Source: Eledone cirrhosa (Eukaryota). From it: 64,000 nucleotides of DNA. A model generated the notes under the pieces. The model was given only the letters and a program-made list of their open reading frames with translations, did not search any database and was not told where the DNA came from. The translations under genes and the position numbers were made by a program. The stretch lies in NCBI GenBank assembly GCA_964016885.1, contig OZ024741.1:257548001-257612000 (forward strand). Reading direction: 5' to 3'. This document shows, piece by piece, positions 1-64,000 of the stretch. Numbering within the stretch: position 1 is the first letter of the stretch; the number at the start of each line of letters is the position of its first letter.

Positions 1-77
1 GTATTTGTACACAGATAGACACACAGACAGACAGATACACACACACACACAGACCGACTTGCTTTTATATATATAGA
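1..77 (-). mobile_element. 5' terminus of a non-autonomous Helitron-like element, continuing off the window start
   Basis: The minus strand reads A|TCTATATATATAAAAGCAAGTCGGTCTGTGTGTG..., the typical animal Helitron 5' end (TC after A, then TATATATAAAA and (TGTC)n-like repeats). Confidence 0.55.
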
Positions 78-329
78 TATATATCGTTTCCGTTATAAAT
101 TAATATTACTACGAAATATTAGCCGAACGTGGCACATTGAAAAAAAAATGCCGGTCCGCCACATCAGATAGTTTGAGAAGCACTGCCCTAGAGTACCCCC
201 GTGCTGGAATTTGTCTGACTGTCATGTTGATATCCCTGCCATTATCTATTTCCCTGGTCTTACTATTTCACGTTGGTTCGCGGTTATTGCGTCTGTCTCT
301 CTGTTATTGCTATCCGTGTAGCTTTGTTT

Positions 330-420
330 CCCGCAGTTAGGCTCGTGTCCTTGCCCAGAGTATACACTATGACTTCTGTAACCGGCCCTAGCCAGTGCCT
401 CATTATAATGATCTGATCGA
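330..420 (-). mobile_element. Small Penelope-like element fragment
   Basis: The peptide SDHYNEALARAGY matches the linker motif AEYYNEALLRAGY in the PLE at 53640-55135. Confidence 0.4.
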
Positions 421-580
421 CGGAGAAACAGGAAATATGTTAATAAATTGTGTTTTGATGCATTACTCATTCCTCCTTATCTATAATAATATACTCGGCT
501 CTGCGTGAGCATTGAGTGCTCAAACCGCATTCCGCCTACGGACGCATTTAATTGCAACCCTACAACAACTATATATATAT

Positions 581-627
<47 letters not shown>

Positions 628-1842
628 TTTGTTGCTCCATGGCTACGTCAATGTTAAATGGATGGTAACATTTGAAACATTGAAGGCAAAGACCTTGTTG
701 GTCTATCATTTATTATTTATCTGGTCCTTATAATTCGGGAGTAAAATGCCTTCAATAGAATGTTAAAATAAGAATCTGGTTCAGAGCTTTGTTTGCGAGC
801 CCTGGTCTATTTATAACTGATGGAAGAGAGGAGAGGATGACAGTGTATGTGAATTATCACGAATATAATGTTGTGTGTGTCAGCAAGTTTCTGTCAAATA
901 TTGTGTCTTGATGGTTTCATGTCAAATCTTTTAATGTCAAATGTTGTGTATTGAGTGGTAATCACTTGGATATATCAACTATTCTCGATTGAGTTACGTA
1001 TTCGGGTTATGTGTGCCTGGGTGGTTATGTCAAAATTTAAAGGTGTGTAAGTATAGTGTACTGTGTTATAATTTAATGTTGTTTTCTTGGTTAACTTTAG
1101 CTACGTGTAGTGATTCTTTGAATCTACGGTTGATTCTACTCCCTGGCTCTAGTAATAACTGTTATGTTTTGTTAATGTTTTTGCATTTGTCTATGTAGAG
1201 ATTTCATAGGCATACTATTTAATGCAGCACTATAAATTTTCCAGCATATGTATAAATATATTTAACATTGCAAGCATCGTAGTTTGCTCCTCCTAACATC
1301 AGAGATGTTGTTATAAAATTTAAGGACAAAATCTCAATTTATATACACCCCAACACCTTCCAACTCCCCTCTCAATCAATTAACTTGCTTTTACCATTCA
1401 CTATTTTCTTTCACCTCTTGTGTATATATATGCTTTAATCCTTTCAAATCTTCATCAACACTCCTTCACTCCCACTGTCATTAACAACTCCCCCATCCAG
1501 ACACACCAAAATCTCTTATATAGACAACACAGCCTCAGATCATCATCATCATCATCTTCATTTAACGTCCATCTTCCACGCTAGCATGGGCAGTTTGACA
1601 ATTGCCACCGATGAATGCAAGAAAGTTAACCAGGAAAGTTAACCAGGAATCTTTCAAAAATCTCCCCACCGAAGTTAATAAAGAGCTTACTAGATCTACA
1701 AAATCAAATTGTAAAATTATAATATAAAATTAAATTGTTTTGAACTACAAGTGAAGTTATTCTTTTCCTTTTTTAAAATATACCTAACTGTACCAAGGAT
1801 TTCACACATTTTCCAATATTCTACCACTTTGTACAAGACAGA

Positions 1843-4560
1843 ATGGTTAACACTCGTTCAAAATCTGTTACTGAATCCCTCAAACCGGAGACAATATTAC
1901 AGGAAATCTCCGAAAAACTCTCCATAATAATAAGTAAGTACGATTTTCTTACCAATGCCGTACAACAAATGGCACAACAAACAGACAGCAGCTATAGGGA
2001 AAAACTTGATTCCCTAATTGCAGACCACCAGAAACAAGCACAAATCTTCCCCTCTGAAACACGACCAGAATTCCATTGTTCATAATGCGTTCAAAGAATG
2101 GAATGAACTGGATCTGGAAAAAGAAGCTTTAAAAAAAGAAACCAAATGAAACATATTTGGACCCAATTACTAAGTGAAAGAAAACAGGCATAATGGAAAG
2201 CCTTGAGGAGTGAAAACCTAGCGGACACATACGAGATATGGCAAAATAAGGAATAAGACATCCTCCCGAGAAAAATCTCCAGAAACTTGAGACTGTAATC
2301 CCCGTTCTCCGTCTAAGAGGGCCAGAATTCAAAGAAATATTTGAAAAATGTGACACCATCATTCAAGAAGAAATAAACAAAAGAAGCAGCGGCAATGTGC
2401 GTGAAAAGCTCTTTGACCTATGGAAGACTGATACAACCAAAGAGGAATTGAAATCAAAGAAAATCTCGAAGTCAAGAATACAATGGCTATAAGAATATGA
2501 AAAGAACTATGGGAAAGACCAAATGAAATCCAGAAAACAAGCACATAAGAAACCCTCTAAGTCGGGAAAATTCAAAAACACAAAAAATGAAGAATTCTCA
2601 CGCAATAAACAAACGCAATAAACAAACACCATCGGAGAATCCCAAATACACAATTATACAAAGACCAAATACTAAACCCCAGAACCAGATACAACTACTG
2701 TCAAAACCCCAAGAACAATTACAAGAGGCAAAAATCAAAGACATATGAAGACCGAATGGGACAACAGAAGAACCAGACCCCCATATATCAACCAGCAAAC
2801 AAGATTCTACCATTCCGAACGAAATGCCAGTATCAACATGAAATGCCAGTGAACAGAATATTTCAGCACAACAGAAACACCACTATCTCAAATGAGAATT
2901 ATTTTTTTAAGACAAGGCGCCTCCCACCAAATGAAGGAAACAAGAAAATACACCACCCTTCAAGTGGCACTTGACGAGAAAAAACCCAAAGGAACCAAAA
3001 ATAATCAACACATTGGCCAAGAAATTAACACAACACGAAATAAAACTTTTTAGAAAGCAGATCAAGCCGACCTTATAAAAGACACAGAAGATTATTGTCG
3101 AAAATTACGTCTAGGAGAATTCTTCCTGGAGGAACCACTAGCGAAAAACAAAAAAAGAACTTCAAACCCCCGTTAAATAGAGACAAACACCTGGAAGAAT
3201 ATATAACCTGCCTTTGACAATCGGTGCAGTCAAATATTGAAGAGACGTAACACAAACGCAACATTCCTACAGACCCACTGCTAGCACTAAACAAGCTACA
3301 AAAAGACTTCTCAACAATCATAAAAGAAGCTGACAAAGGTGGAGCAATTGTCATCATGGACAAAAACCACTACAAGGATATGGTCCTAGAACAGTTGAAA
3401 GACGAGGGTTTTTACAGGAAAGTCAGCAAAAGTGAAGGAAGAAAATCGATAATTCAAGTAGGTAAACTCACGACAAAGTACCAAAATAAGCTCTAAATGA
3501 AATCAATTACTTAACCAACTTCGAAATGAAAACCAGCAATTTTTATGGATTGCCGAAAGTTCACAAATCCAGAGAAATCCAAAACAACAGAAAATGCAAA
3601 AATACATCATACGTCAACGTACCATGATCGACAGATTTAAAATTACGCCCAATTGTTCCTGGTCCAGCCTCAAACACACAACGTCTAAGCAACCTATTTG
3701 ACATCATACTGAAACCCTTATATAAAAAAGTGCCAAGCTTCATCAGAGATGATATGGAATTCCTGAACTATATCCCCCAGAAAGTACACCAAGAAACAAT
3801 CTTAGTCAGCTTTGACATAACAAGCTTATATACTAACATCCCACACGGCTTAGGAATTGAAGAATATCTGGTGACCTCATCAATACGGCCATCTCCAAGG
3901 CCCAGAACATCCCAGTGACAACACTGAGAAAAACAAACCAACAAAATAGAAGGGAAAAAACAGTTATCCCTTTTGTCGTCACTCACAACACAAGGAACTT
4001 CAACATTGTGAAAGCCGCTAAACAATATCTCCCGATTCTCCAGCAGTCCCCCAAAATTAATGCACTCATAAAAGACTTACAAATAATATATAGTAGACGC
4101 CAAACATCCAACCTAAACAAATTGAGTATCAAGGTGAAATTTGCATCTGACAATGAAACAATGCAAGTTAAGAAATATGGGGACCCTTGATGTGGAACTT
4201 GTGAATACATTGAAGAAGGTGGGAAAATCTTTAAAAACAATGAGATTTTCAAAGTTAATGTGAGCATGAATTACAAAACAAAAAACTTAATGTATTGTGC
4301 AGCCTGCCCACAATGTAAAGAATACTACATTGGCGAAACAGGAACGGGTTTACATGACAGAGTTCGTGTCCATAAACAACAAATTAGAGACCCCTCTGTC
4401 AGAAACACCACATGCAGTGAACACTTCGCATCATGCGGAAAGGGAAACTTCTCTAAGATATGGTCAGACAACGATCATTTCAAGAAATATAAAGAAGAAT
4501 TATTCATTAGAAGGTACAAACTGCTACTGAACACACAAAATGATATTCCATCTTCCAACA
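1843..4560 (+). mobile_element. Degenerate Penelope-like retroelement (N-terminus, partial RT, GIY-YIG endonuclease)
   Basis: Interrupted frames encode IIKEADKGGAIVIMDK, FYGLPKVHK, LRPIV, SFDITSLYTNIPH, IPFVVTHN and CPQCKEYYIGETGTGLHDRVRVH...EHF. There are many stops and frameshifts, and the RT core is deleted near 3870. Confidence 0.85.
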
Positions 4561-4805
4561 ATGGGATTGTCTTTTTTTTTAAATCGCATACTGAAAAGAG
4601 AAAAGATATCTAAATAGATGTGGCTAACAACCACACTTTCAAACGTTCGATCGTTGAAGAGAACAGCCCTCGGAGGTACACTACTTGTATATGTATATGG
4701 GAACTTAAATACTTGAGTAGATACTCATACATATGTGTGTGTAGATGTATATGTATGCCTGTAGGTGTACAAGTATGCATATGCATGTATGTATGTATGC
4801 ATGTA

Positions 4806-4858
<53 letters not shown>

Positions 4859-5156
4859 ATATATGCACCCAGAGCTTACTTTGCCTCACTCGAGCAGGAA
4901 AAAGAATAAAGCAAAATGAAAAAAATACGCGAAAAATCGAGTCAAACTCAACACTTGTTGTTGGAACGTTAGGAGACTCCTGGGCAGAAACTCGTCTGGG
5001 CGTGCAGAACGTAGAACTGCACTTGATATGCAAGAATACTCAATGGGAATGTCACAGTAAGTACGGTGAAAGTATTTTCACGATGGAAGGTGACAATAAA
5101 CCTAGCCCACTACTAAACTAACAAAAAAAAAATGGATTAGTTACATTAATATTTAA

Positions 5157-5263
5157 TAATTGTTTCTACTTTTGGCACAAGGCCAGCAATTACCCAGTGT
5201 ATTACTGGTACTTTATTTTATCGACCCCGTAAGGATGAAAGGCAAAGTTAACCTCGGCGGGAT
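5157..5263 (-). mobile_element. tRNA-derived SINE family 1, 3' part
   Basis: Reverse complement of the SINE body and tail ...gcctttcatccttacggggtcgataaaataaagtaccag...ggccttgtgccaaaagtagaaacaatta, seen in full at 47948-48130. Confidence 0.8.
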
Positions 5264-5334
5264 TACATTAATAATTAATAATACATTAATAATTACATTA
5301 ATAATTAATAATACATTGTAGTGAGAGAGACATG

Positions 5335-5692
5335 TGTGATTTTATAAGCAGCATATGAAGGCCCCACTCGGTCACGAATGACCGTGGTTTTGCACCTAGA
5401 ATGTTTCCCTCCGAGGCACAAGCCCGGACACGGTTTATTTTGTGGAAGACCAGTAGTTGCCCATGCATACCAGTCTCCCTTCTCCATGCCACCGATGTTG
5501 TCCAAGGGAAAGACAATGACCGATACAGCTTAGCACCAGTGACGTCGCAACTCATTTCTACAGCTGAGTAAACTGGAGCATCGTGAAATAAAGAGTCTTG
5601 CTCAAGGACACAACGCATCACCCGGTCCGAGGATCGAATTCAGAACCTCCCAATTGCAAGCCCAATGCTCTAACCACTAAGCCATATGCCTT
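5335..5692 (-). mobile_element. tRNA-derived SINE family 2
   Basis: The minus strand begins GGCATATGGCTTAGTGGTTAGAGC (A box) ... GAATTCGATCC (B box), followed by tgtccttgagcaagac...ctcagctgtagaaatgag. A second partial copy lies at 51315-51560. Confidence 0.8.
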
Positions 5693-5920
5693 CAAGATAG
5701 GCAGCCTAACTCTCCCAAAATTTAACAACATATAGATATATACGTAATGAAGATCTATTTTATCTCGTTCCTCTTGGTCCATCCTTCAGCTTAGGTGTTG
5801 CATATGTGCTATTCAATTTGTGATCTGACAGTTTGAATGAGAACAGGAAGTATGTGTGTATGAAATAAGATGTTGCCTACTGAGGATGAACCTAACAACC
5901 TAATGTTACCTTTTATCTAA

Positions 5921-6057
5921 TAATTGTTTCTACTTTTGGCACAAGGCCAGCAATTATCCCAGTGTATTACTAGTACTTTATTTTATCGACCCCGTAAGGA
6001 TGAAAGGCAAAGTTTACTTCGGCAGGATTTGAACTCAGACCATAAAGGACCGCAACT
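5921..6057 (-). mobile_element. SINE family 1, 5'-truncated
   Basis: Same body and tail as the other copies, with B box gagttcaaatcc. Confidence 0.8.
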
Positions 6058-6524
6058 TTTATCTAATAATGATAATTGTCATTATTTCATGATGGCTTGA
6101 AATATATCTATATATGTCTCAACAATTGGTATTTACCATCTTCATATAAGTTTATTGCTTGCCTTCCCATTTTTCTTGGGTCTTTACATCTATATATCTA
6201 TGCAAGGCCATGAAAACATTTTTCTAGGTAATATTAATTGATGTGTACCCTCTAGCCAGTTCTCTTTGGAAGTGGTTTGTTATCGAGCAATTACCAGACA
6301 AAATAATCCATATTTTGAGTACCATTAAGTTTTTCATCAACGAAGTTGGAGAATATGTGACGTTCATTATTATTCTAATAACATTAGCAGTTGAAATAAA
6401 ACGACCGTGATCATAGCATACAAACCACTGCATTTATTTGGTATAAATGAGCATTTCTATGTACTCACTTCAGTAACGACAAGCACACACACGCACACAT
6501 CCACACACACACATCCACAAACAC

Positions 6525-6888
6525 ACAGGGCGGGTTGGAAGAAGTTTAGAGAGCTGCTTCCTTTGTTGACAAAGAAGGGTTTCTCCCTGCATACGAAAGG
6601 ATAGTTATATGATGCCTGTGTGAGATGCTGCATGGTAGTGTGACATGGGCGGCAACTGCAGAGGATATGCGACGGCTGGAGAGAAATGAAGCAAGTATGC
6701 TCCGTTGGATGTGCAATGTCAATGTGCATGAACGACCAAGCATGAACGAGTTGAGAAAGAAACTGGGTATAAGAGGGATAAGTTGTGGTGTGCAGGAGAG
6801 AAGGCTGAGATGGTAGGAACATGTGATGCGCATGGAGGATGACCGCTGGGTAAAGAAGTGCCAAGAAATCCCAGTAGAAGGAAGACGC
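6525..6888 (+). mobile_element. RTE-clade LINE 3' fragment
   Basis: RAGWKKFRELLPLL...LYDACVR..LHGSVTW...LERNEASMLRWMC...RRLRW*.HVMRMEDDRWVKKC is the typical RTE post-RT domain, with stops. Confidence 0.8.
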
Positions 6889-7479
6889 AGTGTGGTTAAG
6901 AGAAGGGGAGACATTGTTTGTCTTCAGGTGATGTGGGTTCGTGCGAAGAGCGTAGATGCGTGTGTGCAGAAATGGTGCAAGTGGCTGTGTGTGGCTAAGT
7001 TTCTGAATGGATGTTGGTGTGTGTGCAGATGCTAAAAATGCGGAGGTGTAACAGGTGGATTTCAACGTGAGGTAAATTCCAAGTTCAAGCAGAAGAGAAT
7101 GGCAATGAAAACTTAAATGGCAGTGTGGCGCGTGCAACCGGCAATTGTCAAGTGGAAGGCGGGGAAGGAGAGGGTGGAGAGGGTGATGATGGCAGGGTAA
7201 CGTGTGAGAGGGTGGACGTGGTGTCGGCAGAACAGAAATTGGTCGGTGAGAGTGAGTGTATATACTGGTGTGTGTGTATGTTTAAGGTGTTAGTGTGTGT
7301 GTTTTTGTAGTGTAAGGGTGGTAAGGGGGAAGGACAGGGTGGTGGTTGGGGTTTAGTAGTGTTAGTTGGGTGGCGCGATGTGGGTGTGTTCGGGTAGATG
7401 TTGGTGGTGATAATAAGGGAAGGGTACGGGTAGGGCTGAGTAAGTCGGTGGCTAAAGTAAGATGGACGGGGTGTTCAGA

Positions 7480-7900
7480 CTGGGAGGAGTGTGCATGTAT
7501 GTAATTGAGAGCTGCGTTGTTCAGCCCTAAGTCGAGGATCGGGGGTTCCAGGGCATGCTATCAAGTCACAGATGGTCAAGTTGAAAGCCAATGTCCAACT
7601 GAGCAGAAGTGTCGGGAGATGGGGGAATACGAGCCGAGGGTGATGTAGCGGAGGTGCTCAGCATACCAGTCGGCGAGAGAGGGAATAGCCATTTGGTACC
7701 TGGAAGGTAGTGGTGTTGTTAATGTGGGGGCATGTGTGGGAGTGGGGACGGGAGCAGGGAAGGGATCCGTGGGAGGTAGGGAATTGCGTTTGAAGGATGG
7801 GAGGGGTGGGAGTGAAAGTTGGGGGAAGTAGAGGGGTTTGACTAGAGGCGTCGGAAGAGGTGAGTTCGTTGGAGGGGTAGGGTGGCGGGCTGGTAGGTGA
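7480..7900 (-). mobile_element. Possible highly decayed Penelope-like GIY-YIG 3' end
   Basis: The minus strand gives PISRHFCSVGH...DPRLRAEQ...LN-like residues in a C-rich context. Confidence 0.3.
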
Positions 7901-8021
7901 GGTGGGGGGGGATATATATATTTATATATACATATATGTGTGTGTGTGAGTGTGTGTAAGTATATATATATATATATATATATGTATCATCATAATTTTA
8001 TTAATTTATTTATATTTCCCT

Positions 8022-8330
8022 TAAGTCAGTATTGTTTGTTTGGGTATGGTTGTTGTTGATATTCCATTTGTTTCTTCTGTTCAGCTTCGGTCTTCTTAGT
8101 TCTATCTCAGCTGCTTCTCTGATTTGCCTACCAGTTGAGTCATTCCAATGCTTAGAAATTAGTTTAATTTCTATGTTGTCTATATTACCGTCATGTTTTG
8201 TCTGGCGTATTCATATAGTACTGAACCGTTTTTTGGTCCTTTTAGCCCCCCCCCCCACCCCCACCCCCACCCGAGTGTTGGTCTATTCTTTCTCCTATGC
8301 TTCGAGCAGTCTCACCTATGTATGTTATTG
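8022..8330 (-). mobile_element. Penelope-like GIY-YIG fragment
   Basis: YIGETARSIGERIDQH...SVLYEYARQKHDGN...RQIREAAEIELRRPKLNRRN, near-identical to 17795-18085. Confidence 0.8.
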
Positions 8331-8495
8331 TCAAGTACCCTCTTGAAATATGTATAATAAAATAAATATGGTTTTAGAAAGATATTTTCCATTTATTAAT
8401 ATTATTGATATTAATTATACTCCAGAAAAATGATGTTGAGTGCTTCTAATCTGTTATAAATTAACTTTGTTGAATAATCAACAAAACAAATAACT

Positions 8496-8559
<64 letters not shown>

Positions 8560-8820
8560 CTGTCACAGTCACTTCTTCTTTATATAATCACACATACAAT
8601 CTCCCTTTCTAGCTCTAGCAATCTTATAAAATCAAAGAACAACAACATACACACACGCACACACATACACATCAGCGTGTTGAAAAAAATCCAAATCGCT
8701 TCATCTTTCTGTTTCACTCTCTCTCTATATATATATAGTATAGATATACCGGAAGTATAGAAATTTGAATCTTTTCAAAGAAGTGAACCCTGAACTATGC
8801 AATAATATATTTATAATATA

Positions 8821-9355
8821 CTAGCAGTGGTACCCGGCGTTGCACGGGATACAGTATTTTGGAATACAGACCTAATCGTGGAAAAACTGCATGCCTGGAC
8901 AAAATGTCAAGAAAATAAACCGAATACTCTGATGGCTGGATAATCTTTAAGATTTTCCTCGATGAAGCATGAAAAATGGAGGCCCTGGGGGATCAAGAAA
9001 ATGAATTTTTTTATGTGCCTTGAAATTTCGTGAAAATCGGCTAGAAGTAACGCCTCCAAAAAGCCCTAAAAAGCTGAAAAAATGAAGTTTTTCACCTAGG
9101 CCATAAAAAAGTTGGATTTTCTTTGCTCATGGTATGAAGAAGAGACTCACTAATACATAGTTACAATTTAAAGGAAATCGGTCTGACGTAACGCTTCAAA
9201 AAACCCCTAAAAACCTATAAAAACGCAGTTTTTCACCTAATGCGAGCCCTAGGAGATCAAAAAGTTGAATTTTTTATGTGCATAACACTCCCTGAAACAT
9301 AAGTAATACACATGTAAGGTTTGAAAAAATCGGTTGGGTACTTCTCGAGTTTCAT
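8821..9355 (-). mobile_element. Non-autonomous Helitron, 3' end
   Basis: The minus strand ends TCCCGTGCAACGCCGGGTACCACTGCTAG|T, a GC hairpin followed by CTAG before a T. It interrupts a copy of the duplicated intron unit. The far boundary is approximate. Confidence 0.7.
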
Positions 9356-10400
9356 TAGATAAAATATATACCATTTCCTCTCCCAATTAGCAAATTTAAC
9401 CATATAAAAAATCAATTAGACCAAGCTATAAGAATAAAGGCTCCTATGAAGAAATTTCCGACAAATGACCGAAAGCGGCCTCTTTGCGGTGGCCCCGATA
9501 GAGTATTTATCCAACATTTCAACAGCATGTAGAAATTGACTAAATATACCGTCAACCATACACAATTAGGTGTAAATTCAAACTTAGAAGAAATGTGTAC
9601 ATACCGTAATTATATCTCTACCATGGTTTCGTCCGTATATTTAGAGGTTCAGGATATGTCCAGAGTTTCGGACTCATCAGGAGTGAACTCAAAATTAGAC
9701 ATTTAATTTTCCAAAGTTATCGCGCCAAAAATAGATTAAAAAATGGCTAAGAATCGTGATGTGGCAGTGGTCAAGTTAGAAAGAATGTGATTAGTTGCTT
9801 ACGGCGGGTAGGCTTGTTGCTAGAAAGCGCAGCCCAATATCGCCCAATTGTATCTCAACCTAACGGAAGATTATTAAATATAAAGATTTACATATAGATA
9901 AACATAAAGTCATAGATATATATGTGTTTTGCAACTGGTCACGTTGTGGCTCAATGAAGAATTAATAAATTAAATAATCAGAGCAATATATCATAAATCA
10001 TTTCTTTAGAATCATTAGATAAAATATATACCATTTCCTCTGATTATTTAATTTATTAATTCTTCATTGAGCCACAACGTGACCGGTTGCAAAACACATA
10101 TATATCTATGACGTTATGTTTATGTATATGTAAATCTTTATATTTAATAATCTCCCGTTAGGTTGCGATACAATTGGGCGATATTGGGCTACGCTTTCTA
10201 GCAACAAGCCTACCCGCCGTAAGCAACTAATCTCATTCTTTCTAACTTGACCACTGCCACGTCACGATTCTTAGCCATTTTTTAATCTTTTTTTGGCGTG
10301 ATAACTTTGGAAAATTAAATCTCTAATTTTGAGTTCACTTCTGATGAGTCCGAAACTCTGGACATATCCTGTTATTGGACGTCTAAAAATACGGACGATA
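9354..10400. mobile_element. PLE-type pseudo-LTR, partly tandem and inverted (arms about 9650-9983 and 10038-10370)
   Basis: Long inverted repeat, a direct repeat attagataaaatatataccatttcctct at 9354 and 10014, an internal hammerhead, and a homologue at 59090-59610. Confidence 0.7.
9613..9686 (-). ncRNA. Type I hammerhead ribozyme with extended stem II loop
   Basis: cactc-CUGAUGA-GUCCG...CGGAC-GAAA-CCAUGG-UA|gagaua. Stem III is the palindrome ACCAUGGU; stem I has only 3 contiguous base pairs in this copy. Confidence 0.75.
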
Positions 10401-10411
10401 TATATATATAT

Positions 10412-11070
10412 TTCCCTCCGTTTTCCCACTGATTTTAGGTATCTAGTTTTTAATGCGTCGAAATACAAACGATAATCAGCAGACTACTGAAGAGGACATT
10501 TTACCCCTTGTCTATTTTTATTCATATATTCGTGTCCGCAACAACGCACACCCATTTTTCATTCACATCATTTTTCCCTTCGCTGTGGTTCGTATATTTT
10601 CTGTTACCTTATTGCTATCACCCCTTCTCTCTCCTTCGCCTCTTGCCTTCCTCAATTCCTGTTGCTGGTCACTCACTCTCGGCTGGTCCTTCCTCCCACT
10701 TTCAGTCACTCCCCCTCTGCTTCTCCCCCTTCTCACTTCCTCCCGTCTGACCTGCTTGAATTTCTTTCCTCTCTCAATCTTCTAGCGGATCAGACGTGTC
10801 TATTTCTTCTCGTCAATTTGATATGTCGGGCTTATGCCCACGTGATTCATTGACTTGTCTCTAATTTTCCTCTCCTTTCGTTGCATACCACCATGTGTTT
10901 GTTTTCTTCCCTCCGTTTTCCCACTGTCCCAATAACTTAATTGAGTTATCGCTCGCACTGATTTTAGGTATCTAGTCTTTAATGCGCCGAAATACCAACG
11001 ATAAATCAGAAGATTACTCAAGAGGACATTTTAATCTTTGTCTATTTTTATTCAGATATTCGCTATTTTT
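10412..11070 (+). repeat. Non-coding unit with terminal direct repeats (about 10412-10530 and 10906-11062) and a pyrimidine-rich interior
   Basis: ttccctccgttttcccactg...ttttaggtatctagt.tttaatgcg.cgaaatac.aacgata...gaggacatttt occurs twice. A related motif is on the minus strand at 50370-50412. Confidence 0.6.
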
Positions 11071-11110
11071 ATTTATATATTCATATATATTTTTATTCAT
11101 ATATATATAT

Positions 11111-11180
<70 letters not shown>

Positions 11181-11184
<4 letters not shown>

Positions 11185-11845
11185 TGTCCAAGTCCCAGAC
11201 CCGTACAGAAGCACAGACTCCACTACAGCAATGAAGAGGCGGAGTTTTAGGTCTTTACGAAGGTCCGACTTCCACACCGATCTGAAGCTGTGGCACGCCG
11301 CCTAGGCTTTGCACTCACCACATCATCTTCCGTATTCCCAATCTTTGCTCCCAAATACAGGAAGTCCTCAAGCAATTCTAGCGGCTTCCCGCCTACATTG
11401 GTGTTCCCCTCTGGCTGGCCTCTCAACATTCTCTACCATATATTTTGTTTTAGTCTCATTCATTCTCAGCCCCACACTCTGACAAGAAACTCACTCACTC
11501 ACGAGAATGCTGAGGATGGCTCTGAACATTAATCAGTATAAACTGAGGATGAAAAACTCGGAGCTGTATGGGAGCCTCCCAAAAGTCAGCTCAAAAGTGA
11601 CACAGAGGAGACTGAGGTTAGCCGGACATGTCCACCGACATCCAGAGTTGACATTGCACTCAGTGCTCCTCTGGGAGCCCCTACATGGAGACACTGGAAG
11701 AGAAAGACCAAGGTTAATGTATGTTGATGCCCTAATGACAGACACTGATCTGTTGGAGACGCAGGACATGGCAGCGATAATGAGGGACAGAGACCGCTGG
11801 AGAGAACTCATCCAAGGATCTCGGGAATTTTACCCGCCCTAGATA
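11181..11845 (+). mobile_element. RTE-like LINE 3' end with an inverted 5' segment
   Basis: Minus strand 11181-11410 encodes LEDFLYLGAKI...[22 protein letters not shown]; plus strand 11473-11842 continues TLT...RMLRMALNI...RRLRLAGHVHRHPE...RPRLMYVD. Confidence 0.8.
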
Positions 11846-12487
11846 TACATATACATGCATATATACAAACATATTTGCTAGTGGGGTCTATCAAGACATC
11901 TCAGTAAAATAATCAATGAATAAAAGTCTAGAAAATATATTTTCATGTAGATGAGCTTAGAACTAATTATCATTAAACTATTATATCCTAGAATATTAAG
12001 GAAATATAAAGTAATTAATAGATACAGCGAAGAAAATATATCATATACAACAGATAATTGTTTCTACTTTTGGCACAAGGCCAGCAATTATCCCAGTGCA
12101 TTACTTTATTCTATTGACCCTGTAAGTATGAAAGGCAAAGTTAACCTCGGCGGGATTTGAACATGTTACAAAGCATAGTGTCTGACGCTCTACCGATACT
12201 GCCAATATAATGTAGAGTTAACAGGAATGTAATGTTGATATAACTATATGTTCTGAATGATAAACTTCGTTTTGTTAAGAATAGAGTTAAACGTAATATA
12301 GAATAGATATTTCCTAACGAGAGACAAAAAGAAAATCTCATATTTTTCAATGTAAATATTGAATAGTATTAGAAAGTATGTTGATGTTTAGTTGTTGTCA
12401 GAGCAATGCTGCGAATAGAAAATTAATATGAAATCTTATACATATTTTGTTCAACATATATTTTTTACATACTAGAGATATAATTAC

Positions 12488-12622
12488 TTTGTTGACAGTC
12501 GTCCTCCTGATAACCTGCAGCACATCCATTTGGACATCTTCCATTTGTTTTATCACAGTTTTCGTTCCTGGCACAATTACAACGTTTCCTGCAATTGTTA
12601 CCAAATGTTCCTTGACCGCATT
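12488..12622 (-). CDS. EGF-like (laminin-type) exon of a MEGF10/11- or SCARF-like gene
   Basis: 135 nt, ttttcAG acceptor and GTaatt donor, phase 1/1. Encodes ECGQGTFGNNCRKRCNCARNENCDKTNGRCPNGCAAGYQEDDCQQ (8 Cys). Confidence 0.85.
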
Positions 12623-13799
12623 CTGAAAATATCATTATAGAAAAAAAAAAAATTCATACATCATTATATATATATATATATATATATATCACAGTCACTC
12701 CTCTCTCTCTTTATATAATCACACATACAATCTCCCTTTCTCGCTCTAGCAATCTTATAAAATCAAAGATAAGCAACATAAACACACGCACACACACATA
12801 AGCGTGTTGAAAAAATCCAAATCGCTTCATCTTTCTCTTTCACACTCTCTCTCTATATATACAGTATAGATATAACGGAAGTATTGAAATTTGAATTTTT
12901 CAAAAGAAGTGAATCTTGAACTATGTAATTATATTTTTAATATATGTTTAATCATGTGTTACGAAATTTAGTAGATAAATGATGTAATATTCATTAATTA
13001 TTTATTCAAAGTAATCAAACTTATTTTACAAACGGGATAAAAAATTATATTCTGGATGCAGTGCCGCACTCCTTTCTTTATCATAGTTAAGATATCATAT
13101 ATTATATATATATATCATATATTATGTATATATCACACACACACACATATATATATATACACGAATATATACAAACATATTTACTAGTGGGGTCTATCAA
13201 GACACCTCAGTAAAATAATCAATGAATAAAAGTCTAGAAAATATATTTTCATATAGATGAGTTTGGAACTAATTATCATTAAACTATTATATCCTAGAAT
13301 ATCAAGGAAATATAACGTAATTAATAGATACAGCGAAGAAAATATATCATATACAACAGATAATTGTTTCTACTTTTGGCACAAGGCCAGCAATTATCCC
13401 AGTGCATTACTTTATTTTATTGACCCTGTAAGTATAAAAGGCAAAGTTAACCTCGGCGGGATTTGAACATGTTGCAAAGCATAGTGTCTGACGCTCTACC
13501 GATACTGCCAATATAATGTAGAGTTAACAGGAATGTAATGTTGATATAACTATATGTTCTGAATGATAAACTTCGTTTTGTTAAGAATAGAGTTCAACGT
13601 AATATAGAATAGATATTTCATAATGAGCGACAAAAAGAAAATCTCATATTTTTCAATGTAAATATTGAATAGTATTAGAAAGGATGTTGATCTTTAGTTG
13701 TTGTCAGAGCAATGCTGCGAATAGAAAATTAATATGAAATCTTATACATATTTTCTTCAAGATAAATATATATTTTATACATTCTAGAGATATAAATAC

Positions 13800-13934
13800 C
13801 TTGTTGACAGTCGTACTCCTGATAACCTGCAGCACATTCATTTGGACATCTTCCATTTGTTTTATCACAGTTTTCGTTCCTGGCACAATGACAACGTTTC
13901 CCGCAATTGTTACCAAATGTTCCTTGACCGCATT
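13800..13934 (-). CDS. EGF-like exon of the same gene
   Basis: 135 nt, AG/GT, phase 1/1. Encodes ECGQGTFGNNCGKRCHCARNENCDKTNGRCPNECAAGYQEYDCQQ. Confidence 0.85.
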
Positions 13935-14083
13935 CTGAAAATATCATTATAGAAAAAAAAATAATTCATACATCATTATATATATATATCACAGTCACTC
14001 CTCTCTCTCTTTATATAATCACACATACAATCTCCCTTTCTCGCTCTAGCAATCTTATCAAATCAAAGATCAACAACATAAAC

Positions 14084-14132
<49 letters not shown>

Positions 14133-14514
14133 AGCGTGTTGAAAAAATCCAAATCGCTTCATCTTTCTCTTTCACTCTCTCTTTCTCTATATATAGTATA
14201 GATATAACGGAAATATTGAAATTTGAATTTTTCAAAAGAAGTGAATCTTGAACTATGTAATAATATTTTTATTATATGTTTAATCATGTGTTACGATATT
14301 TAGTAGATAAATGATGTAATATTCATTAATTATTTATTCAAAGTAATCAAACTTATTTTACAAACGGGATAAAAAAATTATATTCTGGATGCAGTCCCGC
14401 ACTCCTTTCTTTATCATAGTTAAGATATCATATATTATATATATATATATATATCATATATTATATATATATATCATATATTATGTATATATCACACACA
14501 CACATATATATGTG

Positions 14515-14577
<63 letters not shown>

Positions 14578-15359
14578 ACATATTTACTAGTGGGGTCTAT
14601 CAAGACATCTCAGTAAAATAATCAATGAATAAAACTCTAGAAAATATATTTTCATATAGATGAGTTTGGAACTAATTATCATTAAACTATTATATCCTAG
14701 AATATTAAGGAAATATAAAGTAATTATTAGATACAGCGAAGAAAATATATCATATACAACATTTAATTGTTTCTACCTTTGGCACAAGGCCAGCAATTAT
14801 CCCAGTGCATTACTTTATTTTATTGACCCTGTAAGTATAAAAGGCAAAGTTAACCTCGGCGGAGTTTGAACATAGAACGTAAAGGACTTTAACTCTATGC
14901 TGCAAAGCATGGTGTCTGACGCTTACCGATACTGCCAATATAATTGTTTCTACTTTTGGCACAAGGCAAGCAATTATTCTAGGGTATTACTGGTACTTTA
15001 TTTTATCCAGCCCATAAGGATGAAAGGCAAAGGTAACCTCGGTGGGATTTGAACTCAGAGTTAACAGGAATGTAATGTTGATATAATATATGTTCTGAAT
15101 GTTAAACCTTATTTTGTTAAGAATAGAGTTCTATGTAATATAGAATAGATATTTCCTAACGAGAGATCAAAAGAAAATCTCATATTTTTCAATGTAAAGA
15201 TTGAATAGTATTAGAAACTGTGGTGATGTTTAGTTGTTGTCAGAGCAATGCTGCGAATAAAGAAATATATAGTTACATCTCTAGAAAATTAATATGAAAT
15301 CTTATACATATTTTGTTCAACATAAATATATATTTTATACATTCTAGAGATATAAATAC

Positions 15360-15494
15360 CTTGTTGACAGTCGTCCCCCTGATAACCTGCAGCACATCCA
15401 TTTGGACATCTTCCATTTGTTTTATCACAGTTTTCGTTCTTTGCACAATGACAAAGTTTAGTGCAATTTTTACCAAATGTTCCTTGACGACATT
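15360..15494 (-). CDS. EGF-like exon of the same gene
   Basis: 135 nt, AG/GT. Encodes ECRQGTFGKNCTKLCHCAKNENCDKTNGRCPNGCAAGYQGDDCQQ. Confidence 0.85.
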
Positions 15495-15590
15495 CTGAAA
15501 ATATCATTATAGAAAAAAACTAATTCATACATCATTATATATATACATTTAATGTTATCACCGAGATAGTTTACACACACACACTCACAG

Positions 15591-15669
<79 letters not shown>

Positions 15670-15716
15670 TATGTATACTTGTATATGTATGTATGTATAT
15701 ATATATATATATATAT

Positions 15717-16166
15717 ATAAGTACGTATACGTACATACATATATGTATACAGACGTACAGTAGTATGTATATATATATACATACATGCACACATATATAT
15801 ATGTTCGTATGGATTCACCGAACATTTATTATAATGCTCGGTGTGTTTGTAAACAAATATCCCGAATTAAGCCGTACAGTGTCTAGCAAGCATCGTTGTT
15901 CATTTGTTCAGCACTGACAAAGTATAGCTAATAAGCTTGAAACTAGTACAGCGTTCCTTTGTCAGTGTTGAACAAATGAGCAACGATGGTTGCTAGACAC
16001 TGAACGGCTTAATTCGGGTTGTTTGTTTACAAACACACCGAGCATTATAATAAATGTTCGGTGAATCCATACGTACATATATATATATGTGTGCATGCAT
16101 GTATATATATATATACATACTACTGTACGTCTGTATACATATATGTATGTACGTATACATACTTAT
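15717..16166. repeat. Long fold-back palindrome (arms about 205 bp, spacer about 34 bp)
   Basis: 15717-15922 is the near-perfect reverse complement of 15957-16166. Duplicated at 24492-24945. Confidence 0.9.
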
Positions 16167-16396
16167 ATTTAAGTAACAGCCGTACTAAGCGTGGGAAATG
16201 ATATGTAGTATGTATATATATAATAAATGTGTCTCAATGTTTGTATAGTTGTGTATTTCGGAATATCTCTCAATATTATTTTACGGTTGAATGTTTAGAG
16301 AATATATTTGGATATAGATCAGTGTAAATCTAATTCCCATTAGCCAAGTTATAATATTTACTGAAACATTATGGAATAAAATGTATTGATAATAAC

Positions 16397-16525
16397 CTTC
16401 CTCACAGTTGAATCCGGAGTAGCCGCTATCACAGCTACCTGGACATGATCCATTAATGTGGTTACATTCTTCAGTACAATAACAGTGCCGTTTACAGCCA
16501 AGACCAAACTGACGATTATAACATT
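16397..16525 (-). CDS. Divergent EGF-like exon of the same gene (not in the ORF track)
   Basis: 129 nt, atttcAG acceptor and GTtatt donor, phase 1/1. Encodes ECYNRQFGLGCKRHCYCTEECNHINGSCPGSCDSGYSGFNCEE (8 Cys). Confidence 0.85.
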
Positions 16526-16903
16526 CTGAAATATAAATGGTTTCATGTGAATTGTAGCCACACTAAGATAATGATAATATTTAGATTGTAAGATATGCCT
16601 CACTATATTACTGGTATTTGTTTTATAAACTCTAGAAGCAGGATAAAACTGTTTGTATCCCACATGATATAATATATCAGCAGAGGACTGTGGAATGATA
16701 GGATTGACTGGTATGAAAGCTCAACGTCATTACAATTAATGTGATGTAATAATTCTTGTAAAACAAATTAGGTAACATACGTAATATGCATAAAATCATG
16801 AAAGACCAATGGAAGAAACAAACGATATAATCAGAACAACATATAAACCATTTCTTTCCTTCTTATGTGAGTTATGTTCATCAACATTGAACGACTATAA
16901 CTC

Positions 16904-16986
<83 letters not shown>

Positions 16987-17189
16987 TACTTGGGGAGGGT
17001 CAAACTGCTATAATATTGCCAGAAATAATAACAGAACGCACCCATTGTTTGGTTTGGGCTGGTTTTCGCTTCTGTATCTTTTATATCTCCATAGTTAATT
17101 TTTTTGGCAATCAATGTTTATCAATGAGATAACCAGCGGTTAAAAATACAGATATAAATATATATATATAGTCTATCAAAGTTTTTTCA

Positions 17190-18270
17190 TCGTTCTTCTT
17201 GTCTCTGTCTCTGCGCATGCGTTTGCGTGTGTGTATAATGTTTGGTGTGTGTGTTCACGTTTAAGTGTATGTGTTTTTATTTTTGTATTCTATCTGTGTA
17301 CACTAGTGTGTGTTTATATGTGTTTGTTGTTATTGTTCTTATGTATATATTTATTTAATTAAATTATCAGATTGTACAAAGGAGCCACAGAGAAATATAA
17401 GACCCTCGCAGAAATGGACATGAAAGGAATTTACCCATTATACAGGAGAAAATCATGGAATAGCTTAGATAAGACTAAAAATAAGATAGGGATTGCCACT
17501 TCATGGTACGACAACCAGAGAAGCCAAAGTATCATGTTGGTGGATGCTACCCCTGGAGGGACATTAGCTGAGCAATGTAGAAAGGCCCTAAGAAAGACCC
17601 ATCTAAAAATTAAAGTGGTAGAAAAGCCAGGAACTACCATAAAATCCCTGATCAGCAGGACATACCCCTTTAAGAAAACCCACTGTACGAATGAGAAATG
17701 TGTTTTATGTAGAATGAACCCCTAGATAAATTGTGAAGCTAGAAATGTAGTCTATAGCATAAGATGTACAGAGGGTACTTGCAGAAACATGACAACGACA
17801 TACATAGGTGAGACAGCTCGAAGCATATGAGAAAGAATAGACCAACACTGGGAGGAACTAAAAGGACAAAAAAGCGGTTCTGTACTATATGAACACGCCA
17901 GACAAAGACATGACGGTAATATAGACAACATAGAAATTAAATTAATATCTAAACATAGAAATGACTCAACGGGTAGGCAAATCAGAGAAGCAACTGAAAT
18001 AGAACTAAGAAGACCGAAGTTGAACAGAAAGAACGAATGGAACAATAACAACAACCATATCCAAACAAACAATACTGACTTAATGTAAATATAAATAAAT
18101 AGATAAATAAATATATACACAAGTACAATAACAACAAAGACATATAAACACACACTAGTGAACAAAGAGAGAATACAAAACAAAAACACATACACTCAAA
18201 CGCTAATACACACATCAAATAGTATACACACACGTCAACGCATGCACAGGGACAGAGACAAGAAGAAATA
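17190..18270 (+). mobile_element. 5'-truncated Penelope-like element (GIY-YIG) with an inverted copy of its 3' UTR upstream
   Basis: Encodes VDATPGGTLA...KVVEKPG...CTNEKCVLC...NVVYSIRC...YIGETARS. 17190-17358 is the reverse complement of about 18100-18268. Confidence 0.85.
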
Positions 18271-18329
18271 AATTAATTAATTAAATTAAATAAAAATGGC
18301 GTAAACTTTACAATACAACGGAAGGAAAT

Positions 18330-18746
18330 ATAATAGTACCACTGACGATGCTCTACACAGAGCCGGATACAATAATAAATTTAACTACATCGATAAGAAT
18401 ATTATACACCTACCTCCTAAATGTTACTATAATATTAATAATAAACAAATTAACCAAAATAATAAATCAAATAAAAAGCTAGAACTATAAATATTATTTG
18501 GTATTCTCCTCCAATTTCTTTAGGAATTAAGACACCTTTAGCACACCAAATGTTTAAGGCTTTAGATAAATGTTTTCCTAAATCCCATAAATATCACTCT
18601 ATTTTTAACAGACATACAATAAAACTTTCTTATTCTACTACTATGAATATAGCACAAAATATGAATAGAATTAGTAATAGGAACTTAAAATTAAACTCAA
18701 TGCAAATAAACCTAAATAGCAATAACAATATTACTAATAACATTAC

Positions 18747-18750
<4 letters not shown>
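18330..18750 (+). mobile_element. Penelope-like element, 5' half, split by Dong-like insertions
   Basis: DALHRAGY...WYSPP...FKALDKCFPKSHKYHSIFNRHTIKLSYSTTMNI; homologous to 54360-54540. Confidence 0.8.
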
Positions 18751-18820
<70 letters not shown>

Positions 18821-18822
<2 letters not shown>

Positions 18823-19326
18823 AAATGGTATGAGCATAGGCCAGAGGCGGTGATGGAGAACAATCAGGTGAAGGTGCTGTGGGATTTTAGGATACAGACG
18901 GACAAAAAACTGGAACACAATAGACCTGACCTGGTGGTTGTGGACAAAGAAAAAAGATCGTGCCTGATTGTGGATGTGGCCTGCCCGTTCGACACGAGAG
19001 TGCAAGAGAAGGAGAGGGAGAAAATTAACCGATACCAGGACCTAAAGTGGGAGGTGAAAAGGATTTGGAACTGCCATGAAGTCAAAGTGATCCCGATTGT
19101 CATAGGCGCACTGGGGACTATCTCCAAAAGTTTCCAGGGATGGTTAAAGAAAATCGGCCCCTTCACGCTTTTTGGAACGCTTCAAAAGGCATGCTTGCTT
19201 GGAACAGCAAGAACCCTCCGATACGTCCTGAATATCTGAGGCTGCAGGTAGTGGCTTGATATTCAATCCAACGGACTTTCCAGTTAACCAACATCAATGA
19301 CTGAGATTCAAGGAATAACAATAACG

Positions 19327-19330
<4 letters not shown>
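18821..19330 (+). mobile_element. R4/Dong-like family A, short 3' fragment
   Basis: RLE domain (NRPDLVVVD...IVDVACP...EKINRYQDL...IPIVIGALG...YVLNI) plus 3' UTR, flanked by (AAT)n. Confidence 0.9.
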
Positions 19331-19394
<64 letters not shown>

Positions 19395-19397
<3 letters not shown>

Positions 19398-22289
19398 GAA
19401 ACAACAGCTAAGGTAAACAAAGTCATCCCATACCTTGAGGCGAGGAGTCTTCACCAGTGCAACAATATCCTCAAAGCAACAGCAAATACGGTGAGGAAAC
19501 TACTTGGTATAAAAGCGAGAGGAAACAACAGACAAGAAAGAGCAGAGCCGTGGTGGAAGAAGCGACTGAGTGGGCAAATCGGGGAAATGAGAAATGACAT
19601 AGGAAAGCTTGAGTCACTGCTGAATGGGACACTAAAAAACATAGGCACTAAACATAGACTGGAAATAAAATACAAAACTAGGAGTAAAAAGCTAAATATT
19701 ATCATAGAGGAATTGAAGCAACGCATTGTAGCAAAGAGTGCCAAAATCAGGCGATACGAGAACAGAGTCAGTCAGTATAAACAGAACCGCATGTTCGACA
19801 ACAACCAGAAGATGCTGCTTGGGCAGCTTGAGGGGAAAGAAAGAGGCAACGACTTGATCCCTGGGGCGGAACAAGCTAAAACATTCTGGAGAGGAATATG
19901 GGAGCAGGATGTTAGACACAATGCCCAGGCAGGGTGGATTGAGACAGTACAGAGGGAGATCGGTGAGAAGGCACAGCAACAGACTGATTTGAGTATCACA
20001 GTTGAAACTCTTAAGGGGCAAGCCAAAAAACTAACCAACTGGAAATCACCAGGCCCAGATGGTGTGCAGGGGTATTGGATTAAACATTTAACATCCCTCC
20101 ACCCGAAGCTGACGGCCATGTTCAATGACTGCTTGGTGTCGGGTGAGGTGCCAGAGTGGTTGACAAAAGGTACCACAGTTCTGATAATGAAAGACCGAAT
20201 CAAGGGTAATGATGTTACCAACTATAGACCTATCACATGTCTGCCCGTAATGTGGAAACTGTTGACGAGCATTGTGTCTGAGGAAATCTACCATCACCTC
20301 CACACAAACAACTTGTTACCGGACGAACAGAAAGGATGCCGAAAGAAGTCACGTGGTACAAAGGACCAGTTGCTTATTGATAAGATGGTAATGGGGAATT
20401 GCAGGAGTAGACACACTGATCTTGCCATGGGATGGATAGACTACAGAAAGGCATTTGACATGGTGCCTCATTCCTGGATCACCAAAAGCCTGGAGGTCTT
20501 CAGGGTGGCAGATAACATCAGACAGTTGCTGGGCAGGAGTATGGGGTCCTGGGAGACAGAGTTGACATCAACTGGAGTATCCTTGGGAAGCGTGAAGATC
20601 AAGAGAAGTATCTTCCAGGGAGATAGCCTGTCCCCTCTGTTGTTTGTCCTTGCCCTGATGCCCTTGACCATTATGCTGCGAAAAGTGAGAGCAGGATACA
20701 AGTTGGGAAGGGGAGAGCTTACCATCAATCACCTCCTCTTCATGGACGATCTTAAGCTCTTCGGGAAAAGTGAGAAGGAGTTGGATGTGCTTGTTGACAC
20801 TGTCCGTATTTTCAGCAGTGATATATGTATGCAGTTTGGTATTGGTAAATGTGGAGTCATTGTGATGAAGAGGGGTAGGTTGAGCAGAAGTAACGGGATC
20901 CAGATACCAACAGGTGAGATGATAAAGGAAATTGACTCTGAGGAAGGATACAAGTATTTGGGCGTTCTGGAGGCTGATGGCATAAAGAACAAAAAAATGA
21001 AGGAATTGTTAAGAACTGAATACATTCGGAGAGTAAGGAGCGTATTGAAGTCACATCTGAACAGCAGAAATGCCATAAGCGCAGTAAATTCCCGAGCTGT
21101 GTCTATTATTAGGTACAGTGCGGGAATTCTGAGATGGAATGTTGCTGAACAAAAAGAAATGGATAGGAAGACTAGGAAGCTATTGACTATCTACAACATG
21201 TTCCACAAGAGGAGTGATGTCGATAGACTCTACCTAAGGAGATCTGAGGGTGGAAGAGGTCTTATCAGCATAGAGGACTGTGTTCAGATGGAGAAAAACA
21301 ACCTATACAAATACGTGACCTATAGTAAGGAGCCAATGCTCAGAACTGTACTGAAGGAGGGGACAGTAGGCCAGGGGATGTCCAAGGAGGAAATAACATC
21401 AAGGAGGAAGAGCAGCCTTAAGGGAAAATCCCTTCATAGTACCTTCTTTGAGAAAACTGAATTTAGAGATCCACAGACATGGAACTGGTTGAGAAGAGGA
21501 GACCTCAAAAAGGCTACAGAAGGAATGCTAATGGCTGCGCAGGAGCAGGCCCTCAAAACGAAGTGGTTGAAGCACCATATCTACAAGGAGGAGGCTAGCC
21601 CACTCTGCAGGATCTGTGGAGAGAGAGAGGAGACTGTGGCTCACATTGTGTCCGAGTGTAAACACCTAGCCCAGACCCACTATAAGGGCTGGAGACACGA
21701 TGTGATGGGCAGGGTGATCCACTGGCACCTGTGCAAAGTAAACAATCTACCACATTCTGAGAAATGGTATGAGCATAGGCCAGAGGCGGTGATGGAGAAC
21801 AGTCAGGTGAAGGTGCTGTGGGATTTTAGGATACAGACGGACAAAAAACTGGAACACAATAGACCTGACCTGGTGGTTGTGGACAAAGAAAAAAGATCGT
21901 GCCTGATTGTGGATGTGGCCTGCCCGTTCGACACGAGAGTGCAAGAGAAGGAGAGGGAGAAAATTAACCGATACCAGGACCTAAAGTGGGAGGTGAAAAG
22001 GATTTGGAACTGCCATGAAGTCAAAGTGATCCCGATTGTCATAGGCGCACTGGGGACTATCTCCAAAGGTTTCCAGGGATGGTTAAAGAAAATCGGCCCC
22101 TTCACGCTTTTTGGAACGCTTCAAAAGGCATGCTTGCTTGGAACAGCAAGAACCCTCCGATACGTCCTGAATATCTGAGGCTGCAGGTAGTGGCTTGATA
22201 TTCAATCCAACGGACTTTCCAGTTAACCAACATCAATGACTGAGATTCAAGGAATAACAATAACAATGATAATAATAATAATAATAATA
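19395..22289 (+). mobile_element. R4/Dong-like family A, 5'-truncated copy with an uninterrupted RT-ZnF-RLE frame (19491-22178)
   Basis: RT motifs (YRPITCL, WIDYRKAFD, FQGDSLSP, FMDD), CCHC (CRIC...H...C) and the RPD..D..EK RLE. Almost identical to 41609-44390 and lies between (AAT)n tracts. Confidence 0.95.
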
Positions 22290-22760
22290 CCGTATCTCTA
22301 AACAACAATCTAAGAAAATGTAATTGCAGAAATAAAATATCTTGCCCTTTACAGAATAATTGCCTAGATACAAATGCACCATAAAAACTAGAAATAGATT
22401 ATATAATTATATAGGAGCTACTTCTACAAAATTTAAGGACCGTTGATAATAATCATAAACATACTTTCAAACGAACGGACAAAAAATTCTCAACTTCACT
22501 ATCACATTTAATTTGGTCTTTAAAAGACAATAATACTGACTATTCGATCTCTTGGTGAAGGATATCGAAAGCGCCTGTTTACCAGACTATGGCTCTCTCA
22601 AGAATATTTCATCTTTGTATTGAAGAAATCTTTTATAATTATCAATTCGAGTAATACTATAAACAAACTATAAACAAACAATAAACAAACAAAAAAAGAA
22701 ATATTTAATTCTTGTTTGCATCGATTTTCTAGAACATTAAAAAATATTCATAATTTATAG
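22290..22760 (+). mobile_element. Penelope-like element, 3' half (GIY-YIG)
   Basis: KCNCRNKISCPLQNNCL...YIGATSTKFKDR...SLSHLIWSLKDNN. It resumes the element broken at about 18750-18790. Confidence 0.8.
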
Positions 22761-23349
22761 AAAATACTGCACATGGCCTTTATAAGTTGCCTAGTTGTTT
22801 TTAAAGGTGTTTTTAAAGGTTTTATAAAAGTTTTTATAAGTTTTTAAATTTATACATACAAATACTTAATATATCAAATTTATTGTTATCAAAATCTATA
22901 CATAGAAAGTTTTATCTTTTTATTAATATCTATATGGTGCTCTGAAATCATATATAATTTTTTATTTATATTGTAATTATAATATAAATTGTAATTAATT
23001 ATTAGGTTAAACATTAGATCAAACTATATATCTTCAAATAACTTAAACTCTTTAAATTAATAAAAATTAGAGTTATCTTTTCCTTTGATAAAATCTTGTT
23101 TACATTTCACGTATACGAGACATTCAAACTCAACATAAATGTTTAAATTTTTAAATTTATATTTCTAACCTTATACCTAGATTATACATAATATTATACA
23201 TGTTCTCTATAAAAATATAATTATTTTCACATTCTTAAGTTATATATAGAAAATGCACATATATCTTCGCTCGGCATATCCTAACTGTTTTCATAAGGAA
23301 ACAAAATATATATTCACGCATAACTATTTATGTACTAAATAAATGTTTT

Positions 23350-23810
23350 AATAACTGTTTCTACTTTAGGCACAAGGCCAGCAATTACCCAGTGCATTAC
23401 TGGTACTTTATTTTATCGACCCCGTAAGGATGAAAGGCAAAGTCAATCTCGGCGGGATTTGAACTCAGATCGTTTTAATAACGGTTTATTATATAGGCAC
23501 AAGGCCAGTAATTTGGGGGGAGGGGAAAGTCGATTAAATCGACCCCAGTGCGTGACTGGTACTTTATTTTATCGACCCCATAAGGATGAAAGGCAAAGTT
23601 AACCTCGGCGGGATTTGAGCTCAGATCATAAAGAGTCGTAACTCTATGCTGCAAAGCATGGTGTCTGACGCTCTACCGATACTGCCAATATAATTGTTTC
23701 TACTTTTGGCACAAGGCAAGCAATTATTCTAGGGTATTACTGGTACTTTATTTTATCAACCCCATAAGGATGAAAGGCAAAGGTAACCTTAGTGGGATTT
23801 GAACTCAGAG
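23350..23810 (-). mobile_element. Three tandem or nested SINE family 1 copies
   Basis: Repeated ggcacaaggc...tttattttatc.accc..taaggatgaaaggcaaag...gggatttga.ctcag units. Confidence 0.8.
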
Positions 23811-24109
23811 TTAACAGGAATGTAATGTTGATATAATATATGTTCTGAATGTTAAACCTTATTTTGTTAAGAATAGAGTTCTATATAATATAGAATAGAT
23901 ATTTCCTAACGAGAGATCATAAGAAAATCTCATATTTTTCAATGTAAAGATTGAATAGTATTAGAAACTGTGGTGATGTTTAGTTGTTGTCAGAGCAATG
24001 CTGCTAATAAAGAAATATATAGTTACATCTCTAGAAAATTAATATGAAATCTTATACATATTTTGTTCAACATAAATATATATTTTATACATTCTAGAGA
24101 TATAAATAC

Positions 24110-24244
24110 CTTGTTGACAGTAGTACCCGTAATATCCTGCAGCACATCCATTTGGACATCTTCCATTTGTTTTATCACAGTTTTCGTTCTTTGCACAATG
24201 ACAAAGTTTAGTGCAATTTTTACCAAATGTTCCTTGACGACATT
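24110..24244 (-). CDS. EGF-like exon of the same gene
   Basis: 135 nt, AG/GT. Encodes ECRQGTFGKNCTKLCHCAKNENCDKTNGRCPNGCAAGYYGYYCQQ. Confidence 0.85.
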
Positions 24245-24340
24245 CTGAAAATATCATTATAGAAAAAAACTAATTCATACATCATTATATATATACATTT
24301 AATGTTATCACCGAGATAGTTTACACACACTCACTCACAG

Positions 24341-24413
<73 letters not shown>

Positions 24414-24452
24414 TATATATATATATAAATATATGTATACTTGTATATGTAT

Positions 24453-24491
<39 letters not shown>

Positions 24492-24495
<4 letters not shown>

Positions 24496-24945
24496 TACGT
24501 ATACGTACATACATATATGTATACAGACGTACAGTAGTATGTATATATATATACATACATGCACACATATATATATGTACGTATGGATTCACCGAACATT
24601 TATTATAATGCTCGGTGTGTTTGTAAACAAACATCCCGAATTAAGCCGTACAGTGTCTAGCAAGCATCGTTGTTCATTTGTTCAGCACTGACAAAGGATA
24701 GCTAATAAGCTTGAAACTAGTACAGCGTTCCTTTGTCAGTGTTGAACAAATGAGCAACGATGGTTGCTAGACACTGTACGGCTTAATTCGGGTTGTTTTA
24801 TTTACAAACACACCGAGCATTATAATAAATGTTCGGTGAATCCATACGTACATATATATATATATGTGTGCATGCATGTATATATATATATATACATACT
24901 ACTGTACGTCTGTATACATATATGTATGTACGTATACATACTTAT
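24492..24945. repeat. Second copy of the long fold-back palindrome
   Basis: Same arms and spacer as 15717-16166. Confidence 0.9.
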
Positions 24946-25213
24946 ATTTAAGTAACAGCCGTACTAAGCGTGGGAAATGAAATTTCGTTTCATTTTTTCC
25001 GTTTATATATATATATAAAGCATCAGTCATACAAAAGTGAGTTACAAACGAAACGAAATTTAATTTCGTTTCGTTATTTGTTTTTATCGTCTCCGTTGAA
25101 CCGGTACGTACTCACGCTCTATGCAAATTAGTCTGCCCACTACTAATTTTCATAGAAAAAGCATATAACGATATGTGCTTTTACGATTCTCTAGAAAGGC
25201 CGGAAGATAGGTA

Positions 25214-25258
25214 AATATTGCTGATGAGTTGTAACAACAACGAAACTAGTTCAATATT
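25214..25258 (+). ncRNA. Minimal type I hammerhead ribozyme
   Basis: AAUAUUG-CUGAUGA-GUUGU-aaca-ACAAC-GAAA-CUAG-UU|CAAUAUU: 7-bp stem I, 5-bp stem II, palindromic stem III ACUAGU and an intact core. Confidence 0.9.
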
Positions 25259-25534
25259 CCTTGTCTGGCTTTCTGGAGAATAGAGGAAAGGTGTTTCCTC
25301 AAAAACCAGTATGACTCTAAAAACCGGTTTGTCTGTGTGTTTGCATACAGAATAGCTGGACACTCACAGTAAAGTTACCAGTGAAAAACTCGGTACATCT
25401 ACATATGTATACGTGTGTGTATTCATATGCATACTAGTATTTCAGTATACATATGTGGATGTACATTTTTAACTTAATTGTTTAAGCGTCAGTCATACAA
25501 AAGTGAGTTACTCTCTGTCTTGCCTGTTCCCCCT

Positions 25535-25790
25535 ACATGCCGCCCTCAATGACATATTGAGAAGAAGTCCTATCTTTCCATTTCAACTGCAGTCAGCAGG
25601 CTTAGACCGCAGAGATGGTAAATGCCTCAGCAGTATCACCCTCTTCCCATTCGAAGGAGGTAGATCCCTCATGTGGGGCGCCCGATGCTGTTACACGCTC
25701 TCCTCCTCCAACTTAGTTGCTTTGGCCACAAAACATGGTATTGCTACCCGCCTTGCCGAAGAACGTAAAATAAACAAATACTGGGGTTTG
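25535..25790 (+). mobile_element. CRE-clade-like non-LTR retrotransposon RLE fragment
   Basis: HAALNDILRRS...AGLDRRDGK....ITLFPFEGGRSLMW.A.C..TL...AEERKINKY resembles the CRE endonuclease (RPDG decayed). Confidence 0.65.
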
Positions 25791-26167
25791 TCCGGCTCTT
25801 CCTCTTCCCACCGAACGCTGTCAAGATCTCAGGCGAACGTGGATCCCGCACTGCCGAGCTCCTCCGCATGATCGGAACGTTGGTGGCCCGTCTGAGGCTG
25901 GCTACCCCGTGAGGTTGGTTGGCTGTTGCAGCGAGTGTCACTCGCCATGCTTTTGCTGTATTATCCATTGGGCACAACATTTCTATCCCCTTGACCTAGG
26001 CCCAAAGACCATTCGCCCAACCCCTTCACCCCTCTCCTCTCTTCTGCAACAGCAGAACTCTTTCCCTCCCCTTCTGTCCTTTTTCTTATTTCTATTTTTC
26101 TTTTTTCTCTATATTTCCCTATTCTTACTTTCCCTTTATTTCTTTCTTTTATTATTTTATTAGGTTT

Positions 26168-26352
26168 GTGGTTTGGCAGTATCGGTAGAGGGTCGGACGC
26201 CATGCTTTCCAGCATAGTTACGTCCCTTTACGATCTGAGTTCAAATCCTGCCGAGGTTGAATTTGCATTTCATCCTTAAGGGGTCGATAAAATAAAGTAC
26301 CAGTAATGCACTGGTAATTGCTGGCCTTGTGCCTAAAGTAGAAACAATTATT
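26168..26352 (+). mobile_element. SINE family 1, full length
   Basis: A box tggcagtatcgg, B box gagttcaaatcc and tail ...gtagaaacaattatt. Confidence 0.85.
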
Positions 26353-26369
26353 TTATTATGTTTGTCACT

Positions 26370-27586
26370 ATTATTATTGTTATTGTTCTTTGAGTCTCAG
26401 TCATTGATATTAGTTAACTGGAAAGTTTGTTGAAATGAATATCAAGCCACTACCTGCAGCCTCAGATATTCAGGACGTATCGGAGGGTTCTTGCTGTTCC
26501 CAGCAAGCATGCCTTTTGAAGCGTTCCAAAAAGCGTGAAGGGGCCAATTTTCTTTAACCTCCCTGGAAACTCTTTGAGATAGTACCTAGTGCGCCTATGA
26601 CAATCGGGACCACTTTAAGTCCTGGTATCGGTTAATTTTCTCCCTCTCCTTCTCTTGCACTCTCGTGTCGAATGGGCAGGCCACATCCACAATCAGGCAC
26701 GATCGTTTTTCTTTGTCCAAAACCACCAGGTCAGGTCTATTGTGTTCCAGTTTCTTGACCGTCTGTATCCTAAAATCCCACAGCAACTTCACCTGATCGT
26801 TTTCTATCACCGACTCTGGCTTATGCTCATACCACTTCTCAGAATGTGGTAAATTGTTTACTTTGCATAGGTGCCAGTGGACCACCCTTCCCATCACATC
26901 ATGTCTCCAGCCCTTATAGTGAGTCTGGGCTAGGTGTTTACACTCGGATACAATGTGAGCCACAGTCTCCTCTCTCTCTCTACAGATCCTGCACAGTGAG
27001 CTAGCCACCTCCTTGTAAATATGGTGTTTCAACCACTTCGTTTTGAGGGCCTGCTCTTGCGCAGCCATTAACATTCCTTCTGTAGGCTTTTTAAGGTCTT
27101 CTCTTTTCAACCAGTTTTCATGTCTGTGAATCTCTGAATTCAGTTTTCTCAAAGAAGGTACTATGAAGGGATTTTTCATGAAGGCCGCTCTTTCTCCTTG
27201 TTGTTATTTTCTTCTTGGACATCCCTTGGTCTATTGCCCTCTCCTTCAGTACAGTTCTGAGCATTGGCTCCTTACTATCAGTCACGTATTTGTGTAGGTT
27301 GCTTTTCTCCATCTGAACACAGTCCTCTATGCTGATAAGACCTCTTCCACCCTCAGATCTCCTTAAGTAGAGTCTATCGACATCACTCCTCTTGTGGAAC
27401 ATGTTGTAGATAGTCAATAGCTTCCTAGTCTTCCTATCCATTTCTTTTTGTTCAGCAACATTCCATCTCAGAATTCCCGCACTGTACCTAATAATAGACA
27501 CAGCTCGAGAATTTACTGCACTTATGGCATTCCTACTGTTCAGATGTGACTTTAATACGCTCCTTACTCTCCGAATGTATTCAGAT
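26370..27586 (-). mobile_element. R4/Dong-like family A, diverged subfamily, truncated pseudo-copy
   Basis: C-terminal thumb, CCHC and RLE, with a frameshift near 27118 and a deletion near 26612. Same 3' UTR type; (TAT)n on both sides. Confidence 0.9.
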
Positions 27587-27593
27587 CTTATCA

Positions 27594-27625
<32 letters not shown>

Positions 27626-27627
27626 AG

Positions 27628-30600
27628 TTGCATTTATCTTGCTTTATGTTCATACGAGTTATCACCAAGTCACAACCAGTGACCTCAAGAGACAACAAGG
27701 TCCGCCATGTTCAAGAAAGAACATACATACTCACACATGCATCTTTAGTGTTTAGACTTGTGATGTACTTATATTGACAGAATCTTCCTTAGTATATGAG
27801 CAGTTCCCATTAGTACTATCTTTTGTATTTCTCCTATACGCGGGTTTCCTGGGATTTGCGATAAGTTATCATTAGACCCCTTAGGTATCATTCCCAGAGC
27901 GCCTACAACCACTGGTATTGTTTTAGTTCTCAATTTCCACATTTTTCCAATTTCTATCTCCAGGTCCTTATACTTGCTCAATTTTTTAAATGTTTTTATA
28001 GATACATTCTTGTCTATTGGAACAGACATATCAATTAGCAGGCATACCCTCTTTTTAAAGTCCTTCAATATTATATCAGGTCTATTTGCATCTATTTTTC
28101 GGTCTGTTTGGATGCTAAAGTTCCACAAGATTGAGATGGGAGGTGGTTGATGCTCTCACCAATTCTTTTGATGGGGCAGGTCAAAATGCTTACACATTAT
28201 CCAATGTATGTATTGTGCAGCTCTGTCATGCCTGTTTAGGTATTCGGTTGGAGCTATAGGACTGCACATTGAAATTATATGGTCAATGGTCTCTGGTTGT
28301 TTTTTGCATACACGGCATAATGGGCTGCATCCATTTTTTATTATGTTGGCTTGGTAATTTTTTGTTGGCAGACACTGATCTTGTGCTGATATAATCAGTC
28401 CTTCAGTCTCCGATTTCAGTCCAGAGAATGCCAACCACTGATGGGTTAAAGTTTTGTCAACATCAGGATTGTTAGCTCGCTCTGGGTATTTTCCATACAG
28501 AGGCTTTTCTTGCCATTTCTTAGCCAGTTTCTGTAGCAGTTCTTTCTTTGCAGTTACTTTTACCTGCTTTGCTTTTTCTGTGTTTTCCATTTCAGCAGTA
28601 AATGGGACTTCTGAAATTTGTAGTCCATTACTGTATCTTTGTGCATCTTTTGTAATGGAATATGATCTTTTGATGCTTTCGTGTTTCAAAACGAGTTTGA
28701 TCATGCAATCATGTGATTCCCTTAGATATGTAGATAATCCAATTGTTGCAGTTTTCAACGCAATGTCTAACTGGATTAACCCACGTCCTCCTTCTTTCCT
28801 AGGGAGATATATTCTATCTATATCTGCATGGTTAAGAATTTTCGAATTTTTGTATCGAGCCTACGGATCTCTGTGCTTGACCAGTTGATGACATTGTAAC
28901 TGTAGGTTACTACTGGTATGGCAAGCGTGTTTATGGCATCGATCCTATTCCTTGCATTCAATTCCGTTCTTTAGATTGCCCTTACTCTGCGGTAACATTC
29001 CTTCCTTATCCTTTCCCTCATTGTCGAGTGCTTGATTCCGTCTCCTTCACAAACACCTAGATATTTGTAAGTTTTTTCTTGATTAAGTTCTCTTATCACG
29101 TTCCCCCGGTCAAGATTAATGTCTGAACTCTTCAGCAGCCTGCCTCTGGTGAACGTTGCTTTGGCGAATTTATCTAGTCCAAACTCCATTTTAATGTCAT
29201 CACTGAACTGCTCCACAGTGGATAATAGCCCTTGCAATTGTTCATCATTTTTTGCAAATAGTTTCAGGTCATCCATGTAGAACAAGTGATTAATGGTTTT
29301 GTCATAGACTTTATATCCATGTTTTGTTTCATTGAGCATTTTACTTAATGGTATAAGTGCGATGCAGAATAAAAGCGGTGATAAAGAGTCACCCTGAAAA
29401 ATTCCACAATTAATATTAACTTCTCCAGCTTCCAGTGATTTTGTTTCACTATTCAAAAGGGGTGTCATTTTCCATGTCTTCATACTGAATGACAAAAACC
29501 TCCTGACAACGGGGGATATTTTGAAAATCTCTAAACATTTTTCAATCCAACTGTGTGGCAAACTATCGAATACTTTTTTATAATCTATCCAAGCAATCGA
29601 TAGATTTTTGTGTCTATTATGACAATCTTCCAGTATCATTTTGTTAACCTGAAGCTGATCCTTACAGCCATATGAGCCTCGTTTACACCCTTTCTGCTCA
29701 ATGGGAAATAGGTCATTTGTTATCAGGTGGTCATATGTGTATTCAGTTAGGACTGATGTTAAAATTTTATACATTGAGGTCAAGCAAGTTATCGGTCTGT
29801 AACTTTTGGGATTGTTTGTCTCATCATTCTTCGGAAGCAGGAATGTAATACCGTTAACTAGCCATGATGGTATCTTTTCTGGCTCCTTAACTATTTCATT
29901 GTAAAGTTGGGCTAACAGCTCATGAGACTCTGTGAAGGCATTTATCCAAAAGTTTTGTATTTTGTCTTTTCCTGGGGATTTCCATTTGCTGGTTTTTCTT
30001 AGAGCCAAGCGCAACTGTTCAACTGTTATATTTTCCCATATTTGTTCCTCAAGGTGAGCTGTATCTTTCATTTGTCTGTCTATCCATGGGGCATGTATGT
30101 TATGAACTTTTTCTTCGGCCCAGATCTTTTACCAGAATTCTTGCACTTCCTCCTTCGGTGGTATTGATTTAGCAGTTATTGTTGACTTACTAATTTTTCT
30201 GTAGAAGTTTCTTTGGTTGTTTTTGAACATATTATTGTCCTTATAGAATCTAGATCGTTTTTCAAAGCGCCTTATACGAGCAGCTTTGGCCGACACTTTT
30301 TGCTTGATTATTTCTATCAGCATGTCTATGTCACTTGTTGATTTTATACTGTACTTTTTTTTCAATTTTCTAAGTTTAGTTTGTTTAACATGTTCACCTA
30401 CTTTATAGTTTGTTAAAATTTCTATGTCAGATCGGAGAAGGTTTATTTGGCGATTGATGTTCTCTTGCCAAGTAGATTTCTTGTGGAAATTCCTTTGTTT
30501 TTTCATCTTCACTCCACATAAGTGAGTGGTGACTTTAGCCGATGCATAATAGAGATGATTTAAATCAGTAATGTTTAGTTTGTTTGTGATGATAATGTTT

Positions 30601-32523
30601 TTGAGAATTATGTTAGTCTTGTGTATTATCTTCTGGTTCTGTTTGGAGTTCTGGATCTTAGGGAGGGTGTCTCGTTGCCCATGTCAGATTCTTTCATTTT
30701 CATCCATTCGATCATAATTTCATCCTTCAAGTTGGCAAGTTCATTCTCATTCATTTCTTTATCATTTACGATCGCATTATTTTCATTTGGAGTTTCATCT
30801 TGAGCATGCACTCCCTCCACTTTTTCGATCCTTTCTTTTATTTGTTCTGTTGCCAGTGATTCCGCCCCAACCCTGGGATTCGAAGTGTTACAATTTACCT
30901 CGTTTTCGCTGACACTTGTTTCATTTTCCCTTCGCTGACTTTGTGCTAATAGCGTGATCTGATCAATTTCTATATCAGTTAGTAACTTTTTTCTTACAAT
31001 ATTTCTTCGTATATTGGCTAGTTTGTTACTGTCAATATAGCCTCTGTTTTCGGGATGTTTCTTTTTCCAGTTGATATATGTCTGTTCTGTATTCGATGTA
31101 TTTGATGGGTAGTACATGGCAGTGTAGAAAGCCTCAAGGACTTCTTTATTATCTTCCCTTGACCATTTTTCTCTCTTTTTCTTTGAATTTCTTGGTGGTG
31201 AGCATGGAGGGCCAACAGTAGGAGTATTCCGGTTATGGGAGGTCTCCAGCTCCGAAGTGATGGGAAGGTTTGAACCATTAGCGGATTTTTCGACCCCAGT
31301 CTGGTTTCTCTCTGAGGGACGCGGCCCTTTTTTACCCGGATGACGGCCGATCCGGTATGAGATTTTATCATTAGACATTTACTTTATTTTGACGCGTTTT
31401 ATCCTTATCCGCCAAGGGGTAATCATTTCGTGTTACCACTTCTAGAACGAGTGTCAACCAAGACTAGAGGGGTCGTTCTCCCCTAGAGACACGGCTATTC
31501 CCCGCCGGCCGCCATCCCGGTATTTCTTGGTCACGGGGTTTTCTTTTTGTTGTTTTTTTTAAATTGTTATTATCATGAGTGGTTCCTTAATGTGAGCATT
31601 GCGTGGCTTAAGAATGAAATTATTAATAATTGTCTCCACTCCAGGCACAAAGCCAGCAATCACCCAGTGCATTACAATAATATAATATACTTTTTGCTGA
31701 AGTTGCCTGTTATTGTTGTTGGCTATGTCGGTGGTGGTGATGGGGCTTTTTATATTGTTGGTGAGGAAGGGGTGAGCCAGCAGTGCCATAGTTGTTGATG
31801 TTGACGTTTGGCCGGTGGCCAGGTCACTAAGTCAATCTATTTATATCTTTTGCGAGCCTCTCCCTTGTCTAGTGATACCGCCACCTTCCCCTTTCTCTCT
31901 CAAGTTAACAGGGGAATAGTGGTGGTAGCAATGAAGGAGTGGTGGCGGCGGTGATGGGATAGTGGTAGCAATGATGGATGGAATGGTGGCGGCGGTGGCG
32001 TTGTCGTTACTGAGTTTTGTGATATGTAGTATCTATGAGTTTGTCGCGTATGTTTAATATATATTGTGTTGACATATTCCCGTAAAATTGGAATTAAACA
32101 TTTTGTTAAAACTTGAGACAATAATAATAGTAATTATTATTATGATGCTGGGATTGGTGGTGGTGGTGGTGAAATTGCCGTTATCTGGCTGTTATATTTA
32201 GTGTGATGGGGTAGGTGGTGTATCAAGTTTCTGGTGTTGGTGAAATTGCTGTTATTTGGCTGTTCTATATAGTGTAGACAGAGGGTGTTTTCTTCCATTT
32301 ATAAACATTTTCTTTTTTGAATACAAAATATATAATACAAAATTGAATATTTGAGCGATATAACAATATAATATGGATCCGAAATTTTATGGGACTTGAT
32401 TCGGTGGTTTATGCAACATTTGTACTAAGAATTGTTATTTCACAATTGATTTAAATATGTTAAAAATCAAAAACTTACGGGAGCGATTTCATGACATTCT
32501 ACCACCTCGTGCGTCTTCTTCCC
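27628..32523 (-). mobile_element. R4/Dong-like family B, full-length but inactivated copy
   Basis: Colinear with 35166-40051. The ORF is broken into pieces (30626-31378, 30129-30512, 28971-30071, 28156-28758, 27769-28128) by stops and small deletions. Confidence 0.92.
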
Positions 32524-32576
<53 letters not shown>

Positions 32577-35145
32577 TCGGACGCACATATGTGAAGACGT
32601 ACAAGTCTGCGGGGGAAAAGGTTCGTAACTTTAAGCTGTTTTAAAGTATCATTTTTTGTATTTTCTTGTCGTTAACGAAACATAAGGTACCCACCTTGGT
32701 TTCAAGGAAGGGAGACCTCTTAATATTTGAGCTTTAAGCCCGAATATTCAGATTTATTTTTAAAAACTTCGAAAAAAAATCGCTTCCCCACCAAAACAAA
32801 ATATGGAAATTTTCGACCTTGAAACGGTAAACAACGTTCAGGTCAAAAGTTCAAAAGTAGCCACTGTAGATCTCACCACAACTACAACTACTACAGACAT
32901 ATCTGTCGACCATTCAACTGAATGTGTAGGCAAAACACAAAAGCTACCTTCTGTGTTACGACCAGTATCATCTCAAAACGACACGACCACCACCACCACC
33001 ACAACAACAACAACAACAACAACTCAGAACAGCAACGACAATAGCCCCGACAGCTTCAATGTAAGCACGGATGGCGGTGGCAACAGCCACAACAAACAAA
33101 ACAACAACAACAACAACAGCAAGAACGACAACACCAACAACAAGAGCAACAGATGCACCACCTTTGCTGCAGCAGCAGCAAAAATAAAGCGCTTATTGAA
33201 TATTGATATTAGCGATAAAGACGAACAGTTGGCCCAGGCGTGGAGGTTAATTAAACGGGAGAAGTCCTGGGCAAACCTGACCATCCCGGACGGGGTAATA
33301 GAGGCCATGCAAACGGTGTACTTTCGATGAATTTCAGTGAGACACGCAAAGTGGAACTCTCCAGCCAAGCAGAGGTCGAGGCTGCTTTGGAGTGCATCGG
33401 AAGTGACATAAAGCAAAAGTATAAAGCAAGGGCCAAACAGTTCGGTACCATCTCGGTACTGTTCAAAACCGAGGCCCTTGCTATCAAACACTCGGTGACC
33501 CCCTGCAGAACGGAACGTATTATCATGCACCCGTCCTACATGGGAAAAAGGACAGTAAAAGTGCGCATTCCCAGGAATGAACATATGGTGGCTCCTGGGA
33601 TACGTAATCGAGGAGGGGACAGACACTACCCTCCTGGATATCAAAAGGACAGAGAGAGAAGACTGGTCCGGAATGGATTTGGAGATTCTTCTCCAAATGA
33701 AACCAGAGGACATGAACAACATCCCGGATTTTGCCCGCCTGCAGGACGGGACAACAATCCAACTAATCACTGACGTAAGAAGGCCGCACTGCTTCGTCTG
33801 CGGGGAAACAACGCATCTGCAAGCCTTCGGCCCTCAGCGCACCTATTCAGATCACAAATTTGTGATCTATATGGTCGAACTAGATAAAACTCGTAGGTTG
33901 GGAGCGGGTTACTGGAAGCTGAACATGTCATTTTCGGCACGTAAGGCTTACAAGGACCGAGTCAACAATTTAGTTAAGCAAAGGTTGACAGGGGGGATCA
34001 TCAACAACAGATGGTGGGAGGCTCTCAAAAGAGAGATTAGAGTAACTTCGATAGAGTTCAGCATAGAACTAGCGTTAGAGAAAAATAGAAAGGAGGGGGA
34101 GCTGGTAGATAGGTTAGACGAGGCTATTTGTAGTGGCATTGCAACTGACGTGCTAGCGGCGAGAATAGCATTAGACCATTTCTTCAATGCGAAACACGAA
34201 GGTTGCATTGTCTGAGCTAAGGCGCATGCGCTGAGAAACGAGGGAACCAAAGCTGTTCGATGGGCCCGCGTGACGGAGGCGCAGCGTGGTAATAAAACAA
34301 CAATTCGGTCTTTGGCGGACTGAGACGGACACGAGATAAACGATTCCATGCGGATGTGTGAGGCCTTTCGCCAGCACTTTGCTCGGTTGTTCGGGGAGAG
34401 TCGCGAGTTAGAGAGACTAGCGGACTTCAGTCCCTATATTGACGGCTTGCCGCGCATCTCGACGGTCGACGCTGAGCGCTGCGAAGGCGTTGAGCGCTGC
34501 GAAAGGCCGATTACTTCAGCCGAAATTCAGGACGTCCTTGTCGGCTGCATGAGGCGCAAGTGACACGGTTTGGATGGCCTTCCCTACGAGCTTTACGTAA
34601 ATATGCTAGACTTGTTCTCCGATCTCCTCGAAGCACTCTACTGCAACTGGCAGCAGAATGGGAGTATTCCCAGTTCTGTGAGCAGAGGAGTGGTGACACT
34701 GATAAGGAAAGACGAGAACAAGAAGGATACACTAGACAACTTCAGGCCCATAACTCTGCTCAACACAGAGTTTAAGATTTTGGCCCAGGTGTTAGATTTT
34801 CTAAAAGGTGGATGAATGTGGCGAGAATGGCTCGTGTGACTGGGCCTACTCTGACCATGCGCCTATAGGCTAGCTAACTTGAGGAGAGGGTTGCTGTCCC
34901 TGGGTGCCCTAGAAGCGCAGGGTGGTTCAGGATTGGTGGGGTACCCGAGTCACCACAGGGTCGTCCACCCCCTATCGGGGAATTTATTTTGTTATATTTA
35001 TGCATAGTTTATTTTATATTTTTATATCTTCATTGTTAAATTAATCTTGCCATTGTGCACTTTTACTCGACCTATTGTAAACCCCCACTGACCCTGTTTT
35101 GTATTGTCCCCTACATGTCGGCCCTTGTGGCTAATAAATGAAATC
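32577..35145 (+). mobile_element. L1/Tx1-clade LINE, internally deleted, with both ends present
   Basis: ORF1 from 32803 with zinc knuckle CFVCGETTHLQAF, then a jump to the APE end (YSDHK...GYWKLN), RT start (GLDGLPYELY, NFRPITLLNTEFKILA) and a 3' UTR with AATAAA followed by (ATT)n. Confidence 0.85.
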
Positions 35146-35165
35146 ATTATTATTATTATTATTAT

Positions 35166-38100
35166 TTGCATTTATCTTGCTTTATGTTTATACGAGTTAT
35201 CACCAAGTCACAACCAGTGACCTCAAGAGACAACAAGGTCCGCCATGTTCAAGAAAGAACACACATATTCACACATGCATCCTTAGTGTTTAGACTTGTG
35301 ATGTATTTATATTGACAGGATCTTCCTTAGTATATGGGCAGTTCCCATTAGTACTATCTTTTGTATTTCTCCTATACGCGGGTTTCCTGGGATTTGCGAT
35401 AAGTAGTCGTTAGACCCCTTAGGTATCATTCCCAGAGCGCCTACAACCACTGGTATTGTTTTAGTTCTCAATTTCCACATTTTTCCAATTTCTATCTCCA
35501 GGTCCTTATACTTGCTCAATTTTTCAAATGTTTTTATAGATACATTCTTGTCTATTGGAACAGACATATCAATTAGCAGGCATACCCTCCTTTGAAAGTC
35601 CTTCAATATTATATCAGGTCTATTTGCATCTATTTTTCGGTCTGTTTGGATGCTAAAGTTCCACAAGATTGAGATGTGATCTTTTTCAATTATGGGAGGT
35701 GGTTGATGCTCCCACCAATTCTTTTGATGGGGCAGGTCAAAATGCTTACACATTATCCAATGTATGTATTGTGCAGCTCTGTCATGCCTGTTTAGGTATT
35801 CGGTTGGAGCTATAGGACTGCACATTGAAATTATATGGTCAATGGTCTCTGGTTGTTTTTTGCATACACGGCATAATGGGCTGCACCCATTTTTTATTAT
35901 GTTGGCTTGGTAATTTTTTGTTGGCAGACACTGATCTTGTGCGGATATAATCAGTCCTTCAGTCTCCGATTTCAGTCCAGAGGATGCCAACCACTGATGG
36001 GTTAAAGTTTTGTCAACATCAGGATTGTTAGCTCGCTCTGGGTATTTTCCATACAGAGGCTTTTCTTGCCAATTCTTAGCCAGTTTCTGTAGCAGTTCTT
36101 TCTTTGCAGTTACTTTTACCTGCTTTGCTTTTTCTGTGTTTTCCATTTCAGCAGTAAATGGGACTTCTGAAATTTGTAGTCCATTACTGTATCTTTGTGC
36201 ATCTTTTGTAATGGAATATGATCTTTTGGTGCTTTCGTGTTTCAAAACGAGTTTGATCATCCAATCATGTGATTCCCTTAGATATGTGGATAATCCAATT
36301 GTTGCAGTTTTCAACGCAATGTCTAACTGGATTAACCCACGTCCTCCTTCTTTCCTAGGGAGATATATTCTATCTATGTCTGCCTTAGGGTGATGCATTC
36401 TGTGCATGGTTAAGAATTTTCGGATTTTTGTATCGAGCCTACGGATCTCTGTGCTTGACCAGTTGATGACATTGTAACTGTAGGTTACTACTGGTATGGC
36501 AAGCGTGTTTATGGCATCGATCCTATTCCTTGCATTCAATTCCGTTCTTAAGATTGCTCTGACTCTGCGGTAACATTCCTTCCTTATCCTTTCCCTCATT
36601 GTCGAGTGCTTGATTCCGTCTCCTTCACAAACACCTAGATATTTGTAAGTTTGTTCTTGATCAAGCTCTCTTATCACGTTCCCCCGATCAAGATTAATGT
36701 CTGAACTCTTCAGCAGCTTTCCTCTGGTGAACGTTGCTTTGGCGCATTTATCCAGTCCAAACTCCATTTTAATGTCATCACTGAACTGCTTCACAGTGGA
36801 TAATAGCCCTTGCAATTGTTCATCATTTTTTGCAAATAGTTTCAGGTCATCCATGTAGAACAGGTGATTAATGGTTTTGTCATAGACTCTATATCCATGT
36901 TTTGTTTCATTGAGCATTTTACTTAATGGTATAAGTGCGATGCAGAATAAAAGCGGTGATAAAGAGTCACCCTGAAAAATTCCACAATTAATGTTAACTT
37001 CTCCAGCTTCCAGTGATTTTGTTTCACTATTCAAAAGGAGTGTCGTTCTCCATGTCCTCATACTGAATGACAAAAACCTCCTGACAACGGGGGATATTTT
37101 GAAAATCTCTAAACATTTTTCAATCCAACTGTGTGGCAAACTATCAAATGCTTTTTTATAATCTATCCAAGCAATCGATAGATTTTTGTGTCTATTATGA
37201 CAATCTTCCAGTATCATTTTGTTAACCAGAAGCTGATCCTTACAGCCATATGAGCCTCGTTTACACCCTTTCTGCTCAATGGGAAATAGGTCATTTGTTA
37301 TCAGGTGGTCATATGTGTATTCAGTTAGGACTGATGTTAAAATGTTATACATTGTGGTCAAGCAGGTTATCGGTCTGTAATTTTTGGGATTGTTTGTCTC
37401 ATCATTCTTCGGTAGCAGGAATGTAATGCCGTTAACTAGCCATGATGGTATCTTTTCTGGCTCCTTAACTATTTCATTGTAAAGTTGGGCTAACAGCTCA
37501 TGAGACTCTGTGAAGGCATTTATCCAAAAGTTTTGTATTTTGTCTTTTCCTGGGGATTTCCATTTGCTGGTTTTTCTTAGAGCCAAGCGCAGCTGTTCAA
37601 CTGTTATATTTTCCCATGTTTGTTCTTCAAGGTGAGCTGTTTCTTTCATTTGTCTGTCTATCCATGGGGCATGTATGTTATGAACTTTTTCTTCGGCCCA
37701 GATCTTTTCCCAGAATTCTTGCACTTCCTCCTTGGGTGGTATTGATTTAGCAGTTATTGTTGACTTACCAATTTTTCTGTAGAAGTTTCTTTGGTTGTTT
37801 TTGAACATATTATTGTCCTTATAGAATCTAGATCGTTTTTCAAAGCGCCTTATACGAGCAGCTTTGGCCGACACTTTTTGCTTGATTGTTTCTATCAGCA
37901 TGTCTATGTCACATGTTGATCTTATACTGTACTTTTTTTTCAATTTTCTAAGTTTAGTTTGTTTAACATGTTCACCTACTTTATAGTTTGTTAAAATTTC
38001 TATGTCAGATCGGAGAAGGTTTATTTGGCGATTGATGTTATCTTGCCAAGTAGATTTCTTGTGGGAATTCCTTTGTTTTTTCATCTTCACTCCACATAAG

Positions 38101-40051
38101 TGAGTGGTGACTTTAGCCGATGCATAATAGAGATGATTTAAGTCAGTAATGTTTAGTTTGTTTGTGATGATAATGTTTTTGAGAATTATGTTAGTCTTGT
38201 GTATTATCTTTTGGTTCTGTTTGGAGTTCTGGATCTTAGGGAGGGTGTCTCGTTCCTCCATGTCAGATTCTTTCATTTTCATCCATTCGATCATAATTTC
38301 ATCCTTCAAGTTGGCAAGTTCATTCTCATTCATTTCTTTATCATTTACGATCTCATTATTTTCATTTGGAGTTTCATCCTGAGCATGCACTCCCTCCACT
38401 TTTTCGCTCCTTTCTTTAATTTGTTCTGTTGCCAGTGATTCCGCCCCAACTCTGGGATTCGAAGTGTTACAGTTTACCTCGTTTTCACTGACACATGCTT
38501 CATTTTCCCTTCGCTGACTTTGTGCTACTAGCTTGATCTGATCAATTTCTATATCAGTTAGTAACTTTTTTCTTACAATATTTCTTCGTATATTGGCTAG
38601 TTTGTTACTGTCAGTATAGCCTCTGTTTTCGGGATGTTTCTTTTTCCAGTTGATATATGTTTGCTCTGTATTCGATGTATTTGATGGGTAGTACATGGCA
38701 GTGTAGAAAGCCTCAAGGACTTCTTTATTATCTTCCCTTGACCATTTTTCTCTCTTTTTCTTTGGATTTCTTGGTGGTGAGCATGGAGGGCCAACAGTAG
38801 GAGTATTCCGGTTATGGGAGGTCTCCAGCTCCGGAGTGATGGGAAGGTTTGAACCATTAGCTGATTTTTCGACCCCAGTCTGGTTCCTCTCTGAGGGACG
38901 CGGCCCTTTTTTACCCGGGTGACGGCCGATCCGGTATGAGATTTCATCATTAGACATCTACTTTATTTTGTCGCGTTTTATCCTTATCCGCCAAGGGGTA
39001 ATCTTTTCGTGTTACCACTTCTAGAACGAGTGTCAACCAAGACTAGAGGGGTCGTTCTCCCCTAGAGACATGGCTATTCCCCGCCGGCCGCCATCCGGTA
39101 TTTCTTGGTCACGGGGTTTTCTTTTTGTTGTTTTTTTTTTTTTTGTTTTTTTTAAATTGTTATTATCATGAGTGGTTCCTTAATGTGAGCATTGCGTGGC
39201 TTAAGAATGAAATTATTAATAATTGTCTCCACTCCAGGCACAAGGCCAGCAATCACCCAGTGCATTACAATAATATAATATACTTTTTGTTGTAGTTGGC
39301 TGTTATTGTTGCTGGCTATGTCGGTGGTGGTGCCGGGGCTTTTTATATTGTTGGTGAGGAAGGGGTGAGCCAGCAGTCCCATAATTGTTGATGTAGACGT
39401 TTGTCCGTGGCAAGGTCACCAAGTCAATCTATTTATATATTTTGCTAGCCTCTCTCTTGTCTAGTGCTACCACCACCTTCCCTTTTCTCTCTCAAGTTAA
39501 CAGGGGAATAGTGTCAGTAGCATTGAATGAGTGGTGGCGGCGATGATGGATGTGGTGGGGTGGTGGCAGCGGTGGTGTTGTGGTTACTGATATAGTATCT
39601 ATGAGTTTGTGTTCGTATGTTTAATATATATTTTCATTATATTTTGTGTTGACATATTCCCGTAAAATTTGAATTAAACATTTTTTAAAATTTGAGACAA
39701 TAATAATAGTAATTATTATTATGATGCCGGTGAAGTTGCCGTTATATTTAGTGTGATGGGATAGGTAGTGTATCAAGTTTCTGGTGTTGGTGAAATTGAA
39801 ATTGCCGCTGTTCTATATAGTGTAGACAGAGGGTGTTTTGTTCCATTTATAACCATTTTCTTTTTTTGAATACAAAATATATAATACAAAATTGAATATT
39901 TGAGCGATACAACAATATAATATGGATCCGAAACTTTATGGGACCTCATTCGGTGCCTTTATGTAACATTTGTGCTAAGAATTGTTCTTTCACAATTGAT
40001 TTAAATATGTTAAAAATCAAAAAACTTACGGGAGCAATTTCGTGACGTTCT
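35166..40051 (-). mobile_element. R4/Dong-like family B, essentially full-length element
   Basis: About 1.1 kb leader, one intact ORF and about 140 nt of 3' UTR, flanked by (TAT)n tracts. Confidence 0.93.
35307..38957 (-). CDS. 1216-aa RT/CCHC/RLE protein of the family B retrotransposon
   Basis: N-terminal R4-type KWSREDN...AFY motif, YRPITCL, GIFQGDSLSP, FYMDD, CRVC...H...C, NRPDII...IDMSVP...EKLSKY and IPVVVGALG. Confidence 0.95.
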   Translation of the reverse strand: MSNDEISYRIGRHPGKKGPRPSERNQTGVEKSANGSNLPITPELETSHNRNTPTVGPPCSPPRNPKKKREKWSREDNKEVLEAFYTAMYYPSNTSNTEQTYINWKKKHPENRGYTDSNKLANIRRNIVRKKLLTDIEIDQIKLVAQSQRRENEACVSENEVNCNTSNPRVGAESLATEQIKERSEKVEGVHAQDETPNENNEIVNDKEMNENELANLKDEIMIEWMKMKESDMEERDTLPKIQNSKQNQKIIHKTNIILKNIIITNKLNITDLNHLYYASAKVTTHLCGVKMKKQRNSHKKSTWQDNINRQINLLRSDIEILTNYKVGEHVKQTKLRKLKKKYSIRSTCDIDMLIETIKQKVSAKAARIRRFEKRSRFYKDNNMFKNNQRNFYRKIGKSTITAKSIPPKEEVQEFWEKIWAEEKVHNIHAPWIDRQMKETAHLEEQTWENITVEQLRLALRKTSKWKSPGKDKIQNFWINAFTESHELLAQLYNEIVKEPEKIPSWLVNGITFLLPKNDETNNPKNYRPITCLTTMYNILTSVLTEYTYDHLITNDLFPIEQKGCKRGSYGCKDQLLVNKMILEDCHNRHKNLSIAWIDYKKAFDSLPHSWIEKCLEIFKISPVVRRFLSFSMRTWRTTLLLNSETKSLEAGEVNINCGIFQGDSLSPLLFCIALIPLSKMLNETKHGYRVYDKTINHLFYMDDLKLFAKNDEQLQGLLSTVKQFSDDIKMEFGLDKCAKATFTRGKLLKSSDINLDRGNVIRELDQEQTYKYLGVCEGDGIKHSTMRERIRKECYRRVRAILRTELNARNRIDAINTLAIPVVTYSYNVINWSSTEIRRLDTKIRKFLTMHRMHHPKADIDRIYLPRKEGGRGLIQLDIALKTATIGLSTYLRESHDWMIKLVLKHESTKRSYSITKDAQRYSNGLQISEVPFTAEMENTEKAKQVKVTAKKELLQKLAKNWQEKPLYGKYPERANNPDVDKTLTHQWLASSGLKSETEGLIISAQDQCLPTKNYQANIIKNGCSPLCRVCKKQPETIDHIISMCSPIAPTEYLNRHDRAAQYIHWIMCKHFDLPHQKNWWEHQPPPIIEKDHISILWNFSIQTDRKIDANRPDIILKDFQRRVCLLIDMSVPIDKNVSIKTFEKLSKYKDLEIEIGKMWKLRTKTIPVVVGALGMIPKGSNDYLSQIPGNPRIGEIQKIVLMGTAHILRKILSI

Positions 40052-40069
40052 ATTATTATTATTATTATT

Positions 40070-41500
40070 ATTATTGTTCTTTGAGTCTCAGTCATTGATG
40101 TTATTTACTGGAATGTTTGTTGAAATGAATATCAAGCCACTACCTGCAGCCTCAGATATTCAGGATGTATCGGAGGGACCTTGCTGTTCCCAGCAAGCAT
40201 GCCTTTTGAAATGTTCCAAAAATCGGGGCGGCTCCAATTTTCTTTAACCATCCTTGGAAACTCTTTGAGATAGTACCTAGTGCGCCTATGACAATCGGGA
40301 CCACTTTGACTTCATGGCAGTTCCAAATCCTTTTTACCCCCCACTGGTATCGATTAATTTTCTCCTTCTCCTTCTCTTGCACTCTTGTGTCGAATGGGCA
40401 GGCTACATCCACAATCAGGCACGACCTTTTTTCCTTGTCCAAAACCACCAGATCAGGTCTATTGTGTTTCAGTTTCTTGTCCGTCTGTATTCTGAAATCC
40501 CACAGCATCTTCACCTGATCGTTTTCTATCACTAACTCTGGCTTATGCTCATACCACTTCTCAGAATGTGGTAAATTGTTTACTTTGCATACGTGACAGT
40601 GGATCACCATGCCCATCACATCATGTCTCCAGCCTTTATAGTGAGTCTGGGCTAGGTGTTTACACTCGGATACAATGTGAGCCACAGTCTCCTCTCTCTA
40701 CACACACACAATGAGCTAGCCTCCTCATTGTCAATATGGTGTTTCACCCACTTCGTTTTGAGGACCTACTCTTGCGAAACCATTAGCATTCCTTCTGTAG
40801 CCTTTTTAAGGTATCCTCTTTTCAACCAGAACCATGTCTGTGGATCTCTAAATTCAGTTTTCTCAAAGAACGTACTATGAAGGGATTTTTCATGAAGGTT
40901 GCTCTTCCTCCTTGTTGTTATTTCCTCTCTGGACATCCCCTGGTCTAATGTCCTCTCCTTCAGTACAATTCTGAGCATTGGCTCCCTACTATCAGTCACG
41001 TATTTGAGTAGGTTGTTTTTCTCCATCTGAACAAGGTCCTCTATGCTGATAAGACCTCTTCCACCTTCAGATCTCCTAAAGTAGAGTCTATCGACATCAC
41101 TCCTCTTGTGGAACATGTCGTAGATAGTCAATAGCTTCCTAGTCTTCCTATCCATTTCTTTTTGTTCAGCAACATTCCATCTCAGAATTCGCGCACTGTA
41201 CCTAATAATAGACACAGCTCGGGGATTTACTACACTTATGGCATTCATACTGTTCAGATGTGATTTTAATACGCTCCTCATTTATTAATACCAAATTCCA
41301 TACATATATCATTGTTGAAAATACGGACAGTGTCAACAAGTACATCCAACTCCTTCCCACTCTTCCCGAAGAGCTTAAGATCGTCCATGAAGAGGAGGTG
41401 ATTGATGGTAAGCTCTCCTTTTCCCAACTTGTATCCTGCTCTCACTGTTCCTAGTATAATGGTCAGGGGTATCAGGGCAAGGACAAACAACAGAGCGTAC
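40070..41500 (-). mobile_element. R4/Dong-like family A, diverged, truncated and internally deleted
   Basis: Fragments LLFMDDLKLF, RSVLKSHLN..., RPDLVVLD...YILNI with frameshifts, plus the 3' UTR. Confidence 0.9.
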
Positions 41501-41514
41501 AAATATTATTATTA

Positions 41515-44500
41515 TTATTATTGTTATTGTTATTCCTTGAATCTCAGTCATTGATGTTGGTTAACTGGAAAGTCCGTTGGATTGAATATCAAGCCACTAC
41601 CTGCAGCCTCAGATATTCAGGACGTATCGGAGGGTTCTTGCCGTTCCAAGCAAGCATGCCTTTTGAAGCGTTCCAAAAAGCGTGAAGGGGCCGATTTTCT
41701 TTAACCATCCCTGGAAACCTTTGGAGATAGTCCCCAGTGCGCCTATGACAATCGGGATCACTTTGACTTCATGGCAGTTCCAAATCCTTTTCACCTCCCA
41801 CTTTAGGTCCTGGTATCGGTTAATTTTCTCCCTCTCCTTCTCTTGCACTCTCGTGTCGAACGGGCAGGCCACATCCACAATCAGGCACGATCTTTTTTCT
41901 TTGTCCACAACCACCAGGTCAGGTCTATTGTGTTCCAGTTTTTTGTCCGTCTGTATCCTAAAATCCCACAGCACCTTCACCTGACTGTTCTCCATCACCG
42001 CCTCTGGCCTATGCTCATACCATTTCTCAGAATGTGGTAGATTGTTTACTTTGCACAGGTGCCAGTGGATCACCCTGCCCATCACATCGTGTCTCCAGCC
42101 CTTATAGTGGGTCTGGGCTAGGTGTTTACACTCGGACACAATGTGAGCCACAGTCTCCTCTCTCTCTCCACAGATCCTGCACAGTGGGCTAGCCTCCTCC
42201 TTGTAGATATGGTGCTTCAACCACTTCGTTTTGAGGGCCTGCTCCTGCGCAGCCATTAGCATTCCTTCTGTAGCCTTTTTGAGGTCTCCTCTTCTCAACC
42301 AGTTCCATGTCTGTGGATCTCTAAATTCAGTTTTCTCAAAGAAGGTACTATGAAGGGATTTTCCCTTAAGGCTGCTCTTCCTCCTTGATGTTATTTCCTC
42401 CTTGGGTATCCCCTGGCCTACTCTCCCCTCCTTCAGTACAGCTCTGAGCATTGGCTCCTTACTATAGGTCACGTATTTGTATAGGTTGTTTTTCTCCATC
42501 TGAACACAGTCCTCTATGCTGATAAGACCTCTTCCACCCTCAGATCTCCTTAGGTAGAGTCTATCGACATCACTCCTCTTGTGGAACATGTTGTAGATAG
42601 TCAATAGCTTCCTAGTCTTCCTATCCATTTCTTTTTGTTCAGCAACATTCCATCTCAGAATTCCCGCACTGTACCTAATAATAGACACAGCTCGGGAATT
42701 TACTGCGCTTATGGCATTTCTGCTGTTCAGATGTGACTTCAATACGCTCCTTACTCTCCGAATGTATTCAGTTCTTAACAATTCCTTCATTTTTTTGTTC
42801 TTTATGCCATCAGCCTCCAGAACGCCCAAATACTTGTATCCTTCCTCAGAGTCAATTTCCTTTATCATCTCACCTGTTGGTATCTGGATCCCGTTACTTC
42901 TGCTCAACCTACCCCTCCTCATCACAATGACTCCACATTTACCAATACCAAACTGCATACATATATCACTGCTGAAAATACGGACAGTGTCAACAAGCAC
43001 ATCCAACTCCTTCTCACTTTTCCCGAAGAGCTTAAGATCGTCCATGAAGAGGAGGTGATTGATGGTAAGCTCTCCCCTTCCCAACTTGTATCCTGCTCTC
43101 ACTTTTCGCAGCATAATGGTCAAGGGCATCAGGGCAAGGACAAACAACAGAGGGGACAGGCTATCTCCCTGGAAGATACCTCTCTTGATCTTCACGCTTC
43201 CCAAGGATACTCCAGTTGATGTCAACTCTGTCTCCCAGGACCCCATACTCCTGCCCAGCAACTCTCTGATGTTATCTGCCACCCCGAAGATCTCCAGGCT
43301 TTTGGTGATCCAGGAATGAGGCACCATGTCAAATGCCTTTCTGTAGTCTATCCATCCCATGGCAAGATCAGTGTGTCTCCTCCTGCAATTCCCCATTACC
43401 ATCTTATCAATAAGCAACTGGTCCTTTGTACCACGTGACTTCTTTCGGCATCCTTTCTGTTCGTCCGGCAACAAGTTGTTTGTGTGGAGGTGATGGTAGA
43501 TTTCCTCAGACACAATGCTCGTCAACAGTTTCCACATTACGGGCAGACATGTGATAGGTCTATAGTTGGTAACATCATTACCCTTGATTCGGTCTTTCAT
43601 TATCAGAACTGTGGTACCTTTTGTCAACCACTCTGGCACCTCACCCGACACCAAGCAGTCATTGAACATGGCCGTCAGCTTCGGGTGGAGGGATGTTAAA
43701 TGTTTAATCCAATACCCCTGCACACCATCTGGGCCTGGTGATTTCCAGTTGGTTAGTTTTTTGGCTTGCCCCTTAAGAGTTTCAACTGTGATACTCAAAT
43801 CAGTCTGTTGCTGTGCCTGCTCACCGATCTCCCTCTGTACTGTCTCAATCCACCCTGCCTGGGCATTGTGTCTAACATCCTGCTCCCATATTCCTCTCCA
43901 GAATGTTTTAGCTTGTTCCGCCCCAGGGATCAAGTCGGTGCCTCTTTCTTTCCCCTCAAGCTGTCCAAACAGCATCTTCTGGTTGTTGTCGAACATGCGG
44001 TTCTGTTTATACTGACTGACTCTGTTCTCGTATCGCCTGATTTTGGCACTCTTTGCTACAATGCGTTGCTTCAATTCCTCTATGATAATATTTAGCTTTT
44101 TACTCCTAGTTTTGTATTTTATTTCCAGTCTATTTTTAGTGCCTATGTTTTTTAGTGTCCCATTCAGTAGTGACTCAAGCTTTCCTATGTCATTTCTCAT
44201 TTCCCCGATTTGCCCACTCAGTCGCTTCTTCCACCACGGCTCTGCTCTTTCTTGTCTGTTGTTTCCTCTCGCTTTTATACCAAGTAGTTTCCTCACCGTA
44301 TTTGCTGTTGCTTTGAGGATATTGTTGCACTGGTGAAGACTCCTCGCCTCAAGGTATGGGATGACTTTGTTTACCTTAGCTGTTGTTTCTTTTAACTTTT
44401 TCCTGTCTACAAATCTTAGGTTCATAGGTCTCCCACTATCATTGTTCAACTCATCTACCACTAAATTTAGGATGTCAACCGAATCTTGTCCTAGCCCGTC

Positions 44501-46044
44501 AGCATTCATCTCCTCAGTGGCCGTATCTCTGTTCCAGGTATTATTTATCTCAGTATTCAGATCATTGTCTGCTTCGGGTGGTTCCTCCGCTCTCAGGACC
44601 TCCTCACCTTCATTTCCCGCCGGCTCGCTTGTCTGGCATACTACACCCGCCATCTCCAAGCCATTCTCTCTGCTCAGTTCCTCCAGTTCCAGCTCGCTTA
44701 TCCACCCATTAGTTCTTATTACCCGAGCCTGCCCGGCCAATTTTTGTTCATCTAATTTAAATAAACCAATCTCGTTCCAGATGTTATGCATCCGTCTCCT
44801 GTAGCCCCTCTCCTTGGGGTTACTTTTCAGGTAGCATTGCATAACAGTTCTATTCAATTCTTTCGTCCAGTTGGTTCTGGCCCCTTTCCTTCTTCTTCTT
44901 CCTCCAACATCAGCAGTATTTCGTTGACAGTCAGGTTCCTGCTGCTGAGCCAGGGGGCACCTGTTGGGTGAGAGTCTGTCACATGACGTTCTAGTCTCCA
45001 TTTCACCGTTATTCGAACTGTTTATGTTCGATATTTAAACACTCTTATCGAGGATTGGCGAATGTATGTTTACATAGCCATCTGTGGATCCGCCATCCCA
45101 CTTGGCCCTTGTGTGGCATTATCACCACGCTGTATACGGACACACATAAACAAACAAACACACGGGCAGAAAGGGCCCCAAAAATGAATAAGCATAAGTT
45201 TCATTGTAATGTAGTATTCGAATGTCTGACTTAGTTTTTGTTTTTTAAGTTTTACTTTTTCCCCCCTCTTCTCTGTCCGTCCGCCTGCCTCTCTCTTCAT
45301 TCTTATTTTCTTTACGTTTTGGGGGTTTCTTTTTTTGTTTTTGTTTTTCTCTGTTTTTCTCGTTTTTTACTGTTGTTGCTGTGCTGCTTTTGTTGTTTAT
45401 TTTTTCTTTTTTCTTTTGAGTCTATCTATATATTTTGATGCCTTCCTCTTTTTTAGCAGTAGGGATTCTATAATGTGGTGGCAGCAGCCAGCTAAAAGAA
45501 GAAGTGGGAGACTGGCGGCGGTAGCGATACTGAGACAGTGGTGGTGGTGATGTCGATACCGAGGCAGTGGTGGCGGTGATGTGACCGTATTACTGTAGCG
45601 ATGGTGCTGTAGCGGTGGCAGCAGTGAAGGAGTGAAGGGGTGGTGGCGGCGGTGATGGGATAATGGTTGTAATGATGGCCGTAGTGATCGGTGGTGGTTT
45701 AGTGTACACAGGTGATAGGGTGGGTGGCGTATCTAGTTTCTGGTGTTGGTGAGTTTGGCTGTTCTATATAGTGTATACAGAGGAGGAGGGGGGGGGGGGT
45801 TCTTCTTCCATTTATAGCCATTTTCTTTTTTGGATATACAGTGTACAATACAAAGTTGAATATTTGAATATTTGAGCCTTATAACAATATATTTTGGGTC
45901 CGAATTTTTTGGGGCTCAAGCCGGGTGCTTTACGTAGCATTTGTACTAAGAGTTGTTATTTCACAAATGGTTTAAATATGTTAAAAATTCAAAACTTACG
46001 GGAGCGATTTCATGACCTCCGTCACCTCGTGCGTCTTCTTCCCT
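41515..46044 (-). mobile_element. R4/Dong-like family A, full-length element
   Basis: About 1.04 kb leader, intact ORF and short 3' UTR, with (TAT)n on both sides. Confidence 0.93.
41609..45001 (-). CDS. 1130-aa RT/CCHC/RLE protein of the family A retrotransposon
   Basis: WTKELNRTVMQCY...RGYRRRMHNIW...EQKLAGQARVI (R4/Dong N-terminus), RGIFQGDSLSP, FMDD, CCHC and RPD..D..EK. Confidence 0.95.
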   Translation of the reverse strand: METRTSCDRLSPNRCPLAQQQEPDCQRNTADVGGRRRRKGARTNWTKELNRTVMQCYLKSNPKERGYRRRMHNIWNEIGLFKLDEQKLAGQARVIRTNGWISELELEELSRENGLEMAGVVCQTSEPAGNEGEEVLRAEEPPEADNDLNTEINNTWNRDTATEEMNADGLGQDSVDILNLVVDELNNDSGRPMNLRFVDRKKLKETTAKVNKVIPYLEARSLHQCNNILKATANTVRKLLGIKARGNNRQERAEPWWKKRLSGQIGEMRNDIGKLESLLNGTLKNIGTKNRLEIKYKTRSKKLNIIIEELKQRIVAKSAKIRRYENRVSQYKQNRMFDNNQKMLFGQLEGKERGTDLIPGAEQAKTFWRGIWEQDVRHNAQAGWIETVQREIGEQAQQQTDLSITVETLKGQAKKLTNWKSPGPDGVQGYWIKHLTSLHPKLTAMFNDCLVSGEVPEWLTKGTTVLIMKDRIKGNDVTNYRPITCLPVMWKLLTSIVSEEIYHHLHTNNLLPDEQKGCRKKSRGTKDQLLIDKMVMGNCRRRHTDLAMGWIDYRKAFDMVPHSWITKSLEIFGVADNIRELLGRSMGSWETELTSTGVSLGSVKIKRGIFQGDSLSPLLFVLALMPLTIMLRKVRAGYKLGRGELTINHLLFMDDLKLFGKSEKELDVLVDTVRIFSSDICMQFGIGKCGVIVMRRGRLSRSNGIQIPTGEMIKEIDSEEGYKYLGVLEADGIKNKKMKELLRTEYIRRVRSVLKSHLNSRNAISAVNSRAVSIIRYSAGILRWNVAEQKEMDRKTRKLLTIYNMFHKRSDVDRLYLRRSEGGRGLISIEDCVQMEKNNLYKYVTYSKEPMLRAVLKEGRVGQGIPKEEITSRRKSSLKGKSLHSTFFEKTEFRDPQTWNWLRRGDLKKATEGMLMAAQEQALKTKWLKHHIYKEEASPLCRICGEREETVAHIVSECKHLAQTHYKGWRHDVMGRVIHWHLCKVNNLPHSEKWYEHRPEAVMENSQVKVLWDFRIQTDKKLEHNRPDLVVVDKEKRSCLIVDVACPFDTRVQEKEREKINRYQDLKWEVKRIWNCHEVKVIPIVIGALGTISKGFQGWLKKIGPFTLFGTLQKACLLGTARTLRYVLNI

Positions 46045-46046
46045 TA

Positions 46047-46086
<40 letters not shown>

Positions 46087-46100
46087 ATTATTATTATTAT

Positions 46101-48720
46101 TGGCGACCTACGTAGGAAATCGTATCATCGTGAGCTCCGCAAAGGTTTGTTGTTTTCGTTTGTTTAAAATTGGCATTTATGAAAAATTGTTGTTGTTAAC
46201 TGTTTATAAAGTCACAAAATTTGCTTTCGGAAAAGGACACTCAAAAAGATTGGGGCCTTGAGCCAAAAATTTAAACTTTTATAATTATCAAGCAAAAGAT
46301 TTCTTTGAAAAAATCATAGACGACTCAGAGCTACACCAAGCAGTTGAGAGCCTTCCTTACAAACTAACACCTCACACCAACACCACCATTGTAAATATTA
46401 CTAGGTTTGCCAACACTAAAAATATATAAGCAGTTGCAATAATTTAAATTTGTCTCATGCAGACATTCATTTCCCGCCATTACCAATGACTGCAGGTGTT
46501 GAAGCCGCCACCACCCCCACCAACACCACAGCGACAACAGAAACAAAAGAAAAAATTAAATTATCTCGTGACATCGAAATGGATTCACCCAGAATGGACT
46601 CTTCCACACCGAACACCACTGACGCCACCACCATCACAACTGAAACTAAAAATAACAATAACAAAAATAACAATAACAACAACAGCAACAACAACAATAA
46701 GAATAACAATATCGTGTCATTTTCCAAAGCAGCCAAAAAGTGCGAAGCAATCCAAGTAACTCAGGAGGAAATAGATAAAGCCAAGAGATTGGTAAAGAAA
46801 GATGGGTACAGGGTCAGCCTCCCCCCCCCCAAATAAAATGGAGCATCGGCGCCTATGCACCGTGTCTTATCGGACAATTAACATAAAATCGCGCCGAGTG
46901 GAACGGGTATCCGAGTCCCGAATCCAAAAAGCTTTGGGACATGTGTGGGCAAAAAGCCCACATCAGACGTGGGCAGAAATATGGAACCGAGGCCAGAGAG
47001 CACTCCATGGCCCCATTAAGAAGCGACGACTACACACTCGTCCCAAGCTATTGTGGCCAGAGACTCGTAAAGATCAGGGTGACCCACGTTCCACCGGCCA
47101 TCGAAATTCCCTGGCTAATGGCTGCCGTCCTCCCCGGCATCGAAGCCAACACCAAAATAATAGAAATAGCAAAAGAAAAGCAGGAGAACTGGTCCGGATC
47201 TGGGATGGAGCTCCTGATCGAAGCGGACCAAAAAAGCATTGAGGAGATCCCAGAGGTAATAGACCTCACTGACAGCAGCCACCTCACCGTAATCGTCGAG
47301 GGTAGAAGGCCTAGGTGTGTCGTTTGGGGTGAAGGAACCCACCTAAGGGCTTTCTGCCCACAGGCTAAAAAGTTGAGGCCACCTCTCTTATCCACCCCAG
47401 TGACTCAACCATCAACACCACCAGCAGCAGAAATGGCAGCAACAACTGTAGCAGCAACAAGCCCAGCAACAGTAGCAAAACCACCACCACCACCCAACGC
47501 ACCAGAACTAGCACCAGCGCCTACACCATCCACCACGCCACAACAAAAACCAACGCCTATGAAGGATTTTCCACCTTCCGACCTATCGCAACTGGAGACA
47601 GATCGTGACGACGGGGAGTGGGAAACGGTATCAGGAAAAATGAAAAAAAAGAAAAAAAAAGACAAAAAAGAAAAAAATCCCCTTCCTTCCCCCTCCAAAA
47701 ACAAAATACAGAAGGAAACAAATAAACTATCAAACAAAAAAGTTAGGACAGCTATGCCACCATCCACACCAGCATCACCAACCCCATCACCACAAAAACC
47801 AACACCATCACCATCATTAACCCCAACACAACCATTACCAACACCACAAATGTCATCAAAAAGCGAAACAGAAACAAACTCACATCAAACGCAAACAAAA
47901 CAAAACAACCAAAACGATACACACTACACAGCATTAAATTTGAACACGGTGGATTGGCAGTATCGGTAGAAGGTCGGACGCCATGCTTTCCAGCATAGTT
48001 ACGTCCCTTTACGATCTGAGTTCAAATCCCGCCGAGGTTTACTTTGCCTTTCATCCTTACGGGGTCGATAAAATAAAGTACCAGTAATGTACTGGGATAA
48101 TTGCTGGCCTTGTGCCAAAAGTAGAAACAATTAAATTTGAACAACAACCAACTATTACACTACATCCAACACAACACCAGCATCACAGAAAAAGACTACA
48201 CAACACCCCAAAAGTTCACACCACCTCCACACATACAAATCACTCGCATCACACAGAAAACGTACATGACACTAAAACAAAAATTCCTCAAAGACATCGG
48301 AGACTTCCGACAAGCACTCTCCAGGAGGATTTATAAGGACATCCTTACGGAGGAGGCCACAAGCAGTGAAAAGGATGGAGAAACCATCCTTCCTCTACGA
48401 GAAGTAAGGTAAGTGGTCTTTCCCATCTTTTCCACTCCATTTCAACATGATCTCACTCAGAATAGGCAGCATAAATGAGCGTGGCTTGGGGTCATCATGG
48501 AAGCAGGGACACCTGCTCAACGACCTGAGGTCACTAAACATAGATGTAGTGGCCATCAGCGAGACCAGAATCTCCGAAGCACGGGCCTTCGCAAGGATCT
48601 TCGGCGTCTACGATGTGTACGCATCTCCCAGCCGTCCTGGATGGGGGGGGGGATTGCTGTGCTTTTTCGGAGTGGTTTGGATCTCGCCATACGGGCCATC
48701 TTCCTGAAAGCAGAAGGTAA
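46101..48720 (+). mobile_element. L1/Tx1-clade LINE, 5' part (ORF1 and start of the APE domain), degenerate
   Basis: Frameshifted ORF1 with knuckle CVVWGEGTHLRAFC and a Pro/Thr-rich tail. ORF2 starts at about 48447 (LRIGSINERGL...DVVAISETRI) and is truncated near 48720. Confidence 0.85.
47948..48130 (+). mobile_element. SINE family 1, full length with a 14-bp target-site duplication
   Basis: ATTAAATTTGAACA at 47933-47946 and 48130-48143. The empty site is visible in the paralogous LINE at 61343-61356. Confidence 0.95.
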
Positions 48721-49332
48721 GTATCCGTACATTTTACTTCTTTTGCATGTTTATTTATTTTCATCTTCACTCTTCACATATTATACCATTTTATATTACA
48801 TTAGATGTAATTTGTTTATTTATCTATCTATCTATTTATTTATTGATTTATTTATTTATTTATCTAGCTAACAATTTTTTATGTATTTTTTATATAGTTT
48901 TTTCATTTTTTTTCTTCATATATTTCTATATATCTATCTTTATGTCTATTTACATTTATTCACGTATTAACGTTTATTCATCTCTTAGCTCCTCTATCTT
49001 CTTCTCTCCATCATAGTTCTACTTATGTTTATCTATCATTCTCATTTATTTGTCCCTCCACATTCATCTTCTCTCTGTCTTTACTTATGTCTGCCTTTCA
49101 TATTCTATACATCCTTTTTCTCTTCTTTCTCTTTTCTTTTCCCTTTTTCTTCTTTCTTCTTCCTTTCCATTCTCTCTTTACTATATATTCTTCCTTCTTC
49201 TTTCTCCTTGCTTTCCATTCTCTCTTTACTATATATATCTCCCATCTTCTTTTCTGTCTATATCTTAATTATTAATATTATTATTGATGTTGTAATTTGA
49301 ATTTGTAAATTTGACGGTTGCATATATGTTTT

Positions 49333-49446
49333 GACAGTCTCTGAAGATTTGATAGAGATAACATGTATTTTTAAATTGAGTGGCACTAATTTCAATGTTT
49401 AGCAATTTTTAGACAACACTATCACTGAAACAATTGTTAAACTATA
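49333..49446 (+). ncRNA. Hammerhead-like motif with a long stem II loop, probably decayed
   Basis: cagucu-CUGAAGA-uuUGAUAG...CUAUCAcu-GAAA-CAAUUG-UU|aaacu. Palindromic stem III ACAAUUGU; stem I is mismatched. Confidence 0.55.
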
Positions 49447-49496
49447 AATAAATTCCCTTTTTTGTACTGTTGACCATGTTATTCTCCACTTTTTCA

Positions 49497-49570
<74 letters not shown>

Positions 49571-50274
49571 CATGTATATATATATAATTTTTTTTGAATG
49601 ACCCGCCAAAAACCGGCTCTTATTTCCCTTGCTGGAATTAACACGTGACAGCTATAGATACGATACGCTGCAACTAGCGGCAGCATTTAGCCTATCATCC
49701 CGTCCTGGGTAGAACGTAAACCTGTTGAAGAATTGAATCCTCTGTTCGATCATGAATACCACGAGCTTGCCAGTCACGTAAGTCTGATATTTGATTTTGG
49801 ATTCAAAGAAACACTTTAAACGTATAATCATTTGATTTGTCCAGGTGTATTTTTCTCAACCTGTTAGTTCTATCGTTACTTTGGTATATTATTGTGTGTT
49901 AGATTTTGCCTACCACAATGTTCGATTTGTCAAGCTATTTAAACGTATTTTATTACTCTAAGGACCTACCTTATCGAGTGCTTTGCTAACTCATCATTTC
50001 ATATAAGTAGGCCGAATTTGCTTGCAAACCGCCAGAGACTCGATTTTACTAAATTTCAAAATATATTATTCTCCTAGATTTAATAATTAACTAATTAATT
50101 TAATTAGACAATTCTGTTGATTGGTTAATTATTTGTGTTTTTTTTATAACATCTAGTCGAGAGCTTATCATGATGATTAGCGGAAATTAAAATATTTCCT
50201 TTGTCTAACATTTTGAATGACCCGCCAAAAACCGGGGGTACTAAATTTCCAAATATATATATATATATATATAT

Positions 50275-50912
50275 AGGAATGAAAAATCGCGTTCTCTGTT
50301 GTAACAAATGTGATATACAAATTAAAATGAAGAATTAGAAATAAGACTATCCATCCTCAGTGATCTTCTAGCCAGCATAGGTATTTCTTGGCATTAAAGA
50401 CCAGATACCTCAGGCTAGCGCGAACAATAAGTAAAATAAGTTATTGGGATAAAAAGAATTGGGTGTAGAAAGAGAGACAGGTAAACAAACATGAATGGTG
50501 AGGCAACGTAAAGAGAGGAAAAAATGAGAAAATAAAGTCAATGATTCGTTTAAGCATAAGTACTTGCGAATATTGAAGTGAAGACGAGAGACACATCCCA
50601 ACCATGTGAAAGTAAGCGAGGAAAGAATTACGCACGGTGTGGGACGATGGAGGACGTGAGAGAGAGGGTGAGTAGCAGAGGGTAAGTGAGTGAAAGTGTG
50701 AGGAAGAGGCTGGTCGAGAGAGGGTGACTAGCAGAGGGATTAATGAAAGTAAGAGGAAGAAGGAAAGAGAAAGGGGAGATAGAAAGATGATAGCAGTAAG
50801 GGAAGAGAAAAAGACAGGTCACAGCGAAGGGGAAAGCATATAGGAATGAAAAATGGCGTGCTCTGTTGTTGCATATGTGATATACAAATTTAAATGAAGA
50901 ATTAGAAATAGG
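50275..50912. repeat. Non-coding unit with terminal direct repeats of about 70 bp
   Basis: ataggaatgaaaaat.gcgt.ctctgttgt...gaagaattagaaata at about 50275-50343 and 50839-50910, with a purine-rich interior and (TA)n on both sides. Confidence 0.7.
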
Positions 50913-50913
50913 A

Positions 50914-50981
<68 letters not shown>

Positions 50982-50985
<4 letters not shown>

Positions 50986-51178
50986 CGAAGTCAATGTGGT
51001 AAGGCTAATTCTGGACGGCTAATTCTGGACTAAATTAGTCCAGAATTAGCCGTCGAAACGGCTTGAGCTCAGCCGTCGGGGTCCTCCTCGTTCCTATTAC
51101 ACACTCTACTAACCTAAGCTAAGTATTGAGTACTTTGGTGCGTTATGGTCCACCTGGTTCCTTACCACATTTCCTTCG

Positions 51179-51183
<5 letters not shown>
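50982..51183. mobile_element. Mini-element in (TA)n with inverted ends of about 22 bp and a partial hammerhead
   Basis: ataacgaagtcaatgtggtaagg and ccttaccacatttccttcgttat form the ends. Inside is a 20-bp hairpin followed by GAAACGGCT...AGCCGTC. Confidence 0.6.
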
Positions 51184-51266
<83 letters not shown>

Positions 51267-51314
51267 TATATATTATAATATATATATATATTATAATATA
51301 TATTATATATATAT

Positions 51315-51560
51315 GACCGGCTGATGTGTTGCTTCCTTGAGCAAGACACATTATTTCACATTGCTCCAGTTTACTCAGCTGTAGAAATGATATGATAGGG
51401 ACCTGCGGTCCCTATCATTCCACTGCAAAGTGGTCGTGGAGGTGTCACGGCGAAAAAGCACCCAGCTCATACTGTAAAGTGGACGTGTAGGCGTCATGGA
51501 AAAAAGCACCCAGCACTCACTGTAAATGTGGTTGGTGTTAGGAAGTTGGTGTTGATATAT
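51315..51560 (+). mobile_element. SINE family 2 fragment
   Basis: ccttgagcaagacacattatttcacattgctccagtttactcagctgtagaaatga matches the reverse complement of 5550-5610. Confidence 0.65.
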
Positions 51561-52329
51561 ACACATCGACTGACACCGCCGGTCCATGTTATTCTTCACT
51601 CATTTACTATATATAAATATATATATGTATATATATACGCATATATACAAACATATTTGCTGGTGACACCGCAGTAAAATAGACACCGCAATAAAATAAT
51701 AAATGAATAAAAGTCTAGATAATATATTTAGATATAGATGAGTGTGAAGCTAATTATCATTAAACTATTATATCCAAGAATATCAAGGAAATATAACGTA
51801 ATTAATAGATACAGCGAAGAAAATATATCCTATACAACATATAATTGTTCCTACATTTGGCACAAGGCCAGCAATTATCCCAGTGCATTACTTTATTTTA
51901 TTGACCCTGTAAGTATAAAAGGCAAAGTTAACCTTGGCGGAGTTTGAACACAGAACGTAAAGGACTTTAACTCTATGTTGCAAAGCATGGTGTCTGACAC
52001 TCTACCGATTCTGCCAATATAATGTAGAGTTAACAGGAATGTAATGTTAATATAACTATATGTTCTGAATGATAAACCTCATTTTATTAAGAATAGAGTT
52101 CTATGTAATATAGAATAGATATTTCCTAACGAGAGACCAAAAGAAAATCTCATATTTTTCAATGTAAATATTGAATAGTATTAGAAAGTATGTTGATGTT
52201 TAGTTGTTGTCAGAGCAATGCTGCTAATAGAGAAATATATAGTTACATCTATAGAAAATTAATACGAAATCTTATAGATATTTTGTTCAACATAAATATA
52301 TATTTCATACATTCTAGAGATATAAATAC

Positions 52330-52464
52330 CTTGTTGACAGTCGTTCCCGTGATATCCTGCAGGACATCCATGTGGACATTTTCCATCTTTTGTATCACAG
52401 TTTTCGTTCCTGGCACAATTACAATGTTTTGTGCAATGTTTGCCAAATCTTCCTTGACCGCATT
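52330..52464 (-). CDS. EGF-like exon of the same gene (most 5' exon seen)
   Basis: 135 nt, AG/GT. Encodes ECGQGRFGKHCTKHCNCARNENCDTKDGKCPHGCPAGYHGNDCQQ. Confidence 0.85.
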
Positions 52465-52616
52465 CTGAAAATATAATTATAGAAAAAAAATAATTCATAC
52501 ATCATTAATTATATACATTTATTGTTATCACTGAAAGACAAAGATGACGATTTAAAAGTATATATATATATACAATGATATTAAATAAATAGAAACTATA
52601 TTTATAAAACCATATT

Positions 52617-52677
52617 TATTCTATTATATATATTTCAAGGGTACCAACATTTTGGTACGCTATCATCAGATAAAATA
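52617..52677 (-). ncRNA. Type I hammerhead ribozyme in the PLE terminal repeat
   Basis: UAUUUUAU-CUGAUGA-uagcGUACCAA..UUGGUACccuu-GAAA-UAUAUA-UA|AUAGAAUA, with an 8-bp stem I. The base of stem II is imperfect. Confidence 0.7.
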
Positions 52678-54171
52678 CGAAGTGTGTTTTATAAATTTTG
52701 ACATAACCAAGGGTAATATACCTTAACGGTTCAAGTTTTCCTTGGATAGTGAAGGGATAAGAACAGAAAAGTCAGATATTTCAAATTATTACGATGATTA
52801 TGCAAATGATGTTTAGGTAAAAGGGCTGAAAAAAAAACGTTATTTTAGACGCTATGGAAAATTTAAATAATTATGATAAGTTATTGTATGCGTAGGAAAG
52901 AATAGAATGGAAGAAGAGCTAGCATTAACGTTAATTTGGGGGAAAAAGTGGAATATGATTCCAGAGTTTAAATTTAAATTTATTTACCTATATTATGAGT
53001 TATAATTTTGTATATATAATCAATTAGATTATATGAAGAATTATGGTTGTAAGTATTTTTATCTTATTACAATACGATAGGTTATATGTATAAAAATATC
53101 TATATAGATTAATAATTGCGTATATAGATATTTTTATAGATATTTTAGTATTATAGGGATAGAGATAATTTACAATTATTAGTTGTTTATATATCAAATT
53201 TGAGTTACGAAGGACGTTGATTTTGTATTTTACTTAAAAATAGGTAGTTCAAGTTGTGAGAGTAGAACAATTTGTCGATTCAAAAATGTTGTTCAACATT
53301 GAAAATGTTTTCAGAATATTGTTAATTTAGCGAAGTTATATAGATTATCAAACGTAATATGAGTGTCATTTAAAGATTATCAATCTACATCTAAAAAATA
53401 TATTTAGAGGGATGTCCTTAGAAAAATAATGTCAGAATTAAAAATAATGTCAGAATTAAAATAATTTCAGAATTAAAATATTAAATATATATATTAAAAA
53501 TATTATAAATATTAGAGATATTAAAAAATTTAGAAATATTAAAAATATTTTAAAAATATTAACAATATTAAAAATTTACATTTAAATTTTTAAAAAGGTA
53601 GGATCATTTTGAAGGTGTATAGGAATATTATAAATTAAAAATAGTTCTGAACGTGGAATTTTGGCGATGTCTGCAAGAAGAAAATAATTCTGTTCTGAGA
53701 TTAATAGAGTTTTGACAGTTAATTATATAAACAATTTCTTCGATACACAATTTACAGAATCTTGATAAGGCCACATTTCGGTATGCAGGTGCTTTCGAAA
53801 TCGTTCTCCAAGATATTGAATAGTCTATATTGTTGTCTTTTAAATTCCAAATTAGATATCAATGTGAAGTAGAAGATTTTTTATCAGATCTCTTAAATGT
53901 ATGATTATGGTTATTCCAGCGTTTTTTAAATTTTGTTGAAGTGGCACCAACATAGTTAAACCTTTTGTCTCTAGTGTATTCACTGTGCATTTAAAAACTA
54001 CGTTTTCGTCTAAACAATTATTTTGTAAAGGGCAGTTTGATTTGATTCTACAGTTACATTTACTGGAGTTATTGTTGTGCAGAACGGTACTATTATTCTG
54101 AATATTTTTGTTAGAAATATTATTATTGCTATTTTGGTTAGTTTGGTTAGGGTTTAAATGTAAGTTTCTAT

Positions 54172-54362
54172 TAGTGGATTGGCAGTATTGGTAGAGGGTC
54201 GGACGCCACGCTTTGACGTATAGAGTTACGGGCCTTGCAATTCTGAGTTCAAATCCCGCCAAGGTTAACTTTGCTTTTAATCCTTACGGGATCGATAAAA
54301 TAAAGTACCAGTAATGCACTGGGTAATTGCTGGCCTTGTGCCTAAAGTAGAAACAATTATTA
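54172..54362 (+). mobile_element. SINE family 1 inserted in the PLE ORF
   Basis: A and B boxes and tail present; probable TSD TTCTATT. Confidence 0.85.
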
Positions 54363-55201
54363 ATTCTATTTATATTTTGTGCTATGTTCATTGTAGTAGA
54401 GTAGGATAGTTTTATAGTGTGTCTGTTAAAAATAGAGTGGTATCTGTGGGCTTTAGGAAAACATTTATCTAGTGCTTTAAAGAATAGCTTTGCTAAATGT
54501 GTTTTAACGCTTAATGAGAATGGGAGAGGGTACTAAATAATATTTCTAGTTCTAGTTTTTTTATTTAGTTTTTTTTAAAGTTAATACTAGGATGATATGT
54601 CATGTTATTGTTATCTATGTATTTAATTCTCTTTGAGTATCCTGCTCTAAGTAAAGCTTCATTATAATATTCAGCCTTATCAGCAAAAATATTTTTATTA
54701 GCGGAGATGCCTGAAATCCGTTGTTGGACGCTATTGACAATAGTGTTTTTAAGAATTCTAGGATGATTAGAATTGAAACTTACATAATTTAGATTTTCGT
54801 TAATTTTATGGAATGGATAGTAAAGACCTGTGCTAAGGTTTAAGGTTATATCTAAGAAGTTAACGATTTTGTAGTTATTCTCTATTTCTAAATTAAGATT
54901 GTAGTTGTTGAATAATTGTATTATGTATTTTCTGTTTCTATTAATTTCACTATTTTTATGGTTTTCAATTAAAAGCAACATATCATCACGATATAAACCT
55001 CCGGTCATCTCTGGCATTTTTCTATGCAGTACATTATTAATAAATAATCCAACAAGGTCTGTTAGTTGCGCCGAGTCAGATGATCCCATAGTGATATCAA
55101 AATTGTTTTTTCTGTCGGCTCTTGTCCAGATCTTATCCCTTCATTATCCAAAGAAAACTTGAACCATTAAGGTTATGTCAAAATTCATGAAACACACTTC
55201 G

Positions 55202-55262
55202 TATTTTATCTGATGATAGCGTACCAAAATGTTGGTACCCTTAGAATATATATAGTAGAATA
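55202..55262 (+). ncRNA. Inverted hammerhead copy with a mutated GAAA core
   Basis: Same sequence as 52617-52677, but cccttAGAAtata replaces cccttGAAAtata. Confidence 0.5.
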
Positions 55263-55398
55263 AATAGAGTTTCATAAATATAGTTTCCATTTATTTAATA
55301 TCATTGTATATTATACTCCAGAAAACTTGTCGAGTGCTCTGAATCACTTATAAACATTTATATTTGTTGAATTACCAACAAATTGAATATCCCTTCTG

Positions 55399-55485
<87 letters not shown>

Positions 55486-55496
55486 TTTATATATAT

Positions 55497-55604
55497 AATT
55501 GTTTCTACTTTTTGGCACAAGGCCAGCAATTACCCAGTGCATTACTGGTACTTTATTTTATCGACACCATAAGGATGAAAGGCAAAGTTAACCTCGGCGG
55601 GATT
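55497..55604 (-). mobile_element. SINE family 1, 3' part
   Basis: Same body and tail as the other copies. Confidence 0.8.
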
Positions 55605-56710
55605 CGATAATTGTATGTAGATTATATATATAGGTATAAATATTATTATTACTATTATTATATATATATAATAATAGTAATAATAATATTTATACTTATA
55701 TATATAATCTATATACAATTATAAATAAGATAAGGGTAATATTTTGTATTACCCAGTTACCAGCAAGAAAATTAGCTCAATGGAAAATATCTATAAGATA
55801 TACTACAGAGCAGAAATACAACATAGATAACAATTAAATTTTTGTTTAATGCAGTAAAGTATTATACAAAGTTTATAAAGTTTATGTACAAAATGTTAAT
55901 ATCTACAGCTTTATAGCTTACCAAAACTGTATACTTGCCAAAACTCTATACTTATTGCTTACACATGCCACAACTACAGATATTAACATTTTCTACATAA
56001 ACTTTATAAACTTTTTATAATACTTTTTGCATAAATATCTTTGCCGATAACTAATTCATCCTTTATTACTTATAATATATAACACCTATATGTATGCTAT
56101 CACTACATAATTATCTTACCTTATTGCATGTTCTATGCTATTACTTATATTCTTGGTATGATACTCTTGATATATTAATTTTTAGGTAATATTCCTTGCA
56201 TGTATCATATAGCTTCAAATCAGCTTCTTTTTATAATACTTTGCAATGCTTTGCTGTCTTTTCATTCGCTCTTTTCTTTTGCTCTTATTCTTCAGTATAT
56301 TGTAACTGATACTAATAATATAATTAGTCTTCTCAAATATCTTGTATCTTAATAAATGTTCTAAGGATTAGGAATGTATTTATTTGTTTTAACATTGTAT
56401 ATGTTCCGATGATTCCAGACATTTGTCTGGAAGAAATGATCGTTAGTTATTAAATGCATTAAACAAAAATTTGATTGTTTTCTATGATGTATATACATAC
56501 ATGTGTGTGTGTGTGGGGAGGGGGTTAAGGAAAAGAAATGGAGTCTTTTAAGTTTATTTTTTTTATTTACCGGTTTCACAGTTCTTATGATTTTTAAAAG
56601 TAAAATTGAGATGGAGGGTCTGTTGTGGTTAGTCTCACATCCAGATCCACAACAGAAACAAAAAAAACCTCTATCTCAATTTAACTTTCGAAAATCATAA
56701 GAATTGCGAA

Positions 56711-56814
<104 letters not shown>

Positions 56815-56984
56815 TATATGTAAAGCTCCTGAAGGGGAAAATGATGAGTAATGACCCTTTTGTACGTCAATAATCACCATTTTTCCATTCAGAGGATTTT
56901 TTAAAAATACCAACTAACAGACTAATTCCATTTATAAGCACATGTTACTACCTATTTTTCAAATTTGCTATATATATATATGCA

Positions 56985-57683
56985 TCACTAATTGACAATG
57001 GAATCCAACGTGCCCTAAAACTCAGTACCCAGAACCTTAGACACCCTAAAGTAAATCAACCGAAACTAAAAGCTCTTCCATACATCTCCACGCACAATCC
57101 CCTCAACAATGAGGCCTTTGACACCATCCTTCAGAACATCCCTGTGTTAAAAAAGGACCATAGAATGAACCAAATCCTTCGAACACACGATATCATAAAG
57201 AGCAAAAGACAATCTAAGTCAAAGAAAAACATCCTAACACATGCCAAAATACTGCCAACCACAACAACGAAACCCGCAGCAAAAAAATGCGATAGACCCA
57301 ACTGTGGCATATGCATCAACCTAATAGAGGGTTCGGAATTCTATTTCAAAGAAGGACAACGTTTTATAGTAAAACACAATTTCACATGCGCATCAGAAAA
57401 TCTAATATATGTATTAACTTGCTCAGGTTGTCGAGAACAATACATAGGCCAGACTAAACACAGCCTCCGCCAAAGCATGACTGTCCATAGATCCCAAATT
57501 AAAATACGGGAATACAGGAAAATACCACTGAGTGAACACATTGATACCTGTGCCGCCCCAAATCATTCCAACTTTAGAATCTTTCCCCTCTACAAATTTA
57601 AAGATAATGCCACCCACACCCAGCGCATCAGCAAGGAATATCACTTTATTAACAAATACGGACCCCGTCTAAACACTTCTTAA
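56985..57683 (+). mobile_element. Penelope-like element 3' fragment with an intact-looking GIY-YIG domain
   Basis: LPYISTHNP...CDRPNCGIC...FTCASENLIYVLTCSGCREQYIGQTKHSLRQSMTVH...EH...KEYHFINKYGPRLN. Confidence 0.88.
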
Positions 57684-58132
57684 GACGAACGCACAACATA
57701 CACACATCAACATACATACCTACATCTGCATACATCCTACATACATTTTTATCCACATATAAACACAATGACATACGTAAACACACATGTTCTATGGTGC
57801 AACACAAATATACACAAATTTGCATACATTTTGAGGTGTATAGATATAAACGTGCCGACACACACACATACACATACGCACACATGCATTGCACACTGAT
57901 GGGCACATACATATTTGTACACAAGTATTCCCATACGGCAGGGCCTAATGGATTCCCCTTGCAGTACGCACAATCTGGACACTCACACACACCTTGGTGT
58001 TATGACAATACTATACATCATTTCACCCTTTTATTAATGTTTTTGATGTTCTTTTGAGAGAATCGTTTTTGCAAATTACTGAAAATGTCGAATAATGTAC
58101 ACTATTTTTACCAGTATCACAAAAATACTGGT

Positions 58133-58231
<99 letters not shown>

Positions 58232-58993
58232 AACACATACACACGCGTACACTAACATACAAACAGACATACACACACACTTCTCCGTATAAGATAAGAG
58301 CTGAAAAATATCTTTCAACATGTTAAAATATCCCCCACACACGTACACATACATTCCTACTGACCGATTTCATTCCCTCTACCACGAAAACTCTGCTACA
58401 CACACATACATACACACACACACACATATTTGTCTTAATAGACACCTGAACTGTTGACCTTTCAACATGACTGCAACTCACACACACATCCCTACTGACC
58501 ATTATCACAACAATGAATCTCTTTACCACACACACATATTAGTCTTAATAGACATTTTTCAGTGACTTCTCAATCAGGCGAAAAAGAACACTCTTCGACA
58601 AACCTACATTTGGCCCAAAATCAATTTTTAACATTCACGTGACCTCTACTGACCAATCAAAATTGTTTTGACTACAAGAATTTTTGCAACACGAATTGGT
58701 GCGAAATTTATAGTACTTATTCACGTGACATTCAACAACGAACCAAATCTTAATACCTCTGGAGCTACTTTTTTCACATAAAACAGGAAGAATTTCCAAA
58801 ACTAATCAGATTAGGGCAAACATCACGGGCGCTCTATCTCAAAATTATTTTTGAAAAGCATTAGAAATGCGCAACCGGTAAAAACTTAAAACTAAAACTG
58901 AATACTAACCAATACTTATTACTAATTTATACTTATTCCTAATTAAACTATTTTTCACTGGGAAAAATTTGTCAGCCTTTTCTTTTCCTTTTA

Positions 58994-59055
<62 letters not shown>

Positions 59056-59089
59056 TATAAAGGTTTACATATACATAAAGTTATAGATA

Positions 59090-59610
59090 TATGTTGCAAC
59101 CGGTCACTTTTTGGCTGTATGAAGAATTAATAAATTAAATAATCAGAGCAATATATCATAAATCATGTCCTTAGAATTATTAGATAAAATATATACCATT
59201 TCCTCTCCCAATTAGCATAATTAACCATATAAAAAATCAATTAGACCAAGCTATAAGAATAAAGGCTCTTATGAAGAAATCTCCGACAAATAACCGAAAG
59301 TGGCCTCTTCGCGGTGGCCCCAATAGAGTATTTATCCAACATTTCGACAGCATGTAGAAACTGACTAAATATACCATCAACCATACACAATTAGGTGTAA
59401 ATTCAAACTTAGAAGAAATGTGTACATACCGTAATTATATCTCTACCATGGTTTCATCCGTATTTTTAGACATCCAATTAATAGGAAATGTCCAGAGTTA
59501 GGATTCATCAGGAGATAAACTCAAAATTAGACATTTAGTTTTCCAACGTGATCGCGCCAATATTATATTCAAAAATGGCTAAGAATCTCAATGTGGCAGT
59601 GGTCAAGATA
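59090..59610 (-). mobile_element. PLE-type pseudo-LTR, same family as 9354-10400 but circularly permuted
   Basis: 59090-59205 matches 9925-10040, and 59178-59608 matches 9354-9775. Confidence 0.75.
59438..59517 (-). ncRNA. Type I hammerhead ribozyme
   Basis: UAUCUC-CUGAUGA-AUCC...GGAU-GAAA-CCAUGG-UA|GAGAUA: 6-bp stem I, intact core and palindromic stem III. Confidence 0.85.
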
Positions 59611-60169
59611 GAATGTACATGGGGGGGGTTCTTCCATGTATATGAAGAAATATAAGGCAATAAATGAAGAAAACATAAAATAAATAATAAATAGAGAATA
59701 AAGAATAAATGAAAAATTGGTGAAAAAGTAATGAAAATGAATATGGAGAAGTGAAAAATTAAATGAAGATTCAAATAAAGCAGCATAAAGTGTGTCTGTG
59801 CTATAACCAATCTCAAGGTCAGGAATATGTTGGATAGATTGGTATGAGGAACAAGATGTTAAAATAATAAAAGAATAACACAATCAAACAAAATGTGTTT
59901 GTCTTATAATCAATCTCAACTTAAAAATAAATATAAGGTGATACAGTGAAGAGAACAGAAAACAAATAACAAATTAATAAAGAGAAATCAAGATTTAAAA
60001 TTGAAAATTGAAAATCAGAAATCAAGTAAATTAAAATGTGTTTGTGTTATATAGATGTTGGCCAAATTATAATGGCTGTGTCCGATTCAATCTCTAGGCT
60101 ATCATGGTGTCTGCTCAGCCAGGGTTGTTCCCTATGGCTTGAGGGGAGTTCTCAACCTATGGTGACCTA

Positions 60170-60365
60170 GTATACGGCTGTAGGGTTAAAACCCCCAACT
60201 CTGAACATCTCTACATAGGAGCCACATCAACGAGCTTTAAAGACCGCTGGTACAACCATCGCTATTCATTCAATAAGGAGGCCAAAAGGAAAAGCACGGC
60301 TCTCTCCGACCTGATCTGGAAGCTTAAGCTGGACAGGACCCCGTACTCTCTGGCCTGGTACATAA
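60170..60365 (+). mobile_element. Penelope-like GIY-YIG fragment
   Basis: YIGATSTSFKDRWYNHRYSFNKEAKRKSTALSDLIWKLK...YSLAWYII. Confidence 0.75.
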
Positions 60366-63300
60366 TCAGACGTGGGCAGAAATATGGAACCGAGGCCAGA
60401 GAGCACTCCATGGCCCCATTAAGAAGCGACGACTACACACTCGTCCCAAGTTATTGTGGCCAGAGACTCGTAAAGATCAGGGTGACCCACGTTCCACCGG
60501 CCATCGAAATTCCCTGGCTAATGGCTGCCGTCCTCCCCGGCATCGAGGCCAACATCAAAATAATAGAAATAGCAAAAGAAAAGCAGGAGAACTGGTCCGG
60601 ATCTGGGATGGAGCTCCTGATCGAAGCGGACCAAAAACGCATTGAGGAGATCCCAGAGATAATAGACCTCACTGACAGCAGCAACCTCACCGTAATAGTC
60701 GAGGGTAGAAGGCCTAGGTGTGTCGTTTGTGGTGAAGGAACCTACCTAAGGGCTTTCTGCCCACAGGCTAAAACGTTGAGGCCACCTCTCTTATCCACCC
60801 CAGTCACTCAACCATCAACACCACAAGCAGAAGAAATGGCAGCAACAACTGTAGCAGCAACAACCCCAGCAACAGTAGCAAAACCACCACCACCACCACC
60901 ACCCAACGCGCCAGAACTAGCACCAGCGCCTACACCATCCACCACGCCACAACCAAAACCAACGCCTATGGAGGATTTTCCACTCTCCGACCTATCGCAA
61001 CTGGAGACAGATTGTGACGACGAGGAGTGGGAAACGGTATCAGGAAAAATGAAAAAAAAAGAAAAAGAAGCCAAAAAAGAAAAAAAATCCCCTTCCTTCC
61101 CCCTCCAAAAACAAAATACAGAAGGACACAAATAAACTATCAAACAAAAAAGTTAGGACAGCTATGCCACCATCCACACCAGCATCACCAACCCCATCAC
61201 CACAAACACCAACACCATCACCATCATTAACCCCAACACAACCATTACCAACACCACAAAAGTCATCAAAAAGCGAAACAGAAACAAACTCACATCAAAC
61301 GCAAACAAAACAAAACAACCAAAACGATACACACTACACAGCATTAAATTTGAACAACAACCAACTATTACACTACATCCAGCACAACACCAGCATCACA
61401 GAAAAAGACTACACAACACCCCAAAAGTTCACACCACCTCCACACATACAAATCACTCGCATCACACAGAGAACGTACACGACACTAAAACAAAAATTCC
61501 CCAAAGACATCGGAGACTTCCGACAAGCACTCTCCAGGAGGATTTATAAGGACATCCTTACGGAGGAAGCCACAAGCAGTGAAAAGGATGGAGAAACCAT
61601 CCTTCCTCTACGAGAAGTAAGGTAAGTGGTCTATCCCATCTTTTCCACTCCATTTCAACATGACCTCACTCAGAATAGGCAGCATAAATGAGCGTGGCTT
61701 GGGGTCGTCATGGCGACAGGGCCACCTGCTCAACGACCTGAGGTCACTAAATATAGATGTAGTGGCCATCAGCGAGACCAGAATCTCCGAAGCACGGGTC
61801 TTCGCAAGGATCTTCGGAGGCTACGATGTGTACGCATCTTCCAGCCGTCCTGGATCAGGGGGGGGAGAATTGCTGTGCTTTTTCGGAGAGGTTTGGATCT
61901 CGCCATACGGGCCATCTTCCTGGACACAGTAGGTAAGTTGGTGGTGCTGGACGTGACCAGCGGAGACGGGCCAGCTTTAAGGCTAGTGGCCGTCTATGCC
62001 CCGACAGGAGCAGGGCGGCCTGATTTCTTCCGGCGTCTGGAGACCTTTCTTGGAACGTCCCGCTCTTTAGTGTTAGTGGGCAACTGGAACGGGATCTTAG
62101 ATGCACGCTGGCACTTGTAGGATTAGCGAATAGGGGAAGATGGTGCAATAGCCTCACCAACCTTCTCAGGCGTTTTGAACTGTCTGACAGGTACCGATTG
62201 GATTTCCCGAATGCGCCAATGTGGACTTGGACAAACAGCATCGGGTCATCCAGATCATATCTAGATAGAGTATTTTGTAGGGAAATAGATAGGTCTAGCA
62301 TAGGCTGTCCATAATTAAAGATACTCAGCTACACGAACCACAAATTCGTGATCTGTGTGGTTGACTTAGAATGGCTTCATAGACGAGGACCCGGCTACTG
62401 GAAGCTAAACGCGTCCTTACCAGCGCGCAAGGCCTACAGAGACCGGATTACCGAAATAGTTAAGCGGGCGTTGACGGGGGCCATCGTCAACAACTGAAAA
62501 GAGGGATTAGAATAGAGTCCATTAGGTTTAGTAAGGCTTTAGCAATAGAGAAAAATAGAGCAGAGGGAGAACTAGTTAGAAAATTAGACGAGGCGCTTAG
62601 CAAAGGCATCGCGACCGACGTACTTGCGGCGAAATTGGCCATTGACCAATTCTTCAATGCAAAGCACGAAGGCTGCGTTGTCAGAGCTAGGGTGCGTGCT
62701 CTCAGACACGAGGGGACGAAAGCCGTTCAATGGGCCTGAGTGGCGGAGGAGCGTCGTGGCATCAAAGCCACGATCCGGTCTTTGGTGATCCACGACGGGC
62801 ACATGCTACTCGATCCCGGGAAAATGTGTGAAGCTTTTCAGCGACACTTCGCTCAACTGTTCGGGGGCAGCAGCCGGCCGGATCGGGGGATGGACTTTAG
62901 TGTCTACCTCGACGGACTGCCGCGGCTCTCGGCCACTGAGGCGGAGTTTTGCGAAAAGCCGATAACAGCCGGTGAAGTACGGGAGGCAATGACTGGCTGC
63001 ACAAAGGGTAAATCACCTGGTTTGAATGGTCTGCCTTATGATCTTTATGTACAGATGCTAGACTTGTTCGGTGGCCTCTTGGCGGACGTCTACTGAAACT
63101 GGCAACAGAACGGGAGAATTCCCTGCTCTGTGAGCCGAGGAGCGGTGGCGCTGCTGAGAAAGGATCCGAACAAGGGGGATAACATAGATAATTTCAGGCC
63201 CATAACTCTGCTAAACACAGGGTTCAAGATTTTGGCCAAGGTGTTAGCAAAGAGATTGGTGCTTGTCGTTGGTGGTCTGGTGGGAGAGGCGCAGACATGC

Positions 63301-64000
63301 GCCATTCCGACTGATCCATCCACGACAACCTCCACCTCATGCAATACATCGTGGAGAGGGTAGCTAGGGAACCTGGCACGAGTGGATCTTTGATCAATTT
63401 AGATCAGTTGAAAGCTTTCGATAGGGTCGACCATCGTTACCTGGCGGCAGTCCTGAGGGCGGCTGGCTTTGGGCACGTCTTCAGAGGCTGAATCGCTGCC
63501 ATGCACAGCGACATCTGCTCTGTGGTGAGAGTGAACGGTCACCTTTCGGAACCGTTCAACATCATGCGCTCGGTCCGCCAAGGATGTCCCCTCTCGTCCC
63601 TCTTGTACGTATTGACTCTCGAGCCATTACTGCACAAACTGGAGAAGTTAAGGGGGTTCCCGCGCGAACTAGGATGCGGAAAGATCCATGTCAGCATATG
63701 CGGACCATGTCACCGTAGTGGTGTCGAACGCCAAACACATCGAGGTGATCGGCACTACACTAAGAGAATACGAAGCGGTGACAGGAACAATGATCAACCA
63801 GGAAAAGTCAGTGGGACTGCAGCTCGGCACCTGAAGAGGCAGGTCCATGCCGTCCAACAGCGTGGTCGGCCGCTGGACGGACGGACCGGTTAAATTGCTA
63901 GGGCTCTGGCTCTGTCCGGACCTCCAGACGGACAAAAACTGGGACGAGGTGACGAGCAGGGTGGCTTCTCTCACCCAGAAATGGGCGGAGAGGAAGCTAT
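60366..64000 (+). mobile_element. L1/Tx1-clade LINE (ORF1 3' part, APE-RT ORF2), degenerate, running off the window end
   Basis: Paralogue of 46962-48720. Knuckle CVVCGEGTYLRAFC, APE (VAVYAP, SRSYLDRV, GYWKLN) and RT (NFRPITLLN, KAFDRVDH, SVRQGCPLS, AYADH), with many stops and frameshifts. Confidence 0.9.

Follow-up and report, generated by a model that had tools for sequence, protein, structure and literature searches.

The Retrozyme Locus and Its Surroundings

The window considered here, by which we mean the whole 64-kb stretch of DNA that was analysed, carries at positions 25018 to 25511 of its plus strand a short copy of a non-coding repeat that we refer to as family 1. As delimited by its internal repeats, by similarity search and by a paralogue elsewhere in the genome, the copy comprises 1.06 units of a monomer with a period of 466 bp, unit position 1 falling at window position 25018. 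The initial annotation had placed the unit start at 24980 and had described 28-bp terminal direct repeats. The repeats are real (25018-25045 and 25484-25511, 96% identical, at a spacing of 466), but their terminal role is not: a 99%-identical paralogue 4.2 Mb away (L039) has the same junctions and flanks around 2.06 units, so the plus-strand sequence at 25484-25511 is the first 28 bp of a next unit, the overhang of a cut tandem array and not a terminus. Other copies terminate at unit position 70 or at 462-467, rather than at the 28-bp repeat. The start at 24980 had to be given up altogether, since 24980-25006 is the tailed end of an insertion of a sister family and 25007-25017 is a (TA)n target tract common to the two neighbouring insertions. 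The left end of the window copy adjoins this (TA)n, and the copy begins right after it, at the point where the tailless arms of other insertions end (466/1); descriptor and sequence scans of the window found no family-1 sequence to the left of 25018. Its right end is non-canonical, being cut at unit position 28 and fused to another repeat.

The neighbouring insertion (24486-25006) belongs to the sister family, family 2, and has two arms, a tailless one running leftwards and a tailed one running rightwards. Its hammerhead, of which stem II and GAAACTAGT lie at 24699-24721, is severed by the inversion junction, and the centre of this upstream palindrome, a candidate variant hammerhead, proved to be that severed ribozyme. 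The same family-2 two-arm insertion is present twice in the window, at 24486-25006 and 15712-16204, through a local duplication.

Several parts can be distinguished within the family-1 unit, all on the plus strand. Unit positions 1-70 (25018-25087) form a "tail" segment, position 70 being the tailed terminus in other insertions, and a long hairpin lies inside it at 25047-25075. A small hairpin, CTTAA-TTGT-TTAAG, occupies 25473-25486; other insertions have their tailless terminus within it, at 25479-25484 (unit positions 462-467). Between these, at 25120-25154, lies an inverted pair, TATGCAAATTAGT / ACTAATTTTCATA, which contains ATGCAAAT and is kept in the sister family; inverted ATGCAAAT / ATGAAAAT occur there in both families with the same C-T mismatch. 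We take ATGCAAAT to be an octamer motif, and the pair is a possible internal promoter or RNA hairpin. The unit is non-coding, as first annotated: its six-frame translation yields short stop-free stretches only, and units in other arrays vary from 462 to 470 nt with no reading frame kept. It is AT-rich, the 2-kb bin around it having 36% GC (low GC being taken as <45%), and it has neither coding nor LTR features; its ends and targets are not LTR-like either.

The surrounding sequence is crowded with other features. Six EGF-like cysteine-rich exon repeats lie on the minus strand (12489-12623, 13801-13935, 15361-15498, 16398-16529, 24111-24248 and 52331-52468), presumably parts of a MEGF-type host gene. 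The hammerhead described below is antisense to these exons and therefore would not cut that pre-mRNA. Nested minus-strand fragments of restriction-like-endonuclease LINEs, which we assume to be R2/R4-like, lie at 25512-28500, to the right of the cut unit end. A dispersed SINE-like short repeat is present in several copies (23388-23811, 26216-26314), the SINE-like repeats of the window seeming octopod in type, and a decayed Neptune-type Penelope-like element (PLE) with a nested LINE fragment lies at about 1777-4543 on the plus strand, about 80% identical to the family of the coding element L082.

The Hammerhead Ribozyme and Selection on the Fold

A descriptor search located a hammerhead core at 25214-25258 on the plus strand. 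Stem I (AATATTG/CAATATT, 7 bp) leads into CTGATGA, stem II (GTTGT/ACAAC, 5 bp, with an AACA loop) leads into GAAA, and stem III is the palindrome ACTAGT. The intact CUGAUGA/GAAA core, 7-bp stem I, 5-bp stem II and ACUAGU stem III of the initial annotation are thus all present, and cleavage is predicted between 25251 and 25252, after unit position 234. This was the sole descriptor match on either strand of the 64-kb window; 100 Markov-resampled windows contained no match of equal quality, and a scan of the window at Rfam gathering thresholds returned none. The ribozyme is less "minimal" than first described, because stem I continues beyond a conserved 2-nt TA bulge. Together with this extension, cofolding and covariation support a type I hammerhead spanning 25205-25265. 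Two copies cofold at -17.0 kcal/mol, as against -6.8 for a single copy, and the ACTAGT stem III is predicted to pair between the two.

Variation among genomic copies bears on whether the ribozyme is maintained. Across 39 loci and 181 full units, 6 of the 45 hammerhead sites vary between loci, compared with 146 of 421 elsewhere (P 0.004, which is optimistic because related loci were treated as independent), and no catalytic core site varies between the 39 loci. The six variable sites are the two of a compensatory stem II pair (24 T-A, 15 A-T), a loop base, the cleavage base (T/C) and two distal stem I bases. Within arrays, the hammerhead has 14 private changes where 16.9 are expected, and the constraint therefore acts on the lineages that spread. 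A comparison of 35 distinct sequences, drawn from each of the three hammerhead types, shows covariation in stems I and II; the TA bulge is present in 31 of them and AAYA at loop 2 in all 35, both being candidate elements of the helix I-II tertiary contact known from canonical type I hammerheads. This set includes the slightly variant cores of the L032 type.

The monomer taken from cleavage site to cleavage site folds as a branched circle that joins the two cleavage ends, with a predicted energy of -157 kcal/mol against -93 +/- 7 for 60 shuffles (z -9.6). The minus strand has a strong fold as well (z -7.2), so palindromes at the DNA level add to this score. An 88%-identical family member (z -10.2) and two family-2 units with 58% alignment identity (z -7.3 and -8.2) show the same branching, while four control stretches gave z between -0.2 and -2.5. 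When tallied on the structure derived from the window copy, 33 of 65 changes between loci preserve the predicted pairing, only 2 of these being two-sided, compared with 16 of 86 private ones within arrays (P 4e-5, optimistic for the same reason as above). These patterns of substitution, with compensatory change in both the hammerhead and the fold, show the two to be under selection, and the fold and the selection on it would suit a circular RNA.

Family Size and Tandem Arrays

In the 3.0-Gb genome, an exact pattern for the family-1 hammerhead core counts 9,305 occurrences (control 0), and a looser pattern that takes in sister families counts 23,748 (control 12); much of the roughly 14,000-core difference probably comes from family 2 and variants. 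Exact tailed ends adjoining ATATA number 2,307 by the same kind of search (control 0). The tailless-end pattern has 627 forward matches and 1,268 reverse matches, the latter with some sites counted several times. With more than 20,000 hammerhead cores, the two families make up a large repeat class of this genome.

Searching the same genome at the DNA level gave 156 matches from 40 scored of 90 candidates, many of them spaced at 466-468 bp. Tandem copies, which the initial annotation had suggested looking for, are indeed present: family-1 arrays are head-to-tail and run from one to 30+ units with a period of 466-470 bp, and array units carry the type I hammerhead, a strict regular expression missing it at 2 of 29 loci (L032 and L052). 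Apparent periods of about 2.8 kb, considered as possible ORF-bearing elements, turned out to be six-unit steps of pure arrays. Long arrays in one direction occur at L032 (C1:95665500-95675499) and L033 (C602); the former has a higher-order repeat of 6 and 12 units, and the retrozyme has therefore become satellite DNA there.

Anatomy of the Insertions

Family-1 insertions consist of two head-to-head arms inside (AT)n tracts, and the tailed arm ends about 70 nt further along the unit than the tailless arm in 28 of 28 complete insertions from two samples combined. In the first sample, 29 loci from the similarity search gave 22 two-arm insertions; apart from one with an arm cut at 214, which was left out, all 21 end at 69-70 and 462-467, both in AT repeats. 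In the second, 17 loci taken in chromosomal order, the rule is obeyed in 7 of 7 complete two-arm insertions, the truncated L139 and the odd L130b (ends at 393 and 462, target (CAT)n) being left out. A positional test on C1 from 0 to 121 Mb, a range that includes the chromosomal-order sample, used 100 tailed and 56 tailless ends and considered pairs within 15 kb: 33 of 35 divergent pairs were mixed, against 46% expected (P about 1e-9). The sole tailed-tailed pair represents two insertions (L272), and the tailless-tailless pair is a four-arm insertion (L269). Departures from the rule are L130b, L269, which is tailless at both ends, L270, a plain insertion further along the contig that is likewise tailless at both ends, and L268, with ends at 70 and 50.

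Many seemingly single arms are accompanied by a second one of about 9-15 nt that has the opposite end type, as read from the flanks of L134, L142, L145, L271, L273, L274, L275, L281 and L282. Arm starts are scattered, and the junctions between arms show short overlaps or repeated filler. Fold-back self-copying is not favoured as the source of the second arm, because, as judged by eye, either arm can be the longer and both starts are scattered. The sister family has an identical insertion form, including the insertion at 24486-25006 beside the window copy. This two-arm anatomy with one tailed and one tailless end, absent from the initial annotation, is what connects the family with the machinery of PLEs. 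The tailless end falls in the small hairpin and the tailed end just after the long one, which recalls the stem-loop start sites described for PLEs (Frangieh 2024, PMC11167929).

The near-strict coupling of tailed and tailless ends says that two primers, if such generate the arms, do not choose their sites independently. In the in vitro PLE system, the published account gives no strand difference in start site in bulk (Frangieh 2024, PMC11167929). A counted end rule of this kind was not found in the literature searched, and the coupling constrains how inverted PLE insertions form, a question listed as open by Craig (2021, PMC8557442).

The Link to Penelope-Like Elements

Among 10,597 GIY-YIG candidates in the genome, 150 were scored, and long ORFs carry a reverse transcriptase (RT) domain, a CX2-5CxxC linker and, at their C-terminal end, a GIY-YIG domain (translations of L080, L082, L083 and L086). 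We take the candidate partners to be of the Neptune rather than the Nematis type. Pfam confirms RT and GIY-YIG in four proteins, and the order of RT, linker and GIY-YIG is the Neptune/Nematis layout (Craig 2021, PMC8557442). The five two-arm insertions of coding PLEs with readable ends (L093, L082, L092, L312 and L261) are all tailed-tailless; their tails are about 38-47 nt, and their hammerheads are unlike that of family 1. The (AT)n-bounded, mirror-image ends of family 1 match those of the genome's PLEs, and the unit is therefore likely to be a parasitic RNA that uses PLE enzymes. The 3' regions of L080, L086, L093 and L098 contain PLE hammerhead variants with palindromic stem III (ACCGGT, AGTACT), some of which carry C3U and G8A.

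A more direct connection comes from a chimera (L278/L289). Here a single insertion bounded by (AT)n consists of 2.7 units of family 1 as the tailed arm, a 39-nt sense piece of the unit and the 3' 2.4 kb of a PLE, which runs to the tailless end of that PLE family; to the left, the upstream part of the PLE is absent. The PLE family concerned has 2,392 candidates, and its youth is indicated by the best 40 of them, which are 96-100% identical (query locus included). L132 looks like a second such chimera, with another PLE family taking part and the far end disrupted; either it or L278 could be a deletion product. Retrozyme and PLE insertions also occur in shared or neighbouring AT tracts at L301, L298, L261, L058, L048 and L090. 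Such shared tracts are consistent with a single targeting preference, and L301 is possibly another fusion of family 2 with a PLE, or else a deletion.

Template and Alternatives

If PLE enzymes copied the unit, the nature of the template can be approached through the arrays. Three of them are uniform across both arms (15 of 15 units in L034, 14 of 14 in L035 and 5 of 5 in L037), and with L032 excluded from the means, units differ by 2.4 on average within arrays and by 21 between them. Moreover, 20 two-arm insertions are each marked by a distinct set of fixed differences, 4-50 relative to the window copy, common to every unit and to the two arms, a sign of a frequent bottleneck of one monomer. 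The cleavage site itself leaves no mark: no indels pile up at 233-235 among 181 units, and none of 26 arm starts falls at 230-240, single cases being known at 236-237 (L049 and L275). The site is thus no barrier to copying, which fits a circle or an uncleaved multimer and not cleaved linear monomers. Among contigs derived from five sequencing runs, the kind of run being unrecorded, X5 includes a closed cycle of 496 nt, which a tandem array would give likewise, and X1 repeats the two (AT)n junctions; we take neither as a sign of expression. On the arrays and their differences, we lean towards a circular monomer as the template for at least some insertions.

A linear, multimeric, uncleaved transcript copied by the same PLE enzymes is the rival that fares best, although we think it unlikely to account for the family. 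It would have the hammerhead serve some other step, such as forming the transcript end or stabilising the RNA, and would ascribe uniformity to unequal crossover or gene conversion. Its appeal lies in the mosaic arrays (L031, L033, L046, L136-137 and L141), above all L031, where the tailless arm repeats units 3-5 of the tailed arm in order: both arms copy one ordered, heterogeneous run, and a shared order of unlike units cannot come from a single monomer circle. Gain or loss of units at the DNA level does occur, as the paralogues of the window locus differ in unit number (1.06 vs 2.06), and the six-unit higher-order repeat of L032 points the same way. In vitro, moreover, hammerhead mutants insert normally and the anole PLE does not need its hammerhead, according to the published assay (Frangieh 2024, PMC11167929). 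What a linear template leaves unexplained is that each insertion has its own fixed differences, that three arrays are perfectly uniform, and that a fold joining the cleavage ends is under selection. Considering both sets of observations, the monomer-circle and multimer routes probably both operate.

The initial annotation had left a choice between slightly more than one monomer of a small retroelement and a solo pLTR. The head-to-tail arrays fit the former, and the solo pLTR is not favoured. In its wider form, the pLTR reading would make the unit the ordinary pLTR of an unsampled autonomous PLE and the arrays its repeated 5'-truncated ends, which we consider improbable. To its credit, every structural mark of family 1 is a PLE mark, the PLEs examined are a small fraction of those in the genome, and pLTR homology is reported for 24 of 57 Xenopus retrozyme families, with PLEs making up 21 of 22 matched elements (Li 2026, 10.64898/2026.07.22.740005). 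It is weakened by arrays of up to 30+ exact units without an ORF and by the different hammerheads and 38-47-nt tails of coding PLEs. At all 30 loci picked for an odd tail continuation, what follows the tail is again unit sequence or AT-rich flank. The genomic copies do not regularly abut a PLE ORF: PLE protein matches were present at 4 of 79, 3 of 92, 2 of 30 and 2 of 20 loci examined, the 79- and 92-locus sets overlapping and including sister-family loci. Five such loci read base by base (L048, L058, L132, L153 and L278) have no ORF running sense into the unit and show shared AT tracts or head-to-head fusions; L183, L255, L262 and L273 lay outside this reading. An ORF with RT and GIY-YIG flanked by the unit was not found in the loci sampled, and among 40 GIY-YIG loci none had a pLTR homologous to the unit, the matches being of low complexity or to separate neighbouring insertions. 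Searches through variant hammerhead cores and odd tail continuations likewise gave no coding parent, 30 variant-core loci lying outside the ORF screen.

A repeat arising at the DNA level, either a MITE-like foldback or a TA-targeting satellite in which the hammerhead is incidental, would account for inverted outer ends in TA repeats and for strong hairpins on both strands, but can be set aside as highly improbable: the two ends are offset by a constant 70 nt, no two insertions share a centre, the arms break off at scattered points, and between loci the hammerhead has compensatory change and an unaltered core.

Proposed Mechanism and Implications

We therefore return to a PLE-mobilised retrozyme as the preferred reading. 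The window copy is in all likelihood a truncated non-LTR retrozyme, probably copied by a Neptune-type PLE into (AT)n, and mobilisation of family 1 as a whole by PLEs seems, on the form of its insertions, very probable. In the mechanism that we propose, arrays would be transcribed into multimers, in which neighbouring hammerheads would pair through ACUAGU and cleave after position 234, and the monomers would close into the branched circle. A PLE protein, likely a dimer, would nick both strands of an (AT)n tract with its GIY-YIG endonuclease. In this two-ended form of target-primed reverse transcription, one nick would prime synthesis from the tailed site (70) and the other from the tailless site (462-467); the cDNAs would extend for 0.03 to 30 units each, and the loose ends would be joined by microhomology or short filler to give head-to-head arms.

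For animal retrozymes, mobilisation by PLEs via circular RNA is a proposal of 2020, for which co-occurrence and pLTR similarity provided support in 2026. The present analysis adds evidence at the level of individual insertions: thousands of non-coding insertions have paired ends of the PLE type, a chimera points to a candidate partner, and there are uniform arrays of the kind expected from a circular template. More tentatively, the family may constitute an animal genomic record of rolling-circle reverse transcription on a small circular RNA, in which a dimeric PLE enzyme would use two start sites, tailed and tailless, one per strand, would circle round a hammerhead-made RNA to lay down as many as dozens of identical units either way, and would occasionally take along two unlike RNAs, from which chimeras would form; this goes beyond the firmer claims above and we put it forward as a possibility somewhat short of even. 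If true, it would explain both the spread of animal retrozymes and the inversion of PLEs with a one-sided tail. In practical terms, the PLE assay already established in vitro would find a ready substrate in this 466-nt RNA, for which two start sites are mapped.

Comparison with Known Systems

The literature searched, which consisted of main texts, contains neither this family nor a cephalopod report nor a retrozyme-PLE chimera, though supplements and the repeat libraries Repbase and Dfam may list it. The closest relatives by organisation are the animal non-LTR retrozymes (Cervera 2020, PMC7229834; Li 2026, 10.64898/2026.07.22.740005), which, as described in the text of those papers, share with family 1 non-coding tandem units that each contain a type I hammerhead, a low GC content, sizes from dimers up to large multimers, co-occurrence with PLEs and a predicted circle that leaves the hammerhead free. 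The 466-nt monomer slightly exceeds the range of 150-450 bp given in 2020 (PMC7229834) and falls within that of 51-972 bp given in 2026. Insertion ends, head-to-head arms, (AT)n targets and retrozyme-PLE chimeras were not found in the searched text of either paper.

With respect to the ribozyme itself, the min-HHR, with its short helix I and long helix II, is described as having a similarly palindromic, unstable helix III and a predicted activity as a dimer only. The family-1 hammerhead, with an intact core including G10.1-C11.1, a 7-bp helix I with a bulged extension and a 5-bp helix II, is closer to the canonical metazoan type I. Among putatively non-autonomous elements, the MRC1-type PLEs of Chlamys are reported to be multicopy, head-to-tail and moved by PLEs (Craig 2021, PMC8557442), all of which recalls family 1; as a rule they resemble their autonomous partner at the 3' end, whereas no such match was found for family 1.

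The likeness in insertion form is to endonuclease-bearing PLEs, for which published descriptions give head-to-head arms, scattered 5' truncation, a one-sided tail, microsatellite or AT-rich targets and an upstream hammerhead (Arkhipova 2013, PMC3846280; PMC8557442; PMC11167929). In that literature, the tail is often at one end only, 5' copies are inverted and insertion is biased towards (TA)n (Craig 2021, PMC8557442), and in vitro the tail is set by two sites of RT initiation, each of the two target strands is cut and extended, and the enzyme is predicted to be a dimer (Frangieh 2024, PMC11167929). Family 1 differs from those elements in having no ORF, a tail of about 70-74 nt instead of 30-40, a hammerhead located 228 nt from one end and 302 nt from the other, arrays of up to 30+ exact units and no sequence match to the pLTRs sampled. 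Family 1 is a non-LTR retrozyme by the genomic definition of that class, and it works like a non-autonomous PLE.

Follow-up and report, generated by a model that had tools for sequence, protein, structure and literature searches.

Dong of Bombyx mori and its relatives DongAg and DongBg, all of the R4 clade, are described as inserting into TAA microsatellites (PMC3812793), and the 5' end of the Bombyx element is reported to form a self-cleaving HDV-like ribozyme (PMC3774820). For Octopus vulgaris, Dong-R4 is described as abundant, with five families and 1129 recent insertions (PMC13282606). Microsatellite-specific families are likewise described in the Tx1 clade, among them Kibi at (TC)n, Koshi at (TTC)n and crocodilian families at (TTCC)n and (TTTC)n, with more targets given in Fig. 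3 of the same source (PMC4494074), which also presents the crocodilian SINEU as a SINE likely moved by Tx1-Mar, the two having a target preference in common. Pairs of elements may also meet at one target: SART and TRAS of Bombyx occupy one telomeric repeat in opposite orientation and form arrays (PMC10088271), and Keno and Utopia are described as elements with an AP-like (APE) and a restriction-like (RLE) endonuclease that converge on U2 snRNA genes (PMC4640811). Tandem R1 copies arise by double insertion, growth being possible because the target survives (PMC5932611).

Here we analyze a window of 64,000 nt from Eledone cirrhosa, in which a sequence-only reading had proposed a self-perpetuating landing pad of retrotransposons chained through TAA repeats. 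We consider it highly probable that five Dong-like and two Tx1-like LINEs were chained in (TAA/ATT)n tracts by repeated target-primed insertion, the two kinds facing in opposite and fixed directions. The Dong-like families A and B resemble described Dong elements in their TAA target and in a single ORF with reverse transcriptase (RT), CCHC finger and restriction-like endonuclease. They are unlike them in comprising two lineages with 36% protein identity under a common leader of 330 nt and in forming mixed chains with another clade; unlike the Bombyx element as described, they yielded no HDV-like ribozyme in our searches. With Kibi, Koshi and the crocodilian families, the Tx1-like families share the clade, an AP-like endonuclease and a microsatellite target; unlike those families as presented in their source, they reside in an invertebrate and use (ATT)n, a target that an RLE element also occupies from the opposite strand. 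SART and TRAS are both described as R1-clade elements with AP endonucleases at telomeres, whereas the present pair has unrelated endonucleases and dispersed microsatellites as targets; Keno and Utopia, as described, have the same 3' flank and the same direction, whereas the elements in the present array face opposite ways and each junction restores the target.

TAA targeting by Dong and opposite-facing pairs such as SART and TRAS are already known. The (ATT)n target appears to be new for the Tx1 clade: in the literature searched, we found neither an (ATT)n-specific Tx1 element nor chains of Dong with Tx1. The Tx1 clade would thereby gain a likely new target, and an RLE and an APE element matched on one simple substrate make strand choice and specificity directly comparable. 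In family A, an R2-group enzyme directed at a widespread kind of microsatellite is available in many intact and nearly identical copies, and the chains explain how introns and transposable element hotspots swell in a 3.0-Gb genome.

Organization of the array

The array comprises 22,354 nt within the 28,090 nt between two EGF-like exons, and its elements follow one another on the plus strand in the order A', B1, Tx1a, B2, A'', A, Tx1b. Its parts and neighbors, in window positions, are as follows.

18749..22289, plus strand: smaller second chain beyond the array, with two 5'-truncated A copies (99% identical to A) and three (TAA)n tracts
about 24114-24243, minus strand: EGF-like host exon at the intron's downstream end, missing as a unit from the second locus copy
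26369..26378: tract (TAT)3, left end of the array, on the tail side of A'
26379..27593, minus strand: A', decayed Dong-like copy, 5'-truncated, 90% identical to A; in both locus copies
27594..27623: tract (ATT)10, joining the A' 5' end to the B1 3' end
27624..32523, minus strand: B1, Dong-like family B, full-length, ORF fragmented; in both locus copies
32524..32574: tract (TTA)17, B1 and Tx1a head to head
32575..35145, plus strand: Tx1a, Tx1-like LINE with both ends kept and two internal deletions; in both locus copies
35146..35166: tract (ATT)7, left part of the tract that B2 divides
35167..40050, minus strand: B2, Dong-like family B, ORF intact; absent from the second locus copy
40051..40075: tract (TAT)8, right part of the tract that B2 divides
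40076..41503, minus strand: A'', Dong-like, 5'-truncated with an internal deletion, about 89% identical to A; in both locus copies
41504..41522: tract (TAT)6, junction of A'' and A
41523..46044, minus strand: A, Dong-like family A, full-length, ORF intact; replaced in the second locus copy by a 1.69-kb 5'-truncated A
45712..46044, minus strand: 5' leader of A, 78% identical to the B1 leader (32203-32523)
46047..46101: tract (TAT)18, interrupted once, where A and Tx1b meet head to head
46102..48722, plus strand: Tx1b, 5' part (leader, ORF1 and start of ORF2), 3' part lost; in both locus copies
47947..48129, plus strand: SINE within Tx1b; absent from the second locus copy
about 52334-52463, minus strand: EGF-like host exon at the upstream end of the intron

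The seven tracts lie where the sequence-only reading had placed them, a (TAA/ATT)n tract precedes each of the seven LINEs, and the five Dong-like copies are, as it held, co-oriented, all lying on the minus strand. Its picture of abutting copies separated only by tracts holds for the layout with two exceptions: 8 extra letters separate A'' from its tract, and the right end of Tx1b is a cut-off with no tract. The two Tx1-like copies are present as described; they are not mere passengers, using the same tract from the opposite strand and facing the opposite way. The copies differ in completeness, Tx1a retaining 2.57 of about 5.85 kb and B2 missing about 22 nt at its 5' end. Both ORFs that had been called intact are so: that of B2 (35307-38957) encodes 1216 aa, and that of A (41609-45034) spans 1141 aa from stop to stop, its first Met being residue 12. 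The SINE in Tx1b is bounded by a 14-nt target-site duplication that starts with ATT. Outside the array, the smaller chain has a (GAA)10 run at its first junction, and a third Tx1b copy in the window (60365 onward) has a 5' junction without a tract and has lost its 3' end.

Probable insertion history read from a second copy of the locus

The locus has a second copy 4.23 Mb away on the same contig, in the same orientation and with 0.60% substitutions (298 of 49,331). Similarity continues for no less than 10 kb to either side, and upstream for about 97 kb; six of eight probes placed farther out fell in one short-unit satellite and the other two in other tandem repeats. Common to both copies are A', B1, Tx1a, A'' and Tx1b, and the array of the second copy is 13,998 nt long. 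At the site of B2 the second copy has an unbroken (ATT)18, where tracts of 21 and 25 nt flank the element in the window; the site of the smaller chain (18.8-22.3 kb) is an unbroken (ATA)25, and Tx1b is present without the SINE and with a single target. The unbroken tract at the B2 site bears out the proposal that the array grows by the splitting of tracts.

Between the window's A and the 1.69-kb element at its position in the second copy there are 5 differing sites, including one that distinguishes genomic subgroups; the tail variants differ, and the two have no private change in common. The simplest reading is two independent insertions into one tract; possible alternatives are recombination after the arrival of a new full-length copy, or a deletion. 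We infer an older layer, made up of the decayed A', B1, Tx1a, A'' and Tx1b that both locus copies share, and a younger one, in which B2, the full-length A, the SINE and the smaller chain arrived after the copies had split.

Resemblance among the array's members might instead suggest that it arose as a block, by tandem duplication, unequal exchange or read-through co-mobilization rather than by separate insertions. B1 matches B2 at 94%, A', A'' and A form a related set, and three of 10 fetched family A copies are followed by the same other Dong variant. Each of those three followers starts at a different letter, however, the junctions and truncation points in the array are all different, ages differ by layer, and the site of B2 is cleanly empty in the second copy; among the loci looked at in the course of this work, no compound junction recurred in identical form. 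We regard a block origin as barely credible.

What the second copy represents bears on how the differences are to be named. It may be the other haplotype, in which case B2, A, the SINE and the smaller chain would be insertion polymorphisms in one animal, or it may be a segmental duplication; we give the haplotype an even chance. The low divergence, the same orientation and the satellite on both sides would suit two haplotypes, as would RAD reads at position 34103, where the second-copy allele is absent from run X4 (0/576) and stands near half of the locus-specific depth in runs X5 and X6. At position 34137, by contrast, the second-copy allele is listed in none of the three runs, and X5, with its twofold depth and with additional variants that each make up between a quarter and a third of the locus reads, leaves room for more than two copies.

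Genome-wide junctions and polarity

Junctions were tallied elsewhere in the genome, after removal of the window together with its second copy and of the locus that supplied the Tx1c query, Tx1c being a younger Tx1 relative found at neighboring loci and not in the window. For each end the best-scoring 24-30 hits of 143-2257 candidates were used (30 of 40 scored; 25 for Tx1c), a sample that favors young, query-like copies because the best-scoring hits were taken. Among these hits, the 5' end adjoins a tract in 28/28 B, 28/30 A, 24/28 Tx1a, 27/28 Tx1b and 24/24 Tx1c copies; in the two A exceptions the tract is present behind a short repeat of the element's start. Pooled over the same best-scoring hits, 5' ends lie at a tract in 56 of 58 Dong, 75 of 80 Tx1 and 131 of 138 cases overall, against a background of 28 in 10,856 control positions (0.26%) with a tract within 30 nt. 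Non-TAA sequence at the 5' junctions, the finding that would have spoken against TAA targeting by the Dong-like elements, is not the majority state, and the targeting itself was correctly anticipated.

Tracts also adjoin 26 of 28 Tx1a 3' ends among the best-scoring hits, and all 20 full-length Tx1c copies have perfect (ATT)n on both sides; tracts of older Tx1a copies are shorter and imperfect. Read in the direction of the element, Dong ends on (AAT)n and Tx1 on (ATT)n. On the strength of 75/80 5' ends and 26/28 3' ends, the Tx1 families appear to be tied to the tract in their own right, on the opposite strand and somewhat more loosely than Dong; the share is far above the more than 20% of flanks by which a target is recognized in PMC4494074.

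Beyond the tract, 112 of 166 best-scoring ends match Dong, Tx1 or SINE sequence. Five of these matches ran in the wrong direction, four being low-complexity false matches and one a related SINE with the expected facing, and the corrected tally is 108 of 166 ends with the expected polarity throughout. Chains are the norm across the genome among the sampled ends. The landing pad proposed for this locus is probably self-renewing, as supposed, and at the same time a long case of a genome-wide habit rather than a special site.

Tracts on both sides could in principle come from the elements themselves, if these made their own (TAA)n or (ATT)n tails, inserted loosely in AT-rich DNA and built up in chains where selection tolerates insertions. 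Both kinds do end in the repeat, and the locus lies among satellite arrays, where insertions may persist. Truncated neighbors are also less regular: 44 Dong neighbors start internally, 14 of them through internal deletions, and 23 of the remaining 30 start at a tract; for Tx1 there are 53 such starts, 35 of them internal deletions, and 11 of the remaining 18 at a tract, leaving 7/30 truncated Dong and 7/18 truncated Tx1 junctions without one. A tail does not explain the 5'-side tract at 131/138 of the best-scoring ends, nor the fixed phase at which Tx1b and Tx1c start, (ATT)n followed by G. Long tracts pre-exist at the empty sites, and these largely refute it. We consider tails without target choice very improbable.

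Rather less remote, and still unlikely in our judgment, is a looser role for Tx1, in which pairing between RNA tail and primer, and not the endonuclease, sets a preference for an ATT motif that Dong tracts merely concentrate. SINE copies outside tracts, often at a bare ATTA or GTTA and with clear duplications of about 14-19 nt that start with ATT, are in keeping with this, as is the shortness and imperfection of older Tx1a tracts. It is opposed by the young Tx1c copies, with perfect tracts on both sides in 20/20 and tract-adjoining 5' ends in 24/24, and by the description of the endonuclease as the chief determinant of the target in this group (PMC4494074). Given how often the SINE lies at a bare ATTA, the Tx1 enzyme may itself prefer a short motif, for which tracts are dense targets.

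Classification of the element families

The A and B proteins each occupy a single long ORF and carry an RT, a CCHC finger and an RPD..D..K..Y nuclease motif, the latter two at positions 952 and 1037 in A and 1029 and 1113 in B. No AP-endonuclease was found in either, RVT_1 being the sole Pfam domain detected. Their closest solved structures are R2 (E 7e-30) and then L1 (1e-14); alignment with the R2 nuclease region is weak. In a quick tree, A and B fall in separate subgroups, B near insect proteins and A near a shrimp protein. Anatomy and target, rather than the tree, place A and B provisionally in the Dong/R4 clade. A horizontal origin of A was considered, given its GC3 of 0.54 against 0.39 in B and its shrimp neighbor in the quick tree, and gained no further support.

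The Tx1 assignment is best seen in Tx1c, whose 20 full-length copies are about 97% alike. One of them (L252) has a 1203-aa ORF2 with PF03372 (AP-endonuclease), PF00078 (RT) and PF13966 (zf-RVT), and the broken copies in the window are 70-92% identical to it over the parts of ORF2 they retain. L1 ORF2p ranks top among solved structures for this ORF2, and the only named homolog among seven is 'Transposon TX1 149 kDa protein', at 31% identity. Two ORFs and an ORF2 with AP-like endonuclease, RT and C-terminal zinc finger support placing the Tx1-like copies in the Tx1 clade, as far as domain content can indicate. Tx1b and Tx1c are 92% alike over ORF2 and the 3' end, and their 5' 2 kb match in patches only.

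The leader common to A and B gave no Rfam match, stable fold or descriptor hit for an HDV-like ribozyme, the descriptor having been run without a positive control. Borrowing of the Dong leader from Tx1 was also considered, and likeness varied with the test: in comparisons with each Tx1 leader, none of 300 shuffles came up to the score of the A leader, the scores of the B leader were reached by 82, 21 and 9 of 300 shuffles, a profile search returned E values of at least 0.9, and 500-nt tests were ambiguous. At a guess, the shared leader might act as an internal promoter.

A proposed insertion mechanism

Target-primed reverse transcription is an established process, and we propose that it operates here on either strand of the same tract. 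The restriction-like endonuclease of Dong would nick the (ATT)n strand, with cDNA primed on RNA that ends in AAU-type units, and for Tx1 the nick, made by the AP-like endonuclease, would fall in the (AAT)n strand, where the priming RNA would carry AUU units at its end; this opposite choice of strand and RNA end would produce the opposite facing of the two kinds. Both would finish in the same tract and leave tract on either side, so that each insertion would split one tract into two usable ones. Because the repeats are pure, the nicked strand and the length of the duplication cannot be read inside tracts. The (ATT)n-then-G starts of Tx1b and Tx1c would reflect a precise second nick. Runs of (GAA)n occur at 5/28 junctions for B and 1/30 for A, and at some junctions the opening letters of the element are briefly repeated; slippage during 5' joining of Dong is a likely source of both.

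Taken further, these observations suggest that two Dong lineages of ancient origin and an undescribed Tx1 lineage specific for (ATT)n, with the SINE as its client, together maintain a target that renews itself: their unrelated endonucleases would cut opposite strands, the same tracts would be hit again (B2, the second independent A and the smaller chain) within 0.6% divergence, and chains would be places where 5' leaders are exchanged. We hold this fuller reading tentatively, at a little short of even chances. Leader swapping within chains would explain why the leaders of A and B are so alike above such divergent proteins, and why Tx1b and Tx1c have a 92% alike ORF2 under unrelated 5' halves.

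Age of the families and the associated SINE

Family A is very young by sequence identity: all 40 scored hits are 100% identical over 281 nt, and all 10 fetched copies are 99.7-99.9% identical with ORFs of 1136-1141 aa. For family B, one of 10 copies fetched by their B1-type 5' end has an ORF longer than 1100 aa, and no whole ORF2 was found in 12 Tx1b and 8 Tx1a stretches. The two intact ORFs of the array had been suggested to be possibly active integrases; the proteins are instead predicted to be reverse transcriptases with a restriction-like endonuclease, and the suggestion of activity gains weight from the age of the copies and the empty sites. In O. bimaculoides, a short-read insertion method scored Dong as lacking recent activity (PMC9115989), and we infer that this score may be a case in which Dong activity is missed by short-read callers, since both flanks of the element are repeats.

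The SINE has a head that we take to be tRNA-like, judged by eye against the box consensus, and ATT follows 76 of 82 distinct 3' ends. When anchored at the end, the terminal 24 letters of the SINE score 19 against one Tx1-type 3' end, a value reached by 0 of 5362 controls; against Tx1b/c the score is 8 (27/5362 controls), and against Dong it is negative. Of 14 rows with the matching 3' end, 10 are Tx1-type LINEs, some loci counting double. An unanchored local test of SINE against LINE ends did not rank the ends first. Like the Tx1 families, the SINE appears to be tied to the tract, and it is likely moved by a Tx1 enzyme, in keeping with its duplications of about 14-19 nt that start with ATT. 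SINEU, as described, differs from the SINE here, which has the tRNA-like head and an ATT target and is linked to its partner by the terminal letters, about 24 in number.

The host intron

Both EGF-like exons likely belong to one transcript, in which the array would fill 22.35 kb of a 28.09-kb intron, the 28-kb figure applying to the window's copy only because the second copy is without the exon unit at 24114-24243. The exons carry AG/GT ends, and a Pfam match at E 0.008 for one of three exons lends weak support to their EGF-like character.

Further features of the locus

The following features were annotated (window coordinates, except for the last line).

1900-4600, 17370-18090 and 54600-55140: decayed Penelope-like or GIY-YIG remnants, called by eye
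12492-52463, - strand: host gene, with tandem EGF-like exons of 130 nt
18749-22289, + strand: smaller chain of two A copies, both 5'-truncated
31630-31680 and 39225-39270: 46-nt SINE 3'-end segment in family B 5' UTR
56874-57683: decayed Penelope-like or GIY-YIG remnant, the only one of the four with a Pfam match
60365-64000, and genomic stretch L132: third Tx1b copy, 96% to the Tx1b of the array
G000:C2:261.77-261.87 Mb (same contig, stretches L061-L070): second copy of the entire window

The second copy of the locus, which forms an island amid satellite arrays, diverges from the window by 0.6% and may represent an unpurged haplotype. On both sides the locus is flanked by satellite DNA on a megabase scale, possibly centromeric, whose repeat unit is about 15 nt long (stretches L134, L135, L137, L138, L140 and L141). 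In the second copy, the site of the smaller A chain, one junction of which carries a (GAA)10 run, is unoccupied. Exon-unit duplications within the EGF-like host gene are recent. Over about 110 nt, 15 sites distinguish exon 52334-52463 from its second copy, a divergence that greatly exceeds the 0.6% background.

Tx1 families and the SINE

The third Tx1b copy sits within a GIY-YIG (Penelope-like) remnant, has no tract at its 5' junction and is missing its 3' end. Chains elsewhere (L009, L013, L025, L103 and others) contain Tx1c, a younger Tx1 family with 1462 candidates, as well as one or more other 3' ends of Tx1 type, all of which are absent from the window.

The SINE 3'-end segment in the family B 5' UTR moves along with that family. 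The Tx1b site occupied by the window's SINE also holds a tandem SINE pair in another genomic stretch (L175:2405-2786), and is a recurrent hot spot.

Follow-up and report, generated by a model that had tools for sequence, protein, structure and literature searches.

A type I hammerhead with a predicted pseudoknot brace and a loosely kept stem II closing pair in a 657-nt non-coding repeat

We analysed a 64,000-nt stretch of DNA (the window) that holds two copies of a hammerhead motif, and we consider it probable that both belong to a protein-free repeat of 657 nt bearing a type I hammerhead whose stem II contains an internal loop, a hairpin and a pseudoknot brace of 4-6 bp, and whose stem II closing pair, 10.1-11.1, is only loosely kept. 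The core, the family, the pair states of its subfamilies and the anatomy of its insertions are read directly from the sequence. A preliminary description had noted that stem II closes with GUCC/GGAC in copy 1 and with AUCC/GGAU in copy 2 and had taken this double change as direct evidence of selection on RNA structure. The double change is real and does fall at hammerhead pair 10.1-11.1; that pair is, however, weak evidence of selection, and better evidence comes from a core whose only repeated variant is at the free position 7 and from predicted pseudoknot strands that are frozen or covarying.

Both window copies are minus-strand type I hammerhead motifs (Table 1), with a CUGANGA core, GAAA, an NUH triplet, stems I-III and an open stem I. 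Copy 2 (59517-59438, minus strand) reads, in order, UAUCUC of stem I, CUGAUGA, AUCC, a 41-nt insert, GGAU, GAAA, the palindrome ACCAUGGU, GUA and GAGAUA. Stem III, made by ACCAUGGU, has 2 bp in a monomer, which forms no hairpin, and 8 bp in a dimer (duplex -11.2 kcal/mol). With a 4-bp stem II, the loop measures 35 nt in copy 1 and 41 nt in copy 2 rather than the 33-37 nt first given. The interval originally described for copy 2 misses the upstream strand of the predicted pseudoknot (59522-59518) by one base, and a third hammerhead, a truncated G-C copy on the plus strand (10331-10398), had been overlooked; it breaks off after the GA of GAAAC, and (TA)n follows. Neither window copy was matched at E <= 1 in an Rfam scan, and single-sequence folds of the two copies were no stabler than shuffles (z 0.39 and 0.43) and did not return the hammerhead fold. 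The sole Rfam hammerhead match in the window was 25203-25274. A separate type I hammerhead with a short stem II and the palindrome ACUAGU lies there (25203-25290, plus strand); it scores 37.7 bits to Rfam HH9, for which the gathering score is 52, and folds as a hammerhead (z -3.8).

Table 1. Features of the two hammerhead-bearing insertions in the window, and the loci of family B
Feature	Position	Strand	Details
Copy 2 of family A (A-U subfamily), 5'-truncated	59052..59613	-	3' end at unit position ~395, into (TA)n
Predicted pseudoknot 5' strand, copy 2	59518..59522	-	GAGUU, directly above stem I; alignment, tree, pattern search
Stem I 5' strand, copy 2	59512..59517	-	UAUCUC, partner of 59443-59438; sequence
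Catalytic core, copy 2	59505..59511 (59511-59505)	-	CUGAUGA; sequence
Stem II 5' strand, copy 2	59501..59504	-	AUCC; flagged position 10.1 is the A at 59504
Predicted pseudoknot 3' strand, copy 2	59495..59499	-	AACUC, 5' side of stem II internal loop
Distal hairpin extending stem II, copy 2	59468..59493	-	GGACAU/AUGUCU + CC/GG
Stem II 3' strand, copy 2	59456..59459	-	GGAU; U at 59456 is position 11.1
GAAA, stem III and GUA triplet, copy 2	59444..59455	-	palindromic stem III ACCAUGGU at 59452-59445
Predicted cut, copy 2	59444/59443	-	from hammerhead rules
Stem I 3' strand, copy 2	59438..59443	-	GAGAUA; sequence
Main arm of copy 1 insertion	9350..10041	-	slightly more than 1 unit; low end approximate
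Copy 1 hammerhead (G-C subfamily)	9613..9690	-	motif at 9686-9613
Core, copy 1	9680-9674	-	
Stem II, copy 1	9673-9670 and 9634-9631	-	GUCC / GGAC
Predicted pseudoknot strands, copy 1	9690-9686 and 9667-9663	-	
Inverted second arm of copy 1 insertion	10035..10398	+	holds third hammerhead, core 10341-10347
Family B loci	L245-L249, L252-L254, L257, L261, L266, L268, L269, L271-L317 (most)		

Over 436 shared bases the two copies are 91% identical, and their global alignment contains 31 substitutions at 427 aligned sites, 17 of them transitions. From this divergence, the chance of a paired transition somewhere in the ~17 stem pairs is about 0.03, and the chance that the 21 bases of core and palindrome stay unchanged is about 0.2. 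The core and the palindrome had been called invariant, and they are so in both copies; with a chance of that size, however, invariance between two copies is uninformative by itself. Pair 10.5-11.5 is G-C in copy 1 versus U·C in copy 2, an uncompensated change; stem I of copy 1 contains an A·A mismatch, and a 7-nt deletion in the insert of copy 1 and of its near-identical twin L032 breaks the distal hairpin. L032 and L001 (G000:C2:261.79-261.83 Mb) are near-identical twins of the window copies, flanks included, about 4.2 Mb away, and represent either a segmental duplication or an uncollapsed haplotype.

In the 3.0-Gb host genome, the repeat of both copies (family A) has thousands of first-look candidates, and its 657-nt unit occurs dispersed, as dimers and in tandem arrays. 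The unit is without a long open frame: across a tandem stretch, many stops interrupt every one of the six frames. Counted from the predicted cut, insertions end at unit position 292 in 99 of 211 cases and at 398 in another 58, in each case running into (TA)n; their 5' ends are scattered along the unit, with no enrichment at the predicted cut site (12/279 within 15 nt, about 13 expected). Inverted segments were found at 107 of 214 loci, a count that includes overlapping loci. One array (G000:C1:92.98-93.02 Mb; L077-L090, L200-L214) has a ~660-nt period and at least 40 units carrying A·A at 10.1-11.1; in a higher-order pattern, these alternate with units in which the 5' strand of stem II is broken. 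Contigs from two of four sequencing runs, of a kind left unrecorded, show many variants and have no bearing on expression.

A tandem non-coding unit with a type I hammerhead defines the non-LTR retrozymes (PMC7229834; bioRxiv 10.64898/2026.07.22.740005), and the non-coding unit, the tandem type I hammerhead units and the dispersed monomers found here agree with that definition. The insertions have fixed 3' ends, are truncated to varying extents at the 5' end, carry inverted 5' copies and target a microsatellite, which are the marks of a non-autonomous Penelope insertion as described for Penelope-like elements (PMC8557442). Judged by its sequence, the repeat is a retrozyme or a non-autonomous Penelope-like element inserted into (TA)n, and it is likely mobilised by Penelope-like enzymes; the earlier assignment of the motif to the Penelope/retrozyme kind of hammerhead is right. 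Its autonomous partner was not found near 244 loci (~1.5 kb per side), where reverse transcriptase (RT) and endonuclease fragments occupied no fixed place, and four loci with a same-strand downstream RT had no common linking sequence. Within the window, RT- or GIY-YIG-like Penelope fragments lie at 54565-55140 (-), 53852-54283 (-), 56874-57683 (+), 4191-4613 (+) and 60143-60380 (+), only the third of which matches Pfam GIY-YIG, below the curated cut-off. The window also holds long frames of non-LTR retrotransposons with RT at 35307-38957 (-), 41609-45034 (-) and 19305-22178 (+), the first encoding 1,216 aa from Met with an RVT_1 match; the C-terminal motif of all three we take to be a restriction-like endonuclease.

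To place the flagged pair in the family, we partitioned the states of positions 10.1 and 11.1 genome-wide with six pattern searches (reversed-pattern controls 0), which required exact CUGAUGA and GAAACCAUGG and so counted neither the CUGAAGA subfamilies (about 8%) nor decayed copies. Among the 1,378 exact-core matches, 285 were G-C and 462 A-U, 19 had G10.1 with a base other than C (12 of them G·U), and 69 had C11.1 with a base other than G, namely A in 65, about 55 of which come from one dispersed A·C subfamily. A pyrimidine faced U in 127 matches, and a non-G base faced a purine in 416 (73 with A and 27 with U among the 100 matches listed). The pair is therefore certainly unpaired in 203 of 1,378 matches and, by extrapolation, in about 500 (A·A, U·U, A·C). 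In 193-copy trees, whether based on all columns or only on the flanks, one G-C/A-U event separates the two states of the window, and there are amplified lineages with A·A, with A·C and, from two origins, with U·U; on branches with at least three leaves, three changes kept the pair and five broke it. This makes 10.1-11.1 the least kept stem pair in family A, although its 11 internal changes on the tree are an inflated count because the loci were sampled by their state at these two columns.

The G-C/A-U change is a master-lineage event. Since both states are inherited by whole subfamilies, they do not reflect copy-by-copy CpG decay, which we rejected as the cause of the A-U state: only 12 of 304 G10.1 copies are G·U, and post-insertion transitions amount to 2.2% at CpG vs. 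1.4-1.6% elsewhere. Independent CpG-type decay, named in the preliminary description as an observation that would count against its claim, is therefore not what happened, and the change is fixed in subfamilies. The copies do lie 50 kb apart, as had been emphasised; they are nevertheless samples of different subfamilies separated by one or two ancestral events, not the result of a local event. A covariation analysis of the kind that had been proposed did not support the flagged pair: in an R-scape-like all-against-all scan of family A (our own code, with parsimony, a G-test, average-product correction and 12 null alignments; 193 copies, 78,606 pairs), no pair was significant, and 10.1-11.1 ranked 3,479th. 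For the loosest pair of the hammerhead, with mismatched subfamilies that amplified and a rank of this order, direct evidence of selection was an overstatement. Compensation at G10.1-C11.1 has already been reported in cricket satellite hammerheads (PMC2837043) and covariation among hammerhead families of Penelope-like elements (PLEs; PMC4209133), and the compensatory change as flagged is ordinary, with precedent.

The core behaves differently from its neighbouring pair. A core-free pattern search gave 1,284 matches (control 17), and among the 99 family A matches listed, scored by eye, CUGANGA is kept in 87 (79 CUGAUGA, 8 CUGAAGA). CUGAAGA, which differs at position 7, recurs on two subfamily backgrounds and is the only repeated core variant among these 99; at the six other core positions, 13 changes in 594 bases are scattered, seven of them hitting A6. 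Other stem II pairs do covary: in an 85-row alignment hand-picked to cover the subfamilies of family A, 10.3-11.3 is C-G in 75 copies and U-A in 8, and 10.5-11.5 is G-C in 62 and U-A in 9.

The long stem II loop, said to differ freely between the copies, does not: ACUC is common to both, and the distal hairpin is conserved in the family, with 90% of cells paired in the 85-copy alignment and 18 changes keeping versus 4 breaking the distal helix on the tree, against a background of 54% keeping. RCUC, on the 5' side of the stem II internal loop, is complementary to GAGY just above stem I, and the two likely form a pseudoknot that braces stems I and II. The variable pair of this predicted helix is U-A in 57, C-G in 19, U·G in 8 and unpaired in 1 of the 85 copies (canonical in 84/85); among the 99 matches listed, from a pattern that permitted all four combinations, we counted U-A 89, U·G 3, C-G 7 and C·A 0. 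On the tree, the pair passes from U-A through U·G to C-G twice, and one subfamily extends the helix with A-U replacing U-A. The six GAG/CUC columns carry 0 internal and 25 terminal changes, compared with 257 and 1,008 in the flanks (Fisher p 0.009); 139 of 284 flank columns are likewise without internal change. Against the helix, its flanking pairs are often unpaired (63/85 and 27/61), and the cognate upstream window falls in the top 5% of partner windows in only 113/197 family A and 18/48 family B copies.

By its predicted helix, family A belongs with the pseudoknot-braced hammerheads. In the all-against-all scan, the pseudoknot pair was not significant (rank 50, E about 216), and some non-pairing columns that changed on the same branches outscored it. 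The top pair, also not significant (E 5.5), joined flank columns 261 and 326, mostly in canonical states (C-G 106, U-A 48), which sit 3' of the hammerhead near a GC-rich hairpin and are possibly part of a larger RNA fold. A duplex-energy swap test between subfamilies parted family A from family B; it did not separate classes cleanly within A, and those of B were untidy. The suggestion that so long a loop may form extra helices or tertiary contacts seems right as to one extra helix, the distal hairpin, and one tertiary contact, the predicted pseudoknot.

Because the pseudoknot was first spotted in family A, only a second family counts as a test. A looser search found family B, which carries the palindrome ACUGCAGU (96 matches, some of them chance hits) and shows no similarity to the family A unit in BLAST. 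It is older (70-85% identity) and about 600 nt long, with a long-stem-II hammerhead arranged as in A. In its 8-nt pseudoknot complement, placed as in family A, 220 of 312 cells are Watson-Crick, a value reached in 1 of 5,000 shuffles (mean 203); with G·U counted, 94 of 5,000 shuffles attain the observed value. Double changes occur at positions 1, 4 and 7; the test used the 39 of 43 copies in which both strands are recognisable, four rows being dropped, and the shuffle ignores relatedness. At 10.1-11.1, family B is most commonly U·U (20/43), with G-C in 12/43. Further long-stem-II families, with the palindromes ACAAUUGU or ACGGCCGU or with another stem II, were seen at L262, L265, L267, L251, L277, L301-L303 and L318.

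We propose that two tandem units would pair their ACCAUGGU palindromes into a stable 8-bp stem III and be cut after GUA, and that GAGY would pair with RCUC and keep stems I and II parallel, a task that usually falls to a loop-loop contact. Where a type II hammerhead lost its pseudoknot, cleavage became 20- to over 100-fold slower (PMC3088659). Reverse transcription would start inside the unit, at AT-rich points matching the (TA)n target, and cross the cut site; as every copy with an intact motif spans the cut site from an internal start, the template would be uncut or re-ligated RNA. Master elements would need an intact core and brace, and a weaker stem II base may cost them little, so that G-C, A-U, U-A, A·C, U·U and A·A lineages could all spread. 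An Anolis Penelope enzyme has an internal RT start and inserts in vitro without need of cleavage (PMC11167929), and U·U at the helix II base does not stop an axolotl hammerhead from cleaving (PMC7229834); this would allow lineages with weakened stem II bases to spread.

The same helix might instead act as an off-switch, in which GAGY/RCUC forms first during transcription, encloses CUGAUGA and delays folding, leaving uncut multimers for RT. Its 3' strand is transcribed about 40 nt ahead of the point at which stem II could be completed, free-energy folding of the window copies prefers nested pairings other than the hammerhead, and all hammerhead-bearing insertions were copied across the cut site. 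The helix nevertheless occupies the stem I-stem II contact site of known hammerheads (5-6 bp of stem I, 4-6 bp of stem II), helices so placed raise activity in tested hammerheads (PMC3088659, PMC10085705), and stems I and II are conserved together with it; we regard an off-switch as improbable. We give about as little credence to a passenger ribozyme whose cleavage no longer matters and whose structure is kept for Penelope protein binding, for RNA stability or through recent descent. It would account for the lack of a significant pair after phylogeny, of an insertion footprint at the cut site and of internal change in many flank columns (the same 139 of 284), and for a GGAA lineage that spreads while its stem II progressively decays; moreover, eight of nine Xenopus retrozyme dimers failed to cleave (bioRxiv 10.64898/2026.07.22.740005). 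Set against this, the core varies only at position 7 among amplified lineages, the pattern expected from catalysis, and the palindromes differ between families yet remain palindromic.

Strong selection on 10.1-11.1 pairing, with the mismatched subfamilies as dying lineages or tandem-array artefacts, seems to us the least probable of these alternatives and is largely refuted as regards amplification. About 63% of matches are canonical, 285 of the 304 with G10.1 have C opposite, there are three Watson-Crick types (G-C, A-U and nominal U-A), and 33 of the 100 non-G/purine matches listed come from one array. However, A·C (about 55 matches, one subfamily) and U·U (127, in two subfamilies) are both dispersed, the A·A lineage is found at about 50 separate sites among the same 100 matches listed, terminal divergence in the mismatch classes (1.5-2.1%) resembles the 1.8% of G-C, and U·U is the commonest state in family B.

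The braced hammerhead with a loosely kept closing pair invites an extension that we offer tentatively and think somewhat unlikely to be right: several unrelated retrozyme families may share an undescribed brace build and use the stem II base as a tuning point through slower cutting. Lineages would repeatedly weaken 10.1-11.1 (from G-C to A·C, U·U and A·A in family A, from G-C to U·U in family B) with core and brace intact, and slower cutting would leave more uncut or multimeric RNA for Penelope-type insertion. If so, the subfamilies would be a natural allelic series with copy-number read-outs for testing what hammerheads do in Penelope-like elements, a role stated to be unclear in PMC8557442. 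A frozen core and predicted brace beside a repeatedly broken closing pair offer natural variants in which cleavage rate could be related to spread. Rfam misses both window copies, and filters against 10.1-11.1 mismatches, as in the methods of PMC3088659, would drop about a third of family A.

Family A resembles the metazoan non-LTR retrozymes (PMC7229834; bioRxiv 10.64898/2026.07.22.740005) in being non-coding, with one type I hammerhead, dispersed and tandem copies, and a 2-bp stem III with a palindromic tetraloop; some of its lineages share U·U at the helix II base with axolotl HHR_Amex2 (PMC7229834). At 657 nt, its unit exceeds the 150-450 nt first described for retrozymes and lies within the 51-972 of the 2026 preprint. 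Unlike those retrozymes, it has 35-41 extra nt in stem II, with an internal loop, a hairpin and a predicted pseudoknot. With the hammerheads of PLEs (PMC4209133) it shares a palindromic helix III for dimer cleavage and many covarying subfamilies per genome. It differs from the min-HHR hammerheads of PLEs in that no flanking RT-endonuclease frame was found; a min-HHR itself (no helix III, an extra base between 9 and 10.1, a conserved G10.1-C11.1) we rejected, as family A has helix III and G-C in only 285 of 1,378 matches. A link to the Naiad elements, suggested by a remark on a 'half core' in PMC8557442, was not supported: the supplement of that paper contains neither the family A nor the family B palindrome motif, and no Naiad open frame could be tied to the family. 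The pDo500 satellite of Dolichopoda (PMC2837043) is also a repeat-borne hammerhead with compensatory G10.1-C11.1 changes; unlike family A, it has a short stem II, and the changes occur in few sequences, not in whole amplified subfamilies.

A helix joining the stem I and stem II periphery also occurs in the non-circularly permuted hammerheads SGC and CSG (PMC10085705). A permuted reading of our copies (SGC, CSG or GCS) was rejected, as both have the C-G-S order of an ordinary type I hammerhead, and nowhere in loop II of family A is there a cleavage site accompanied by matching stems I and III. Reading the supplement of PMC8557442 by eye, we saw the C-S-G order at the 3' ends of two nematode Naiad consensus sequences, with the cleavage triplet and matching stems I and III in loop II and with helices of 9 and 15 bp that connect loop II to the region above stem I, the contact position predicted for family A; a cephalopod Naiad end there has the S-G-C order.

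Pseudoknot braces as such are known in hammerheads. In PMC3088659, where about 40% of representatives carry a pseudoknot, a Watson-Crick helix joins the stem I and stem II periphery as it is predicted to do here, including in the type I human C10orf118 hammerhead; compared with that set, the stem II partner in family A is the internal loop of an extended, hairpin-capped stem II, and stem III is of the dimer type. That study rejected hits with core-adjacent mismatches, and part of its pseudoknot analysis did not include repetitive type I hammerheads. In the literature that we searched (the text of mostly openly accessible papers), we found no type I retrozyme hammerhead whose pseudoknot comes from an internal loop of stem II, and the build is apparently undescribed within that literature. 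A similar layout is seen in atypical type III hammerheads that occur in HDV-like RNAs of toad and termite and in dipteran genomes (PMC7936874), in which a short stem, an internal loop and a ~20-nt hairpin follow one another as here and the 5' side of the internal loop forms 4 bp with the other arm. The two arrangements are mirror images: the type III hammerheads extend helix I and pair with loop II, whereas family A extends helix II and would pair with the helix I side.
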